Assembly: GCA_965213705.1 (NCBI GenBank)
Contig: OZ243913.1
Location: 2,432,001 to 2,496,000, forward strand
From: Trueperaceae bacterium
GTDB lineage: Bacteria; Deinococcota; Deinococci; Deinococcales; Trueperaceae
Direction: 5' to 3'
DNA: 64,000 nt
Made by a program: the position numbers and the translations under genes. Shown one piece after another: positions 1 through 64,000 of the stretch. Under the pieces are notes generated by a model. That model was not told the origin of the DNA, did not search any database, and saw only the letters and a program-made list of their open reading frames with translations. Position 1 is the first letter of the stretch. Each line of letters begins with the position of its first letter.

Positions 1-164
1 ACTTTTTGAACGCGCAGAGCGAAGCTATCATCGCGCTCAAAAAAGCGTTCGACGAGGCTGGTATTACGATTCCTTTTCCCATTCGCACCCTCGACTTCGG
101 CGTTGTGGGCGGCGAAAAGCTGGCCGAAGCTCTGCCAAGAGAGTGGTTTGTCGGCGAAAAATAA
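1..164 (+). CDS. MscS-family mechanosensitive channel, C-terminal fragment (5' end outside window)
   Basis: Frame from nt 3 reads FLNAQSEAIIALKKAFDEAGITIPFPIRTLDFG...EK*; the 'F..GI.IPFP.R' tail is typical of MscS. Confidence 0.75.
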   Translation, partial: FLNAQSEAIIALKKAFDEAGITIPFPIRTLDFGVVGGEKLAEALPREWFVGEK

Positions 165-196
165 ACCAGGGGCGGGCCCCAAAGCCCACCCCTGGT
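165..196. terminator. Hairpin between convergent mscS-like gene and trxA
   Basis: accaggggcgggc-cccaaa-gcccacccctggt inverted repeat. Confidence 0.55.
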
Positions 197-218
197 CGAG
201 GTACGAACGGGTACCGGC

Positions 219-554
219 TCAGTTGACCGCCGTGGCGACGTGCTTCTCGAGCTTGCTCTCGTAGGCACCCTTGGACATCGCGCCGACCATTGTCTCGACG
301 GGCTCGCCGTCTTTGAACAAGATGACGGTGGGAATGCTCATCACGCGGTAGCTCATCGCGGTTTGTTGGTTGTCGTCGACGTTCAACTTGCCGACCTTGA
401 CTTTGCCGTTGTAGTCGTCTGCCAACTGCTCGATAACCGGGCCGACCATGCGGCAAGGGCCACACCAAGGTGCCCAAAAGTCGACGAGGACGAGGCCCTC
501 TTTGGTTTCGTCGGTGAAGTTGCTGTCGGTGAATTCGTGCGTCGTTTCAGCCAT
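219..554 (-). CDS. trxA: Thioredoxin
   Basis: WCGPC active site; ATG at 554 with upstream GGAG (MAETTHEF...). Confidence 0.95.
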   Translation of the reverse strand: MAETTHEFTDSNFTDETKEGLVLVDFWAPWCGPCRMVGPVIEQLADDYNGKVKVGKLNVDDNQQTAMSYRVMSIPTVILFKDGEPVETMVGAMSKGAYESKLEKHVATAVN

Positions 555-735
555 GTCTCCTCCAGAAACCCACTCTAGGGCAGTAAACCGAGACGGGTAT
601 GTCAGGTACTGTACATAACATAGTCTTTGGCCGGCGTCCCAGAACACCCGCCGTTTGCGCAACGCGCCGGTGACAACCGGTGACAATCCGTCACACGCTG
701 CACTCTCTTTTTGAAGTATCTGTTAGGTTGAAGAG

Positions 736-1380
736 GTGCCTAATGTACCTCTGTTTCCTTTGCCGGGAACAGTTATCTTTCCAGGAATGACCGTTCCACT
801 CTATGTTTTTGAAGAGCGCTACAAGCGTTTGGTCAAAGTTTGTCTCGAGCAGGAGAAGCCCCGTTTCGCGATGGTTTTGTCCAAAGAGGAGGACGTCATC
901 CGCGACGGGCAACCCCCTTTTTTCGAGGTGGGTACGTTCGTTTATATTTTGCAGATTGCCGAAAACCCCGACGGAACTTACAACGTGTTGGGTCACGGTC
1001 AAGAGCGCTGCCGGGTCGAGATTGTCGACGAAGAGGCGGTCACCGACGTGGACGGAACCAGTCGGCCGCTCTTTTACTCCGAGGCGCAAGCGTTCGCCCT
1101 CGAGCGGGGTGACCCGAACTTAGAACGTATCGCGGCCTGGGACGCGCTCGACACCTTCCGCGACTACGCCAAGACGTTTTTCGCCTTTGACGCCCTCAAA
1201 CAAATAGAGCAAGTGCTGCCCGACGACGTGCTTTACCAAGCCTCTTTTATCTGCGCCAACATCCGGGTGCCGCCGGACTCGCGCCAGGTCTTGCTCGAGT
1301 CCCCTTCACTGACCGCTCGCTTTCAACTGTCGCGCAAACTGATGGAAGAGCGCTTGGCGGCCCACAAACCCGCCGGCTGA
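736..1380 (+). CDS. LON peptidase substrate-binding (N-terminal) domain protein
   Basis: PLFPLPGTVIFPG..PLYVFEERY motif. Confidence 0.85.
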   Translation: MPNVPLFPLPGTVIFPGMTVPLYVFEERYKRLVKVCLEQEKPRFAMVLSKEEDVIRDGQPPFFEVGTFVYILQIAENPDGTYNVLGHGQERCRVEIVDEEAVTDVDGTSRPLFYSEAQAFALERGDPNLERIAAWDALDTFRDYAKTFFAFDALKQIEQVLPDDVLYQASFICANIRVPPDSRQVLLESPSLTARFQLSRKLMEERLAAHKPAG

Positions 1381-1438
1381 CGCCGAACCTGACTATTTTT
1401 CGTCCCCGAGGTTCCAAAGTACTGTTAGACTCGGCACT

Positions 1439-2491
1439 ATGGACACACCGACCGAACGGCTGACGTTCCGCTGGGCCGACTTTCCGCCACTGACCATTTC
1501 ACCCGGCAGCGGCGGAACCCTGCGGTCCACGCCCGAAGACTTCAAAGTCGAAGAAATACCGCTCTACACACCTCAAGGAAGCGGCTCGCACTTTTACGCT
1601 CGAGTTCAAAAGCGGGGTCTCACCACCCGCGACCTAGTGGTGGCGCTGCTAGGGCAAGGTCTAAAAGAGCAAGAAATCGGTGTGGCCGGGCTCAAAGACA
1701 AACACGCCCTCACGACGCAGTGGCTCAGCGTGCCGCACCGACACGCAGGCGCCGTCACCGCCCTCGCTAACTTAGACGGCGTGACGGTGCTGGAAACTTC
1801 GCGTCACAAAAACAAGCTCGGTATCGGACACCTAAAAGGCAACCGCTTCAGCGTACAGGTGCGAGACGTCGGCCCGGGCGGCTTCGCGGCGGCGCAGGCA
1901 ACGCTTGCAGCGCTCGCGACCCACGGGGTTCCCAACTACTTCGGGCCGCAGCGTTTCGGTCGCTTCGGTACCAACGCCGTCGACGGCTACAAACTCGTCA
2001 AGGGTGAACAAGTACCCGGTGGACACCGCTTGAAACGCTTTTTTGTGTCGGCGTTGCAGTCGCTTTTGTTCAACCACCTGCTGGCACGGCGGCTCGAGGC
2101 GGGCCTGTTCGACCGGGTTGTCCCCGGCGATTGGGCCAAAAAACACGACACCGGTGGCGTGTTCGAAGTCGAGAACCAGGCCGAACAAGAGCGCGCACGA
2201 CGTTTCGAAATCAGCGCGACGTTGCCGCTCTACGGCAAAAAGGTTCGCCTCTCCGGGGCTCGAGCAGGCGAGTGGGAAACGGCGACCCTCGACTACTACG
2301 GTTTGCGGTGGGAGGACTTTCGGAGCCGTCACGGTGACCGGCGGCTGTCGAGGTTGCCTTTCGAGGGCGTCCTCACCGAGAACGAGGCCGGTTACCACTT
2401 GACCTTCGCTTTACCCAAAGGTGCTTTTGCAACGAGCGTCCTGCGCGAGGTCATGAAAAGCGAAATAGATGTGGTCGAGGATGACGATTAA
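1439..2491 (+). CDS. truD: tRNA pseudouridine(13) synthase
   Basis: DFKVEE, AGLKDKHA, GNRF and NYFGPQRFG motifs. Confidence 0.95.
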   Translation: MDTPTERLTFRWADFPPLTISPGSGGTLRSTPEDFKVEEIPLYTPQGSGSHFYARVQKRGLTTRDLVVALLGQGLKEQEIGVAGLKDKHALTTQWLSVPHRHAGAVTALANLDGVTVLETSRHKNKLGIGHLKGNRFSVQVRDVGPGGFAAAQATLAALATHGVPNYFGPQRFGRFGTNAVDGYKLVKGEQVPGGHRLKRFFVSALQSLLFNHLLARRLEAGLFDRVVPGDWAKKHDTGGVFEVENQAEQERARRFEISATLPLYGKKVRLSGARAGEWETATLDYYGLRWEDFRSRHGDRRLSRLPFEGVLTENEAGYHLTFALPKGAFATSVLREVMKSEIDVVEDDD

Positions 2492-2560
2492 ACAAGCGGG
2501 TTTACTTTTACCTTTGACTAGAAAGACAGCTCCCCATGCTTTAGAAATGTGGATTTAACT

Positions 2561-2607
2561 TCGGTAATTAAATTACACGCAGACCTATCGTGAAACAAAT
2601 CACTTAT
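2561..2607 (-). repeat. Dispersed polar 47-bp site, copy 1
   Basis: - strand ATAAGTG-atttg-TTTCAC-gataggtctgcgt-GTAATT-taattaccga; most diverged full copy; lies between convergent genes. Confidence 0.6.
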
Positions 2608-2697
2608 TTTATCATGTGTATGGTTGCGGTCAGGACAGCTGGTTCTTCGCCCAAACAACTGTTTTTTTATATGACTTTATTTGTTAAGGTTTGGAAA

Positions 2698-2719
2698 ACC
2701 CGTGGCGTACGCCACGGGT
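2698..2719 (-). terminator. Probable terminator of the TRAP operon
   Basis: Perfect 22-bp palindrome acccgtggcgtacgccacgggt followed by a short T run on the - strand. Confidence 0.65.
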
Positions 2720-2729
2720 AAGGTCTCGT

Positions 2730-4712
2730 TTATTCTAAAGGATTCAGGACCACCCGGCCCCGCTCCTCCGTCTGCTCGCGGCGCAGCTTGGCGTAGTTGA
2801 TGCTCAACACGCCCAAAATCAGCACGAAACCCGCTATTTCCGCCCAATGGTGCGGCCAAAAAATGCCGACCGTCCCGACGGCGGCGAGGATGCGTGAAAA
2901 CCAATACATCTTCGTAAACATAAAGCCTTCCAACGCCGCTGCGAACGCGCCGAGCGCGGCAACCGCGGTGAGGACGTTCCAGGCGACCAACACGACCGGC
3001 CCGCCGACGATGATTTCCGGGTTGTAGACCATGAACAGCGGGATGAGGTACAGCCCCTTGGCGAACTTCCAGGCTTGCACGCCGGTCCGCATCGGGTCGG
3101 CCCCGGCGATGCCCGCCCCAGCGAACGCGGCCAGCGCGACCGGCGGCGTCACGTTCGAGTCTTGCGAGTACCAGAAGATGACGAGGTGCGCGATGATGAG
3201 CGGGATGCCGAACGTGTCGTGCAGCGCGGGCGCAGCCAACACCGCCAGGACGATGTAACTTGCCGTGACCGGCAAACCCATCCCCAGAATAAGGCTCGCA
3301 AAAATTAGAAAAACGAGCGCCAACAGCAAGTTGCCGCCCGACAGGCTTATCATCAGCGACGAGAACTTCAGCCCCAAGCCGGTCAAGCCCACCACCCCGA
3401 CCACCACGCCCGCGACCGCACAGGCGACGCTGACGGGAATGGCGTTTTTCGCGCCGGTCTCGAGCGCCACGACCAGGTTCTTCAGGCCCAGCCACAGGTA
3501 CGCGCCCCAGCTCAAACCGTCGTCGTCTTTCAAAAACACCCGCTGTACCAGCACCCGAGCCACCGACACCGCCAGCACCGCCAGGATGGCGATAAAGCCG
3601 ACTCGAGCCGGCGAAATGTTCAGCACCAGGAAGTAGATCAAAATCCCCAGCGGAATCAGAAAGTGCCAACCCGCGCGAAACACCTCGCCGACCTTGGGCA
3701 GCTCGGAGCGCGGCACGCCCTTCATGCCGCGTTTCGCCGCGATGATGTCGACGAACAAATAAACGGTCGCAAAGTACAAAATGGCGGGCAGCACGCTCAG
3801 TCTGACGATGTCCAAGTAGGGCAGCCCGGTGTACTCCGCAATTAAAAACGCGCCCGCGCCCATAATCGGCGGCATGATTTGCCCGCCCGTGCTCGCCGCC
3901 GCCTCGACGCCGCCGGCTTCTTCGGGCGTGTAGCCGAGCTTTTTCATCAGCGGAATCGTGAACGCGCCGCTCGTCACCACGTTGGCAATCGCGCTCCCTG
4001 AAATCGAGCCCAGCCCCGCCGAGGCCAGCACCGCCGCCTTGGCCGGGCCGCCCCGCTGCCGTCCGGCGGCGGCGTAAGCCATGTCGATAAAAAACTTGCC
4101 GCCGCCGGTCATCTCCAAAAACGCGCCGAACAGCACGAAAATAAACACAAACGTCGCCGCCACCCCGAGCGCGATGCCGTAAATCCCCTCTTGCCCCAAA
4201 TAGAGTTGCGCGACGATGCGGTCGACTTTGTAGCCCTTGTGCGCCAGGATGCCGGGCAGCACCCCGTTCAAAAAGGGCAGCGCCCCGCGGCTGCCGATCA
4301 TCGCGTAGGCGATAAAAGTGCCTGCGATAATCGTAATCGCGACGCCCACGACGCGGCGGCTGGCTTCCAGCAGCGTCACCACCGTAATCACCCCGGCGAC
4401 GATGTCCGTCTGCGTCCAAAACCCCGCCCGGTTGATAATCGCGTCCAGGTTGTAAATAAGGTAAAACCCCGAATACGCCGCGCCTGCGATAAACGCGCCG
4501 TCGATAAGCCAACCCAACACGCCGCGCCGCTTTTTAAACACCGGAAACAGCAAAAACGCCAGCACTAAAATAAACGCCAGGTGCGTCCCACGCTGGTAAA
4601 ACAGGTTCGGTTTGTAGATGCCCGCGGTGTAGAGCTGAAACAGCGACAGCGCCACGCCGATTATAGTTACTGCAACGACGACGGGCCGCGCGTAGTTCGG
4701 GGTTTGGGTCAT
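2730..4712 (-). CDS. TRAP transporter fused (4TM/12TM) permease, TAXI type
   Basis: GGPAKAAV, SGSAIANVV, ASTGGQIMPPIMGA and VTPPVALA motifs. Confidence 0.93.
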   Translation of the reverse strand: MTQTPNYARPVVVAVTIIGVALSLFQLYTAGIYKPNLFYQRGTHLAFILVLAFLLFPVFKKRRGVLGWLIDGAFIAGAAYSGFYLIYNLDAIINRAGFWTQTDIVAGVITVVTLLEASRRVVGVAITIIAGTFIAYAMIGSRGALPFLNGVLPGILAHKGYKVDRIVAQLYLGQEGIYGIALGVAATFVFIFVLFGAFLEMTGGGKFFIDMAYAAAGRQRGGPAKAAVLASAGLGSISGSAIANVVTSGAFTIPLMKKLGYTPEEAGGVEAAASTGGQIMPPIMGAGAFLIAEYTGLPYLDIVRLSVLPAILYFATVYLFVDIIAAKRGMKGVPRSELPKVGEVFRAGWHFLIPLGILIYFLVLNISPARVGFIAILAVLAVSVARVLVQRVFLKDDDGLSWGAYLWLGLKNLVVALETGAKNAIPVSVACAVAGVVVGVVGLTGLGLKFSSLMISLSGGNLLLALVFLIFASLILGMGLPVTASYIVLAVLAAPALHDTFGIPLIIAHLVIFWYSQDSNVTPPVALAAFAGAGIAGADPMRTGVQAWKFAKGLYLIPLFMVYNPEIIVGGPVVLVAWNVLTAVAALGAFAAALEGFMFTKMYWFSRILAAVGTVGIFWPHHWAEIAGFVLILGVLSINYAKLRREQTEERGRVVLNPLE

Positions 4713-4725
4713 GTCACCACCTTGT

Positions 4726-4762
4726 GGGGGAAGTAGGGGAGTGGGGGAGAGAGGGAGTAGGG
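4726..4762 (+). repeat. G-rich purine repeat (G-quadruplex-like)
   Basis: gggggaagtaggggagtgggggagagagggagtaggg; near-identical reverse copy at 44679-44715. Confidence 0.65.
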
Positions 4763-4822
4763 AAGGATATATTGGTGAGCGGAGGAGCCCGGAAAAAGCT
4801 TTTGACGTTTACTTTCTACTTT

Positions 4823-5329
4823 TCACTCGGTCCTCGGTACTTTTTCGCTCACCACCTCGAGCCGCACCCGTTGGTGTTCGGCCACGGCGCTCAGCGAGTA
4901 CAGTTTGCCCCCGACGATTAACCGGTGGTTTACCGCCTTGGAGCCGACCCGCAGAAAGTAAGCGTTGCCGGGAACGGGTTCGTCGATGCCCCGAATCCAG
5001 TAGCCATGCGCGCCGTCACTCGTGACGACGCCCCGCCCTGGAATGTGGCCGAGCCCGGCGTCGAACGCTTGAGTGTGCGAGGCGGTCAGGACCATGCGTT
5101 CACCGTCGTAAAAATAATAGTCGTCGACCAAAATACCGGTGACCGAGTGGTTCCACTCGACGACCCAGGCGTAAGGAGGTGTGAGCGCGATGTCGTAGAG
5201 AACCGCGCCGTCGTCGGCCCTCACGCGCAAGTGCGGCGTGGCAACAGCGCCGGCGGTCGTCAGCATAAAAACCGTCAGCAGCAAAAGGAGCAAGCCGCTA
5301 AGCTTGCTCCCTTGAAACGGCATTTTCAT
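4823..5329 (-). CDS. DUF1850-like TAXI-TRAP accessory protein
   Basis: Position between TAXI binding protein and permease; W.HSV and 'GAGLG'-like motifs. Confidence 0.75.
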   Translation of the reverse strand: MKMPFQGSKLSGLLLLLLTVFMLTTAGAVATPHLRVRADDGAVLYDIALTPPYAWVVEWNHSVTGILVDDYYFYDGERMVLTASHTQAFDAGLGHIPGRGVVTSDGAHGYWIRGIDEPVPGNAYFLRVGSKAVNHRLIVGGKLYSLSAVAEHQRVRLEVVSEKVPRTE

Positions 5330-5336
5330 TCTAAGT

Positions 5337-6320
5337 CTAGTTTCCCGTCATCAGGCGGTCGGGAATGGTCATGCCCTGCTCCTCGTAGTAGCGCAGCGCG
5401 CCGGGGTGCAAGGGAATGGGGGTGGACTCCAAGCTGAACTCGGGCGTGGTGTCTTTCGCCGACGGGTGAACCGCGATGACCTCGTCGATGTGGTCGTAGA
5501 TTGTCTTGATGAGGGTGTAGGCGAGTTCTTCGTCCATCTCGGCCCCCACTACGATGACGTTGGGCGTGCCCACGGTCGTGACGTCCGCGTCCTGGCCGGG
5601 ATAAAGGCCACTCGCGATGGTATAGCTTGCAAAAGTCGGGTCGGCGTCGATGCTCGCTTGCACCTCTTCCTCAGTCAGGGAGATGAGCACGACGTCGCGG
5701 GTGGTGGCGAGGTCGAGAAGCGAACTCGTCGGCGGCCCGACGCTCAAGAAGCCGGCGTCGAGCTGGCCGTCGCGCAGGGCGTCGGCGGTCTCGTTGAAGT
5801 TTAAGCGTTGCGCATTGATGTCGTCGTAGGTGATGCCGTTGGCGTTCAGGATGGTCTGCGCCGAAACTTCGGTGCCGCTGCCCGGCGCACCCACCGAGAT
5901 GCGCTTGCCCTGCAAGTCCTGCAGTGTGGTGATGCCCGAGCCTGCAAGCGCGACGATGTGAACGGCGTTCGGATAAGCCGAGCCGAGCGCGCGCAGGTTT
6001 TCAAGCGCGCCGGGCCGACCGTCCTGCCCGTCGAACGCGCCGGTGCCCGTGTAGGCCTGGTACACGGTGTCGGCCAGCGCGAGCGCGATGTCCGAGTCCC
6101 CTCGAGAAATTAAGCCCACGTTCTCGACCGACGCGCCGGTCACCTCGGCGACCGCCGTGTAGCCGTCCATGTACTTGTTGACGAGTTCGGCGTAAGCGCC
6201 GCCGGTCGGGTAGTACACCCCGCCGGTGCCGCCCGTGGCGATGGACAACTCGCCCTGGGCGAGAGCGCCCCCCAAAAGCAACGTGACGACGGAAACCAGT
6301 ACTGTGCGTGTAAAACGCAT
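5337..6320 (-). CDS. TAXI-family TRAP substrate-binding protein
   Basis: IATGGTGGVYYP, TGASVEN, GAPGSGT and PLHPGA motifs; ATG at 6320 with GGAGG. Confidence 0.93.
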   Translation of the reverse strand: MRFTRTVLVSVVTLLLGGALAQGELSIATGGTGGVYYPTGGAYAELVNKYMDGYTAVAEVTGASVENVGLISRGDSDIALALADTVYQAYTGTGAFDGQDGRPGALENLRALGSAYPNAVHIVALAGSGITTLQDLQGKRISVGAPGSGTEVSAQTILNANGITYDDINAQRLNFNETADALRDGQLDAGFLSVGPPTSSLLDLATTRDVVLISLTEEEVQASIDADPTFASYTIASGLYPGQDADVTTVGTPNVIVVGAEMDEELAYTLIKTIYDHIDEVIAVHPSAKDTTPEFSLESTPIPLHPGALRYYEEQGMTIPDRLMTGN

Positions 6321-6508
6321 TGTTACCTCCTTTGCTTGGTTTGCTCGACTATACCAGACCCACGTGACGAGTGGGGGATGCCGTTTTAACCTTTTGCACA
6401 GACTCGGCCCCGCGTTGGCCCGGCAAAGGTGACAGTTTCCCCACGGACTCGCTGTTTTTCGTGCTACTTTGCTCGAGACTGTTCGCACCGCCGACCGAGG
6501 TAACGCCT

Positions 6509-6844
6509 ATGTCCCCAAAAACCGAGTTTCGACAAACCGAGCCCCGACAAACCGAGCCCCGACAAACCAAACAAACCCCGATTTCGCGCAAGTACGACAC
6601 GCCTGCGATAAACGAACTGTTGCTGCGGATTTTCGGCGAAGAACACCGGCGCCTCATCCACGCTACCTTGGCCGATTTGGACGCAGAATACCCACAGGGA
6701 GCCGGTTCGGGCGTTGCCAAACAAACGCAGACGCCGGCGCCGACGGTAGCGGAGACCCGCACCCGCCCCGACCCTTTCGAAACCATCGGCGCGGAACTGT
6801 TGCGCGAAGAGCGGTTGGACTTTCTCGAGGCGTTCAAACGCTAG
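6509..6844 (+). CDS. Hypothetical protein with RQTEP repeats
   Basis: ATG at 6509 after GAGG; 15-bp tandem repeat at 6530-6568. Confidence 0.5.
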   Translation: MSPKTEFRQTEPRQTEPRQTKQTPISRKYDTPAINELLLRIFGEEHRRLIHATLADLDAEYPQGAGSGVAKQTQTPAPTVAETRTRPDPFETIGAELLREERLDFLEAFKR

Positions 6845-7241
6845 AATCTAAGGCAAAAGAAGGGTAGGTTTTTCGAGCGTGTTTCGACGTCTGGCTAGCC
6901 CCTTTCGTTCGCGAAAGGTACCGACTCGTTCCAGCTTCGCCGGACTTCGGCGTTGAGCCACGACCAAAAAGTCTAAAGCTTGTACGGATTCCGATAAGAC
7001 AGCTAACAAACCTAGCAAGAGTTGTTCGCTTCCTTCGGAACCCGTGTCTTCTTGCTACGCTCTTTTTAACCAAGGTCATGAACCGGATAGGGTACAAGGC
7101 TTGGCACGCCGCGAGCCTTGCCGCTCTCAAACTCCCGCTCCGCAAACGATTCGAGATACACTGTTCAGCACAGCCGACCGAACGCGTGACCCCAAACACC
7201 GTGTTCGGCAGGAATAGTGTGCAGTCGGTAGGGAGGACGTT

Positions 7242-7709
7242 TTGATCGAGCCTGCAACGTTTCGGGCGGCCTTGGGCCGTTTTGCCAGCGGCGTCACCGT
7301 CGTGACGACAACTATGGACGACGAGGTTTACGGCATGACGGCGAGTGCCTTCTTGTCGGTTTCCCTGAAACCGCCGCTCGTGCTCGTGTCGGTCGACCGG
7401 CACGCGCACATGCACGCGTATCTCAAACAAACCAGGCGCTACGGCGTCAGCGTGTTGGGCGCTGAGCAGACCGTCCACTCCAACCACTTCGCGGGTTGGG
7501 AACAGCCGGGCTTCGCGCCGGAATTTCGCCGGCTGGACGGCGTGCCGGTGCTGGCCGGAGCCATCAGCACGCTCGCCGTAAGTGTCGTCGCCGTCCACGA
7601 GGCGGGCGACCACAGCCTGTTCGTCGGTGAGGTCACCGAGCTGAATTACACCGACGACGCACCGCTGCTTTACTTCGTCGGCAAGTACGGCGGGCTGCAG
7701 CCCGGGTAG
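7242..7709 (+). CDS. Flavin reductase family protein
   Basis: FRAALGRFASGVTVVT, SVSLKPPLV and AGDH motifs; GGAGG before TTG. Confidence 0.9.
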   Translation: MIEPATFRAALGRFASGVTVVTTTMDDEVYGMTASAFLSVSLKPPLVLVSVDRHAHMHAYLKQTRRYGVSVLGAEQTVHSNHFAGWEQPGFAPEFRRLDGVPVLAGAISTLAVSVVAVHEAGDHSLFVGEVTELNYTDDAPLLYFVGKYGGLQPG

Positions 7710-7715
7710 GGCGTG

Positions 7716-9182
7716 CTAGCCGAGGTTCACGCCCGCCAGCCTTGCGAACAACGGTTGCAGCGCCGGATAAGCTGCGCGAAAAAGTTTGTATTTTTCCCCG
7801 TAACGGGCGGTGTCGCCGGGCTGCCAAACGTTTTTGACGGCGGGCTCGACGGTGTAGGGCTCGACGGTGTAGTCTGCCGCATCCCCGCGCGCCACCTGCG
7901 CGGCGCGCACGGCCCCCTTAGCAGGCGTTGTGGCCGCCTCGGCCAGCACCTCGACCGGCACGCCCGTCACGTCGGCGAACAGTTGACAGAACGGGTTCGA
8001 CCCCGTGCCGCCACCCGTGAGGGTCAGCGCGGTGACGGCGTCCGGCACGAGCGCGTCGAGCGCGTGTTTGTAGGCGAACGCGACGCCCTCGAGCACCGCT
8101 CGAGCCAAGTCGTCCTGGGTGTGCTCGGGCGCTAAACCGACGAACGCGGCGCGCGCGAACGGGTCGCTGAAGGGGGAACGCTCCCCGTTTAAGTAAGGCA
8201 GGTAAAGAAGCTTGCTCGGCGGCCGGGCCAGGGCTCGAGCCACCATCTCGCCTGTATCCGCCGCGCCGAACAGCCCCTGCAGCCACGCCCAGTTGCCGCC
8301 CGCCGTCAGCAGCGGGGCGACGCAGACGAACAAACCTGAATTGGGGTGCGCCAACGTAATCACGCCCCGCCCGGGCGCGCCGCGGGCGGCCGAACTGTAG
8401 GCGACCCAGCCGCTCGTGCCGACGTAGGCGTAGGTTTTGCCCGGCACGCCGCAGCCCGCGCCCAAGGTCGTCGCGCCCGCGTCGCCCGGCCCTAAATGGA
8501 CGGGAATACCCGCCCTCACGCCCAGCGCCGCCGCACCGTCTTCGCTCAGCCACCCGACCTCCGCACCGCCTTTCACCAGCTTCGGCAACAGCCGGGCGAC
8601 GTTGAGTGCGTACACTTTTTCGAGGTCGAGCCAGTCACGTTGTTCCAGGTCGAGGAGGCCCGTGCTCGAGGCGTTCGTCGTGTCGCACACGGCTTGCCCG
8701 GTCAGTTTGAACGCTAAGTAGTCCGCCGCGCCGAGGAGGATTTGGCGGGCGCTTGCCAGGGTGGCGGCTTCATGCTGCTCGAGCCAGTGCAACTTCGCCG
8801 CCAGGCTTCCGGCTTCTTGGTCGTTGCCGGTCAGCTTCCGCAGCCGGTCGCGGCCGACGTGGTCGTTCAGCTCGGTTGCCTCGGCGTGGGCGCGGGTATC
8901 GCTGTAGAGGAGGACGGGGCGTAAAGGTTCACCGTCCGCAGACAACAAAATGAGGTTTTGCATCTGGCCGGTCAGGGCCACGGCGTCGGCGCTGTGAGCG
9001 CGGAGTTCACGGGCGGCCTCGCACGCCGCGCGCCACCAGTCGTCCGCGTCTTGTTCGACCCGGCCGTTGTCAAACGTACGTGTGGGGTAGGACCGGTAGG
9101 CCGCCTGCAAAACGGCGCCGCCCTCGTCCGTCAGCACCGCCTTGGTGCCGGTGGTGCCCACGTCGAAAACGAGGTAAGTCAC
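7716..9182 (-). CDS. FGGY carbohydrate kinase (xylulokinase-like)
   Basis: DVGTTGTKA, TGQMQ, YLNGERSP and LEGVA motifs. Confidence 0.88.
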   Translation of the reverse strand: MTYLVFDVGTTGTKAVLTDEGGAVLQAAYRSYPTRTFDNGRVEQDADDWWRAACEAARELRAHSADAVALTGQMQNLILLSADGEPLRPVLLYSDTRAHAEATELNDHVGRDRLRKLTGNDQEAGSLAAKLHWLEQHEAATLASARQILLGAADYLAFKLTGQAVCDTTNASSTGLLDLEQRDWLDLEKVYALNVARLLPKLVKGGAEVGWLSEDGAAALGVRAGIPVHLGPGDAGATTLGAGCGVPGKTYAYVGTSGWVAYSSAARGAPGRGVITLAHPNSGLFVCVAPLLTAGGNWAWLQGLFGAADTGEMVARALARPPSKLLYLPYLNGERSPFSDPFARAAFVGLAPEHTQDDLARAVLEGVAFAYKHALDALVPDAVTALTLTGGGTGSNPFCQLFADVTGVPVEVLAEAATTPAKGAVRAAQVARGDAADYTVEPYTVEPAVKNVWQPGDTARYGEKYKLFRAAYPALQPLFARLAGVNLG

Positions 9183-9183
9183 G

Positions 9184-10176
9184 TTACCGCCGCTGCCCCA
9201 AACTGCTCCACGCCACCGCCGCGATGATGATGGCGCCGACCAACATCTCGCGCACGTAGCTGTCGACGCGCAGTTGGGTCAGGCCGTTGTCGAGGACGCC
9301 CAAAATCAGCACGCCCAGCAAGGTGCCGAGCACGTGCGGCTCACCTTCTTCGCTCATCGTCATGCCCAAAAACACGGCGGCGATGGCGTCGAGCATCAAA
9401 CCGGCACCCTGCGTGGGGTTGGCCGAGGCGACCCGGCTCGCGTACATCACCCCGCCGACGGCCGCGCCCAAACCGGTCAGCGCGAAAGCGGCCAAGCGCA
9501 GCGGCCGCACCCGCACGCCCGCCAAGCGCGCCGCCTCGGGGTTGCCGCCGATGGCGTAGAGCCGCCGCCCGAAAACGGTGTGCCCCAACAGCAGCCATAC
9601 CACCAGGAGCACCCCCAGGGCGACCAGCGTGAGGTTCGGCAGCAGCAGCGCCCGCCCACCGACTTCGCCCAGGGGCAAACCGCCCCGCGCGAAGTCGCCG
9701 AACGTGGCCGGGATGTCGCGGCCGAACAGGGTTTTGCCGCCGCTGACAAAAAAAGCCACCCCGCTGAACATCGTCAGTGTGCCGAGCGTGGCGACGAACG
9801 GCAAAATTCCCACGTAGCTCACCAGCAGCCCGTTGAACAGCCCCGCCAGCAGCCCGACGGCCAGGGCGCAACTCACGCCCAGGGCCACACTGTGACCGTC
9901 CCGAAACAGCAGCGCCGCAGTGACGCCCGCCAAACTCGCCACCGAGCCGACGCTGAGGTCGAAGTCGCCCATCACCATCACCACGGTCATGGTAAAGGCG
10001 ACGACCGCCAACATACTGACCTGTTGCGAAATGTTGAGCCAGTTGCGCAGGTTCATAAAGGTGCCCGGCGTGTTGACCCAAAAAAAGACGACGACGGCGA
10101 GAAAGCCCAGCAGCGTGCTAGAACGGCGCAACGCGCCGAACCAAGGCGGTCGGTGTTTGAGGGTGGAACGGGCCAT
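9184..10176 (-). CDS. Sugar ABC transporter permease (RbsC-like)
   Basis: DLSVGS, PFVATLG and YAIGGNPEAARLAG motifs. Confidence 0.92.
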   Translation of the reverse strand: MARSTLKHRPPWFGALRRSSTLLGFLAVVVFFWVNTPGTFMNLRNWLNISQQVSMLAVVAFTMTVVMVMGDFDLSVGSVASLAGVTAALLFRDGHSVALGVSCALAVGLLAGLFNGLLVSYVGILPFVATLGTLTMFSGVAFFVSGGKTLFGRDIPATFGDFARGGLPLGEVGGRALLLPNLTLVALGVLLVVWLLLGHTVFGRRLYAIGGNPEAARLAGVRVRPLRLAAFALTGLGAAVGGVMYASRVASANPTQGAGLMLDAIAAVFLGMTMSEEGEPHVLGTLLGVLILGVLDNGLTQLRVDSYVREMLVGAIIIAAVAWSSLGQRR

Positions 10177-10188
10177 GTCTACTCCGGT

Positions 10189-11709
10189 TTAAGCTGGGGT
10201 GCTCGAGTCCCGCTCACCGTAACACAAGCTCAGCAGCGCGTCCTGCGTCAGTCCGGCCGCACTGATGAGGGCGGCTTGGCGGCCCCCCACCAACACCAAC
10301 ACCCGGTCGCAGAGACTCACCACCTCGCCTAAGTCGGACGAAACCAAGACGATGCCCACGCCGTCCGCGCTCAACCCGCGCACGAGAGTGTAGATGTCGT
10401 ACTTTGCGCCCACGTCCACGCCGCGGGTGGGCTCGTCCAGCAGCAGCGCGCGCGGCGCGCCCGCCATCGCGCGGGCGAACAGCACCTTTTGCTGGTTGCC
10501 GCCACTGAGTTGCCGTACGGTTTGCTGCGGCCCCGTGGCCTTGAGGCGCACGCTTTCTCCCAAGCTGCGGGTCAGACGTTTTTCTTTAGAGCGATTTAAA
10601 AACACACCGCCACGACTTACAGCTCCCAAGTATGGCAGCGTGACGTTGTCGCGCACGCTCCGCGACAGCACCAACCCCTGGGCGCGCCGCTCCTCGGGCA
10701 CGAGCGCGACGCCCCTGGCCCAGCTTCGCGCCACGTCGGGTTTGAGGCGCTGGCCCGCTAAGATGACCTCGCCCGTCACGGTGGCCGCGCCCACCAGCGC
10801 GTGCAACAGCTCGCTGCGGCCCGACCCCGCCAAGCCCGCCACGCCCAGGATTTCGCCCGCGCGCAGGCTGAAGTTTACGCCCTGCACCAGGCCGCTCTCG
10901 AGCCCGCGCACCGCCAAGACGGTCTCGGTACCCACTTTGTTCACACGCGGCGGGTAGGTCTGCGTAACTTCGCGCCCGGTCATAAGTCGGATGACGTCGC
11001 CCGGCGTCGTGTCGGGAACTTTGAGCGTCGCCAGCGTGCGCCCGTCGCGCATCACCGTCACGCGGTCACAAATTTCGAACACCTCGTCCAGCCGGTGAGA
11101 CACGTACAAAACCGCGCAGCCCGTTCGGGCGAGCCGCCGCAACACCCGAAACAGCCGTTCGGCTTCCGCACCGGTCAGGGCGGCGGTGGGTTCGTCCAGC
11201 ACGTACACGCTTCCAGGTGCGCCGGTGGACGGCAGCAGCGCGCTCGCCAACTTGACGAGCATCCGGTCGCCGGTGCCGAGCCTCGCCATGCGGGTGCTCG
11301 GGGCGATGTGCGTGACCTCAAGTTCGGCCAACGCCGACCGCGCCGCCGCGTTGAGCTTGCGCCAGTCGACGAACATCCCGGCGCGGCGCGGGTAGGGCTC
11401 GGCGATAAAGACGTTCTCGGCGACCGAGAGCTGCGGCACCACGTCGAGTTCTTGGTGAATAAAGCGAAACCCGTGTCGAAACGCTTCCCCTGCGTGCAAA
11501 CTCAGCGGCTCGCCGCGCAGCGACGCCTGGGCGCTGTCCGGCTCGGTCACGCCCGCCAAAATCTTGATGAGCGTGCTTTTGCCCGCCCCGTTCTCGCCCA
11601 TGAGCGCGTGGATTTCGCCCGCGCGCAGCTCGAGGGCCGCGCCGTTCAGCACGAGGCTGGGACCGTAGCGCTTGGTCACGCCCTTCAAGCTCAGGAGCGG
11701 GTCAGGCAC
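10189..11709 (-). CDS. Sugar ABC transporter ATP-binding protein (RbsA-like, two ABC domains)
   Basis: GENGAGKST, LSGGNQQK and DEPTRGVD motifs. Confidence 0.93.
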   Translation of the reverse strand: MPDPLLSLKGVTKRYGPSLVLNGAALELRAGEIHALMGENGAGKSTLIKILAGVTEPDSAQASLRGEPLSLHAGEAFRHGFRFIHQELDVVPQLSVAENVFIAEPYPRRAGMFVDWRKLNAAARSALAELEVTHIAPSTRMARLGTGDRMLVKLASALLPSTGAPGSVYVLDEPTAALTGAEAERLFRVLRRLARTGCAVLYVSHRLDEVFEICDRVTVMRDGRTLATLKVPDTTPGDVIRLMTGREVTQTYPPRVNKVGTETVLAVRGLESGLVQGVNFSLRAGEILGVAGLAGSGRSELLHALVGAATVTGEVILAGQRLKPDVARSWARGVALVPEERRAQGLVLSRSVRDNVTLPYLGAVSRGGVFLNRSKEKRLTRSLGESVRLKATGPQQTVRQLSGGNQQKVLFARAMAGAPRALLLDEPTRGVDVGAKYDIYTLVRGLSADGVGIVLVSSDLGEVVSLCDRVLVLVGGRQAALISAAGLTQDALLSLCYGERDSSTPA

Positions 11710-11893
11710 GGCAGAGCCCAGGCGTCAGCATTCAGAAGTCGGTAGGGTGTCGCTCAGACGAATCAGACAAAAACGTCTCCGAGGTCGGTGAGAGCTGGGC
11801 TCGAGCGGGTCAACGTTCAAAGTTCTGAGGCCGCCTCTACAAACTTTCCCAAGGTCCAAGAAACGTTTTCGAGGAGAGTTTGGATGTCGAGGA

Positions 11894-12808
11894 CTACTGA
11901 CCGCCGAACTCGGCCACGTTGGCCGCGGTGACCAGTTGCGTCGGCACGTAAACAACCCGCTGCGTTACCTCTTCGCCCGCCAGGTGACGCGCCACCAGGT
12001 CGGCCGTAGCGTTGCCGATGCCGGTAAAGTCCTGCGCGACCGACGCTTTGAAGTTGCCGCCCGCGGCAATCGCGTCGACGGCTTGCGGGTTGGCGTCGAT
12101 GCCGACGACGACGATGCCCTCGCCGTCACGACCCGCCGCTTCGATGGCCTGGAGCGCGCCGAGTGCGGGCTGGTCCCAGGCGGCCCACACCGCCGAGAGG
12201 CTGCCCGGCTCGGGGTTGGCGGCCAAGACGGCCTCCATCTGCGCCCTCGAGTCGGCAATCCCGCCGTCGTCCACGTTCGGGGTGATGCGCTCAACGACCT
12301 CGATGTCCGGGTTGTTGCCGAACACCGCCTCGGCGACCACGCCGCGCTTTTGCACGGGCGGGTAGGGGTCGAACACGAACATCACCACGCGGCCCGCGCC
12401 GTGAATGCGGTCGACCACGTAAGTCGCCGTCTCGGTCGCCATCGCGTAGCCGTTGCTGGTGACGTTGGCGACGAGTCCTGGGTCGGTGCCCGCGTCCATT
12501 CCGAACACCGGCACGCCCGCGGCGGCGGCCGCTTGCAAACCGGCCCCGATTTGCGCCGGGTCGACGTTGACGACGACGGCGTCCACGCCTTGGTTGACCA
12601 CGTCCTCGATGCGGCTGATAACCGCCGCCACGTCGCCCGAGGTGTCGATGACGTTGACCGTCCAGCCCTGTGCCTGCCCTGCCGCCTCAAAGGCCTCGAC
12701 CATAAACTGCGTGCCGGGTTGCGCCAGGTACGGCGTGACGACCGCGACGTTGGTTTGGGCGAGACTCGCACTCAGGGAAAAAATGACGAAGAAAAAAAGG
12801 CGCTTCAT
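11894..12808 (-). CDS. Sugar ABC transporter substrate-binding protein
   Basis: Signal peptide, class I periplasmic binding protein pattern, operon context. Confidence 0.88.
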   Translation of the reverse strand: MKRLFFFVIFSLSASLAQTNVAVVTPYLAQPGTQFMVEAFEAAGQAQGWTVNVIDTSGDVAAVISRIEDVVNQGVDAVVVNVDPAQIGAGLQAAAAAGVPVFGMDAGTDPGLVANVTSNGYAMATETATYVVDRIHGAGRVVMFVFDPYPPVQKRGVVAEAVFGNNPDIEVVERITPNVDDGGIADSRAQMEAVLAANPEPGSLSAVWAAWDQPALGALQAIEAAGRDGEGIVVVGIDANPQAVDAIAAGGNFKASVAQDFTGIGNATADLVARHLAGEEVTQRVVYVPTQLVTAANVAEFGGQ

Positions 12809-12888
12809 AAAAAACTCCTGTTCTGAATGGGGTTTGAGTAAGGGAGTAGAGTCAGCGGCTTTTATTTACCCCAACACTCTCTACCTCG

Positions 12889-13599
12889 TTACTCGACGAC
12901 CTCGAATACGAAGTCGGGGCGGGTGAAGGCGTCCAGGCCGACGTCCGCGTAGACGGCTTGCGGAATACCGACGTCGCCGACGAAGACGCGGCCCGCCTGC
13001 GAGCCCGGTTTGACGCCTTGTTTGGGCAGGGCGAGGGCCAAAGTCATGGTCGCCGCCACCACGTCGCCGGGCACGGTGCCGTCGTCGGCCATCATGCCGG
13101 TCGGCGCGTCGAGCGAGATGACGCAACAGCCCTCGCCCATCGAGTTCAAGACCGTAATCACGTCGAGGGTGCGGCCCCGCGGCGGCCCCTCCAGTTGCGT
13201 GCCGATGGCCGCGTCGACGACGCAGGCGAACTTCATTTTGGGTAGACCGCTGCGCACCCGAATGTTGGGAAAGTGTTTGAGGAACTCGAGCTGTTCTTTC
13301 GGCGTGCCCGAATAGTTTTCGGCTTCGTGGGTCGGCACCACCCAGACTTGGCGGCCGATGCCGGCCAAAAGCCGCGCCGCCGCCAAACCGCCGCTGCCGT
13401 TGTTGCCGCGCCCGGCGACGACCAGCACGGGGCCGTCGGGCGCGTACTTACTCGCCATTTCGGCCAAGTTGCGGCCCGCGTGTTCGACGACCAAACGGCT
13501 GTCGAGCCCGTACTTGCCGGTCGCCAACATGACAAGTTGCTGCATCTGCGAGCTGCTGATTTTGGGAACGTCGGCCCACGAAACGGTGGGAAGGGTCAT
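12889..13599 (-). CDS. nnrE: NAD(P)H-hydrate epimerase (stand-alone YjeF N-terminal domain)
   Basis: AGRGNNGSGG, VDAAIGT and SLDAPTG motifs. Confidence 0.8.
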   Translation of the reverse strand: MTLPTVSWADVPKISSSQMQQLVMLATGKYGLDSRLVVEHAGRNLAEMASKYAPDGPVLVVAGRGNNGSGGLAAARLLAGIGRQVWVVPTHEAENYSGTPKEQLEFLKHFPNIRVRSGLPKMKFACVVDAAIGTQLEGPPRGRTLDVITVLNSMGEGCCVISLDAPTGMMADDGTVPGDVVAATMTLALALPKQGVKPGSQAGRVFVGDVGIPQAVYADVGLDAFTRPDFVFEVVE

Positions 13600-13613
13600 A
13601 GCTTGCCTTTCAC

Positions 13614-14357
13614 TTAGCGAACAGCTTCCGTCGCCTGCGCGCCTGCGGCGTCCAGGGCGGCGGTCGAGTAAACGTTTTGCACGTCGTCTAGGTCTTCCAA
13701 AGCTTCAACAAAACGCACGACTTTGTCCTCTTCGGCCGTCGACAAACTCGTTTCGGTTTGAGCTACTTTGGTGAGTTGGCTCAGTTCGGGTTCCAGGCCT
13801 CGAGCCTGCAGCGCGTCGATGACCGAATAGAGTTGCGTTGCTTCGGTATATACCGTCAGCGCGTCGTCTTCCAGAACGAGGTCTTCGGCCCCGACTTCGA
13901 TAGCCGCTTCTTGCGCCGCATAACTCGTGTCGGCGAGCACGACGACGCCTTTGGTCTCGAACTGCCAAGCGGTGCTGCCCGACATGTTGCCCCCGTGTTT
14001 GCTGAACACGTAGCGCACCTCGGCAGCGGTGCGGTTGCGGTTGTCGGTCAGAGCTTCTACCAAGACCGCCACGCCCGCCGGGCCGTAGCCTTCATACACC
14101 ACGCTTTCAAAGTTGCTGCCTTCGGCTCCCCCGAGCGCACGCTCGATTGCCCGGTCGATGTTGTCGACCGGCACGTTGTCGCTTTTGGCTGCTAACAGCG
14201 CGTTTTTTAGGGGCAGGTTGTGCGCGGGGTCGCCGCCGCCCCCTTCGCGCACGGCGCTCTGGACGGCGCGCACGTGTTTGCTGATGGCTTTGCCGCGTTG
14301 GTTGTCGTTGACAGCTTTTTTGCGTTTGATTTGTGACCACTTGTTGTGCCCGGCCAA
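13614..14357 (-). CDS. yebC: YebC/PmpR family protein
   Basis: AGHNKWSQIKRKK, YEGYGPAG, TDNRNRT and DDVQNVY motifs. Confidence 0.95.
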   Translation of the reverse strand: MAGHNKWSQIKRKKAVNDNQRGKAISKHVRAVQSAVREGGGGDPAHNLPLKNALLAAKSDNVPVDNIDRAIERALGGAEGSNFESVVYEGYGPAGVAVLVEALTDNRNRTAAEVRYVFSKHGGNMSGSTAWQFETKGVVVLADTSYAAQEAAIEVGAEDLVLEDDALTVYTEATQLYSVIDALQARGLEPELSQLTKVAQTETSLSTAEEDKVVRFVEALEDLDDVQNVYSTAALDAAGAQATEAVR

Positions 14358-14498
14358 GACTGAAACCCTCCCTCTAGCTACCCAAAAACCTACTGTGAGC
14401 CATTTTACCGTATATGTGCGCGGGCTGTCGCACGAGTAAGGACAGGCACGTGTGCCTGTCCCGGTGTTTGTATGTTTGAAACGAGTTCTGAGCGGGCG

Positions 14499-15008
14499 TT
14501 ACTGGATGTAGAACTGCGTCTCGGCGATGTCCCTGACGTCGTAGTCGCTCACCTCGGTGACGATGCTCTGGGTCCAACGACCCTCGCCCAAGGCACCCCG
14601 GTAAGTGACGCGCCCGCTCGTGGGGCGGGGCGTGAACGAGGCGCGCACGCGCTGCAACCCGCGCGGCGGCAACAGTGAAAAAACACTGCCGTCGTCCGGC
14701 CCGGAGACAAGGTTGGTTCGTCCACCCCGCACGTAGACGTTGCGTGCGAAGGTGTAGACGGCGCCGTCGGGGTCGAGGGCGGTCAGGGTCAAGTAGCCGT
14801 CTTGGGTCGTGAACACCCGAAACGAAATGTTTTCACCCACGAAGTAGCCGGCGCCCGCGCCGCGCGCAGGTTCAAACACCCGAATGACGTCGCTGACTTC
14901 GATGCCGAAGCGCACCGTGCCCCGAGTCCCGACCGAACCCGGCGACACATAAACGGCGCAGCTCGTCAACAGCAGTCCTAAACTTAGCGCGAGAAAAAGT
15001 TTTTTCAC
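14499..15008 (-). CDS. Lipoprotein, DUF4384-like
   Basis: Lipobox LLTSC; 'Y.VGE.ISF....QDGYLTL' pattern. Confidence 0.6.
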   Translation of the reverse strand: MKKLFLALSLGLLLTSCAVYVSPGSVGTRGTVRFGIEVSDVIRVFEPARGAGAGYFVGENISFRVFTTQDGYLTLTALDPDGAVYTFARNVYVRGGRTNLVSGPDDGSVFSLLPPRGLQRVRASFTPRPTSGRVTYRGALGEGRWTQSIVTEVSDYDVRDIAETQFYIQ

Positions 15009-15093
15009 GGCTTTCCCCTTTCGTCCACTTTCACCAGAGTAGCAGGCGGCCGCGCCATAAGCTCTTCTTTGGGTTCACACGACCTTAAGCAAA

Positions 15094-15140
15094 GCCACAA
15101 AGTTTTCACGAGCGTGCCTGTTGTGAAAATAATAACTTGA
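15094..15140 (-). repeat. Dispersed polar 47-bp site, copy 2
   Basis: - strand TCAAGTT-attat-TTTCAC-aacaggcacgctc-GTGAAA-actttgtggc. Confidence 0.75.
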
Positions 15141-15257
15141 GAGTTTGCTTGTGTTGCCGATAGGTCTTTACCGGTCGGGTCACCCGACCTAACGTACCGC
15201 CTCTTTCATGTCCGGTCCACCCAAAGCTTCAAACCCAAAGGGTATACTGCGCCCCTG

Positions 15258-15692
15258 ATGATGCTGAACAACCGACGAGCCAGGTTCGACTACGAAATTT
15301 TGGAGACGTTCGAGGCGGGCGTCGTCCTGACCGGCAGCGAGGTCAAGTCGTTGCGGCAGGGCGGCGCGTCCCTGGTGGGCGCGTACGCGCGCGTGAGTGG
15401 GGGAGAAGTGTGGCTCGAGGGTTTTACGATTCCGCCCTATTTCGAGGCGAGCTACAACAACCACGAGCCGCTCCGCCGCCGCAAACTCCTGTTGAGCAAA
15501 CGCGAAATCGCCGAAATCAAGCGCGGGCTCGAGCGGCGCGGCCTGACCCTCGTCCCGCTCAAGCTGTACTTCAAGGCGGGCTGGGTCAAGGTGAGCGTGG
15601 GCTTGGCGCGCGGCAAAAAGGTGCACGACAAACGCGAAACCCAGGCCAAACGCGACGCGCAACGGCAAATGGACCGCGCCGCCAAACGGTAA
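15258..15692 (+). CDS. smpB: SsrA-binding protein
   Basis: NRRARFDY, LTGSEVKSLR, RKLLL and GKKVHDKR motifs. Confidence 0.97.
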   Translation: MMLNNRRARFDYEILETFEAGVVLTGSEVKSLRQGGASLVGAYARVSGGEVWLEGFTIPPYFEASYNNHEPLRRRKLLLSKREIAEIKRGLERRGLTLVPLKLYFKAGWVKVSVGLARGKKVHDKRETQAKRDAQRQMDRAAKR

Positions 15693-15702
15693 GCCGGGAA
15701 CC

Positions 15703-17130
15703 GTGACGACGTTCTGGAAACGGTGCGCCTATGCGTTCGTCCACGCCCTGGTCACTTCTGCCCTGGTCGCTTCTGCACAAAACCTCGTCGTCAACGGTCA
15801 ACCCGTCGCGGGTTTGAGCATCGTTCGCGGCAGTTCCTACGCGCCGGCCGACGCCCTCGGCGCGGCTTTGGGCGCGACCCCCTTTTACGACGCCACCGAA
15901 CAAGCCGTGACGTTCGACCTGGCCGGGCGACTGCTCAGCGTAACGCTCGGCGACGGTAGGAGCGCAGTCACACTGGACGGAGCGGCGCCCCCAAACGAGC
16001 GTGAAACCGCCCCGGACGAGGGAGGCGTGCTCGAGGGGGGGCGTTTTTACGTTCCGGTCAAGCGGGTCGTCGCCGCACTGGGCGGTACCGTTACTTGGTT
16101 GCCGAGTCAGCAAACCGTGATGGTGGTGTTGCCCCGCGCCGAGCTGCGCGGCTTCAAGGTGGACCGGCAAGCGGGTTACGAGCGTCTCGTTTTGGAGTTT
16201 GACGGTCTTACCGCTTTCGAAACCTATTTCAACCGTACGCTGGGAACTTTGCAACTGCGCTTCGAACGTGCCGACCTGCCCCCGGGGAGCCGTTTTCCGG
16301 CCCTGTCGGGCGACTTTTTTACGACGGCTGTCGTCACGGAGACCGCCGGCTACCTCGACCTCCGCGTCGAGGTGAGACCCGAGCACCGGTTTGAGAGTTA
16401 CGCCAGTCCGCGGCCGGGTGGTTTTGCAGTGGTCGTCGACCTGTTGCCCGACGCCGTCCCGGCCGCCGACACGGCGGCCGGGACGCGGCCCCTCGTCGTC
16501 ATCGACCCGGGTCACGGCGGCGCCGACGAGGGCTTGACGTTCGGGAGCACGACCGAAAAAGAGTTGCTGCTGCGCTTCGCGCTGGCGCTGCAAGACGCCC
16601 TCGCGAGCGCCGACGTAGACGTTTCCCTGACGCGCAGTGACGACGTTTCGGTGCCGGTCGGTCTTCGGTCGCAGGCGGGCGTCGGGGCGCGCTTGTTTTT
16701 GTCGTTGCACGCTGCGGACTTATCGGCGGGCCAGTTCAACCTTTACTACCTGGGCGACGGCGACCTCAGCTCGGTGTCGGCCTTGCGCGACAACGCCGCG
16801 GCAGCCGTCACCGCCCCCGATACCGACGCGCTGCGCCGGCGGATTCTGCTCGACCTCGTACCCGACTTGGCCCTGGGTGAAAGTTACGCGCGCGACCTCG
16901 GCCGTGACCTCAGCAACAACCTCGGCGGCAATGACTTCGGCGGCAATATCGGCGGTCAGCTTGACGGCTCGGTGCGAGCGGCGACCCCGGCACCGCTCGC
17001 GGTGTTGTCCGGCGCGGCGGGCCGCGGCGTGTTGTTAGAGCTGAGCCCCGACGACCTCGCCGACGACACGCTGGTCGCGCCGCTCGCCGCCGCCCTTTTG
17101 AAGGTGCTGGCACCGGGCGATGCCGACTAA
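15703..17130 (+). CDS. N-acetylmuramoyl-L-alanine amidase (Amidase_3) with N-terminal accessory domains
   Basis: IDPGHGG, TEKE, SLHA and LLE catalytic motifs; signal peptide. Confidence 0.85.
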   Translation: MTTFWKRCAYAFVHALVTSALVASAQNLVVNGQPVAGLSIVRGSSYAPADALGAALGATPFYDATEQAVTFDLAGRLLSVTLGDGRSAVTLDGAAPPNERETAPDEGGVLEGGRFYVPVKRVVAALGGTVTWLPSQQTVMVVLPRAELRGFKVDRQAGYERLVLEFDGLTAFETYFNRTLGTLQLRFERADLPPGSRFPALSGDFFTTAVVTETAGYLDLRVEVRPEHRFESYASPRPGGFAVVVDLLPDAVPAADTAAGTRPLVVIDPGHGGADEGLTFGSTTEKELLLRFALALQDALASADVDVSLTRSDDVSVPVGLRSQAGVGARLFLSLHAADLSAGQFNLYYLGDGDLSSVSALRDNAAAAVTAPDTDALRRRILLDLVPDLALGESYARDLGRDLSNNLGGNDFGGNIGGQLDGSVRAATPAPLAVLSGAAGRGVLLELSPDDLADDTLVAPLAAALLKVLAPGDAD

Positions 17131-17677
17131 ACGCTTCTGGGCCGTACTCCTGAGCGCGCCCGCGCTGTTGGGCGGCCTCGTTTTGTTGGCCGGAGGCGTT
17201 GCGGTTGTACGCGTCCTACCCGCCCCTCGCCCTCCGCTGGTTCAGCTCGAGCCCAGCCCGGACGCCCCCTTAGTCCCGACCGAGGTAGAACTCACGCTCT
17301 TTTCGCCGGGACAAGGGGGGCGCCCGGTAGAGCAGCCCGTTTTCGTCCAGCTCACGCTGCCCGAAGACGCTACGGGCCGTTTTGAACGTATCGCCGCCGA
17401 ACTGCGCGCTCAACTGCTCGCTACCTTGTGGCCCGCAGCCTTGCCCGCACCGACCGTGTTCGAAGTCGACGCCGCCAACGGCGCGCAGACAATAGTCGTC
17501 CTCGACTTTAGCGTCGACGCTGTTGCCGTGGACGTCGAGACCGAACTGTTGCTGCTCCGGTCCATACACGCGACCCTGCTCAGAAACGGTGCCGACCGCG
17601 TGCAGATTCTGGTCAACCACGCGGAGAGCGCAAGCTTTCTGGGCCACGTCGCGCTCGCCGCGGTGCTCGAGAACTGA
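17120..17677 (+). CDS. GerMN-like domain membrane protein
   Basis: Follows the amidase; 'ELLLLRSI..TL...VQILVN....FLGHV' pattern. Confidence 0.65.
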   Translation: MPTKRFWAVLLSAPALLGGLVLLAGGVAVVRVLPAPRPPLVQLEPSPDAPLVPTEVELTLFSPGQGGRPVEQPVFVQLTLPEDATGRFERIAAELRAQLLATLWPAALPAPTVFEVDAANGAQTIVVLDFSVDAVAVDVETELLLLRSIHATLLRNGADRVQILVNHAESASFLGHVALAAVLEN

Positions 17678-17680
17678 GGT

Positions 17681-18121
17681 TTGAACTTGCCTGAACTAGA
17701 GATTATGAAAGCCCTTATCGACTACACTCGGGAGCGGGCTCTGGAGAACAAGACCTTCACCGGGGCGTTCATCGTCAAAAACGGTGAAATTATCTACAAA
17801 ACCGTCACCACTATAGAACCCGACAAAAACCCCTTGGCTCACGCCGAGCTTAAGGCGGTTCAGGCCTCTGTCCTAGCTTACGGTCCCGACTTGAACGGGT
17901 GTCATCTTTACACCACCCAACAACCCTGTCCCATGTGCGCTTCGGCAATGGTCTGGAGCGGTATAGAGAAAGTGGTTTACGGGGTGCCGTCTGACCGGCA
18001 GTGGAAAACCTTCGACCACATCCACAAATTTTTCGCCGACCTTGGGGTTGAGTGCGTGGGGCCTTTTTTAGAGGACGAATGCCGGGACATAGACGCTTAC
18101 CTTGTCGCTCACGGTATTTAA
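17681..18121 (+). CDS. Zn-dependent nucleoside/nucleobase deaminase
   Basis: HAE and PCPMC motifs. Confidence 0.88.
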   Translation: MNLPELEIMKALIDYTRERALENKTFTGAFIVKNGEIIYKTVTTIEPDKNPLAHAELKAVQASVLAYGPDLNGCHLYTTQQPCPMCASAMVWSGIEKVVYGVPSDRQWKTFDHIHKFFADLGVECVGPFLEDECRDIDAYLVAHGI

Positions 18122-18236
18122 GCTTACAGTGAACTTGCAACCACAAGTTCACCTGAGAGGTGCTGAAAACTTTCAAAGCTTGAAGGCGCTGCACCATCTC
18201 AACCCCGACACCTCTTCATGCTCGTGAGAGGGCGAA

Positions 18237-19535
18237 TCAGGGATACATCCGCGTCAACATCCGCGGAAATGGAATCACCTCGCGCAGGTGCTGGACGCCG
18301 GTAATCCAGGCGAGCGTGCGTTCCAAGCCCAGCCCGAAGCCCGAGTGCGGCACGCTGCCGTGTTTGCGCAGGTCGAGGTACCAGCCGAACGCCGCCTCGG
18401 GCAACCCGTGCTCGGCAATCCGCCGCTTGAGCAACTCGTAGTCGTGGATGCGCTGCGAACCGCCGATAAGTTCGCCGTACCCTTCCGGCCCGATGAGGTC
18501 GTCGCACTTCACCCGGGTCGGGTCGTCTTCAAAGGGCTGCATGTAAAACGCCTTGGTCTGCGTCGGCCAGGCTTCGACGAACACGGGCCGGTCGTAAGCG
18601 TCGCCGAGCGCGGTTTCGTGCGGCGCGCCGAAGTCGTCGCCCCAAGCGAGCGGCAGACCCTTTTCCGCCAAAAAGGCCAGCGCCGCGTCGTAGGTCAGCC
18701 GCGGGAAGTTACCCTGCGCGGTGGGAAAGAGTTTGCTCGTGTCGCGCTCTAAGATGTCCAGCTCGAGCTTTTTCTCCTCCAACACCCGGCCGACGAGGTA
18801 CGCCAAGAAGTCTTCTTGCAGTTTGAGGTTGCCCTCGTGCTCCAAGTAGGCGACCTCGGGCTCTATCATCCAAAACTCGAGCAAATGCCGGCGCGTTTTG
18901 GACTTTTCGGCGCGAAAGGTCGGCCCGAAGGTGTAGACCTTGCCGAAAGCGAGCGCGCCCGCCTCGGCGTAGAGTTGTCCGGACTGTGACAGGTAAGCTT
19001 TCTCCTCGCCGAACAGGTCTATTTCGAACAGGTTGGTCGTGCCCTCGACCGCCGTGGGCATAAAAAAGGGCGCGTCGAAGCGCAAAAAGCCGCGCTCGTG
19101 GAAAAAGTCGTGGACGCCCCTAACAAGTTCGTCGCGCACCCGCAAAATCGCCCAGGGCGCGCGGTGGCGCAAGTAGAGGTGGCGGTTCTCCATCAAAAAG
19201 TCGACACCGTGCTCTTTGGGCGTCAGGGGGTAGTCTCGGGACGAGCCGACAGCTTCCAAACCCGTCACGCCGAGTTCGACGCCGCTCGGGGCGCGCGTGT
19301 CCGCGCGGACCTCACCCGTCACCACCACGCTGGTCTCCTGGGACAAGGTTTTGGCCGTTTCGAACACGGTCTCGTCGACTTCGTTTTTCACGACCACGCC
19401 CTGCACGAAGCCGGTGCCGTCCCGAAGCTGTAAAAACGCGATTTTGCCGCTGCTGCGCGAGTTCGTCAGCCAAGCCCGCAGCGTGACCGTGTCGCCTTTG
19501 TGTCGGGGTAAGTCTTCGATGTAAACCTGAGCCAT
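18237..19535 (-). CDS. asnS: Asparagine--tRNA ligase
   Basis: [25 protein letters not shown] and PHSGFGLG motifs. Confidence 0.95.
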
Positions 19536-19642
19536 AAAGAAAGTCTAACAAACCGGCGGGCGGGCAAAGGTACAGAAGTCGAGCAGGGGAGACCAAGAGG
19601 CTGCAACCCCTTGTTCACTCCTAAGGTCCTCGGTATTTTTTC

Positions 19643-20455
19643 CTAGTCCTCGAGGGCTTGCGTCAAAGCGCTCTCGATGATGCCGACGACGCCGCACGCG
19701 TCGACCTTGCCCGCGACGGTGCCGTAGCGGCTTTTGAGGTCGTCGGGCGCGTCCCCCATCACGACCGGAAAACCGACCTCGTCCAGCATCGGCACGTCGC
19801 CCGAGCTGTCACCGATGCCGACGACGTCGCGCAGTGAAATCTTCAAGGTATCAGCCAAGATATGCGTCGCCGTGCCTTTGGACACGCCCGTCTGAGTAAC
19901 GCTGATAAACAGCACGTTCGGAAGCGCGGGCGCGGTCGCCCGGCTCGCCTGCACGCCGGCGAGGTCGCCGACGTCGACGCGCGCCTCTTGGTCTTTTTTG
20001 ACTACCCACTGCGCCCGGACGACGGGTTCGTTCGACGCGACTTCGGCCAAGTCGCGGACGATGGGCGTGACGCCTATCATCTTGGCGTGCGCCTCGCTCA
20101 GCGGCGTTTTGCGTTCGACGAACAAGGTGGTCGGGCTGTACAACTCCAGGGTAAGACCCAAGTTGCGGGCGCGTTCGACCAAAACCAGGGTGTTGGCCTC
20201 CGGCAGGGCGAAGACTTTGAGCGCCTCGCCCGAGGCGTAGGCGATTTGCGCCCCGCTTTGAAACACGTGCGGCGTGTTCGGCCCCAGCCGCTTGGCGACC
20301 TTTTGCGCCACGCCCGCACACGGTCGGCCGGTACAAACCGCAAACTTCATGCCTGCCTCACGCGCCTTGTCGACCACTTTCCACACGCAGTCGTCGACGT
20401 GACCTTTGGAGCCGATGATGGTACCGTCCAGGTCGAGGACGACCAGCGGTATCAC
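19643..20455 (-). CDS. Cof-type HAD-IIB hydrolase
   Basis: DLDGT, CTGR, SKG and GDSSGD motifs. Confidence 0.9.
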
Positions 20456-22296
20456 GCGGTGACCTCGGGACTGGTAGCCCCGGTCTCGGCCACGTCGGTC
20501 TCGGCCACGTCGGTCCCAATCACGTCGGTCTCGGCGCGCCCGGTGACGGTTTCCAACCCGAGTTCACCGAGTTGCGCGGTTTCCAAGGGGCTGGGCGCGT
20601 GGGTCAGCGGGTCCACGCCGCGCTGGTTTTTCGGAAACGCGATGACGTCGCGAATGCTCTTCGCGCCCGCCAAAAGCATGACCAACCGGTCCAAACCCCA
20701 GGCGACGCCGCCGTGGGGCGGCGCGCCGTAACGAAGGGCGTCCAGGAAAAAGCCGAAACGCCGCTGCGCTTCGGCCTCGGAAAACCCGAGCGCTTTGAAC
20801 ATGCGGCGCTGCACGTCCAGGCGATGAATCCGCAAGCTGCCGCCGCCGATTTCGTGGCCGTTCAGAACAAGGTCGTAGGCGTAAGCCTTGACGCTGCCGG
20901 GGTCGCTCTCGAGCCGTTCCAAGTCCGCTTCGACCGGTTGCGTAAAGGGGTGGTGCATGTAGGTAAAACCGCCGGAGGCGTCGGCTTCCAGCAGCGGAAA
21001 GTCCAGCACCCACAAAAATGCCAAAATCGTTTCGTCGGCGAGGTCCAAGTCGCGTCCGAGTTTGAGGCGCACCGCGCCCAAGGCTTCGCACGCCGCTCGC
21101 CAAGCGTCGGTCACTATCAACAGCAAGTCCCCGTCGGCCAGGCTCGCCAGCAGGTCGGCCCGTTCGGCGTCGCTCAAAAACTTGGCAATCGGCCCGCTCA
21201 GCTCGCCGCCCGCGCGGCGCAGCCAGGCCAACGCCTTCGCGCCGTGCGTTTTGGCGTGAGCCTCGAGGGCGTCTACACCCTTGCGGGACAGGTTGCCCGC
21301 CAGTTCCGCAGGCACCCGCAACGCCTTGACCGCGCCGCCCGCGGCCAGCGCTCCGGCAAAGCCGCGAAACTCGGTGTTTTGAAACGTGTTCGACAAGTCG
21401 CTCAGCTCGAGTCCGAAGCGCACGTCGGGTTTGTCCGAACCGTAGCGGTTCATCGCGTCCTCAAAGGACAAGCGCGCAAAGGGCGTGGCGACACTGCGCC
21501 CCAACGCCTCTTGCACCACGTACTGCATCAAACCCTCGTTGAGCGTCAACACGTCGTCCTGGTCGACGAACGACATTTCCAGGTCGAGCTGGGTAAAGTC
21601 GGGCTGGCGGTCGGCGCGCAGGTCTTCGTCGCGAAAACAGCGCGCGATTTGAAAGTAGCGGTCGAAACCCGCCATCATCAGCATTTGTTTGAACAGCTGC
21701 GGGGACTGCGGCAGCGCGTAAAAGCTTCCCGGGCTGAGCCGCGACGGCACCACGAAGTCGCGCGCGCCTTCGGGTGTGGACAGGGTCAAGAGCGGCGTTT
21801 CGACCTGGACGAAACCCGCCTCGTCCAAATAGTCCCAAACGGCTTTGGAAACGACGTGGCGCAGTAGCAGCGGTGCGGCCGCCTCGGGTCGGCGCAGGTC
21901 CAGGTACCGGTGCTTGAGCCGCAACTCTTCGCTGACCTCGCCGGCGTCCACGCTGCCGTCGACCAAAAAGGGCGGCGTCTCGGCTTCGGACAGCACGGTG
22001 AGGCGGTTGACGAGAACCTCAACTTCACCGGTTTCACGTTTGCCGCTGCGCTGGCCTTCGGGCCGCAAACGAACTGTCCCGGCCAGCTCTACGACGTACT
22101 CGCTCCGCACCTGTTCGGCCGTGGCAAAAGCGTCGCTCTCAGGCTCGACGACCACCTGAACCAGTCCGCCGCGGTCGCGCAGGTCGATAAAGACGAGACC
22201 GCCTAAGTCGCGGCGGCGGTTGACCCAGCCTTGCAGGACAACGGGCTCGCCCACGTGTTCGGCGCGCAAGTCGCCCGCGTAGTGTGTGCGTTTCAT
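20452..22296 (-). CDS. aspS: Aspartate--tRNA ligase
   Basis: [29 protein letters not shown] and GAPPHGG motifs. Confidence 0.97.
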
Positions 22297-22409
22297 GGTT
22301 CACCTGGTCTTTCACTAATGTTCGGGGCAAGTTTGACCTACTCGGGCAACCACAAGGAGACGACTGCACCGAAAAAGAGTCTAGCCGGATTCACGACCTC
22401 AGAGTGTAA

Positions 22410-23516
22410 TACGAATTCCGAGTATTTCCGCATCACACTCTGGGCCACCAGTGGTAGAGGGTTTCGCTGGAGAGTAGCTGGGGCTGGGTCAGTAGAAAAG
22501 CGCAGCGTTCACTAAGCTGCTGTTGGAGTTGGTCAAGGGTGTCGAAGGTTTTGTTGACAAGCGGCTCGTCGGTTAGCCGCCATAACCTTTCGGCGGGTTG
22601 CAACTCGGGTGAGTAGGGCGGCAGGTCGATGAGTTCGATGCCTGAGGGAGGCTCGAGGCGCTTAGAGGTATGCCAACCGGCTTGGTCTTGCAACAGTAAG
22701 ATGTGTTTATGCTCAGAAGCGCCGACACTTTGAGCGAAGTTTTTTAGAACGCAGCTGTAAGCCTCTACACTTACCGTCGGCAAGATGTACCAAACGCTTT
22801 GACCGCTTTGCGGATTCACAAACGCCCACAAGTACAGCCACTGGTAACGGTGCTGCACACGGATGATAGGACGTTGGCCTCTTGATTCCCAAACTTTACG
22901 CAAAATAGGTTTGAGGCCGAGCCGGTGCTCGTCCATCGTCCAAACTTCAACCTGTTCGTGTTGTTGACGAGCTTGGGCTACAAGAGTCGGGAGGGTGTTT
23001 TTTTGAACTCGTCTTGCAAGGCCAGGTCAGCTTTGGCGTGCTGGGGACGTGGGCTCTGCAGGCTGAAGCCGAGCGTGTCGAGCAGTTCATAGGCTCTTTG
23101 CAGGTAAACCTCTTTGTCCAAGTTCTCTTTAATCCAACGTTGAATCCTGATAGCGCTCCACACACCCTCTTCCTCGCGGTTCGCTTGTATTGCCCTTAAA
23201 AGTTGAGCGCGTTCGCTTTCATCAAGAAGCGGTGGACAACCGGGATTTTCATGGCGGCGGTCACGCAAGCCTACTAGCCCTTCAGTGTTGTAACGCTTGA
23301 CGACTTCGCAGATGCTGATACGGTTGTAGGCCGTGAGCTTGACTACTTCGCCGCGGCTTTTGCCCTCGGCTAAAAACCAAACCACCTGAAGTCTGCGCCG
23401 TTCGACCGCGTCGCCGCTGGCCCGGTAGTAAGCTCGTAGTTCTTCGACGCTGTGTTGCAGTTTGAGCGGGATGAGCTTAGCCATGAGCAATGATAGCGGA
23501 TTTTTAGGAAACCGTA
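22410..23516 (-). mobile_element. IS630-family insertion sequence
   Basis: Imperfect terminal inverted repeats TACGAATTCC / TACGGTTTCC; flanking TAA direct repeats; two-ORF transposase. Confidence 0.88.
22433..23484 (-). CDS. IS630 transposase (orfA 22978-23484 HTH joined to DDE orfB by a -1 frameshift)
   Basis: DEHRLG, DQAGWH and LPPYSPELQPAE motifs; A7 run at 22998-23004 joins the frames. Confidence 0.88.
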
Positions 23517-23614
23517 TAACACCGTTCAGTTCGTCGCCGGCGTGCCCTAAAAAAGGCGGTTGCCTTGGGGCAGCCGCCTCGAGTCTCTCAAAATACTCAG
23601 GACAGGTCAAAGGG

Positions 23615-23974
23615 TCACGGCAGGTTCGCGGGCAACCCGTTGCTGCGCACGCCGTCGACCATGACAAAAATGAAGCCCGAGCCCGCCCCGTCGGGAATGC
23701 CGACCTCGATGCGCGACGGGCTCCAGCTGAGGGCGTTGACCCGCACGCCGCCCCGGCCGGCCACGTCGGCGCCCAAAAGGACGTAGCTGTCGGCAGCTTG
23801 TCCCAACAAACCGTCGCCGAAATAGCGCCCCTGCAGCACGACCGGAGCGTCGCGCGTTTGGGGAGCGGTCACCGAATACAGCGTCGGCAAGACCTGGTTC
23901 TCGATGCTGACCGTGGGCGCGCAGGCCGCCAACAGCAGCAGCAGACCTCCCAGCCCTAGCTTCAAAACCTTCAC
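23615..23974 (-). CDS. Small lipoprotein with IPT/TIG-like domain
   Basis: GGAGG then GTG at 23974; lipobox LAAC; 'WSPSRIEV.IP..AGSG...V...GVRSN' pattern. Confidence 0.7.
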   Translation of the reverse strand: MKVLKLGLGGLLLLLAACAPTVSIENQVLPTLYSVTAPQTRDAPVVLQGRYFGDGLLGQAADSYVLLGADVAGRGGVRVNALSWSPSRIEVGIPDGAGSGFIFVMVDGVRSNGLPANLP

Positions 23975-24125
23975 ATGAGCCTCCTGCGAGCATGGTAAGC
24001 CCACCGTGCGAGCACCGTCGGTGCAAAGTTTCATAGTCATGGTTTCATAATCACGGTTTTAGAGTCACGCGTGTGGCGTCACGACCGACTCGGGGCCGCG
24101 CTCTTTTCGCGGACCTGCGGCCGCC

Positions 24126-25070
24126 CTACGCCGCACCCGACACGGGCCGGGCCTCGGTCAGCTCTTTGGCCTCGGCGTACTTCCGCGGTACCACCAAGAG
24201 CGCGCCGCCCGGCACCACGCGGGCGCTAAAGGGCGTTTCGCCGACCGCCTCGCCGTCCAGCTCGAGCTTTAAAGGCGGGTCCGCCTCGACGCGCACCTCG
24301 GAACCCGAAAAATACTGCAGGTCGCGGTAGTTTTCAAACCGCTTGGTGGCGAGCCGGAACACGAGTTTGAGAATTCCGCCGAAACTGTTCGGCGAGGCGA
24401 CGGCTAAGTTCAGCTTGCCGTCGTGCGGGTTCATGTCTTTGCCGAGCGCGAAGCCGGTCCCCAAAATTTCGCCGACGTTGACGAGCATCACCGTGTGCGC
24501 TCGGAACCTATGGGTCTCGCCGTCCAGCTCGAGCGTGATGCTCGAGCGCTTTAAGTTGTAGAGGTTTTTGACGCCGGTCACCACGTACGCAAAAAAGCCC
24601 AAACGGTTTTTGATTTCTCGCGAGGCGTCTTCTATGAGCGAGGCGTCCCAACCCGCCCCGGCCACGAGCGAGAAGTAGAGGTCTTTTTCGGGCAAATAGC
24701 CCACGTCGAGCGGGACGACGACGCCGTTTAGGGCGACCTCCAGGGCCTCTTCCACGTTCACCGGAATGCCGAGGGCTCTAGCCAGCAAGTTGGCCGTACC
24801 GCCGGGCAACTGCGCCAAAGGGATGTCGCGCTCGTTGTTGATGAGGCCGGTCATCGTTTCCATCACCGTGCCGTCGCCCCCGTAGACGAGGACGAGGTCG
24901 GTGTCGGCCTCTTCGGCCCACGTCCTGGCGTCGCCTTCGCCCTTGGTTTCACGCACCTCGAACGTGACTCCGGCAGCTTCTAGGTACGTTTCGACTTGAC
25001 CTCGTAACGCGTCATGGTCTTTCTGCCCCGAAACCGGGTTCATGATAATGAGCGCGCGCGTGTTCGACAT
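24126..25070 (-). CDS. Diacylglycerol/lipid kinase family protein
   Basis: NPVSG, GGDGT, PGGTAN and DGE motifs. Confidence 0.9.
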   Translation of the reverse strand: MSNTRALIIMNPVSGQKDHDALRGQVETYLEAAGVTFEVRETKGEGDARTWAEEADTDLVLVYGGDGTVMETMTGLINNERDIPLAQLPGGTANLLARALGIPVNVEEALEVALNGVVVPLDVGYLPEKDLYFSLVAGAGWDASLIEDASREIKNRLGFFAYVVTGVKNLYNLKRSSITLELDGETHRFRAHTVMLVNVGEILGTGFALGKDMNPHDGKLNLAVASPNSFGGILKLVFRLATKRFENYRDLQYFSGSEVRVEADPPLKLELDGEAVGETPFSARVVPGGALLVVPRKYAEAKELTEARPVSGAA

Positions 25071-25200
25071 GGCAATCCCCTTTGCTGCTCAAGCGTTGGT
25101 GAGCCCCGGGTCGTATTGTATTGTGTCTTCAAGGGTTACCTGTGTCTTCAACGGGCTGTGTCTGCAACGGCCGCCGGGGAACCGTAAACGGGTTCGCGCC

Positions 25201-26166
25201 TCACCCGCGCTTTTCGGGCGCAGGCAACCACAGCTCGAGCGCTCTAGGCAACACTTCGACCCTCAAGGTCGCGGCTGTCAGCCGGTCCGTTGCCAGCCGG
25301 TCCGTTGCCAGCCGGTCCGTCGGCAGGGCTTCGGCGCGCGCCGCCCCAAGGTGCCCGCGCACCTCCGCGTCCGCGTGCAGCGGCTCACCGTGCCAAGTCA
25401 GGGTTACTTCTTTCGCCAACATGCGCCGAACGTTGGGTAAATTTTCGAACTTGCCCTGCAACAGGCTCGTGGCGTAGTCGAACAGGGTCACGTTTTCGGG
25501 CTCGAGGACCAGCACCACGTCAAAACGGCCGTCGGTCGGGTCGGCCTGGGGGGCCAGGGCCAAACGCGGCCCGGTTTCTTGGGTGTTGAGCACTTCTAAG
25601 GCGACGTAACGGCCCGACACGTCCCGGCCGTCGACCGCGACTTGCCAGTGGCGCGCCTCGTACGCGATGAGGATATCGCGTACGGACCTCGACGCGCGCA
25701 CCACGCTCTTGCCCAGTTCCGGGTCGTAGTCCTCCAGCAGGTCGGCAAAAAGCCCGACCCCCAGCGCTTCCAAAAAGTACGTCTCGCCCCAGGGACCCGT
25801 CACCTTGCCCACGTCATAGCGGCAGCGCCGCGCGCGCTCGAGGCCGCGGACAATGTCCAAAGGTTTTCCCGCAACGCCCAGCGTGCGCGCAACGTTGTTG
25901 GATGTTCCGGCCGGGATGATTGCCAGGGCGGTTTCGCTGTCGAGAAGCCGCGTCGCCACCGCGCGCACCGTGCCGTCGCCGCCGACCGCGACCACCAGTT
26001 CGCCGGGGTCTCTCAAGGCAAGGTCCAGGTCGGCCTCGCCTTCGGTGTAAGGGTAAACGGCGTGAAAGCCCTCGTCGTAAAGTGCTTTCAAAAGGTCGTG
26101 GGGGGACACCCCGCCGGCCCCGCCTGAGTTCGGGTTATAAATGAGGGTCGCTTTTCGTTTCGTCAT
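25201..26166 (-). CDS. Diacylglycerol/lipid kinase family protein (second paralog)
   Basis: NPNSG, GGDGT and PAGTSN motifs. Confidence 0.88.
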   Translation of the reverse strand: MTKRKATLIYNPNSGGAGGVSPHDLLKALYDEGFHAVYPYTEGEADLDLALRDPGELVVAVGGDGTVRAVATRLLDSETALAIIPAGTSNNVARTLGVAGKPLDIVRGLERARRCRYDVGKVTGPWGETYFLEALGVGLFADLLEDYDPELGKSVVRASRSVRDILIAYEARHWQVAVDGRDVSGRYVALEVLNTQETGPRLALAPQADPTDGRFDVVLVLEPENVTLFDYATSLLQGKFENLPNVRRMLAKEVTLTWHGEPLHADAEVRGHLGAARAEALPTDRLATDRLATDRLTAATLRVEVLPRALELWLPAPEKRG

Positions 26167-26420
26167 CGGTTCTCGGTCAAGCCTCGGTTGTCAAACTTTA
26201 GTCTTCGCGTGTTTTTCAGTCGCCGGGTCGCGGCCGGCAAAGCCGGGGCGTTCGGGCTACACGGGTTTCTCTTCAACTATAAGACACCGCAAAGCTACAA
26301 GCGAGCACAGGTTACCGTGCCGCGGTGTAGCTCGGGATACCCGTGTAGCACTTTAGCCTACGCGGGCCTTCTAAGGTGAGCGCACCGCGCGGTGCTGTGC
26401 AGTGCTGTAAACTGGCCTGA

Positions 26421-26921
26421 ATGACGGGTTTGCGACGCCACCTCGCCTCGTTTTCGCGGTTGCATTTTTCACGGCTGCGTTTTTCGCTGCGCCCTTTTTT
26501 GGGGGAGTCGTGGCGAGGGTGGCGCTGGGCCGTTGCGGGCGTCTTTGCGCTCCTCGGCCTGCTCGTAACGGTCGTCTACCTTAGCCGACCCGCGCCGGCG
26601 ACCGACCCGGCTAGGGCCTTGACCGCCGAAGCCCAGGTGTACTTGCAAGACGCCGAAGTCGCGGCGCGTTTAGCCGTTCTTAAAACCTACCTGACAAACC
26701 GGCGCGACGCAGCCGAGCTTCAACCGCTCTACACGTCGGCCGCCGACTTGCTGAGGACGAGTCACGCGGCGCTGCCTGTGGACAGCCCGTTACCGAGCTG
26801 GGCGGACCTGGAGCCCACGGTCACCCGCCTCGGCGTGCAGCTTGCCGACGGCGACGCTGAGGCCGTGACCACGTTGGACACGCTGCTGACCATCCTCGCC
26901 GGGGCCTCACCCAAACGGTAA
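26421..26921 (+). CDS. Hypothetical membrane-anchored protein
   Basis: One hydrophobic segment; TAAACT 7 nt before ATG. Confidence 0.55.
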   Translation: MTGLRRHLASFSRLHFSRLRFSLRPFLGESWRGWRWAVAGVFALLGLLVTVVYLSRPAPATDPARALTAEAQVYLQDAEVAARLAVLKTYLTNRRDAAELQPLYTSAADLLRTSHAALPVDSPLPSWADLEPTVTRLGVQLADGDAEAVTTLDTLLTILAGASPKR

Positions 26922-26974
26922 ACGACTCCAAAGCTCGCGCGCCGTGGCGGCCCGTCTGTGGCGCCGGTTCGCTC

Positions 26975-28051
26975 CTACGGCCCCGACGGGCGCTTGTACC
27001 AAGGACTGTCGACGTAGTAACTCGTGTAGAGCACCTTCAAAAAAGCCGCCACGGGCACGGCCAGCAACGCACCGAGAAACCCGAACAACGCCGCACCCAG
27101 CAAAATCGCGAAGATGACCGTCACCGGGTCGAGCGCGATGAGTTTGGAAAACACCAGCGGCGTCAGCAGGTGACCGTCTACCTGGTTGACCGCCACGAGA
27201 ACGACCAGGGCGGCGACCACGACCGTGCTCCCTTGCGTCGACGCCAACAGCACGGTCGGCACGGCCGTCAGGATGGGACCTAAAAAAGGTATCAGGTTGA
27301 ACAGCCCGGCCAAAACGCCGAGGGCCAAGGCCAACGGGACGCCCACCACGCTCAAACCCAGAAAGGTCAGGACGCCGACGCACAGGGCGATAAGGACCTG
27401 TCCCCGCACGTAACTGCCCACCGAAGTCCCGGCCGTCGTGACCAGGTTTTCGACCAAAGGCCGGTGCCGGTGCGGAAAAGCGCGCAAAAAACTGCGCGTG
27501 TAAACGGGAAAGTTGTAGAGCAAGTACAGCGTGAGGACGAACACGACGCCCACCTGCGCGCCGCTGCCCGCGACCCTCAGCAAGGTCTCGGTCGGTCCTG
27601 CGTCACCGCCCGCTGCCGTGAGTTGGGGCAGCAACTGGGTGGTGAGGTAAAGGCTGAACTTTTGCAAGTTGATGTAAACCTGTTGAAAGACCGCGCCGAA
27701 GCGGGGGTCGAACTGCCGCGCCAGCAAGTAGGGCAGGTCTTGAACGGTGGCGACGATGCCCGGTAGCTTCAGCACAAAGGTGGAAAGCTGGGCCGACACC
27801 TGAATGCCGAGCAGCCACAGTAGCGCCCCGACGCCGAGCAGCGCGGCAACGACAGCCGCGACGCCGACGGCCCGGTGAAACCTTTTGGATACCGAGGTGA
27901 CGAACGGGTTGAGAAGGTAAGCGAGCAGGTAGGCTACTAAAAAGCTCACCCACACCTCGCGCGTTTTGTCAAAAAGAAAGTAAAGCGCAACGCCGGCCGC
28001 GGCGATAAACAGAAATCGTAAATAAGCGTTGTCCCACAGCTTGCCGAACAT
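26975..28051 (-). CDS. AI-2E family transporter
   Basis: LAYLLNP, YVRGQ and NLIPFLGP motifs; ATG at 28051. Confidence 0.9.
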   Translation of the reverse strand: MFGKLWDNAYLRFLFIAAAGVALYFLFDKTREVWVSFLVAYLLAYLLNPFVTSVSKRFHRAVGVAAVVAALLGVGALLWLLGIQVSAQLSTFVLKLPGIVATVQDLPYLLARQFDPRFGAVFQQVYINLQKFSLYLTTQLLPQLTAAGGDAGPTETLLRVAGSGAQVGVVFVLTLYLLYNFPVYTRSFLRAFPHRHRPLVENLVTTAGTSVGSYVRGQVLIALCVGVLTFLGLSVVGVPLALALGVLAGLFNLIPFLGPILTAVPTVLLASTQGSTVVVAALVVLVAVNQVDGHLLTPLVFSKLIALDPVTVIFAILLGAALFGFLGALLAVPVAAFLKVLYTSYYVDSPWYKRPSGP

Positions 28052-28064
28052 GCTCAACCGGCCC

Positions 28065-29252
28065 TCACGGCCCGAAGGGGCCGCGCACAACGGCGTCGAC
28101 GGTCGGGAGCGGCGTCAAAAACTGGTCGTTGAGCGTGCCGACAAGGTAGAGCGTGTATAGGGCGCCGGGGACCAGCTGCGTGTCTTGCACCGCCGCCAAC
28201 ACGAAGTCCGTACCTGCAAGCCGCACCTCGAGCGTCTGTCGTCCGGCCGCCAAGTCAAAGTAAGGCGAAGCGTCGGGAAAGCTCAAATCGCTCAGTACGG
28301 GCGCTCGCACGTCGTCGGTACCCGCGTCGTCGGCCCCCGCGTCTTTGCGGCTGACGACGTCTACGGCGTTGACGCCGGGCGCGGCGTGGACCACGCGCAA
28401 GAAGACTCGGCCCGCGGGGGGAATCGTCAAAACGTCCTCGTAGAGTTGCAGCTGCGTGCGGTGCCACACCGGCGCTCCGGCCGCTTGCGCCACAGGAGCG
28501 ACGGTGGCCGGGTTGTTCGCGGTCGGGGTGCCCGTGGCCGGGACGCCTGCGGTCGGTGCGCCGCCGTCACTGCGTTGCAGGTCGATGGGCAGCGTCGTCG
28601 TTTCGCCGGGGTTGACGCGCAGCTGCAGGGTTGCCGTCTGAAAGCCGTCCCGCGCGGCGGTCACGGTGTAGCGGCCGGGCTCGAGCCGTTCCAAGGTTTG
28701 CGACCGCTCGACCTCGACGGCAAACGAGCGCGGCCCGGTGATGCGCACCGCGGTACCTGGCTCGACCTCGACGTTGAGGCTGCCGCCGCGGTTTTGCGCG
28801 ACGGGGGGGTTGAAAAAGCCGGGCATCCCGAGCGTGTAGTAGCCGCCCGCCGCCAGGTCGACCGAGACGGTGAAGGGCTCGAGCGGCGCGACGCGGATTG
28901 CCGTGTCGCTGGCGTTTGGCGCTGCTGAGTCTGCTGACGAGTCTCCTTGCGCCGGTACCTGCTCGGCGCTTGCCGGAGCTGCCGACCCGTCTGTGGGTGC
29001 GGGCGAAGCTGCGGCGCGGTGGGGAAAAACCTTGACCTCGTGGCGACCGGCGGCGACGAACAAGTAGCCGCTGACGCCGCCGAAGGCCACGTCTTTGAGC
29101 AACAATCGTCCGTCGACGAGCACGTCGACGAGCGGAGCGTCGGGGGAGAGGTGCGCCAAGCGCAACGCGGCCACGCCGTCTTGGGCCAGGGCGAAACCGC
29201 CCAGCAAAAAGCCCACGACCGCCGTCAGCACCCGGTGTAGCGTCGTTGTCAC
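28065..29252 (-). CDS. Secreted DUF4397-like protein with internal PEGA-like domain
   Basis: Two 'R..H.(S/A)P.....DV' units flanking 'L.PG.Y.V....DGF'. Confidence 0.7.
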   Translation of the reverse strand: MTTTLHRVLTAVVGFLLGGFALAQDGVAALRLAHLSPDAPLVDVLVDGRLLLKDVAFGGVSGYLFVAAGRHEVKVFPHRAAASPAPTDGSAAPASAEQVPAQGDSSADSAAPNASDTAIRVAPLEPFTVSVDLAAGGYYTLGMPGFFNPPVAQNRGGSLNVEVEPGTAVRITGPRSFAVEVERSQTLERLEPGRYTVTAARDGFQTATLQLRVNPGETTTLPIDLQRSDGGAPTAGVPATGTPTANNPATVAPVAQAAGAPVWHRTQLQLYEDVLTIPPAGRVFLRVVHAAPGVNAVDVVSRKDAGADDAGTDDVRAPVLSDLSFPDASPYFDLAAGRQTLEVRLAGTDFVLAAVQDTQLVPGALYTLYLVGTLNDQFLTPLPTVDAVVRGPFGP

Positions 29253-29332
29253 GGTGTCTTTGTCACAGTGCCCTTGTCACGGTGTGTCTACTATGGTGTG
29301 CGTCTACCAAGGTGTCAACAACCCTCGTCAAC

Positions 29333-29620
29333 TCAGTCGGCCTTGAAGGTGATGACGCCCTCTTCGCCCGGCTTGGGCGCCGTCTCGACGAAGCGCAACA
29401 GCAGCGTTTTGGTGTCGCCGTCGCCGCGCCACTTCAGCACACTGCGCTCGAGCTTGTGCAGCAGGTCGTCGACCCGGCTGCCCCACTCGCTTAGGGCGCC
29501 GTCGACAATAACGGTCAGCCCCCCGGCCGCCATTTGCAGGGCCAACTCGTCGGCGGACAAAGCTGCGCACGCTTCTAAAGAGAGCGTCGGTGAGTCTTGT
29601 GGAACCGGTTTAGGTAGCAT
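29333..29620 (-). CDS. Hypothetical protein
   Basis: ATG at 29620 with GGAGG; 95 aa. Confidence 0.55.
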   Translation of the reverse strand: MLPKPVPQDSPTLSLEACAALSADELALQMAAGGLTVIVDGALSEWGSRVDDLLHKLERSVLKWRGDGDTKTLLLRFVETAPKPGEEGVITFKAD

Positions 29621-29733
29621 CGCAACCTCCTCAGCAAAAACCGCACGAGCAGTTCCCAAAGTATAGAGAATTTGCAACTTCGACCAGGTGTAAATGTACT
29701 CTTCCGGAAGTGATTCGGTCAAAAACCAATAAA

Positions 29734-29780
29734 GGAACAAAAATTGCACAAACAAGTTCATCGTGAAAGTTCTCACTTAA
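29734..29780 (-). repeat. Dispersed polar 47-bp site, copy 3 (just upstream of the smc promoter)
   Basis: - strand TTAAGTG-agaac-TTTCAC-gatgaacttgttt-GTGCAA-tttttgttcc. Confidence 0.78.
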
Positions 29781-29813
29781 GCACGCCTTCAACCTCTTGA
29801 GGTAGACTTTATC

Positions 29814-32800
29814 GTGCAGCTGACCTCGTTGACGTTACAGGGTTTCAAAAGTTTCGGTGACCGGACGGTGCTGACGTTTGCGCCCGGCGTGACAGCCGTC
29901 GTCGGGCCGAACGGGTCGGGCAAGTCCAACCTGATAGAGGCCCTGCGCTGGGCGACGGGTGGCGGCCGAGCGAGCAGCTACCGGGCGGACGAGAAGACCG
30001 ACCTGATTTTTCACGGGGCGAGCGGCAAGCGGAGCGTCAGCTACGCCGAAGTGGGTCTCAGTTTGCGCGACGGCGCGCGCAGCCACCACGTGGTGCGCAA
30101 CTTGTTCCGGGACGGCTCGTCCAAGCTCAAACTGAACGGTCGCGCGGCCAGGTTTGTCGACGTCGAGGAGGTTTTGGGGGGCAGCGGGCTCGGGCGCGGC
30201 AGCTTGGCCGTCATCGGCCAGGGCGAGGTCGGCGGGGTCTTGATGGCGGGTCCGGAAAAGTTGCTCGAGTACGTGGCCGAAGCCGCCGGGGTCGCCAAAC
30301 TCAGCGGCCGCCGCGACCTCAGCCTGGCCCGGCTGGACACCGCGCACGCTCACCTGTTGCGCTTGGCCGACCGTGAAGAGGTGTTGGCCCTCGAGGTGAG
30401 TGCCCTCGCCGAAGAGGCCGAGCAAGCCGCGTGCTATGTGGCGCTGAACGCCGAAGCGTTGCGTTTGCGCTACACCTACGCGGCCGTCCGAGTGGGGAGT
30501 TTGCAGGCGGAGGTCGCGCAGCTGACAGCGCAGCAAGACGACCTGACGGCGACCCTGACGGCAGGTCGGCGGGCCTTGAAAGACCTGCAGGGCGCGTGGG
30601 GCGAGGCGAGAAGTCGCGCTGCCCGGCTCGAGACCCACTACCGCGACTTAGCGACCGAAGCCGAAGCGCGCCGCGGCGACTTGCGCGTGGCCGAGGAGCG
30701 CCTGCAGGGACTGCGGGCGCGCGCCACCGCGGCGACGCGCGAACGGGACGCAGTGACCGAAGAAATGACCCGGCTCGCCACGCTGAGCGCTCCCGTCGCG
30801 CCCGACCTAAACTTGGCCGACGTGAAGACGGCCGCCCGGCACGCCGAAGAAGCGCACGAGGCGTTGGCGCGCGACCTTGCCACAGCCGAGGCCGACGAGC
30901 AAAACGCGCTGCGCCGCTTGGAGGCGCAGCGCTTGGAGCAACGGCGCGAGGAGCAGGCTTCAGCGAGCCACCGCGCACGCGAGGTCCAACTGCTGGCACA
31001 ACGCGCCGACCTGCAAGCGCGCGCGGCGGCTGTTCGGCTGCCTGTCGACGACGTGGGCGCGCTGCGCGAGGACTTAGAAATTGCCAGCCGACTCTACGAC
31101 CTCGCCAAACGCCGCCAGGCCGAAGCTATCGCGGCCGTCACGGCCCAGCAGGGCGTCCACGCTCGAGCCGCGGCGGAAGCGGCGGCGCTGGCGCGTTCAG
31201 TTGAACGCGCCAGCGCCGCGCTCAAGGCCCGCCGCGGGTTCGCACAGGGCCCCAAACACGCGCTCACCGCCAACCTGCCAGGCGTCTTCGGGGCCGTCGC
31301 CGACCTCGTTCGGGTGCCCGAGCCGTACCGCGTCGCCCTCGCCAGCGCGCTGGGTCGGCGGGTCGAGTACGTCGTCGTCGACACTGCCGACACGGCGCAA
31401 ACGGTTCTCTCTTACGTCAAACAGCGCGGCGGCTGGGTGACCGTGTTGCCGCTCGACCTGGTCGCGGGCAAACCCGGTACGTTGCCGCCGGGCGTCAAGA
31501 ACGCACCCGGCGTCGTCGGGCTCGCCACCGACCTCGTCGAGGTCGGTGAGGCGTTTCGGGGTGTTTTCTATCAACTTTTGGGTACGACGACGCTCGTTGA
31601 AACCTTACAAGTGGGTGTCACTTTGGCGAAAACGCAGCGCACCCGGCCGCGCTTAGTCAGTTTGGCGGGCGACGTCGTCGAGAGTTACGGTGCCTTGTCG
31701 GGCGGTCAAAGCCGCGTCGCGGACTCGGTGCTGGGTCTCGCCGCCGAGGTGGAGGAGGCCGAGGCGAGTGCCGAAAAAGCGCAAAGGGGTGCCGCCGAGC
31801 AAGAGGTCAGGCTGCGCGCTTTTCAAGACGCCGCCAAAACCGCCCAAACCGAAACGGCGTCGGCCGCAACCGTCCTGAAAAGCTTGCAAGCTAGGCTCGC
31901 CGCCGTTGAAGAAGCCGTCAACCTGGCTCGCTCGTTGCGTGGGCAGGTGGGTGAGCAGTTGCAAGACGTTGCGGCGCAACTGGAAGCGCTCGAGCCCCCG
32001 CCCGCCCGCCTTGACCGCGCGGGTTTGGTGGCGGCCGAGGCGGAAGCCGTCCAACTTGCCGAACGGGTGCGCGCCTTGCGCGCCGCCGCCACGCAACGCG
32101 CCACCACGTTTCAAGAGGCGCGCCAAACTTTACTGCTCGGCGAGCAGCGCTGGCAACAGTACGCCGAAGCGCAGCGACGGTTCGAAGCGGCCGAGCAGCA
32201 GCGCGCCCGGCTGGCCGAACGGCTCGGCGACTTGCTCACCCTGCAAGGTGACGTTGAACGCGACCTGCAGGCGGCGCACCGGGCGTTTACAACGGCTCAG
32301 GCCGCTCAGCCCAGCGACCTTGAAACCAAAAAAGCCGCCTGGCAAACAACCAAGGCCGAGGCCGACCGTCTCGAGGCCGCCCTGTCGCCCCTGAGCGAGA
32401 GCCAGGCCGGTTACGCCGAAGACTTGGAGCGCGTCAAGGTGTCTTTAGCCCGGCGCGAGGCCGCCCTGGAGCTGGCCCAAGAGGACTTGGCCGGGTTTCC
32501 ACCCGGTTTGGAGCGGTTGGACAGGAGCGCCCGAGCCTGCCGCGAACAACTCACCGAAGTCGAAACCGAGCTGACAGCGCTGGGACCCGTCAACCACCGC
32601 GCCACTCAAGACGTGCAAGACAGCCGCGCACGTCTCGCCGAACTGCAAGCACAACTTGCCGAAGCCCGGCAAGCCGTCGCCGAGTTAAGAGAAGCCTTGG
32701 CGACCCTCGACGCGGAGACGAGTTCGCGCTTGGCGGTGGCGACCGGCGCGTTGCGCCGCAACTTCAAACACTACGTTGGCGAGTTGTTCGGGGCCGAGGC

Positions 32801-33194
32801 CGAAGCGGATGTAGAGACGCTCTACGAAGAGCAGCGCCCGGTGGGCATCCGCATCGCGCTGCAGCCGCCGGGTAAGCAAACGACGGCCCTGAACTTGCTC
32901 TCGGTCGGTGAACGGACGATGGGCGCGCTGGCGTTTTTGTTCTCGCTCATGCAGGGCGACCCCGCGCAACGCCTGCCCCTCGCTGTTTTAGACGAAGTCG
33001 ACGCGCCCCTCGACGAGGCGAACATTCGCCGCTTCTGCGCGTTCTTAGAGCAGCTCGCCAAGCAAGGCACGCAGTTTGTCCTCATCACCCACCAAAAAGC
33101 AACCTTTGAGATTGCCGACGTCCTGTGGGGCGTGACCTCCGACCGGGGGGTCAGCCGGCTGTTTAGCATTCGCCGTGAAGACCCCGTAGCTTAG
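29814..33194 (+). CDS. smc: Chromosome segregation protein SMC
   Basis: [14 protein letters not shown], hinge, coiled coils, LSVGE and LDEVDAPLD. Confidence 0.93.
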
Positions 33195-33212
33195 GTGATT
33201 TCAACCAGTTAA

Positions 33213-33259
33213 GCAACAAAAAACGCACAAGCTTAACTGTTGTGAAATAAAACACTTGA
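33213..33259 (-). repeat. Dispersed polar 47-bp site, copy 4 (between convergent smc and recombinase)
   Basis: - strand TCAAGTG-tttta-TTTCAC-aacagttaagctt-GTGCGT-tttttgttgc. Confidence 0.78.
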
Positions 33260-33296
33260 TTATCTTAGCTTAGTGTTACTCGCAACAGACGTTGAA

Positions 33297-33359
33297 GCCT
33301 CTTCCCTACCGAAACCCTCGAGCCTTACGAAGGCTTGAGGGTTTCGGTAGGGAAGAGGC
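33297..33359. repeat. Long inverted repeat (30-bp arms, 3-nt loop)
   Basis: gcctcttccctaccgaaaccctcgagcctt-acg-aaggcttgagggtttcggtagggaagaggc; 29 of 30 positions pair. Confidence 0.9.
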
Positions 33360-33361
33360 CG

Positions 33362-34414
33362 CTACCAGTCGTCGATGTCCTCGCCGATTTCTTCGGTGCT
33401 GAGTTTGGCGTAGCGGCGGGTGGTCTGGATGCTCGAGTGCCGTAAGTGTGCTGCTACCCGCCCGAGGTCGCGCACCTGCCGGTAGTAGCGCGTGCCGGCG
33501 TAGTGGCGCAGGCCATGAACCGCCGAAGCGGCGTAGTCGTCGCTCATGCCCTGCAATTGGCAGAACGCTTCGAACTTGAGTCGCGCGTGGTTGGTCGTCC
33601 AAGGGAGGACGTAGTCTTTTGTCCGCCGGTTTTTGTAGCGGAGGTCGTCGCCGTAAACCTGGCGGTAACTCTCGAGAATGCCCAGGGTGCGCCCGGTCAA
33701 CCGTACGGCTTTTCGGGTGCCGCCTTTGCCGTGAACCGTCATACGCCGCCGCGCCCAGTCGACGTGCTGCCAGCACAGCGCGGTCATCTCGCCGATGCGC
33801 AGCCCGGCGTGCGCGCCGAGGACGACCATCACGGCGACGGCCCCGGCACCGTCGCGCTCGGCGGCGCTGAGCAACGCTTCTACGGCTTCGTCGCTCCAGG
33901 GTGGGGTTTTGTCCTGAACTTCTTCCTTGTCGGGGGGCGCGTGAACGTCGGTGAAGGGTTTGGCGGTCGTGGCCCCGGCCCACTCGAGCGCGTCGTACAA
34001 CAGTCTGGCCGCCGCCAACTTTACCCCGATGGTACTGGGGCTCAGCGGCTTCGTCTCGTCGTAATCCTGCTCAAAACGTTGGCGACCCTTGCGGATGAGC
34101 ACGTGAGTACGCATGAGTTGGTTGCGGTAGGTCGTCCCAGCGTCGCTGCTCGGGTGCAGCAGGTTCTCGTGGCCGAAGGCTTCCAACACGTCTTGAACCC
34201 CGCGCCGGTAGAGGCGCACCGTACCCTGCGAAACGTTCACGCCCGACTTGGAGCGTTTGTAGAGGTAGGCCTCGCACAAACCCAAGACCTCGTCCTCGTC
34301 GCGCTCGTTCACCGCCTTGAGAATGCGGACGCGCCGTTTCTCGGGCGTGAGCTTGGCCCAGTCCTCGTAGATGTCCAGGGGTGCTAGGCCGGTGTAACGC
34401 TCGAGGTCAGCCAT
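33362..34414 (-). CDS. Tyrosine recombinase (Xer/integrase family, Deinococcus-type)
   Basis: Catalytic residues present: AGLRIGE, GKGG, HGLRH, LRHSS, TRRY. Confidence 0.92.
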   Translation of the reverse strand: MADLERYTGLAPLDIYEDWAKLTPEKRRVRILKAVNERDEDEVLGLCEAYLYKRSKSGVNVSQGTVRLYRRGVQDVLEAFGHENLLHPSSDAGTTYRNQLMRTHVLIRKGRQRFEQDYDETKPLSPSTIGVKLAAARLLYDALEWAGATTAKPFTDVHAPPDKEEVQDKTPPWSDEAVEALLSAAERDGAGAVAVMVVLGAHAGLRIGEMTALCWQHVDWARRRMTVHGKGGTRKAVRLTGRTLGILESYRQVYGDDLRYKNRRTKDYVLPWTTNHARLKFEAFCQLQGMSDDYAASAVHGLRHYAGTRYYRQVRDLGRVAAHLRHSSIQTTRRYAKLSTEEIGEDIDDW

Positions 34415-34485
34415 TGGGTTGTAAGTCCTGACAGGTGGAAAGAGGTATCATCATAGCCCATTTTAATCTCTTTTCAAATCGGTGA

Positions 34486-34520
34486 AAAGAAACATTTTCA
34501 CTTGTTTATACATTTTGAGT
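34486..34520 (-). repeat. Partial copy of the polar site upstream of the recombinase
   Basis: - strand ACTCAA-aatgtataaacaa-GTGAAA-atgtttcttt; the AAGTG box is missing. Confidence 0.4.
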
Positions 34521-34559
34521 TGGTGTGCGGGCTACAGTTCCTAGTTTAAAGTATAAAGT

Positions 34560-34964
34560 GTGATGCAAATCAACCCCTTTCGTGTTTGTCCCAACGGTCA
34601 CTACCCATTGGGGCTACGAATCTCTCATCTATGTTTGAGGCTAGCAGTTGTATTGACCATATCGTCTATTCTGCTTTTACCTTTGACTGAGTATCTCTGC
34701 ATAGGTGTACGGCTTTTTTGTGGGTCGGGGGGCACCGTGTTTAAGCTTTATACATGGTGGCTCTGGCTATCTGGGCCTGTTCTACTTGCTCATGCGATTA
34801 TTGAATCTCGGGTAATTACATCTAGGCTTAAGGAAAATCTAGAACTTGAAACGGGTCAGTGTCTGTGCAGTAACAAACAAAAGGATGGGCTTTTCACAGC
34901 GGCGTATCTGTTGTTTTGGATTTTGTCGCCAATTATTATCTTGCTCTTAAATAGTTTAGTTTAG
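34560..34964 (+). CDS. Low-GC hypothetical membrane protein
   Basis: 134-aa ORF with about three hydrophobic segments and AT-rich codons. Confidence 0.5.
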   Translation: MMQINPFRVCPNGHYPLGLRISHLCLRLAVVLTISSILLLPLTEYLCIGVRLFCGSGGTVFKLYTWWLWLSGPVLLAHAIIESRVITSRLKENLELETGQCLCSNKQKDGLFTAAYLLFWILSPIIILLLNSLV

Positions 34965-34991
34965 TATCTTAGCTCAGTTTTTTCTCTTCAT

Positions 34992-35039
34992 TCAAGTTAA
35001 AAGATTCACAATAATTACAGGTCGTGAAATTTTTGTTTC
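34992..35039 (+). repeat. Dispersed polar site, copy 5 (first copy on the + strand)
   Basis: TCAAGTT-aaaag-ATTCAC-aataattacaggtc-GTGAAA-tttttgtttc (14-bp spacer). Confidence 0.75.
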
Positions 35040-35095
35040 TTTTATAAGCTTAGTCGGGGGCTCGAGCCCCCGACCATTCGGGGTACACTGAGAGC

Positions 35096-38836
<3,741 letters not shown>

Positions 38837-38947
38837 ACCCCGGTTCGATTGGGGTTTACAACGGGTCGGTAAACGTTCCTGCCGAAATGGCCCAAGCAAT
38901 TCGAGTTTTCTTGCAGACGCGCCCATACACACTCCTGCACAGAATCT

Positions 38948-38994
38948 GTAGGTGATATATTTCACAATAGCTTAGCGCGTGAACTTTTTCTTTC
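38948..38994 (+). repeat. Dispersed polar 47-bp site, copy 6
   Basis: GTAGGTG-atata-TTTCAC-aatagcttagcgc-GTGAAC-tttttctttc; between convergent genes. Confidence 0.78.
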
Positions 38995-39042
38995 GAGTTC
39001 AAAGTTTTTTGGTCTAATCCGAGTGCAGGCCGACGAGCTATG

Positions 39043-39540
39043 TCAGGGCGTGGGGGACGTTCCGAACTCTGCCAAGAGAGCTTGCACGACCTCGACTATA
39101 AACCTGTCCGCAAGTTTGAGGTCGGCGCTGTTGCCGGCCGTGGTCGAATAAGCCAACGACGCGGCGTTCGTCCCTGCCGGACGAACCACGACGGAAAGCA
39201 GCGTCGGCTCGTCCCGTACTGTTCCCGGGCTCGAGAACCCGAAGCTCAGCGAGCCGTTTCTAAAGTTGAGGCCGAGCCGGTCCGCTCCTACCGCGCCGAC
39301 AACGCGCCCCCGCCCCAGGCGCAGGGCGGTGATAAGCCCCGTGTCACGGTCGGCCGTGTCGAGGGCGAAACCGACCCGTGTGGAAAAGGTCGCGACCCGG
39401 GTCGACGCGACGGCTTGGAGAGTCGCGTCGAACAGCGTGTCGTAGTCGGTGTTGAAAACGTAAGGCTGCAACGGCGGCTGCACCGCCGGGGCACAAGCGC
39501 CCAGCAGAATGAGCAAACTGAGTAGCGCGGTTCGTAACAC
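39043..39540 (-). CDS. Hypothetical lipoprotein
   Basis: GGAGG then GTG at 39540; lipobox LGAC. Confidence 0.65.
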   Translation of the reverse strand: MLRTALLSLLILLGACAPAVQPPLQPYVFNTDYDTLFDATLQAVASTRVATFSTRVGFALDTADRDTGLITALRLGRGRVVGAVGADRLGLNFRNGSLSFGFSSPGTVRDEPTLLSVVVRPAGTNAASLAYSTTAGNSADLKLADRFIVEVVQALLAEFGTSPTP

Positions 39541-39824
39541 GGTAGCCTCCTCGAAACCCACAAAACTGCTCGTGCGGGACGTCGTTAGGCTATTGTACTA
39601 AACGAGAGCGAAAGAGACCTTAAATTAAAAGTTAAAGGGACTCCGGGTTAGAGAGGTTTTCGGGTAAAGAGACCCCGGGGTCGGTCTGGATGCAAACTGT
39701 GCCCAAGCGGTTTTGGGACGGGGTGACTCTTCCGGTCGCCTGGGTCCAGCCGTTTTCAGCTCGAGCGGCCGCTCAGCAACGTGGGGCAACGAACGACGAA
39801 CTTGCCGGGTCAGGGTTTGCCGGG

Positions 39825-40940
39825 TCAGCCGAAGACCGTCAGTCCCGTCGAAGGCGTGTTGCGGTTGCGCATTAGGTCTATTTGGGTCGCCGCCATTTTG
39901 AACGCCTGCATACTCGTCGCCGAGGTGAGGCCGATTTCGTAGTCGATGACGTCGTCGGCGTAGAGCTGGGCGATGTTGTCGTCGAAGGTCTGCATACCGT
40001 CGAGCTTGGAGTCTTTGAGCGCGTCGTAGAGTTCGTGGCTGCGGTCCTCGTCTTTGATAAGGTCCTTGATGCGCATGGTGCCTTTCATGACCTCTTGCGC
40101 GGCGACCCGGCCTTTGCCGCCTTTGCGGGGCAGCAGCCGCTGCGAAACCACCCCGACGAGCGACTCGGCGAACAGCACGCGCGCCGTTTCGCGCTCGTGC
40201 GGCGGGAACAGCTCGATGACGCGGTTCACGGTGCGCACCGTGTCGATGGTGTGCAGGGTGCTGAACACGAGGTGACCCGTTTGCGCCGCCGAGATAGCCG
40301 CCGCGGCGGTGGCGTAGTCGCGAATTTCGCCGATGAGGATGACCTCGGGGTCTTGGCGCATAGCGGCGCGGAGCGCTTCGGAAAATGACGGCGCGTCCGG
40401 CCCGATTTCGCGCTGCACGATAATGGAGCGCTTCGGTTTGTGCAAAAACTCGATGGGGTCTTCGACGGTGATGATCATTTTGGCGTGAACGGCGTTGATT
40501 TCGTCGATGATGCGGGCCAAGGTCGTCGACTTACCCGAACCCGTAGGTCCGGTGACGAGAACGAGGCCTTTTTCTTGGTCGCGGAAGTAGTCGAGCGTTT
40601 CCAAGGGTAAGTTGACCACCTGAAGCTGCGACGAATCCGAGTTGATGACGCGCAAAACCGCGCTGACGCTGCCGCGCTGCCGAAACAAGTTCAAGCGAAA
40701 GCGCGCGACGCCCGCCACGCTGTAGGCCAAGTCGACCTGGTTGTCTTCACGAAACACTTGCTTTTGCTTGTCGTTGCACACGATGTCGACGATGGCGTCG
40801 GTAAATTTGGCGGTAAGGTTGTTCTCGCTCACGGGCACGAGTTTGCCGTTTACGCGAATCATAGGTTGGAGGCCGGCGTGCAGGTGAATGTCGGACGCGC
40901 CGCGTTTGACAAAACCGCCCAGGAGTTCGTCGAAGGTCAT
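39825..40940 (-). CDS. pilT: Type IV pilus retraction ATPase, PilT/PilU family
   Basis: GASDIHL, GPTGSGKST, EDPIE, GEIRD and TGHLVFSTLH motifs. Confidence 0.88.
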   Translation of the reverse strand: MTFDELLGGFVKRGASDIHLHAGLQPMIRVNGKLVPVSENNLTAKFTDAIVDIVCNDKQKQVFREDNQVDLAYSVAGVARFRLNLFRQRGSVSAVLRVINSDSSQLQVVNLPLETLDYFRDQEKGLVLVTGPTGSGKSTTLARIIDEINAVHAKMIITVEDPIEFLHKPKRSIIVQREIGPDAPSFSEALRAAMRQDPEVILIGEIRDYATAAAAISAAQTGHLVFSTLHTIDTVRTVNRVIELFPPHERETARVLFAESLVGVVSQRLLPRKGGKGRVAAQEVMKGTMRIKDLIKDEDRSHELYDALKDSKLDGMQTFDDNIAQLYADDVIDYEIGLTSATSMQAFKMAATQIDLMRNRNTPSTGLTVFG

Positions 40941-41173
40941 AACGCTAAGCTAGCAGGCAAACCTTTACAAAATTCTTACGCGGACTCCGGCACAAGGGCA
41001 AGACCGCGGCGTCCGCCGGGCGCTTGGCTTAGGGGCGGCTCGAGCGGTCCCGACGGTTGGTCATTCGAATAGGTGCAGCGGCCCGCACCGTCACCCAGTC
41101 TAGTCCGCGCCGCCGGCCTCCAAACCGCAACCGTCACACCGGGCGCGGGTTTTCGGCTTGTGTCGTGAAAGGG

Positions 41174-42307
41174 TCAGCGCGAACCGAACGGTCCCCCCAA
41201 CGGTTTCAACGGCGTCGTGGCGTCGGTTTGGCCGTAAGGATAGAGGTCGTAGTTGGTCAGCTCGACGTAGCCCAAGCCAGACGGCGCGCCGCTGGCCGTG
41301 ACCGCACCCTCCCAGTAAACGATGCCGGTGCTGGCCCGCGTGTCCATCTCTTGCCCTAAAAGTCGCGGCGTGATGACGGTTTCAATGCCCAAGCGGGGCA
41401 CGCGCAAACGCCAACCGAGCGGGTAGACAGCGCCCGTTTCGGGGCTTTCCCAGGTCACGCCGGTGGGTTCCAAAACAAAATCTCGAGCTTCTAAGTTGAC
41501 GCTGCGGCCGCTCCGCGTCACGAACGTACCCGCCGCCGTGCTGTACTCGCCACTCGGCTGACGAATGAGGTAGAGCATGAGTTCGGTGTTATCGTCAAAC
41601 TGCAGGCTGAACCAGTCCCAACCGGCGTAACTCGACAAGTCGAAGTCACCCCACTGGTGGTCGTGCCACGCCTGTCCCTGAACCTGGTGGACGGTGCAAA
41701 AGGGGTCGCAGTCGGTGTAGAGTTTACCCTCGGCCTTCATGCGGGTGTAAGAGAGGTAGTAACTCACGCCGCCCGGCCCCATCGACTGAATGCCCGGCGG
41801 GCTGCCGTGCAGGACGACCGGTTTGGTGGGCGTGACGGTGAGTTCCAAGCGCTTGTTGCCGACCGAGGCCGCGACAGCCACGCTGCCGTCCTCGGCGGCT
41901 ACCGCGTACCAGTCGGCAACTTTGACGTAGAGCTTGTCAGCCGAGGTAGTCGCTTTGTAACCCCAGAAGTCTGCGCGTTCGGCTTTCTCGAACGTCTCAG
42001 CGTCGACGTCGGTGATGGCAAAATGCGCGACGTGGCCCTTGTCGATGAGCAGGTCGGCCGGTAAAAAGCCGAACAGCTTGATGCCCGGCGGCGTGTAGGC
42101 CTTGAAAAAAGTCAGTTCGAAGCCGTACTCGTGTCCGGTTTCGTCGCTGAGATGGCCCGTGTAGTACCACCATTCGATGGGCGCGCGGTGGGCGGCCTCG
42201 TCGCGCGGCAACGTTACGGCCTTGACCGGATAAGGCGTCGAATAGATAGAGGGCGCGCAGGCGGCCAACAGCAAACACAGGATGGCGAGGCTTATCCAAC
42301 GGTTCAT
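41174..42307 (-). CDS. AttH/CrtC-like lipocalin-fold lipoprotein
   Basis: Lipobox LAAC; EWWYYTG, WHDHQWG, GWDWF and YWEG motifs. Confidence 0.82.
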   Translation of the reverse strand: MNRWISLAILCLLLAACAPSIYSTPYPVKAVTLPRDEAAHRAPIEWWYYTGHLSDETGHEYGFELTFFKAYTPPGIKLFGFLPADLLIDKGHVAHFAITDVDAETFEKAERADFWGYKATTSADKLYVKVADWYAVAAEDGSVAVAASVGNKRLELTVTPTKPVVLHGSPPGIQSMGPGGVSYYLSYTRMKAEGKLYTDCDPFCTVHQVQGQAWHDHQWGDFDLSSYAGWDWFSLQFDDNTELMLYLIRQPSGEYSTAAGTFVTRSGRSVNLEARDFVLEPTGVTWESPETGAVYPLGWRLRVPRLGIETVITPRLLGQEMDTRASTGIVYWEGAVTASGAPSGLGYVELTNYDLYPYGQTDATTPLKPLGGPFGSR

Positions 42308-42479
42308 CTATAAACCATAAACCACTGCCCCCGCCCCAGACTGAGAGGGTGCTCGCGTTTGGGACCTTTGCCGAACAGACTGCCAACCAGACTGCCGAAC
42401 AGACTACCGACCCTCTCGGCGACGGCGGGTAGACTGGGACGCGTGCCGGCCCCAACGAGGCGGCGCTTTAGGAGAAAGT

Positions 42480-43373
42480 ATGAACCGAATCCTACCTGTC
42501 GTTCTGGTCGTGAGCTTGTTGCTCGTGAGCGGGTTGTGGCTGTCGCGGCGCGCCGTTGCCGAGGCGGCGACAGAACAAGCTACCGAGCCGGTCGAAACGG
42601 TCTTAGGTGCCGAACTGCCCGAAGGCTTTACCCTTACGCCTTTTTTGAGCGAGGAACCGGTGCGCAGCTTCGAGGCGGCGGACGAGGTTTTGGAGCCCGG
42701 CGTCGACTACCAGGCCATCATCGTCACCAACGACGGACCCCTGCGTATTGACCTGTACGAGGACGAGGCCCCGACGACGGTCAACAACTTTGTGTTTTTG
42801 ACGCGCAACCATTACTACGACGGTGTCGTCTTTCACCGGGTGCTGGAAGACTTTATGGCTCAAACCGGCGACCCGACCGGCACCGGCACCGGCGGGCCGG
42901 GTTATCAGTTCGCCAACGAAACCTCACCCGACTTAAACCATGACCAGCGCGGCGTCGTGTCGATGGCGAACGCCGGGCCGGACACGAACGGCTCACAGTT
43001 TTTTATCACCTTCGGCCCCACCCCCCAACTCGACGGCGGTTACAACGTTTTCGGGCAAGTCGTCGAAGGCGACGCGGTGCTTGACGACATTACCCGCATC
43101 GACCCGCAAACCCCGAGCGCCGTCGTCGCGCCGGGTGACACACTCGAAACGCTTTCGGAGCAGGGCATCACGCTCGCCGGCGACGCTTCGCAAACCGTGG
43201 AGGCTTACCTCGCCGACAAACTCGGCGCAGAGACGACCCTCGGCCAAACCTTCGACATCGACGGGTACAAGGCGGTGGCGGGCCGGCGCGGCAACGACGA
43301 CGCTTACGGCTTTTTTCCGCAACCCGACGTCATGGAGCACGTCTACATCATTCAAAAACCGAAAAGCGAGTAG
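42480..43373 (+). CDS. Cyclophilin-type peptidyl-prolyl isomerase, membrane-anchored or exported
   Basis: [15 protein letters not shown] and [16 protein letters not shown] motifs; N-terminal hydrophobic segment. Confidence 0.92.
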
Positions 43374-43382
43374 GAGAGACTA

Positions 43383-43943
43383 ATGGCTTATACACCCGAC
43401 GGTTACACCCAAACCGAACCCCTGTCCGACGAGCGCAAGACAAAGTTTTCCAAAGCGGAGGACGTTTTAGAGCAGGGCAAGGATTACCAGGCCGTCATCG
43501 AAACGAGCAAGGGCCGCGTGGTCGTCGACCTGTTTCAGGACGAGGCCCCGATGACGGTCAACAACTTTGTGTTTTTGGCGCGCAACCGTTACTACGACAG
43601 CGTCGTCTTTCACCGCGTTTTGGACGGCTTTATGGCTCAGGGCGGCGACCCGACCGGGTCCGGGCGCGGTGGGCCGGGTTACACCTTCGGCGACGAGACG
43701 AGCAACGGCAAACGCCACGACTCCAAAGGCGTGTTGTCGATGGCGAACGCCGGGCCGGGGACGAACGGCTCGCAGTTTTTCATCACTTTTACAGCGACAC
43801 CGCACTTGAACGGCAAACACACCGTCTTCGGCAAGGTCGTCGAGGGCGAAGAGGTCTTGGACAAACTCACCCGCATCGACCCGTCACGGCCCGGTGGGGC
43901 GACGCCGGACAAGATGGAGCAGGTTTATATCGTCGAGAAGTAG
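43383..43943 (+). CDS. Cyclophilin-type peptidyl-prolyl isomerase, cytoplasmic
   Basis: [23 protein letters not shown] and HTVFG motifs. Confidence 0.94.
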
Positions 43944-44029
43944 GGGCGAGTGAGGGAGTGGGAGGTGGGGAGTAAAGGCAAAAGCTTTTACTCCTTTTCT
44001 CTCTGCTCCCTTACTTCTGTCACTACGTC

Positions 44030-44701
44030 TCAAACAGCAACGACGACTTGAAAAGAAGGGTCGTGCTCGAGGTCGGGCGTCCCAGACACGACGAAATTCG
44101 CCCGTTCCCACGGCCGCTGCTCGGCTAAAAAAGGCAATTCTGCGGCCATCCACTCGTCCCAGAACACAACGGCCCCCGCGTCACCACCATCGCGAGCAAT
44201 GCCTCTAATTCTGGCTTGCTCTAGGTCCGCCTGCACCCACACCACTGTATCAACTATGTGCATCAGTTCGTGGCGGGCCGCGCCGACGCCTTCTAAAACC
44301 AGCAGCGAACAGTTTGGGGGTACTTTAATCGCGCCTTTCCGGTCTCGCTCTAGCCACGCCGGAGGTCGGTACTGCACGGCCTGACCGCGGCGGGCGGGCT
44401 CGAGCACTTCCTCGAGCAGCAACTCCGTCCAGTCGAAAAAGGAGTGATGCCAGGCAACGTCGTCGGTGTGGACCACGGCAGAGCCGGGAACGGCGCGGTG
44501 AAGCGTTCTAGCAAGGGTCGTCTTCCCGCTCGCGCTGCGCCCGTCGACGGCGACGACTTGTGTTTTATCCGGCGCGTGGGGAAGCTCTCGAAGTGATTGA
44601 ACGAACGTTTCTAGGGGCTCGACTTTCCACGGCCCGAAGTAAGGCTCTTCAGGAGGGAGAGAAAAAGCTCTCGACTCTCCCCTACTCCCTCTCTCCCCCA
44701 C
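44030..44701 (-). CDS. P-loop kinase-like protein (uridine kinase-like); start uncertain
   Basis: VAVDGRSASGKTT, VHTDD and LEGVG motifs. Confidence 0.75.
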   Translation of the reverse strand: MGERGSRGESRAFSLPPEEPYFGPWKVEPLETFVQSLRELPHAPDKTQVVAVDGRSASGKTTLARTLHRAVPGSAVVHTDDVAWHHSFFDWTELLLEEVLEPARRGQAVQYRPPAWLERDRKGAIKVPPNCSLLVLEGVGAARHELMHIVDTVVWVQADLEQARIRGIARDGGDAGAVVFWDEWMAAELPFLAEQRPWERANFVVSGTPDLEHDPSFQVVVAV

Positions 44702-44715
44702 GCCCCTACTCTCCC
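44679..44715 (-). repeat. G-rich repeat copy overlapping the thrS stop codon
   Basis: - strand gggagagtaggggcgtgggggagagagggagtagggg. Confidence 0.65.
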
Positions 44716-46709
44716 GAATTTTCCACCGCCACAGGCTCGACTTTTAAACGGCGCTCTTTCGCGTTCATACGCAAGTGCTCGACGAACGCCTGGGCCGGCA
44801 CCCCGTTCTGGTTCGGCTCCTGGCGACTCCGGAACGAGACCGAGCCCGCCTCGGCTTCCTGGTCGCCGACGATGGCGGTGTAGGGGATTTTGTAAATCTC
44901 GGCGTCGCGGACTTTGGCGTTCATGCGCTCGCTGCGCGCGTCGACCGTGGCGCGTAGTCCGGCGTGCTCGAGGCTTTCTTTAAGGCTGTCCGCATAAGAA
45001 ACGTGCCGGTCGGCGATGGGTACGATGCGCACCTGCTCGGGCGCGAGCCACAGCGGAAAGTCCCCGGCGAAGTGCTCAATCATCACGCCCATAAAGCGCT
45101 CGGTCGAGCCGGTCACGGCGCGGTGAATCACCACCGGCGTGTGCCGCTCGCCGTCCTCGCCGACGTACTCGCAGCCCAAGCGCTCGGGTTGGATGAAGTC
45201 GACCTGGAGGGTCGAGAGTTGCCACTCGCGCCCGAGCACGTCCTGGGCCATAAAGTCGGCCTTGGGACCGTAAAAGGCGGCCTCGCCGTAGGCTTCGGTG
45301 TAGGGCACACCCTCGGCTTGAAGCGCGTCGCGCAGCGCTTGGGTGGCCTTGGTCCACTTCGCGTCGTCGTCGACGTACTTGCCCGCCTCGCCGCGCAAAC
45401 TGAGTTGGACCGAGTAGGCGTTGAAGGCGTAGGTATCGAGCACCTCGCGGATGAGTTTGAGGGCGAGGGCGAACTCCGCTTGAATTTGTTCTTCGGTGCA
45501 GAAGATGTGGCAGTCGTCCTGGGTGAGCGAGCGCACCCGCGTCAAGCCGTTCAACTCGCCCGACTTTTCGTAGCGGTAGAGCGTCGCGAATTCCGCGTAG
45601 CGCAGCGGCAACTCGCGGTACGAGTGGAGCCGGGTGTTGTAGAGCGTCATGTGACTGGGGCAGTTCATCGGTTTGAGGCGCAGCCGCACGCCGTCGTCAT
45701 CCATCGGGGGAAACATCGACTCGGCGTAGTTGTCCAGGTGGCCTGACTTTTCATACAAACTTTCTTTGACGAGGTGGCCGGTCCAGACGTGTTCGTAGCC
45801 GTAGCGGGTCTGCACCTCGCGGACGAAGCGTTCCATCTCAAAGCGGACGCGCTCGCCGCGCGGCAAAAACAGCGGGATGCCCGAGCCTACGTCGTCCGAA
45901 AAAGCGAACAGGTCGAGTTCGCGGCCGAGTTTGCGGTGGTCGCGTTTTTTGGCTTCCTCGAGCTGCCACAGGTAGTGCTCTAAGTCTTCCTTGCTGCGAA
46001 AAGCCACGCCGTAGATGCGTTGGAGCTGCGGCCGCGTCTCGTCGCCGCGCCAGTACGCGCCGGCCACGCTCATGAGTTTGAAGTGCGGCGGGATGTCACC
46101 GGTATTCGGCAGGTGCGGGCCGCGGCAGAGGTCGGTAAACCCCTCTCCCCCACCCTGTTCATAACCACCCTGTTCATAAAAGGTGATGGCCTCGCCTTCC
46201 GGCAAACCCTCGATGAGTTCGACCTTGTAGGGGTCGCCCTGTTTTTGGTAGCGCTCCAGGGCCTCAGCACGCGGTAACTCGAACTTGCGCAGCGGCAGCT
46301 TCGCCTTGAGGATGGCGCGCATCGTTTCTTCCAGGGCCGCCAGGTCCTCGGGCGTGAGGCTTTCGGGCAGGTCGAAGTCGTAGTAGAAGCCGTTTTCGAT
46401 GACCGGGCCGACGCCCATCTTCACGTCGCCGCGTTTGAAACCCTTGGCGACGAAGTGCTCCACGACCGCCTGGGCCATGACGTGGGCCAGGGTGTGCCGC
46501 GCGAGCTGCAGGCTCGCCTCGTCGCGCCCGGTGAGAATCGACACCTCCGCGCCCTCGGGCAGCTCGGTGAACAGGTCGGTGAGCCGGCCGTTCACCGTCG
46601 CGCCAAGGGCGGCCTTGGCAAGACCCGGTCCGACGGCGGCGGCCACGTCTTTGGGGGTAGCGGGTTCGTTCAGGGTCAGCTGTTTGCCGTCAGGAAGCGT
46701 GACGAGCAT
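44706..46709 (-). CDS. thrS: Threonine--tRNA ligase
   Basis: TGS domain; DLCRGPH, RDHRKLG, KPMNCP and AAFYGPK motifs. Confidence 0.97.
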   Translation of the reverse strand: MLVTLPDGKQLTLNEPATPKDVAAAVGPGLAKAALGATVNGRLTDLFTELPEGAEVSILTGRDEASLQLARHTLAHVMAQAVVEHFVAKGFKRGDVKMGVGPVIENGFYYDFDLPESLTPEDLAALEETMRAILKAKLPLRKFELPRAEALERYQKQGDPYKVELIEGLPEGEAITFYEQGGYEQGGGEGFTDLCRGPHLPNTGDIPPHFKLMSVAGAYWRGDETRPQLQRIYGVAFRSKEDLEHYLWQLEEAKKRDHRKLGRELDLFAFSDDVGSGIPLFLPRGERVRFEMERFVREVQTRYGYEHVWTGHLVKESLYEKSGHLDNYAESMFPPMDDDGVRLRLKPMNCPSHMTLYNTRLHSYRELPLRYAEFATLYRYEKSGELNGLTRVRSLTQDDCHIFCTEEQIQAEFALALKLIREVLDTYAFNAYSVQLSLRGEAGKYVDDDAKWTKATQALRDALQAEGVPYTEAYGEAAFYGPKADFMAQDVLGREWQLSTLQVDFIQPERLGCEYVGEDGERHTPVVIHRAVTGSTERFMGVMIEHFAGDFPLWLAPEQVRIVPIADRHVSYADSLKESLEHAGLRATVDARSERMNAKVRDAEIYKIPYTAIVGDQEAEAGSVSFRSRQEPNQNGVPAQAFVEHLRMNAKERRLKVEPVAVENSGE

Positions 46710-47078
46710 AGAAACACCTCGGTTCTTTGGTAAATACAGACTGTAAACACGAATTGTTGAGTGCGGATTGCTTGCAATTTTGGCGTTAAAACGCTTGTGT
46801 CGGTCGGCCTCGGCTCAGCACGTTCGCGTCGACCAAAGGTCCAGGTAAGCGTGTAGAGGCGCGCGGCCGTTTACAAGTAAGCCGTCCATAAGTAACCAAA
46901 GTGTAGCACGGGCGTCGGGGGCTGTATATCTCTCACACGGCTCACTGACCGGGTATCTCACAGTCCCTATCCACGCGCTCTGTTACGATTGGGCCATAAA
47001 CCGGTTCGGCCCGTAAAACGGTACAGCAACCTACCGGCTGCACACTCGCCGAAAAGCCGAGACCCGAAGGAGTACGAC

Positions 47079-47516
47079 GTGAGCGGGGGAAACATCTTGC
47101 TGGTAGAGGACAACCAAGACGACGTCGACCTGACCCTGCGCGCGCTCGCCAAGGCGGCCATCGACATCGACGTGGTGCGCGACGGCGGCGAGGCGCTGGA
47201 CTACCTGTTGCGCCGGGCGGCTTTTGAAGACGTCGACAAACCGCTGCCCAACCTCGTGCTGCTCGACATCAACTTGCCCAAGTTGAGCGGGCTGGAGGTG
47301 TTGAGAGAGTTGCGCCGCAACGAGCCGACGCGGCTTTTGCCGGTGGTGATGTTGACTACGTCCAAGCAAGAGCAAGACATCTTGGAGAGCTATGCGGGCG
47401 GGGCCAACAGCTACGTCCGCAAACCCGTGAGCTACCCGGAGTTCGTGGCGGCGGTCAACCAGCTCGGGGTTTACTGGTTGGGTTTGAACCAAGCACCGTG
47501 GAAGACCGCGTCGTAA
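47079..47516 (+). CDS. Single-domain response regulator (Rcp1-like)
   Basis: LLVED, LLDINLP, LTTS and GANSYVRKP motifs; AGGAG before GTG at 47079. Confidence 0.9.
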   Translation: MSGGNILLVEDNQDDVDLTLRALAKAAIDIDVVRDGGEALDYLLRRAAFEDVDKPLPNLVLLDINLPKLSGLEVLRELRRNEPTRLLPVVMLTTSKQEQDILESYAGGANSYVRKPVSYPEFVAAVNQLGVYWLGLNQAPWKTAS

Positions 47517-48688
47517 ACCGAACCTTAAAACTCTTGTTGGTGGAGGACTCCGCCGACGACGCCGAACTCGTCCAGTTGGCGCTGGTTCGCAGCGGCTACC
47601 GGCTCGAGACCTGTCAATTCAGCGATTTGGGCGCTGTGAGGAGGGCTTTGCGCGACCAGGTCTGGGACGTCGTCGTGACCGACCACGCCATGCCGGGCCT
47701 GAGTTCCGGCGACGTTATCGACCTTGTGCCCGCCGGCACGCCTTGTATCGTCGTATCGGGAGCCGTCGGCGAGGAGACGGCGGTGAGCTTGCTCCAGCGC
47801 GGGGCGGTCGACTACGTCAACAAAAACAACCTGCGCAGGCTTGGCGGCGCGGTCAGCCGGGCGCTGAGCGAAACCCAAAACTTGCAAGCCCGCCGCCGCG
47901 CCGAGGCCGAACTGCGCACCGCGCACGCGGACTTAGAAAAGCGTGTGCAGTTGCGCACGGCCGAGTTGCAGCTCGCCAACGCCCGGTTGCGCGAAGAGAT
48001 GGACGAGCGGCGCAAGGCCGAAACAGAACTCAGCAACGCGCGCCTTTTTTTGGTGCGGCTACGCGAACAAGAACGCTTAAACTTGTCCAGAGAAATACAC
48101 GACGGCGTCGTCCAGGACTTGATAGGTGTCGGCTACGCGGTGGCCGACACCGAGCGCAAAGTCGTCGCGGGCCAAACCCTGAGCGACACCGTCACCCTTT
48201 TGCGGCGGCACCGCGCCGACATTTTAGCGTCGGTCCGCCGCTTGCGCACCCTCGTCAAAGGTTTGCGCCCACCCGGCCTACACGAGTTCGGTTTGGAACA
48301 CGCCTTGCAGGTGTTTGTGGGTTCCCTGGACACGTCCGGACGACCCGCTTGTCACCTCACCGTGACCGAAGACGCGGTCGACTTGTCCGAAGCGGTGAGT
48401 CAAGCGTTTTTTCGAGTAGCCCAAGAAGCGGTTCGAAACGCCTTGCGCCACGCCCGAGCGACCACCGTCGACATCGCAGTGTCGGTTCGCGACGACGGGG
48501 CGTACCTGGTAGTCAGCGACGACGGCTCAGGTTTCAGGGTGCCGGAACGGCTCGGTAGCCTGGCTGCGGACGAACATTTCGGTTTGGTCGGCATGGACGA
48601 ACACGCTCAACTCGTCGGCGGGCAACTGTACCTGGAGTCCGCGCCCGGCCACGGCACGCGCGTGACGGTGGTCGTCCCGCTGGACTGA
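47498..48688 (+). CDS. Hybrid REC plus HisKA_3 (NarX/UhpB-type) histidine kinase
   Basis: N-terminal receiver domain; REIHDGVVQ, QEAVRNALRHA and DDGSGF motifs. Confidence 0.88.
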   Translation: MEDRVVNRTLKLLLVEDSADDAELVQLALVRSGYRLETCQFSDLGAVRRALRDQVWDVVVTDHAMPGLSSGDVIDLVPAGTPCIVVSGAVGEETAVSLLQRGAVDYVNKNNLRRLGGAVSRALSETQNLQARRRAEAELRTAHADLEKRVQLRTAELQLANARLREEMDERRKAETELSNARLFLVRLREQERLNLSREIHDGVVQDLIGVGYAVADTERKVVAGQTLSDTVTLLRRHRADILASVRRLRTLVKGLRPPGLHEFGLEHALQVFVGSLDTSGRPACHLTVTEDAVDLSEAVSQAFFRVAQEAVRNALRHARATTVDIAVSVRDDGAYLVVSDDGSGFRVPERLGSLAADEHFGLVGMDEHAQLVGGQLYLESAPGHGTRVTVVVPLD

Positions 48689-48986
48689 CGCGCCCGAGCA
48701 CTTGACGCCGGCAAAAGAGTTTGCGCGTCCCCAACATTCCTGCAGATGCGGCCGAAACTGGCAAGGTTTACACAAGACGCTAAACCTCGTCACGAGTTTT
48801 CGGTCTTTTTCGCTCGAGCTGTAAGGGTTACAGGGTGCTGCTTGAGCCGGGGACGTACCGGCTCGTTGCACACCTCGACCGTGGTTTAAGCCTGACACGA
48901 GTGGGGCAAAGAACAGGCGACCGGGTCAAGATTACGCGGCCGCCGCCGTTGGTCTCTCCTCGTTGGCAGTCAAATTGATAGATTTC

Positions 48987-49033
48987 TCAAGTGAGTGTTT
49001 TCACAATAACTATGCGCGTGAAATGTTTGTTCC
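48987..49033 (+). repeat. Dispersed polar 47-bp site, copy 7
   Basis: TCAAGTG-agtgt-TTTCAC-aataactatgcgc-GTGAAA-tgtttgttcc. Confidence 0.8.
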
Positions 49034-49073
49034 GTTTGTAGCTCTTCGGCCGGTTGCAGGGTTAGGATAAAGC

Positions 49074-49877
49074 ATGTCTCTCGTCGCGCTGCTTTGTCAC
49101 GACTTGCAAGGGGTAACCGCGTTGACCCAGGTCAAGCACCCGTCTTTTGTTTTTCAGCCCCTGAGCGCTCGTTACCCGGTTGCCACTGTGCTGGACGCCT
49201 TGAGCGTTTTGGAGTTTGCGGGCGCTTTTGTCCTGGACGAGCCCCTGCAACGGCAAGTCGCGGCGGCGGTGCACCGCTCGAGCTTGGCTGCTCGCACCTT
49301 CGGCGTCGCCGACACGGTGACGGTCACGTCTGCCGGTTTGGTCGGCGATTACAACCTGGGCCGCGCCCTGGTCGCCGCGGTGCAAGCCGAGCGGTGGGAC
49401 GTCGGGGGTGCGCGGGTGGTGGTGCTGGGCGCGGGACCGGCGGCCTCGGTCAGCGCGCGCGAACTCGCCGGTCTGGGTGCCGGCAGGGTCACGCTTTTTG
49501 CGGCCGACCGGCCCAGCGCCGAACGCGCGCTCGGCTCGCTGGCCGTCACGGCGACAGCCGAGGCGCTCGCCTTGGGCGGCCCCCTGGCTAGAGCCTACTT
49601 TGAAAGGGCGGATATTTTGGTGCGCACCGACGACCGCTTGAAGCTGGACGAACGCTTGCTCGGCCCCCACCTCAACGTGGTTGACTTGGCCCCGGAACCG
49701 CTGAGCGCGCTGCGGCGCAACGCCTTGCAGCGCGGCGCGAAATCGCTCGGTCTGCGCGACGTTCAGGCGTACCAAACGGCGCTCGCCTTGGGAACTGTTT
49801 TGGGCGGGACGGTAGAGGCGGCACCCTTTTTGGAGGCCCTGCACAACTCGCCGACAAACAACGTGCGGAGCAGTTGA
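49074..49877 (+). CDS. Divergent shikimate dehydrogenase-like protein
   Basis: VVVLGAGPAA Rossmann motif and AroE-like layout; catalytic motifs eroded. Confidence 0.6.
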   Translation: MSLVALLCHDLQGVTALTQVKHPSFVFQPLSARYPVATVLDALSVLEFAGAFVLDEPLQRQVAAAVHRSSLAARTFGVADTVTVTSAGLVGDYNLGRALVAAVQAERWDVGGARVVVLGAGPAASVSARELAGLGAGRVTLFAADRPSAERALGSLAVTATAEALALGGPLARAYFERADILVRTDDRLKLDERLLGPHLNVVDLAPEPLSALRRNALQRGAKSLGLRDVQAYQTALALGTVLGGTVEAAPFLEALHNSPTNNVRSS

Positions 49878-50199
49878 CGAAGCCGCAGCCCGCTCGAGCC
49901 CAACCCGGCGCATCCTGCCGGACGTGCTACACGCATCGCCCCGGAGGCGGCAACGGCTGGGGCGACGCACTTTCACCCTCCACCCTGTCAGCAAGGACGG
50001 TTCGACGAAGAACGGGACCCGCTACGGCAAGTGGCGTTGCCGTGAAGTGTTGAAGCCTCGGTATCTTAGAAAAACGGACGCGGGAAACGGACGCGGCAAG
50101 AGGTCACCCCGCTCGGTCGTCTCGACACCGGGTGGAAACACCGAAGGTAAGGTTTGTCTCATGTGGAACCCGGCACGGCCTTTTAGACTGATGGTATCT

Positions 50200-51768
50200 A
50201 TGACGTCAACTATGACCGGGACCTGTGTAAGTAGTACGAAAAAAAGGGCGCGAATCGCTGTGCGCGTGTGGTTGGTGTTGATAAGCCTGTGGGCCACCGG
50301 TTTCGCGCAAGAAGCGCTCTACAAACTGCCTGACGGGTTGGTCAGCCGCAGCGGGGGCGCCGTCACCGTGCGGGGTCCGACCGGCGACCTGAGTTACGTC
50401 GAGGGCTTGGGTTGGAGTTCAGGGCTGACGCTCGACCCGCTCGTCGTCGTTGGTGACGAAGTGTACGGCAGCGACGCGCTTTTGCAGTTTTTAGGTATAG
50501 CGTCGCCGCGCTTGGCCGGGGTGCGTTTCGGCGGCAGCGGCACGGTGCGCGTGGTGTTCGACCTGCAAGGGTTGAGCGCCCCGCTCGAGCTTGTCGGTCA
50601 AGGGCGGTTGCAGGCGGGCGCGACCCTTCGCCTCACCCTACCCGAATTGCTGCTTCCTTTGGAGCTACCCGACCCGTACCGGGGCGTCGCGGTCGAGGTC
50701 ACAGGCGGCCCGACCACGACGGTCGAGGTCACGGGTCCCGAGGCGTTTTACAGCGTGTTCAGCCTGGAAACCCCTAGTCGGCTCGTCTTAGACATCACGC
50801 CGGTCGCGCAGAGCGATGTGCGGGACGAAACGAGGGTGTTGCGGCCCGGCGTGACCTGGCGCACTTTCAGCGCGCCGACGGCCGTGGGCTCGAGCGCGGT
50901 CCAGCTGCTGGAAATAGCGCCGACGGCGGGCGAATTCCGCGTGGTCGGCAGCGCCGAGACGCCCAGCACCGTGTCAAACCTCGCGGACGGCGCCTTCGCC
51001 GCCATCAACGCGGGCTACTTCGACACCCGCACCTTCGATGCGATAGGTCTGCTCAAGGTGGACTACGGCTTGTTGTCGCTGCCGTCGCGCAGCCGCGCCA
51101 GCGTCGGGTTTGGACTCGGCGGCACGGTCATCGACCGGGTAGATGCAAAAGTCAACGTGAGACTCAACGGTCGCCGCGTCGTCGGGGTGTCGTCCGCCGC
51201 GTCGGAAGTGTCGGTCCATACCGCTGCAGGTACTCACGTGGGATTGCCGACCGACGGCGTCGTGACGGTTTCCGGCGGGCGCGTCGTCGCCAACCGGACG
51301 GGTCCGCAGACCGTGCCGCCTCAAGGCTTCGCCCTCGTCTACGAGCCGGGTCTGCGCGAACTCGCGCTCGCCGACGCAGGCGACACGGCGAGCTACGAAA
51401 TCGACTTTTCACCGCAGAGTTTTGGCGCGGTCAGGTACGCGGTCGAGGCGGGACCGCTTCTGGTGGCGGCGGGCCGCCCCGCCTTCGACCCTGAAGCCGA
51501 GGCTTTCGAGCGCGGCGAGCGAATTTTGGACGTTTACACGCAGCAAGCCGCCATCGGCGTGCGCGCCGACGGCACGGTTCTTTTGGTCGCAGCCGACAAC
51601 ATGGTTGCCGAGGAACTGGTGCCCTTGTTTTTGGCGCTCGGCGCCACCGCCGCGATGCGCTTAGACAGCGGCAGTTCGACCACGCTCGTGGTCGAGGGCC
51701 GCGTGCTCAACCGCGCCTCGGAGCGCAAGGTGGTGAGCGCTATCGTGTTCGTGCCCTACGCGAACTGA
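50200..51768 (+). CDS. Phosphodiester glycosidase (NAGPA/DUF2233-like) exported protein; start uncertain
   Basis: AINAGYF, AGPLLV and AMRLDSGSST motifs; signal peptide. Confidence 0.78.
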   Translation: MTSTMTGTCVSSTKKRARIAVRVWLVLISLWATGFAQEALYKLPDGLVSRSGGAVTVRGPTGDLSYVEGLGWSSGLTLDPLVVVGDEVYGSDALLQFLGIASPRLAGVRFGGSGTVRVVFDLQGLSAPLELVGQGRLQAGATLRLTLPELLLPLELPDPYRGVAVEVTGGPTTTVEVTGPEAFYSVFSLETPSRLVLDITPVAQSDVRDETRVLRPGVTWRTFSAPTAVGSSAVQLLEIAPTAGEFRVVGSAETPSTVSNLADGAFAAINAGYFDTRTFDAIGLLKVDYGLLSLPSRSRASVGFGLGGTVIDRVDAKVNVRLNGRRVVGVSSAASEVSVHTAAGTHVGLPTDGVVTVSGGRVVANRTGPQTVPPQGFALVYEPGLRELALADAGDTASYEIDFSPQSFGAVRYAVEAGPLLVAAGRPAFDPEAEAFERGERILDVYTQQAAIGVRADGTVLLVAADNMVAEELVPLFLALGATAAMRLDSGSSTTLVVEGRVLNRASERKVVSAIVFVPYAN

Positions 51769-51793
51769 CGCCGACCGGCGGTATACTCGGGAC

Positions 51794-53284
51794 ATGAAAA
51801 GTTTGTGGAGGGTCGGGCGGCGGCTGTTGGGTCTCGGCCTGGTGACGAGTCTGCTGGGCGCAGCGCTGGGCGCACAGGGGGTTCCGGCCGGTCGGGCTGC
51901 TCAAGTCACGCTCGAGCTGGGTTTCGGCGGCGAAATCGTGGCGGGACGCTGGAACCCGCTCCGGTTAACGGTCCGTGACACGCCCCCCGCCGAACTCGTC
52001 GTCAGCTTCGACCAAAGCAGCTTTACCGAGCCCGAAACCCTGGGGCTTTACCGGCTGCAGATACCTGGCAGCGGTGGCGTCGCCGTTTTTGAAGATGACG
52101 TGTTCGTGCCCGAGTGGCGCCAGCTCGTGTGGCGGCTTGTGAGCGACGACACCGTGTTGGCGAGCGGCAGCTTGGGGAGGGCGTTGCGGGACGCCCGGCC
52201 GCTCACGCTGCTGCTCTCGGCTCGCCCGGCTCGGTGGCAAAACGTTCTTGACGACGCGCGCGTCGTGGTTCTACCCGCCGGCTTGTTACCCGAACGCCTG
52301 GCCGCCTTCGACGGCGTGAGCACCCTGCTTATAGACGGCAGCGCACCCGCGCCGCACTTAGCGGCTGTTGCCGCAGCCACGAGCGCGGGCGTACAGACCC
52401 TGCTCGTCGAGGCGTTGCCGCGCAGCCACGAGGAGTTGCGCGCCCTCAGCGCCGAACAGCCCCTACGCCTCGGCGCGGGTTGGCTGGCGCGTTTGAGCGA
52501 CCCGGAGGCAAGCCTGCCGACCCTGGACCGGGTCGACTTTAGCAGCGTAACCACCGCCTTGCTGAACAGCGACATGCACCCGCCACCGCCGGCGCCGGCG
52601 CAGCTGCCCCTTGCCCTGGTAGCGGGTGGCTACGCGGTGCTGGTACTGCTGCTACTGCGCTTTGCCGGTACGCCGGGGCTGGTGACGGGCTTGGCGGTGG
52701 CCGCCCTGAGCGGTGTCAGCGCGTGGCTTTACTTGCGGCCGGCGACAGAGCAGACGGTGTTGAGCCGCAGCGTCGTCACGAGTGGGGGCGCGCTGGCCCG
52801 CCGCGACGAGGTGCGCAGCGTGTTTTCGCTGCCCCGCACCACAGCGCAGGTAGCGGGCGCGGCGCGTCCCACGGGTGCGCTGCCCTACACGCAGACCCGC
52901 AGCGCGAGAGCCGAGTTTCGCCCCAGCGCTCCGGGCGAACAGTTCGAGGTCGCCTTGGCGCGCTGGGGCGCGGCCGACCTCGCCTTGCGGCCGCAACTGG
53001 TAGAAGCCGCGCTGCGCTGGCAAGAGGGGACGTTGCACAACTCGAGCGGCGTTTTGTTGGGCGACTTGTTCGTCGTGGGTCTGGGAGCGCAGCCGGACTT
53101 GGCTGCGGGCGCGAGTTGGACGCCGCGAGCGGCCGAAGAGCGCAGCTTGCCGAGCGTTTACCATGCCCTCGCGGACGCGCTGCCCACGGGCACGGCGCTG
53201 GCCCGCTCCGGGGGTACTTTGTACCTCGCGCCGCCCCCTTACGCGCACCTTGCCGGAGGTTCCGATGCTCGAGCCGGTCGCTGA
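51794..53284 (+). CDS. Hypothetical exported/membrane protein
   Basis: TATACT before ATG; signal peptide; 'GFGG....GRWNPL' pattern; two internal TM segments. Confidence 0.65.
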   Translation: MKSLWRVGRRLLGLGLVTSLLGAALGAQGVPAGRAAQVTLELGFGGEIVAGRWNPLRLTVRDTPPAELVVSFDQSSFTEPETLGLYRLQIPGSGGVAVFEDDVFVPEWRQLVWRLVSDDTVLASGSLGRALRDARPLTLLLSARPARWQNVLDDARVVVLPAGLLPERLAAFDGVSTLLIDGSAPAPHLAAVAAATSAGVQTLLVEALPRSHEELRALSAEQPLRLGAGWLARLSDPEASLPTLDRVDFSSVTTALLNSDMHPPPPAPAQLPLALVAGGYAVLVLLLLRFAGTPGLVTGLAVAALSGVSAWLYLRPATEQTVLSRSVVTSGGALARRDEVRSVFSLPRTTAQVAGAARPTGALPYTQTRSARAEFRPSAPGEQFEVALARWGAADLALRPQLVEAALRWQEGTLHNSSGVLLGDLFVVGLGAQPDLAAGASWTPRAAEERSLPSVYHALADALPTGTALARSGGTLYLAPPPYAHLAGGSDARAGR

Positions 53285-53873
53285 GCGTTTTCGGGACGCC
53301 GACCTGTCGCAACTCGGCACCTTGTTTTTTACAGCGGTGCTGTTCAGTTTTTTTGTGGCTTGGCCCACGCGCCAGGAGGCAAACAACAGCTACTTCGCCG
53401 TGAGCCAGGTGCGCGTGGTGGGTTTAGCGCTGCTGGCGCTCGGCTACGGAGCGCACAGCGTAAAGCGTGAGCGCACTTGGCAGCGCGGCACGCTGGGCGC
53501 GCTCGTCAGTTTAGCGCTACTATCGAGTCCGCTGGAAATCGCCAGCTACGCGCTGAGCTTTCCGGGCGTACCGCTCACTTACAGCCTGAGCCTCGCCCTT
53601 ATCGACACGGTCGCCCTCTTTGGGTTGGGGCTTAGCCTCGCCGCCGCCCTACATTTTTTGCGGCTCAACGCGCTGCTACCGCTCGCCGTGCCCGCGCTGT
53701 TGGTCGGTTTTGTGTTTGTCGACATCACTTTGGGTTTCAGCGTCGCCAGCCCGCTCGGAGCTTTGAGCAGCGTCGCGCCCTGGCACTTGGGTTTGATGAG
53801 CGCTCTGGCGCTGGCGACGGCGGCTTGGCTCAGTCGCCCCGGACGGACTGAGACGAAAGTGGAGGCATCATGA
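53265..53873 (+). CDS. Hypothetical multi-pass membrane protein
   Basis: GGAGG then ATG at 53265; about six TM segments; overlaps both neighbours. Confidence 0.65.
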   Translation: MLEPVAERFRDADLSQLGTLFFTAVLFSFFVAWPTRQEANNSYFAVSQVRVVGLALLALGYGAHSVKRERTWQRGTLGALVSLALLSSPLEIASYALSFPGVPLTYSLSLALIDTVALFGLGLSLAAALHFLRLNALLPLAVPALLVGFVFVDITLGFSVASPLGALSSVAPWHLGLMSALALATAAWLSRPGRTETKVEAS

Positions 53874-55312
53874 TCAAAAGGAGTCGGCGGCGCAACCCGG
53901 CGCCGAGTGCGGAGCAGACCTTGAGCGTTCACTTAGGCATGGCGCGGGCGCGGCAGTGGCAGCGCCGGCTGTGGCTGAGCAGTGCCGGCGCTTGCGCCGT
54001 TTCTGCGCTGCTGTGGCTGGTGGGCGCGGGCCTGTTCACTCACCTGTTGGTGACGGCGGCGGCTTTCGGGCTGGGTTTGGCGCTGCCGGTGCGCTCGGCG
54101 GGAGACTGGGCACTGGCGTGGGTCAGCGGGCACGGCCTGAGTTACGCGACCGCGCTGGAACTTGCCCAAAGTCCGGACGACCCTTACGGCTTTCACGGGG
54201 CCGTGACAAAGCGTGCGAGCGCGCAAGCCGCGCGGCTCGAGCCGCCCAAACAACAGCCCTGGTGGCTGCCCTTTCTCGTCACCGCAGTCGTGCTGGCCGC
54301 CCTGCCGGTCGGTCCTTTCGGGGGCCGGGGCGCTCCGTTTGCCGTTACGCGGCCGAACGCTACCGCCGCCGGGGCGGAAAACGTCGGCACCGACCCCGCA
54401 CCCGCCGGGGCAGCCGAAGACCCGCAGGACTCGCCCGACCCCTTCACGGCGGAACCGGCCGACGTCTCTACGACCGCGCCGTCACTCGACGACCTGAGTG
54501 CGGCCGGCGCGACCGAAGCGGGGGCCGAAGGGGGCGGCGCCAGCGACGCAGCGGCGCTGGACCGGTTTTTGGACACGCTGCGCGACCAGCCCCCACCGGA
54601 CGAGCCCAACCCGTTCAGTAGCGCCGCGCCGTCGCAACGCTCCGGTACGCCGGGCGAGCGAGAAGCGAGTGACACCCAAAACGGCCGCAGCGGTGAGGGA
54701 CGGGACGACTCGAGCCGCGCGGAGCCCTCGAGCGCGGACGAACAGGGTGAACAGGGCCGGGGTGAGCAGGGCCAGGGTGAGCAAGGTCGGGGTGAGCAGG
54801 GTCAGAGCGAGCAAGGGCAAGAGCAGGGACAAGGAGAAGGCGAAGAAGGCCAACAGCAGGCTGACGCCGGGCAAGCCGAGGGTCAGAACGACCAGGGTCA
54901 GCCGACCGACCAGGAAGGCGCAGGGGAAAGCGACGCGCAAAATGCCCAGGAAAACGCGCAACCGGGCGACGCCACAAGCAGCAGCCCGCAACAGGGCGCG
55001 CCGGGCGACGAGCCCGGGACCCCCGAAGCCGGCGAGTCGGGCGAGGGTGCAGGAGACACACCCGGAGGCCCAACGGTGCGCGAAAACAGTCGCTTGGACA
55101 CGCCCTCACAGGACCCGGAACAACTGCAGGGCCGCTTGAACGGCGGGCCGAGCAACGTTGCCGGGACGGTTCGCTTGCAAGGCACGCCGCCGACGTCGCA
55201 ACTGCCGGAGGGCGGCGCACCGGGCGGGTTCAGCCGCGCCGAAGAGCGGGCCATCACCGAAGGCCGTATTCCGGTCGAGTACCAAGACATCATCCGGAAC
55301 TATTTTCGCTGA
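53870..55312 (+). CDS. Membrane protein with Q/G/E-rich tail (DUF4175-like)
   Basis: N-terminal TM segments, GEQG repeats, C-terminal IPVEYQDIIRNYF. Confidence 0.7.
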   Translation: MIKRSRRRNPAPSAEQTLSVHLGMARARQWQRRLWLSSAGACAVSALLWLVGAGLFTHLLVTAAAFGLGLALPVRSAGDWALAWVSGHGLSYATALELAQSPDDPYGFHGAVTKRASAQAARLEPPKQQPWWLPFLVTAVVLAALPVGPFGGRGAPFAVTRPNATAAGAENVGTDPAPAGAAEDPQDSPDPFTAEPADVSTTAPSLDDLSAAGATEAGAEGGGASDAAALDRFLDTLRDQPPPDEPNPFSSAAPSQRSGTPGEREASDTQNGRSGEGRDDSSRAEPSSADEQGEQGRGEQGQGEQGRGEQGQSEQGQEQGQGEGEEGQQQADAGQAEGQNDQGQPTDQEGAGESDAQNAQENAQPGDATSSSPQQGAPGDEPGTPEAGESGEGAGDTPGGPTVRENSRLDTPSQDPEQLQGRLNGGPSNVAGTVRLQGTPPTSQLPEGGAPGGFSRAEERAITEGRIPVEYQDIIRNYFR

Positions 55313-55697
55313 CGTCCGTTGTGGCCGTGAAAACCCAGTCTTCGGTGTTTTGTTGTGAGTGTCAACGGTGGTTGAAAAGCTTGCCTTTTGCGGTTGTTAC
55401 GGTCGAGACGGAAACGAGCTGCTAATGCTCGGGAACCCGCGGACTACGTCCTCCCGGCTCTTCACTTTTGGGCTCAGTGCCAATCCTCTGTTAGCCTGAC
55501 TACTCGCGTGACCGTCAGTGTCAGTTTTGTCGGAGGTGGACACGCCTGAACGTGCTTTCAAGCGGTCCTCAGTGGCAAGATGCCGCCGCAAGAGGAACCC
55601 TGGCTTTGCAGACCAACCACCCACAGCCAAAAGGCCGGAGTCGCGTAACCAGGTGCTATGCTGTGGCTTTGTAAAAGAGGCTCACGAAAGGAGCACT

Positions 55698-56654
55698 ATG
55701 CAGCGATTCAACACGAGGTGGTCGGTCATGTTCGCCTTTTTACTCGCCGTGGCTTGGGCACAGGACTCGGCCGACCCGGTAGTTTTGTCGGTCGGCGCGA
55801 CGAACTACACGTTGAGCGAGTTCGGTGACCGCTTCGACTTTTACGCAGCCAACCTCGCGTCTCAACAAGGCGTACCCTTCAACGAGGAAACGCGCCCTCT
55901 GTTCGCCGAACTTCGCCCCGCTTACTTAGACCGACTCGCCCGTGAGACAGTGGTTTTACAACTTGGCCGCAGCCAGGGTCTGAGGTCGGACGCGGCGGCC
56001 GTCGACGAGCGCGTCGCCGCGATTCGGGCCAACTTCGAGAGCGACGACGCGTTCCTAGCGGCCCTGGCCCAAGCGGGCGTCGGCAGTGAAGAGCTGTTGC
56101 GCACCCTCATCGGCGAGGCCGAACTGAGCAACCGGACGATTGCCTCACTGGAACAAGACGTTGAACTGCCGGACTACTACGTCCAGCTCTTTTACGACGC
56201 CAACCGCGGCGCGTTGGAGCGCCCCACCGAGACGTGCGCGCGGCACATCTTGGTTGAAACCGAAGCCGAGGCCTTGGACTTAGCGGCTGAACTCGGGGCG
56301 GGCGCGGAGTTCGAAACTTTAGCTGCCGAGAACAGCTTTGACACCGGCAGCGGCGCTCAGGGCGGCGACCTCGGTTGTTTCGGTCCGGGCCGGATGGTAC
56401 CCGAGTTCGAAGAGGCGGCTTTCAGCACGTCTGTCGGCACCGTCAGCGCGCCGGTGCAAAGCCAATTCGGCTACCACCTCATTTTGCCCTATGACCGCAC
56501 CGAAGCGACGACGGTGCCCCTGCAAGAGGTCGAAACCGAGATACGCGCCGAACTGGCCCGCCAAGTGGTGCGCAAAGTCATCGAAAGTTACGTCGAAAAC
56601 GCCGCTATCGAAAAGTTCGAAGACCGACTCGCTGTTCCCGCGTCCGGAGGTTAA
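55698..56654 (+). CDS. Parvulin-type foldase (PrsA/SurA-like)
   Basis: ARHILV, GGDLG, MVPEFE and SQFGYHLI motifs; AGGAG before ATG at 55698. Confidence 0.9.
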   Translation: MQRFNTRWSVMFAFLLAVAWAQDSADPVVLSVGATNYTLSEFGDRFDFYAANLASQQGVPFNEETRPLFAELRPAYLDRLARETVVLQLGRSQGLRSDAAAVDERVAAIRANFESDDAFLAALAQAGVGSEELLRTLIGEAELSNRTIASLEQDVELPDYYVQLFYDANRGALERPTETCARHILVETEAEALDLAAELGAGAEFETLAAENSFDTGSGAQGGDLGCFGPGRMVPEFEEAAFSTSVGTVSAPVQSQFGYHLILPYDRTEATTVPLQEVETEIRAELARQVVRKVIESYVENAAIEKFEDRLAVPASGG

Positions 56655-56660
56655 AGGCCG

Positions 56661-56996
56661 ATGTTCAAAAAACGTTTGTTCTTGCTGTGCTTGCTCGTGC
56701 TGGCGATTGCGCTCGGCGGTTGCCGCAACGAAACGCAGAACCGCATCCGCCGCTCGATTCAGGACTTTACCGCCGACAAAATGTACATCACGATTTACAG
56801 CTGGGAGGGCCAGGAGATTTTCAACGGCGTGGTCGACGGCAAGGTCACCCGCGCGTCGAACAAGTTGAGCAACACCAACGAGACGGCCGAAGGCAGCTAT
56901 GTTTACTGGTTCGACGACCGGGGGCGGTACCACCAAACGGACCTGCCCTACCTGGTGACGAGTTACGACCGGGACGAGGCGGTGCGCGCTCCTTAG
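56661..56996 (+). CDS. Small lipoprotein
   Basis: GGAGG ribosome-binding site; lipobox LGGC. Confidence 0.7.
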   Translation: MFKKRLFLLCLLVLAIALGGCRNETQNRIRRSIQDFTADKMYITIYSWEGQEIFNGVVDGKVTRASNKLSNTNETAEGSYVYWFDDRGRYHQTDLPYLVTSYDRDEAVRAP

Positions 56997-57436
56997 AACG
57001 CCCGCAGGCCGAAAGCTGGGAAAACTTCGAGAGGCGCTGCGGTTGCGCCTCTTTTTCGGTCGGCGTTTCATGCCGTGGAAGTTCAACGGATTCCGATACT
57101 ACAGCTAATAAACCTTGGAAGAGTTTTTCGCTTCCTTATCGAAATCCGTGTTTTTTCTCGCCCTGCTCGCATTCAGTTTCGAGAAAGTTAAACGGGAAAG
57201 GTATCAGTTAACAGTTTCGACAGTGACTGAGACAGCGTCGTCGTGTCTCGTTCAAACTACGCACGGCTTCAAAGATCATGCTTTTTACCGAGGGGCCAAA
57301 AGTGATTGTGTCTCAAGTAGGGCGAACTGAGTAGGTACAGGGCCGCTCGAGCGTCGGCTCTGGCCCCCTCCGAAACTCGTTGGTGTTCGTTGCGCAGCCA
57401 CCTTCTCGTTTTTCTGACGGGTCTGACCCCGAAACG

Positions 57437-59710
57437 TCAGTCCAGATACGCGCCGATGTCGCGTGGGTCGACGTCGACGCGCAGGCGGGCGCGGCCCGCG
57501 TAGGACAGGGCCGGCTCGAGCACCCTTTTCAGGCGCTCCTCGCGCGAACTGCGCACGAACAGTTGATAGGTGTGCATCCCGCGCATCCTCGCGACCGGAG
57601 CCGGCGTCGGACCCAGCACTTCGTCACCCTCCTGGACGCGCAGGGACAGCGTTTTCGCCAGCAGACCCGCCTCGTGTTCGGCCGTTTCTTTGTTTTTCGA
57701 ACTCAGCTGAACTTTGGCGAGCGCGACGAAAGGGGGATAGCGGTAGTGGCGGCGGCGCTCTAAAAGCCCGGCCAGGTAAGCCTCGACGGCCCCGTCCTCT
57801 TGGTTTTGGTAAGCGCGCACGAGCGCGTGCTCGGCTTGAAAGGTCTGGAGCAGCGTCAGAGGGCGTTTGAAAGGCTGCAGCTCGCCGAGGCCGAGGAGAA
57901 ACCGCAGCGTCTCCTCCTCGGCACGAAAGTCGCTCGCCGCCAACAGCGTGTCGAGCAGCGTCACCGCGACGAGGGACACGTTGGGCAGCGGCGCGTGGCG
58001 CAAGACGGCGGTCGTCGCGACGACGACGCCCGCCTCACCCGCCATGAGGGGACTCAGGTCGTCACGGTGGTCTGCGTCGTAGCGGTAGACGGGCAGGTCC
58101 GGACCGACGTGCTTGCGCACCTCGGCCGTGACCCACTCGGTTCCCGCGCCGCGCAGCGGACCCAAGGTCGCAGCTTGGCACTCGGGACATAGGTCGGGGG
58201 GGCGGGTATGGTAGGCACACTGGTGGCACTTCAAAAAGCGCTGACGCTGGTGGTAACGCAGCGGTAGGTCGCAGTTGGGACACATCGTGATAAAGCCGCA
58301 GACAACGCAGCCGAGCGCCGCCGAGAAACCCCGGCGCGGGGCTATCAACACGGCTTGACGCCCGCGCGCGGCGACCTGTTTAAGCACGCGCACTAAGTCG
58401 GCCCCGAGCGGCCAGTTGCGCTCGCCCGACAGGTCGGCGACGTGAACGCGTGAGGGGCGCCTCGGCAGGGTGACCCGGCCTGCAGCGGGGACGAAGTGAA
58501 GGGTCTCAGGCGTCGGCAGGGCGTCGCTGAACACGACCGGCACGCCCAAACGTTCGGCCAGCCGCCGCGCCGCGCTCGGCACGAACAGCCGGGGACCGGC
58601 GGGCAGCTTATAACTGCTGCTGCCCTCTTCCAACACGACGATGCAACCCAGGTTTTTCAGCGGGGCCAACAACGCCAAGTAACTGCCCACCAACACGACG
58701 GGCGCGCCCTCGCCCAGCTCGCGCCACACGCGGGCGCGTTGCGCGTCGCTCAAATCGCCGCTCAAAACTTGGCAGGGCAACACGTCGGCGAGGTAAGCAG
58801 CCGTCTCCGCCAGCAAAACCCCCTCGGGAACGAGGACGAGCGTGCTGCGGCCGGCTTTCAACTCCGCCTTGAACAAAGGGACGACGGCGGCGAGGCGGTC
58901 GGCGCGGCTGCCTGCGGAGACCGACACGCAAGCCGTCTCGAGCAGGTGTCCGGGGCAGCCTTGCGCCAAAACGCTCGGTGTAGGGCTCGGCAAAACGCGG
59001 GGCGCGTAGGTCGGCAAGGGGGGCGGCGGCGCGGGTAGCTCGGCGTACTCGGCGTAGCCCTTTTTGACGAGCGTGCGAACCGTGCTTTCGGACAAGCCTT
59101 CGTCACGGGCAAACTCGGCGGCGCTGGCGACATGCTCAAACCGCAGCAACGCCTCGAGCGCTTCTCGTTGCGCAGCCCTGGCGCGCCCGTTAAGCGCTTT
59201 GTCGGGCGGCCGCACGGCCCGCAAGACCCGCGCGGTCGGCTCAACGGGTCGGACGCGCTCGAGCAGCAGCCCCTGCCGCCTGAACAGGTCGAGTCGGGCG
59301 GCTTTTACGGTGGCGGCGTCGGTCCAGCGCCCGAGCGCTTCGCCCCCGTCCACGACCGCCCCTTCGACCAGCCGCACCTCGTGGTGGACGGGCCCTGACA
59401 ACCCCACCGGCAACAAGCTCGCCAACAAGCGGCCCGGCGGCGAGCAGGTATGTTCGGCCAGGTCGGCGATAAAGCCGAGCCGGTCGGGCAGGACGAAGGG
59501 GACGGTCTCGAGCGCGCCGACGATGTCCCGCAACTCAAGCGCCCTACTCGCCGACACCTCGCTCCGCGAAGTCACCAGGCCGAGCCGCACGCCCCCTTGC
59601 CACGGCACCGCCACCCGACAGCCGAGCGCGGGCGCGGTCGTGCCGAAGGGCACTAAGTAGTCAAAAGGCGGCAGGGGCAAAGGCAGCAACACTTGGACGG
59701 CGGCGGGCAC
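57437..59710 (-). CDS. priA: Primosomal protein N' (helicase motifs degenerate)
   Basis: N-terminal FDYLVP, RRGFS plus four CxxC pairs, YPPF and VDVDP. Confidence 0.9.
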   Translation of the reverse strand: MPAAVQVLLPLPLPPFDYLVPFGTTAPALGCRVAVPWQGGVRLGLVTSRSEVSASRALELRDIVGALETVPFVLPDRLGFIADLAEHTCSPPGRLLASLLPVGLSGPVHHEVRLVEGAVVDGGEALGRWTDAATVKAARLDLFRRQGLLLERVRPVEPTARVLRAVRPPDKALNGRARAAQREALEALLRFEHVASAAEFARDEGLSESTVRTLVKKGYAEYAELPAPPPPLPTYAPRVLPSPTPSVLAQGCPGHLLETACVSVSAGSRADRLAAVVPLFKAELKAGRSTLVLVPEGVLLAETAAYLADVLPCQVLSGDLSDAQRARVWRELGEGAPVVLVGSYLALLAPLKNLGCIVVLEEGSSSYKLPAGPRLFVPSAARRLAERLGVPVVFSDALPTPETLHFVPAAGRVTLPRRPSRVHVADLSGERNWPLGADLVRVLKQVAARGRQAVLIAPRRGFSAALGCVVCGFITMCPNCDLPLRYHQRQRFLKCHQCAYHTRPPDLCPECQAATLGPLRGAGTEWVTAEVRKHVGPDLPVYRYDADHRDDLSPLMAGEAGVVVATTAVLRHAPLPNVSLVAVTLLDTLLAASDFRAEEETLRFLLGLGELQPFKRPLTLLQTFQAEHALVRAYQNQEDGAVEAYLAGLLERRRHYRYPPFVALAKVQLSSKNKETAEHEAGLLAKTLSLRVQEGDEVLGPTPAPVARMRGMHTYQLFVRSSREERLKRVLEPALSYAGRARLRVDVDPRDIGAYLD

Positions 59711-59919
59711 AGACTATGGTACCGCGCTTTTGAAGGTCGAGCGGCATCGTGAAGCGCGAGCGGCGACACGCAAAGGTTACACACAAAGGGCGACGCATAA
59801 AGGACGACGCATAAAGGGCAGAGTGCCGAGACGACCTTGCGAGCAACCCCGAAGCCGTGTACGTTCCGAGCGGTCCCGGGCCCTTCCCGGCGTGTGCCCG
59901 GCATGCGCTAGAATGCCCC

Positions 59920-60945
59920 ATGTCGAAAAGTCGCAACACCGCCTACGACCGCGCCGGGGTGAGCTTGGAGGCCGGAGAAAAAACCTTGAACCTTATCGCC
60001 GAGGCCGTCTCGAGCACGTACGACGAGCGGGTACTGGCCGGGCTGGGCGCGTTCGGGGGGCTGTTCGACGCGTCCTTTTTGAAAGCCTACCGCGCGCCCG
60101 TCCTGGTCGCCTCGACGGACGGCGTCGGCACCAAGACGAAGGTCGCCGCGGCGCTGAGTCGCTGGAGCACCATCGGGACGGACTTGGTACACCACTGCAT
60201 CAACGATATTTTGGTCCAGGGGGCCGAGCCGCTGTTTTTTCTGGACTACGTCGCGAGCGCTCGACTCGAGCCCGAGGTTACCGCCCGTCTCGTCACGGGT
60301 GTGGCGGCCGCCTGCCGGGCGACGGGGACGGTCCTGCTCGGGGGCGAAACCGCCGAAATGCCCGGGGTTTACGTCCCGGGCGAATTCGACCTCGTCGGCA
60401 CCGTCGTCGGGGTGGTGGAACGAGACAACTTAGTAACCGGCGCGGCGATAAGGGCGGGCGACCAGGTGTTCGCGTTGGCGTCGGGCGGCTTGCAGACGAA
60501 CGGTTTCAGCCTGGCGCGCGCCGTGCTGGCGGACGCCTACGCCGAAACGTTTGAGGGCGCGACCGTCGGGGACGCGCTACTCACGCCGCACCGGCACTAT
60601 TTGGAGCCGGTGCGAGCCGTCCGCGACAAAGTCACACTCAAGGGCATGGCCCACATCACGGGCGGCGGGTTGCCGGGCAACCTGCCGCGCGTCTTGCCGC
60701 CGGGTTTGGGCGTGCGGCTCAGCGAGGGCAGTTGGCCCGTGCCGCCGATTTTTACCCTCATTCAAGAACGTGGCGGTGTGCCCCGCGACGAGATGTTCCG
60801 CGCCTTCAACATGGGCGCGGGCTTCGTCCTCGTGGTGAGCGAAGACGAAGCGGGGGCGCTCGCGGAGGCCTGCCCCGAGCCCGTTTACAGGCTCGGCGTG
60901 GTCACCGAAGGTGCGGGCGTCACCTTTACCACGTCACTTTCCTGA
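59920..60945 (+). CDS. purM: Phosphoribosylformylglycinamidine cyclo-ligase
   Basis: TDGVGTK, GGETAEMP, HITGGG and FNMG motifs. Confidence 0.96.
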   Translation: MSKSRNTAYDRAGVSLEAGEKTLNLIAEAVSSTYDERVLAGLGAFGGLFDASFLKAYRAPVLVASTDGVGTKTKVAAALSRWSTIGTDLVHHCINDILVQGAEPLFFLDYVASARLEPEVTARLVTGVAAACRATGTVLLGGETAEMPGVYVPGEFDLVGTVVGVVERDNLVTGAAIRAGDQVFALASGGLQTNGFSLARAVLADAYAETFEGATVGDALLTPHRHYLEPVRAVRDKVTLKGMAHITGGGLPGNLPRVLPPGLGVRLSEGSWPVPPIFTLIQERGGVPRDEMFRAFNMGAGFVLVVSEDEAGALAEACPEPVYRLGVVTEGAGVTFTTSLS

Positions 60946-60948
60946 CGC

Positions 60949-61911
60949 TCAGGGTGTTGCCGGTAAGGGCGCGGTTTGAGCCTGCGCCGGGTTCATCAAG
61001 CCGCGCACGTCGAGCAGAAAGTTACCGTCCGAAGGCAGCATGATGGTTTGCAGGGACGGCGCGAGTTTTTGGGCGACTTCTAGCTGGATGATCTCCGGAT
61101 TGTTGCGAATCGCCTCGCCCCGCAAGGTCAGGGCTTGCGCTTCACCCTGGGCTTCGGCAATGGCGGCGTCGCGCTGGCCTTCGGCCTCGATGACCGCGCG
61201 CTCGGCGGCGATGCGCGACTGCTCGCGCCGGTTCGCCTCGACCTGCACTTGCTGCTCGGCAGCTTGTTTTTCCTCGATGGCGCGGGTGATGAGTTCGGGA
61301 ATGCGGATGTCGCGCAGCAGGGCGTTTTCCAGAATGATGTTGTTCTCGGCCAAGTTGCTCTCGAGTTCATTGACGATTTGCTGCTGCACCTCGGTCCGCT
61401 GCGTGCTGATGAGTTCGGCCGCGTTGTAGCTCGCCACCGCGTCGCGGATGACCGAGCGCACGATCGGGCGAATCAGCGTGCCTTCGTAGTCGACGCCGAG
61501 CGTTTCGTAAATCAGCGGCGCTTCGCCGGGCGCGATTTTAAAACGAATCGTCGCGTCGGTGACGATTTGCAAACCCTCTTGCGAGAGCGCGTTGATGGCG
61601 TCGGCGTCGCCGAAGTTGATGGCCTGCTCGCGCGTGTTGAGCAGCGTGACCTGTTGGACGAACGGCACCACGAAGTGAACGCCCGGCCGGAGGGCGCGCT
61701 GCTGAACGCCTCCGAACACGTTGAACACGACGCCCACGTTGCCCGCGGGCACCACCACGAACGCTGATGACAGCACCGCCACGGCGACCCCGACGACTAT
61801 GGCCGTGCCGCCCAAACTGCGCAAGCGGCCCTGCTGGCCTTGCACACCCTGAACCAGCAGCACGGCGCCCAACACGACGATGCCCAAACCTAGTAAAACG
61901 AGTAGTGTCAT
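60949..61911 (-). CDS. SPFH/prohibitin family membrane protein
   Basis: Two N-terminal TM segments, PG.HF..PF, AIEEKQAAEQ coiled coil. Confidence 0.9.
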   Translation of the reverse strand: MTLLVLLGLGIVVLGAVLLVQGVQGQQGRLRSLGGTAIVVGVAVAVLSSAFVVVPAGNVGVVFNVFGGVQQRALRPGVHFVVPFVQQVTLLNTREQAINFGDADAINALSQEGLQIVTDATIRFKIAPGEAPLIYETLGVDYEGTLIRPIVRSVIRDAVASYNAAELISTQRTEVQQQIVNELESNLAENNIILENALLRDIRIPELITRAIEEKQAAEQQVQVEANRREQSRIAAERAVIEAEGQRDAAIAEAQGEAQALTLRGEAIRNNPEIIQLEVAQKLAPSLQTIMLPSDGNFLLDVRGLMNPAQAQTAPLPATP

Positions 61912-62136
61912 AAACTGACCTCCTGTTCAAACAGTGTACCCGACGCCGCGCGGCGGTTCGTCCCACTTTAGTTTCAGGTGGGTTCGGCCGGGTCGCTTTA
62001 GGTGTGATGGTCGGGGTCAACATCCGCCTCTTCGACCACGGGCGCGGACCTCGTTCTGCAACCCCCGGCCGGCGAAAGCGCGCACGCCGGGGGTTTGAGG
62101 ACCGAGCAGCGTGAAGAGAGCTTGTAGACTGAGGTC

Positions 62137-63111
62137 ATGACCGTCGACTTCAGCCTTCCCGAGTGGGCAACGCACGTCGTCTCCGACCTGACCGACATGG
62201 AGCGTAATCCCTACCGGGTCAACCCCACGAAAGTCAGCGCTTTCAGCCTGGACTTGCCCGACGACGTGTACTTCGAATACGCGTTTTTAGACGCGGCGGA
62301 CGCGATGCGCCCCGACCCCGAAAACGCCGTCAAAGCGGACAACCCCTGGTACCCCGACATCAGCGCGGTTCTCGGCCCGACCTACGCGCCGAGTCCCTAC
62401 GCCCGTCCGAGCGTCAAAGCGCAGGGGCGCGTGCTGCGCCAAAGGGTCGAGTCGGCGGCGCTCGAGCAAGTCCGGCGCGTCACCCTGTACACGCCGTCCG
62501 GACACGAGTCCGAAGCCCTGCCGACCGTTTATGTTCAAGACGGCACGGCTTACTACCGCATCGCGCACTTGGCGGACGTGCTCGAGACGTTGGTGCAGGA
62601 GGGCCGCGCGCGCCCCGCCCACCTCGCGTTTGTCGAACCCGTCGAGCGCACTTTGGAGTACCGGTTCAACCCGGCCTACCGCAAGTTCGTCTGCCAGGAA
62701 CTCGTCCCCTTCGTCGACCTGGAGGTGGCGACGACCGCCGAGCGGATTGCTATGGGCGCGAGCCTCGGCGGGCTTGTCAGCGCGACGTTGGCCTTGGAAC
62801 GCCCCGACCTGTTCCGCACCGTCGTCGCGCAGTCGGGCGCGTTTCTGGGCAGTCCCGACGAGCCGGACTTTTACCGGGGCAAGACTTCTTGGGTGTTGGC
62901 CCAGCTCGAGACACGACCCAAACTCGACCTCCGTTGGTACACCGACGTGGGCACTATAGAGTGGCTGACCGACGTCAACCGCCGCGTCCACGACACGCTG
63001 CTCGAGCGGGGTTACGAACACGCGTTCGAAACGCGCCATGCGGGCCACAACTGGACGAATTGGCGCAACGGTTTGGGCACCGCCCTCAGCTTTGCGCTCG
63101 ATGTACAATAA
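62137..63111 (+). CDS. Fes-like alpha/beta hydrolase esterase
   Basis: YVQDG, GASLGG nucleophile elbow and GHNW. Confidence 0.88.
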   Translation: MTVDFSLPEWATHVVSDLTDMERNPYRVNPTKVSAFSLDLPDDVYFEYAFLDAADAMRPDPENAVKADNPWYPDISAVLGPTYAPSPYARPSVKAQGRVLRQRVESAALEQVRRVTLYTPSGHESEALPTVYVQDGTAYYRIAHLADVLETLVQEGRARPAHLAFVEPVERTLEYRFNPAYRKFVCQELVPFVDLEVATTAERIAMGASLGGLVSATLALERPDLFRTVVAQSGAFLGSPDEPDFYRGKTSWVLAQLETRPKLDLRWYTDVGTIEWLTDVNRRVHDTLLERGYEHAFETRHAGHNWTNWRNGLGTALSFALDVQ

Positions 63112-63172
63112 GCCCAAAAAACCTGTGACAGACGTACATCCAACAGGTACCAGCCAGGTGTAGACTGGGTGT

Positions 63173-63469
63173 ATGAACGCTTTTGCGCTGTTTCAAACCA
63201 TCGCCGCAACTCGTAAAGAGAAAGCTTTCAAGCGGGCGGTCGCTCCGCTTCTCGCGGGCCGGCAGCGATTGGTCGCCAGCGCGGCCTTACACGCCGCGCT
63301 CACCGAAGCCACCAACACCCTCGAGGCCTCCTACACGCCCGCCGTTCAAGGCGTCCTCGACTACTACGACCGCGAAATCGAACGAATCAGGTTGAAGCAC
63401 TACGGAGAACGGCCCGGTTGGGGACTCAACTCCTTGATTTCCAAACCGGGCCTGACACATCAGCTTTGA
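63173..63469 (+). CDS. Hypothetical protein
   Basis: TAGACT 6 nt before ATG; 98 aa. Confidence 0.55.
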   Translation: MNAFALFQTIAATRKEKAFKRAVAPLLAGRQRLVASAALHAALTEATNTLEASYTPAVQGVLDYYDREIERIRLKHYGERPGWGLNSLISKPGLTHQL

Positions 63470-63700
63470 AAAACCGAACTGCAAACCGCACCCAAAGATA
63501 GGCGCGGTAAAGCACCACGTGGCAAGCGTATAGTCAAGTCTCGTGCAGCACAAACAACCTTCATCCAAGGCTTAGAGCCGTCTTCTAAGTTTTCAAAACA
63601 CCCGCCGAGAGCCGTCAAAACAACGTCACCTTCGCTGTATTTTGCATCCCAAACAGCGCTCCGACCCTCGCGTAAACTTAAGCGTGAGGAGCTGCGAATC

Positions 63701-64000
63701 ATGAGTGAGCAAAAAACCGCGATCATAGCAGGAGGTTGTTTTTGGGGCTTGGAAGACCTAGTCCGCAAACAGCCGGGGGTGACGGACACAGAAGTCGGCT
63801 ATACAGGCGGGCAAAACGACCACCCCACGTACCAGCGCCACCCCGGTCACGCCGAAGTCCTAAAGGTCACCTACGACCCCGCCGTGACCAGTTACCGGCA
63901 CGTGCTGGACTTCTTTTTCCAAATCCACAACCCTACGACCCTCAACCAGCAGGGCAACGACCGGGGCACGTCCTACCGCTCCGCCATCTTTTACAAAGAC
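63701..64000 (+). CDS. msrA: Peptide methionine sulfoxide reductase A (runs off window)
   Basis: [16 protein letters not shown]...GYTGG...GHAE...[14 protein letters not shown]. Confidence 0.93.

Follow-up and report, generated by a model that had tools for sequence, protein, structure and literature searches.

A polar array of bipartite sites around a dif-like site in Deinococcota, a candidate replication fork trap

Only two chromosomal replication fork traps have been described, Tus–Ter and RTP–Ter, and the prevailing view is that the majority of bacteria lack one, according to the sections of PMC10331603 drawn on here. The same sections place dif between the innermost ter sites of Tus systems, report that in Bacillus subtilis forks meeting the strong half of a site first are blocked, describe tus and rtp as each autoregulated via an adjacent site, and state that known fork traps are strictly retained after acquisition (PMC10331603). 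Here we report a polar array of ~48-bp sites in a Trueperaceae genome and its relatives in the Deinococcota, of which no description was found in the full-text literature searched, subscription journals being mostly outside that search. Our analysis gives a probability of roughly 0.55 that the array is an undescribed replication fork trap with a predicted terminator protein.

The array and the dif-like site in the Trueperaceae genome

A scan of the 4.25-Mb genome found nine strong copies of the site, four on the minus and five on the plus strand, with seven of them inside the window (the whole stretch of 64,000 nucleotides that was analyzed; table 1). All seven copies proposed in the initial annotation were recovered with the same positions and strands, as was the location of three of them between convergent genes. 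The orientation of the array switches over a 1.7-kb gap. Within this gap lie an Xer-type recombinase gene and one dif-like site of 28 bp; the latter had been taken for a partial array copy at 34486 and is a separate element, returned as a match by none of the site models.

Table 1. Features of the array and of its surroundings (coordinates in the window unless marked as genome positions)
Feature	Position	Strand	Remarks
Array site, left arm	2560..2607	-	Intact strong dyad with a poor distal half; flanked by the convergent genes truD and DctM
Array site, left arm	15093..15140	-	Divergent gap ahead of smpB
Array site, left arm	29733..29780	-	Upstream of smc
Array site, innermost left	33212..33259	-	Between convergent smc and recombinase
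Array site, innermost right	34992..35040	+	Linker longer by one base; lies upstream of dnaE
Array site, right arm	38948..38995	+	Between convergent dnaE and next ORF
Array site, right arm	48987..49034	+	
Array sites, right arm, two further	genome 2,603,279 and 2,822,829	+	Beyond the window
dif-like site	34478..34505	.	11+6+11 bp inverted repeat whose inner 7-bp arms are perfect; occurs once in the genome
Xer-type tyrosine recombinase P0001	33362..34414	-	Catalytic R-K-H-R-H-Y set present; orthologue marks array centre phylum-wide
Putative sigma-70-like promoter of recombinase	34450..34477	-	-35 box abuts dif-like site; consensus match only
KOPS-like octamer GGGGGAGA	4743..4750, also 15399, 29142	+	Points to dif
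KOPS-like octamer GGGGGAGA	38801..38808, also 44692, 46144	-	Points to dif
smc	29814..33194	+	Context; adjoins recombinase also in genomes without array
dnaE	35096..38836	+	Context

The nine copies are not chance. A model whose training set was limited to 55 sites of another family, run on the 4.25-Mb genome, placed all nine within its top 10 matches: eight scored 14–41 bits and the copy at 33212..33259 scored 7.0, under one chance match at 8.0, with a maximum of 5.7 in the reversed-genome control. The cross-phylum model gave nine matches at 28–47 bits and one at 19 in this genome (control maximum 9.9), with the B block of the copy at 2560..2607 at about 0 bits. In a genome-wide scan of the kind suggested in the initial annotation, the matches are not spread over the genome.

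The core of the site had been read as a TTTCAC-N13-GTGAAA dyad. This was mis-parsed: the gap between TTTCAC and GTGAAA varies (12–15 bp in nearly all counts), and the fixed element is GTGA-N6-TCAC, with a spacer of 6 in 118 of 121 counts. The site is bipartite, consisting of this fixed dyad, a variable linker and a degenerate distal half in which the A of TCAC is never present (kept in 0/94). In every placed site the strong fixed dyad faces dif and the degenerate dyad faces the origin; as read from the sequence, this geometry is that of an RTP–Ter-like tandem of strong and weak half-sites, the strong one being turned to the fork that would be stopped. No Rfam family matched at gathering score within the window.

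The element at 34478..34505 combines the features of an Xer/dif site: arms of ~11 bp, a 6-bp centre, a single copy, the polarity switch, an intact recombinase and FtsK. The similarity of the recombinase to XerA/XerD structures is weak (E 2e-6 to 7e-4). The octamer GGGGGAGA flips strand at the same place as the array (41+/6- vs 4+/43-). The canonical KOPS GGGNAGGG is weakly polar here (177/111 and 141/176), other canonical variants show weak or no polarity, and change points of all 6-mers and all 8-mers were uninformative. It should be noted that G024, for which the listing covers one strand, was left out of the octamer evidence.

Distribution and polarity across the Deinococcota

The array site recurs in 91 of 151 Deinococcota genomes and in none of the controls. 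Among the carriers are Deinococcus radiomollis, D. yunweiensis and D. xinjiangensis as well as G000, G021, G024, G030, G032, G067, G079, G095 and G137; the array is absent from G006, G009, G012, G026, G034, G051, G068, G107 and G111. All 224 placed sites, from 49 genomes, face a centre set by the recombinase or a dif-like site, and the array centre lies roughly opposite dnaA, at 46.4–56.3% of the chromosome from it in 16/16 chromosomes examined. The positional, polar system at a replichore boundary that the initial annotation envisaged is supported, given that the switch coincides with the dif-like site and the KOPS-like flip and that the layout is phylum-wide. Sites between convergent genes account for 29 of the 71 resolved. 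A site at the 3′ end of ligA recurs in five genomes of family f1; in the three with the centre on the same contig it lies 17, 182 and 356 kb off, on either side, facing the centre. In viral contigs, 35 matches lay scattered, with scores of 26 bits at most.

The resemblance of the dyad to parS is incidental. The genome has its single parB near dnaA, flanked by two parS sites of canonical sequence at 437,653 and 439,806, and the array site is not a spacerless 16-bp palindrome located by the origin.

A proposed fork trap and its alternatives

What speaks for a fork trap is that there are nine sites only, in two opposed clusters, and that the switch brackets dif. Each ~48-bp site pairs a strong palindrome, GTGAA-N4-TTCAC, in tandem with a degenerate one that is conserved, and would probably be bound by two dimers of the predicted terminator protein. 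By analogy with RTP–Ter, an origin-side fork would meet the weak half first and pass, and a fork past dif would meet the strong half first and be held; opposed traps would hold forks that had crossed dif, and forks would therefore fuse beside dif. Dimers would be resolved at dif by the local single Xer recombinase, FtsK-directed on the KOPS-like octamer, where dif, Xer, ftsK and octamer polarity are all read from sequence and their activity is presumed.

Several observations stand against the fork trap. Known traps are said to be strictly retained after acquisition, whereas a pattern search leaves whole genera and clades here without the array. Unlike the autoregulated tus and rtp, the array has no common candidate terminator gene beside its sites in the loci examined; neighbor clustering over these loci, which exclude the outer sites of most genomes, revealed no shared DNA-binding gene adjoining sites or in terminus regions. 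Cumulative GC skew, uncorrected, has its maximum at 2,544,697, closer to the dnaA antipode (2,565 kb) than to dif (2,466 kb); the gene-orientation-corrected switch is at 2,488,835, with a wide bootstrap range of 2.13–2.81 Mb. Polarity alone is compatible with any DNA-tracking motor, FtsK included.

Candidates for the binding protein were sought among known families and neighboring genes. The tus profile (PF05472) matched in 0/5 array-positive genomes and did match in the E. coli control, and rtp (PF02334) in 0/5 over the cut-off, with two sub-threshold matches (E 0.003 and 0.14). The occurrence of the ORF at 49074–49877 does not track the array, and the genes between the two sites of a recurrent 1.6-kb pair have translations resembling alpha/beta hydrolases; both were rejected. 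We lean, with odds slightly better than even, to a third independent fork trap evolved in the Deinococcota, unrelated to Tus or RTP, phylum-ancestral and repeatedly lost, with a terminator of an unrecognized family, the same analysis locating the missing dif sites of the phylum and a KOPS-like octamer.

Alternatively, the sites could be protein-bound polar signposts for the FtsK–Xer step, which load FtsK toward dif, halt overshoot or tether the dif region to the septum, forks being unaffected. We consider this unlikely: although the array is centred on dif and not on the exact antipode (in G137 its centre is at 56.3%, and the octamer flips there too), two plasmid-like contigs of G017 carry xer flanked by one opposed site pair and ftsK is present in 5/5 genomes tested, the short octamer already supplies polarity and the array is absent from genomes that retain xer, dif and ftsK. 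We know of no precedent for 48-bp bipartite FtsK sites.

Binding of the array by the Xer recombinase is quite unlikely, be it at accessory, non-recombining sites (XDS-like SMC unloading) or at spare dif sites, even with the recombinase gene at the array centre in most genomes, smc adjoining it here, a 6-bp spacer in the strong dyad and dif arms in this genome that happen to start with GTGAA. The dif arms differ among eight array-positive genomes (G000, G019, G021, G024, G027, G030, G033 and G137), whereas the array motif is constant, and the arms of the array sites neither match the local dif nor change with the recombinase. No recombinase gene was detected in the central stretch examined of G056, G156 and G142, although each carries the array together with a dif-like repeat; and 59 plasmids carry the recombinase family, yet the array matches listed for multi-replicon genomes, among them G057, G150, G156 and G055, are all chromosomal. 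The spacers of the nine copies in this genome all differ, but the notion of spare dif sites with unique spacers was rejected on the direct-repeat copies in G082, whose identical spacers would delete DNA upon recombination. ScpA was matched in 10/46 genomes, all of family f1, array-bearing and array-free, and in 0/31 genomes outside f1, strong array carriers included, with the caveat that a divergent ScpA could escape the search. One supposed case, Thermus-like genomes with the array and no recombinase, was wrong, a profile having found a divergent recombinase at the centres of G079 and G027. The adjacent recombinase, suggested in the initial annotation as the reader of the array, has a dif-like site of its own and is probably not that reader, because dif arms change between genomes that share an unchanging array motif, and each occurs without the other.

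The matS site is a short palindrome with no polarity. A MatP/matS-like terminus macrodomain or nucleoid organizer, whose matS sites likewise concentrate about dif with a peak there, is very unlikely in view of the far greater number of matS sites, 28 in E. coli in the portion of PMC10945525 consulted. The strict polarity of the array would also be left without explanation.

Rex is found in 54/55 genomes regardless of the array, with an identical recognition helix, and the strong dyad is also similar to the Rex operator. Very improbable is a conventional regulon of a transcription factor (DdrI of the CRP family, or Rex) with targets near the terminus by accident: the strong dyad looks like the CRP target TGTGA(N6)TCACA, which is bound by DdrI, a protein linked to segregation (PMC11253593, in part), but the sites are terminus-confined, polar, often between gene ends and beside unrelated genes, follow a strand rule rather than being dispersed in promoters of related genes, and among 56 treed CRP proteins (including 5 of the 7 strong matches of G012) no clade is limited to array-positive genomes. 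DdrI or Rex may have been co-opted as the array-binding protein. As explanations of the array, the CRP family, Rex, ParB, ScpA, Tus and RTP were all rejected, none accounting for it.

If the fork trap is true, a third such system, in a deep phylum that has tractable strains and close relatives with and without it, would put to the test the reasons for which traps evolve and the strong/weak tandem as a general route to polarity; independent of the role of the array, the Deinococcota gain dif sites that can be tested and also a KOPS-like octamer.

Comparison with described systems

With parS/ParB the array has the letters TTTCAC and GTGAAA in common, but it lies at the pole opposite parB and dnaA. 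Like XerD/XDS SMC unloading and MatP/matS, it has multiple sites, there protein-binding, concentrated at the terminus (PMC10945525, in part); it differs from both in a motif unrelated to the local dif arms, in strict polarity and in that ScpA is undetected in most carriers. KOPS/FtsK shares the polarity converging on dif, here that of the octamer; the 48-bp array differs in being a distinct element that is rarer. To our knowledge, no flanking protein-bound array is known in the single-recombinase systems XerH, XerS and XerA, from which the locus also differs in its Deinococcota-type recombinase and genome-variable arms. The central element itself has the same plan as in XerH/difH, XerS and XerA: one recombinase, ~11-bp arms, a 6-bp centre and a site beside the gene (as far as described in the sections of PMC5241119 used).

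In E. coli, Tus–Ter differs in that Tus, unmatched in 5/5 genomes, binds as a monomer to an asymmetric site, as opposed to the dyad tandem here; its sites, too, are polar, and its innermost pair encloses dif (PMC10331603, in part), as found here. The array differs from RTP–Ter of Bacillus subtilis in having no RTP match over the cut-off in 5/5 array-positive genomes, another motif, a site of ~48 bp with a variable linker and no autoregulated terminator gene found, and resembles it in its few sites, in its two opposed terminus clusters and in its strong and weak halves, of which the strong one would face the fork to be stopped (PMC10331603, in part).

Polar sites at the terminus of the source genome

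The Trueperaceae source genome (G000) is a single 4.25-Mb contig that holds the window, and its dnaA lies at 442 kb, which places the window in the half-way zone of the terminus. The seven copies of the polar ~48-bp site described in the initial annotation were all found in place, and a genome-wide scan added two strong copies outside the window, giving nine. With a model trained on 55 sites, all from another family than that of the source genome, the nine copies fall within the top 10 matches; the copy at 33259 scores just 7.0 bits, below a chance match at 8.0, and the maximum of the reversed-genome control is 5.7.

The consensus of 94 sites (loci L021–L080 and the window) consists of WAGTGAAWNNWTTCACGATW, a linker, and GNTCGTGAAWTTTTTGTT. 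The first block is a palindrome whose GTGA-to-TCAC spacer is 6 bp in 118 of 121 counts, and the following GTGA comes after a gap of mostly 13 or 14 bp (12–15 depending on lineage); the second dyad combines one good half with a degenerate but conserved one, the latter having the A of TCAC in 0/94 sites. The fixed spacer and the variable gap indicate a site of two modules, namely the strong first dyad and the second one. With left sites on the minus strand and right ones on the plus, the strong dyad faces the center in every site. Gene context was convergent for 29, divergent for 18, and tandem for 24 of the 71 resolved sites, with 23 of the 94 unresolved.

Features of the source genome (window positions, or positions on contig C1 of G000 where marked genome)
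Feature	Position	Strand	Remark	Source
Array site	genome 2,603,279	+	strand as right-hand window copies	genome-wide scan
Array site	genome 2,822,829	+	strand as right-hand window copies	genome-wide scan
Weak array copy	genome 1,242,654		19 bits; left-arm orientation, 1.2 Mb from dif; ~220 bp downstream of a different tyrosine recombinase (1242619-1243800)	
Octamer GGGGGAGA	window 4743, 15399, 29142	+		octamer scan
Octamer GGGGGAGA	window 38801, 44692, 46144	-		octamer scan
Xer-type recombinase P0001	window 33362-34414	-	central in array	
dif-like element	window 34478-34505		abuts recombinase promoter	
ORF	window 34560-34964	+	AT-rich, 134 codons; between dif and innermost right site	
IS630-type transposase	window 22433-23667	-	two ORFs (HTH part, DDE part)	
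Two more recombinase paralogues	genome 1276276-1277166, 3382451-3382966		near-identical by eye; the latter truncated, adjoining tRNA-like sequence	
CRISPR-like block	genome 4137637-4139913		33 short-repeat copies, ~71-bp period	

A dif-like site and a polar octamer at the center

The innermost array sites are 1.7 kb apart, and between them lies a tyrosine recombinase with a complete catalytic set and weak likeness to XerA and XerD structures. What had been taken for a partial array copy is an element in its own right, ATCGGTGAAAA GAAACA TTTTCACTTGT, present once in the genome, with inner arms and spacer conserved in a second Deinococcota genome (G001). An 11+6+11 inverted repeat near the recombinase 5' end was found in 24 of 55 matches examined and was missing from 31, by a strict criterion and without a shuffle control; additional loci hold more repeats of this type. 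Xer systems with one recombinase, for example XerH/difH (PMC5241119), have this layout, and ftsK is present. We read the element as dif. The ORF beside it, without a Pfam match or a homologue in the fetched loci (G001 included), is possibly a recent insertion or no gene at all. Elsewhere, two array centers (G117, L062; G092, L328) carry tyrosine recombinase genes paired side by side, and in the array-negative G068 (L316, C1:1358514) a dif-like repeat persists between aspS and the lipid kinase gene, and the fetched 60 kb contain no recombinase gene.

The octamer GGGGGAGA was selected, independently of the array, from regions away from the terminus; the CRISPR-like block contributed to some skewed octamers in this selection. 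It occurs 41 times on the plus and 6 times on the minus strand of one arm of G000 and 4 and 43 times on the other, flipping between 2,461,141 and ~2,470,000, an interval that brackets the dif-like site at 2,466,478. In another genome, G137, the counts are 54+/11- before the array center (1,971,725) and 13+/65- after it (the latter by subtraction), with the flip between 1,941,263 and 1,980,305, around that center and away from the antipode (~1.75 Mb). The octamer, strongly polar and flipping at the putative dif in both genomes, behaves as the KOPS-equivalent of the G000 lineage. For Deinococcus radiodurans, a preprint on FtsK refers to a supplementary figure with "putative dif sites" (10.1101/2022.07.15.500248), and PMC13342612 reports no confident identification of polarized KOPS or a canonical dif.

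Distribution across the Deinococcota

A single exact pattern had matches in 91 of the 151 Deinococcota genomes (reversed control, 0), by family f2 65/82, f4 22/48, f3 1/8, and f1 2/12. With a family-wide pattern, matches came from 25 of 102 genomes, a tally including the unpublished G219, which no other result depends on, and there were none in genera g12 (0/14), g6 (0/9), g33 (0/7), and g10 (0/8); there was likewise no array match in 14 of 22 f2 genomes, a sample picked mostly as negatives. Among the 80 loci listed from a scan of all GTDB, 62 were named Deinococcota, all with at least 31 bits on the full model, and the remaining 18 reached at most 29 bits. The minus-then-plus order is seen, for example, in the named carriers Deinococcus radiomollis, D. 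yunweiensis, and D. xinjiangensis. The distribution is patchy; since the pattern-negative G087 has two weak sites in correct orientation, absences mean only "not found" by pattern.

All 224 listed sites (52 contigs, 49 genomes) point to the center, in a tally compiled by hand that counts only contigs with a center located from the recombinase or dif-like repeat, leaves out 197 unlisted exact-pattern matches, and includes kin that are not independent. The inner gap has a median of 11.8 kb (range 1.5–88 kb; 52 contigs), 90% of the sites lie within 30 kb, and the center is 46.4–56.3% of the way round from dnaA in 16/16 long chromosomes examined. Conserved neighbors of the terminus across families, whether or not an array is present, are aspS, smc, smpB, and a gene for a YegS-like lipid kinase (loci L021–L080).

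Candidate readers and function of the array

The adjacent recombinase, suggested initially as a possible reader of the sites, is probably not the reader, judging from a single motif common to array-positive genomes whose dif arms are very different. Recombinase and dif occur without an array in G006, G009, G011, G012, G026, and G034, and in G056, G156, and G142 the array surrounds a dif-like repeat and the fetched stretch yielded no recombinase gene. The recombinase family is found on 59 Deinococcus plasmids; the array matches listed in multi-replicon genomes are chromosomal. In its favor, two plasmid-like contigs of G017 (C63, L059; C110, L060) carry the recombinase between two opposed array sites that have a shorter linker, together with a dif-like site and surrounding toxin–antitoxin-like genes, so that array sites can travel along with a xer–dif module.

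The likeness to parS noted earlier is incidental: ParB's own parS sites sit at the origin. Operators of the CRP family resemble the strong dyad, as does the Rex operator; both regulator families are present with and without arrays. The DdrI target is given in PMC11253593, and Rex is treated in PMC8063818, though not the sequence of its operator. ScpA was undetected outside family f1 among the genomes searched, and D. radiodurans lacks it according to PMC11758949. Neighbors in the fetched loci include no recurrent candidate gene.

Given the observed number, position, polarity, bipartite build, and conservation of the sites, and their coincidence with dif and octamer polarity, the array may by analogy be a replication fork trap (probability roughly 0.55); that a protein binds the sites, and what it stops, we infer. 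The strong half is turned towards forks leaving the dif zone, which a trap requires, and in Tus systems the innermost sites enclose dif (PMC10331603). Against a trap, neither a terminator gene nor an autoregulatory site was found in the loci fetched, and the raw GC skew of G000 peaks closer to the antipode than to dif, 78 kb beyond the latter. Local skew tracks gene orientation, and the orientation-corrected switch is at 2,488,835 (bootstrap range 2.13–2.81 Mb). Repeated loss of the array also counts against a trap, in contrast to the strict retention of known traps reported in PMC10331603.

A polar aid to FtsK–Xer fits the geometry equally well; it is without precedent to our knowledge and would repeat the role of the octamer, and we consider it unlikely. 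Sites bound by Xer or unloading SMC fit worse than either the trap or the FtsK–Xer aid and are improbable; a MatP-like organizer, also a worse fit than those two, is more doubtful still, matS having no known polarity. Both matS and XDS are treated in PMC10945525. A plain regulon, again fitting worse than both, is very improbable.

No account of the array was found in the full-text literature searched, which leaves out most subscription papers. Tus and RTP were not found in the array-positive genomes searched, and the array is outside both families. As a fork trap, it would most likely work like the Tus and RTP traps with a different protein; its closest precedent is the trap of Bacillus subtilis, where every site joins a strong half to a weak one and blocks forks that reach the strong half (PMC10331603).
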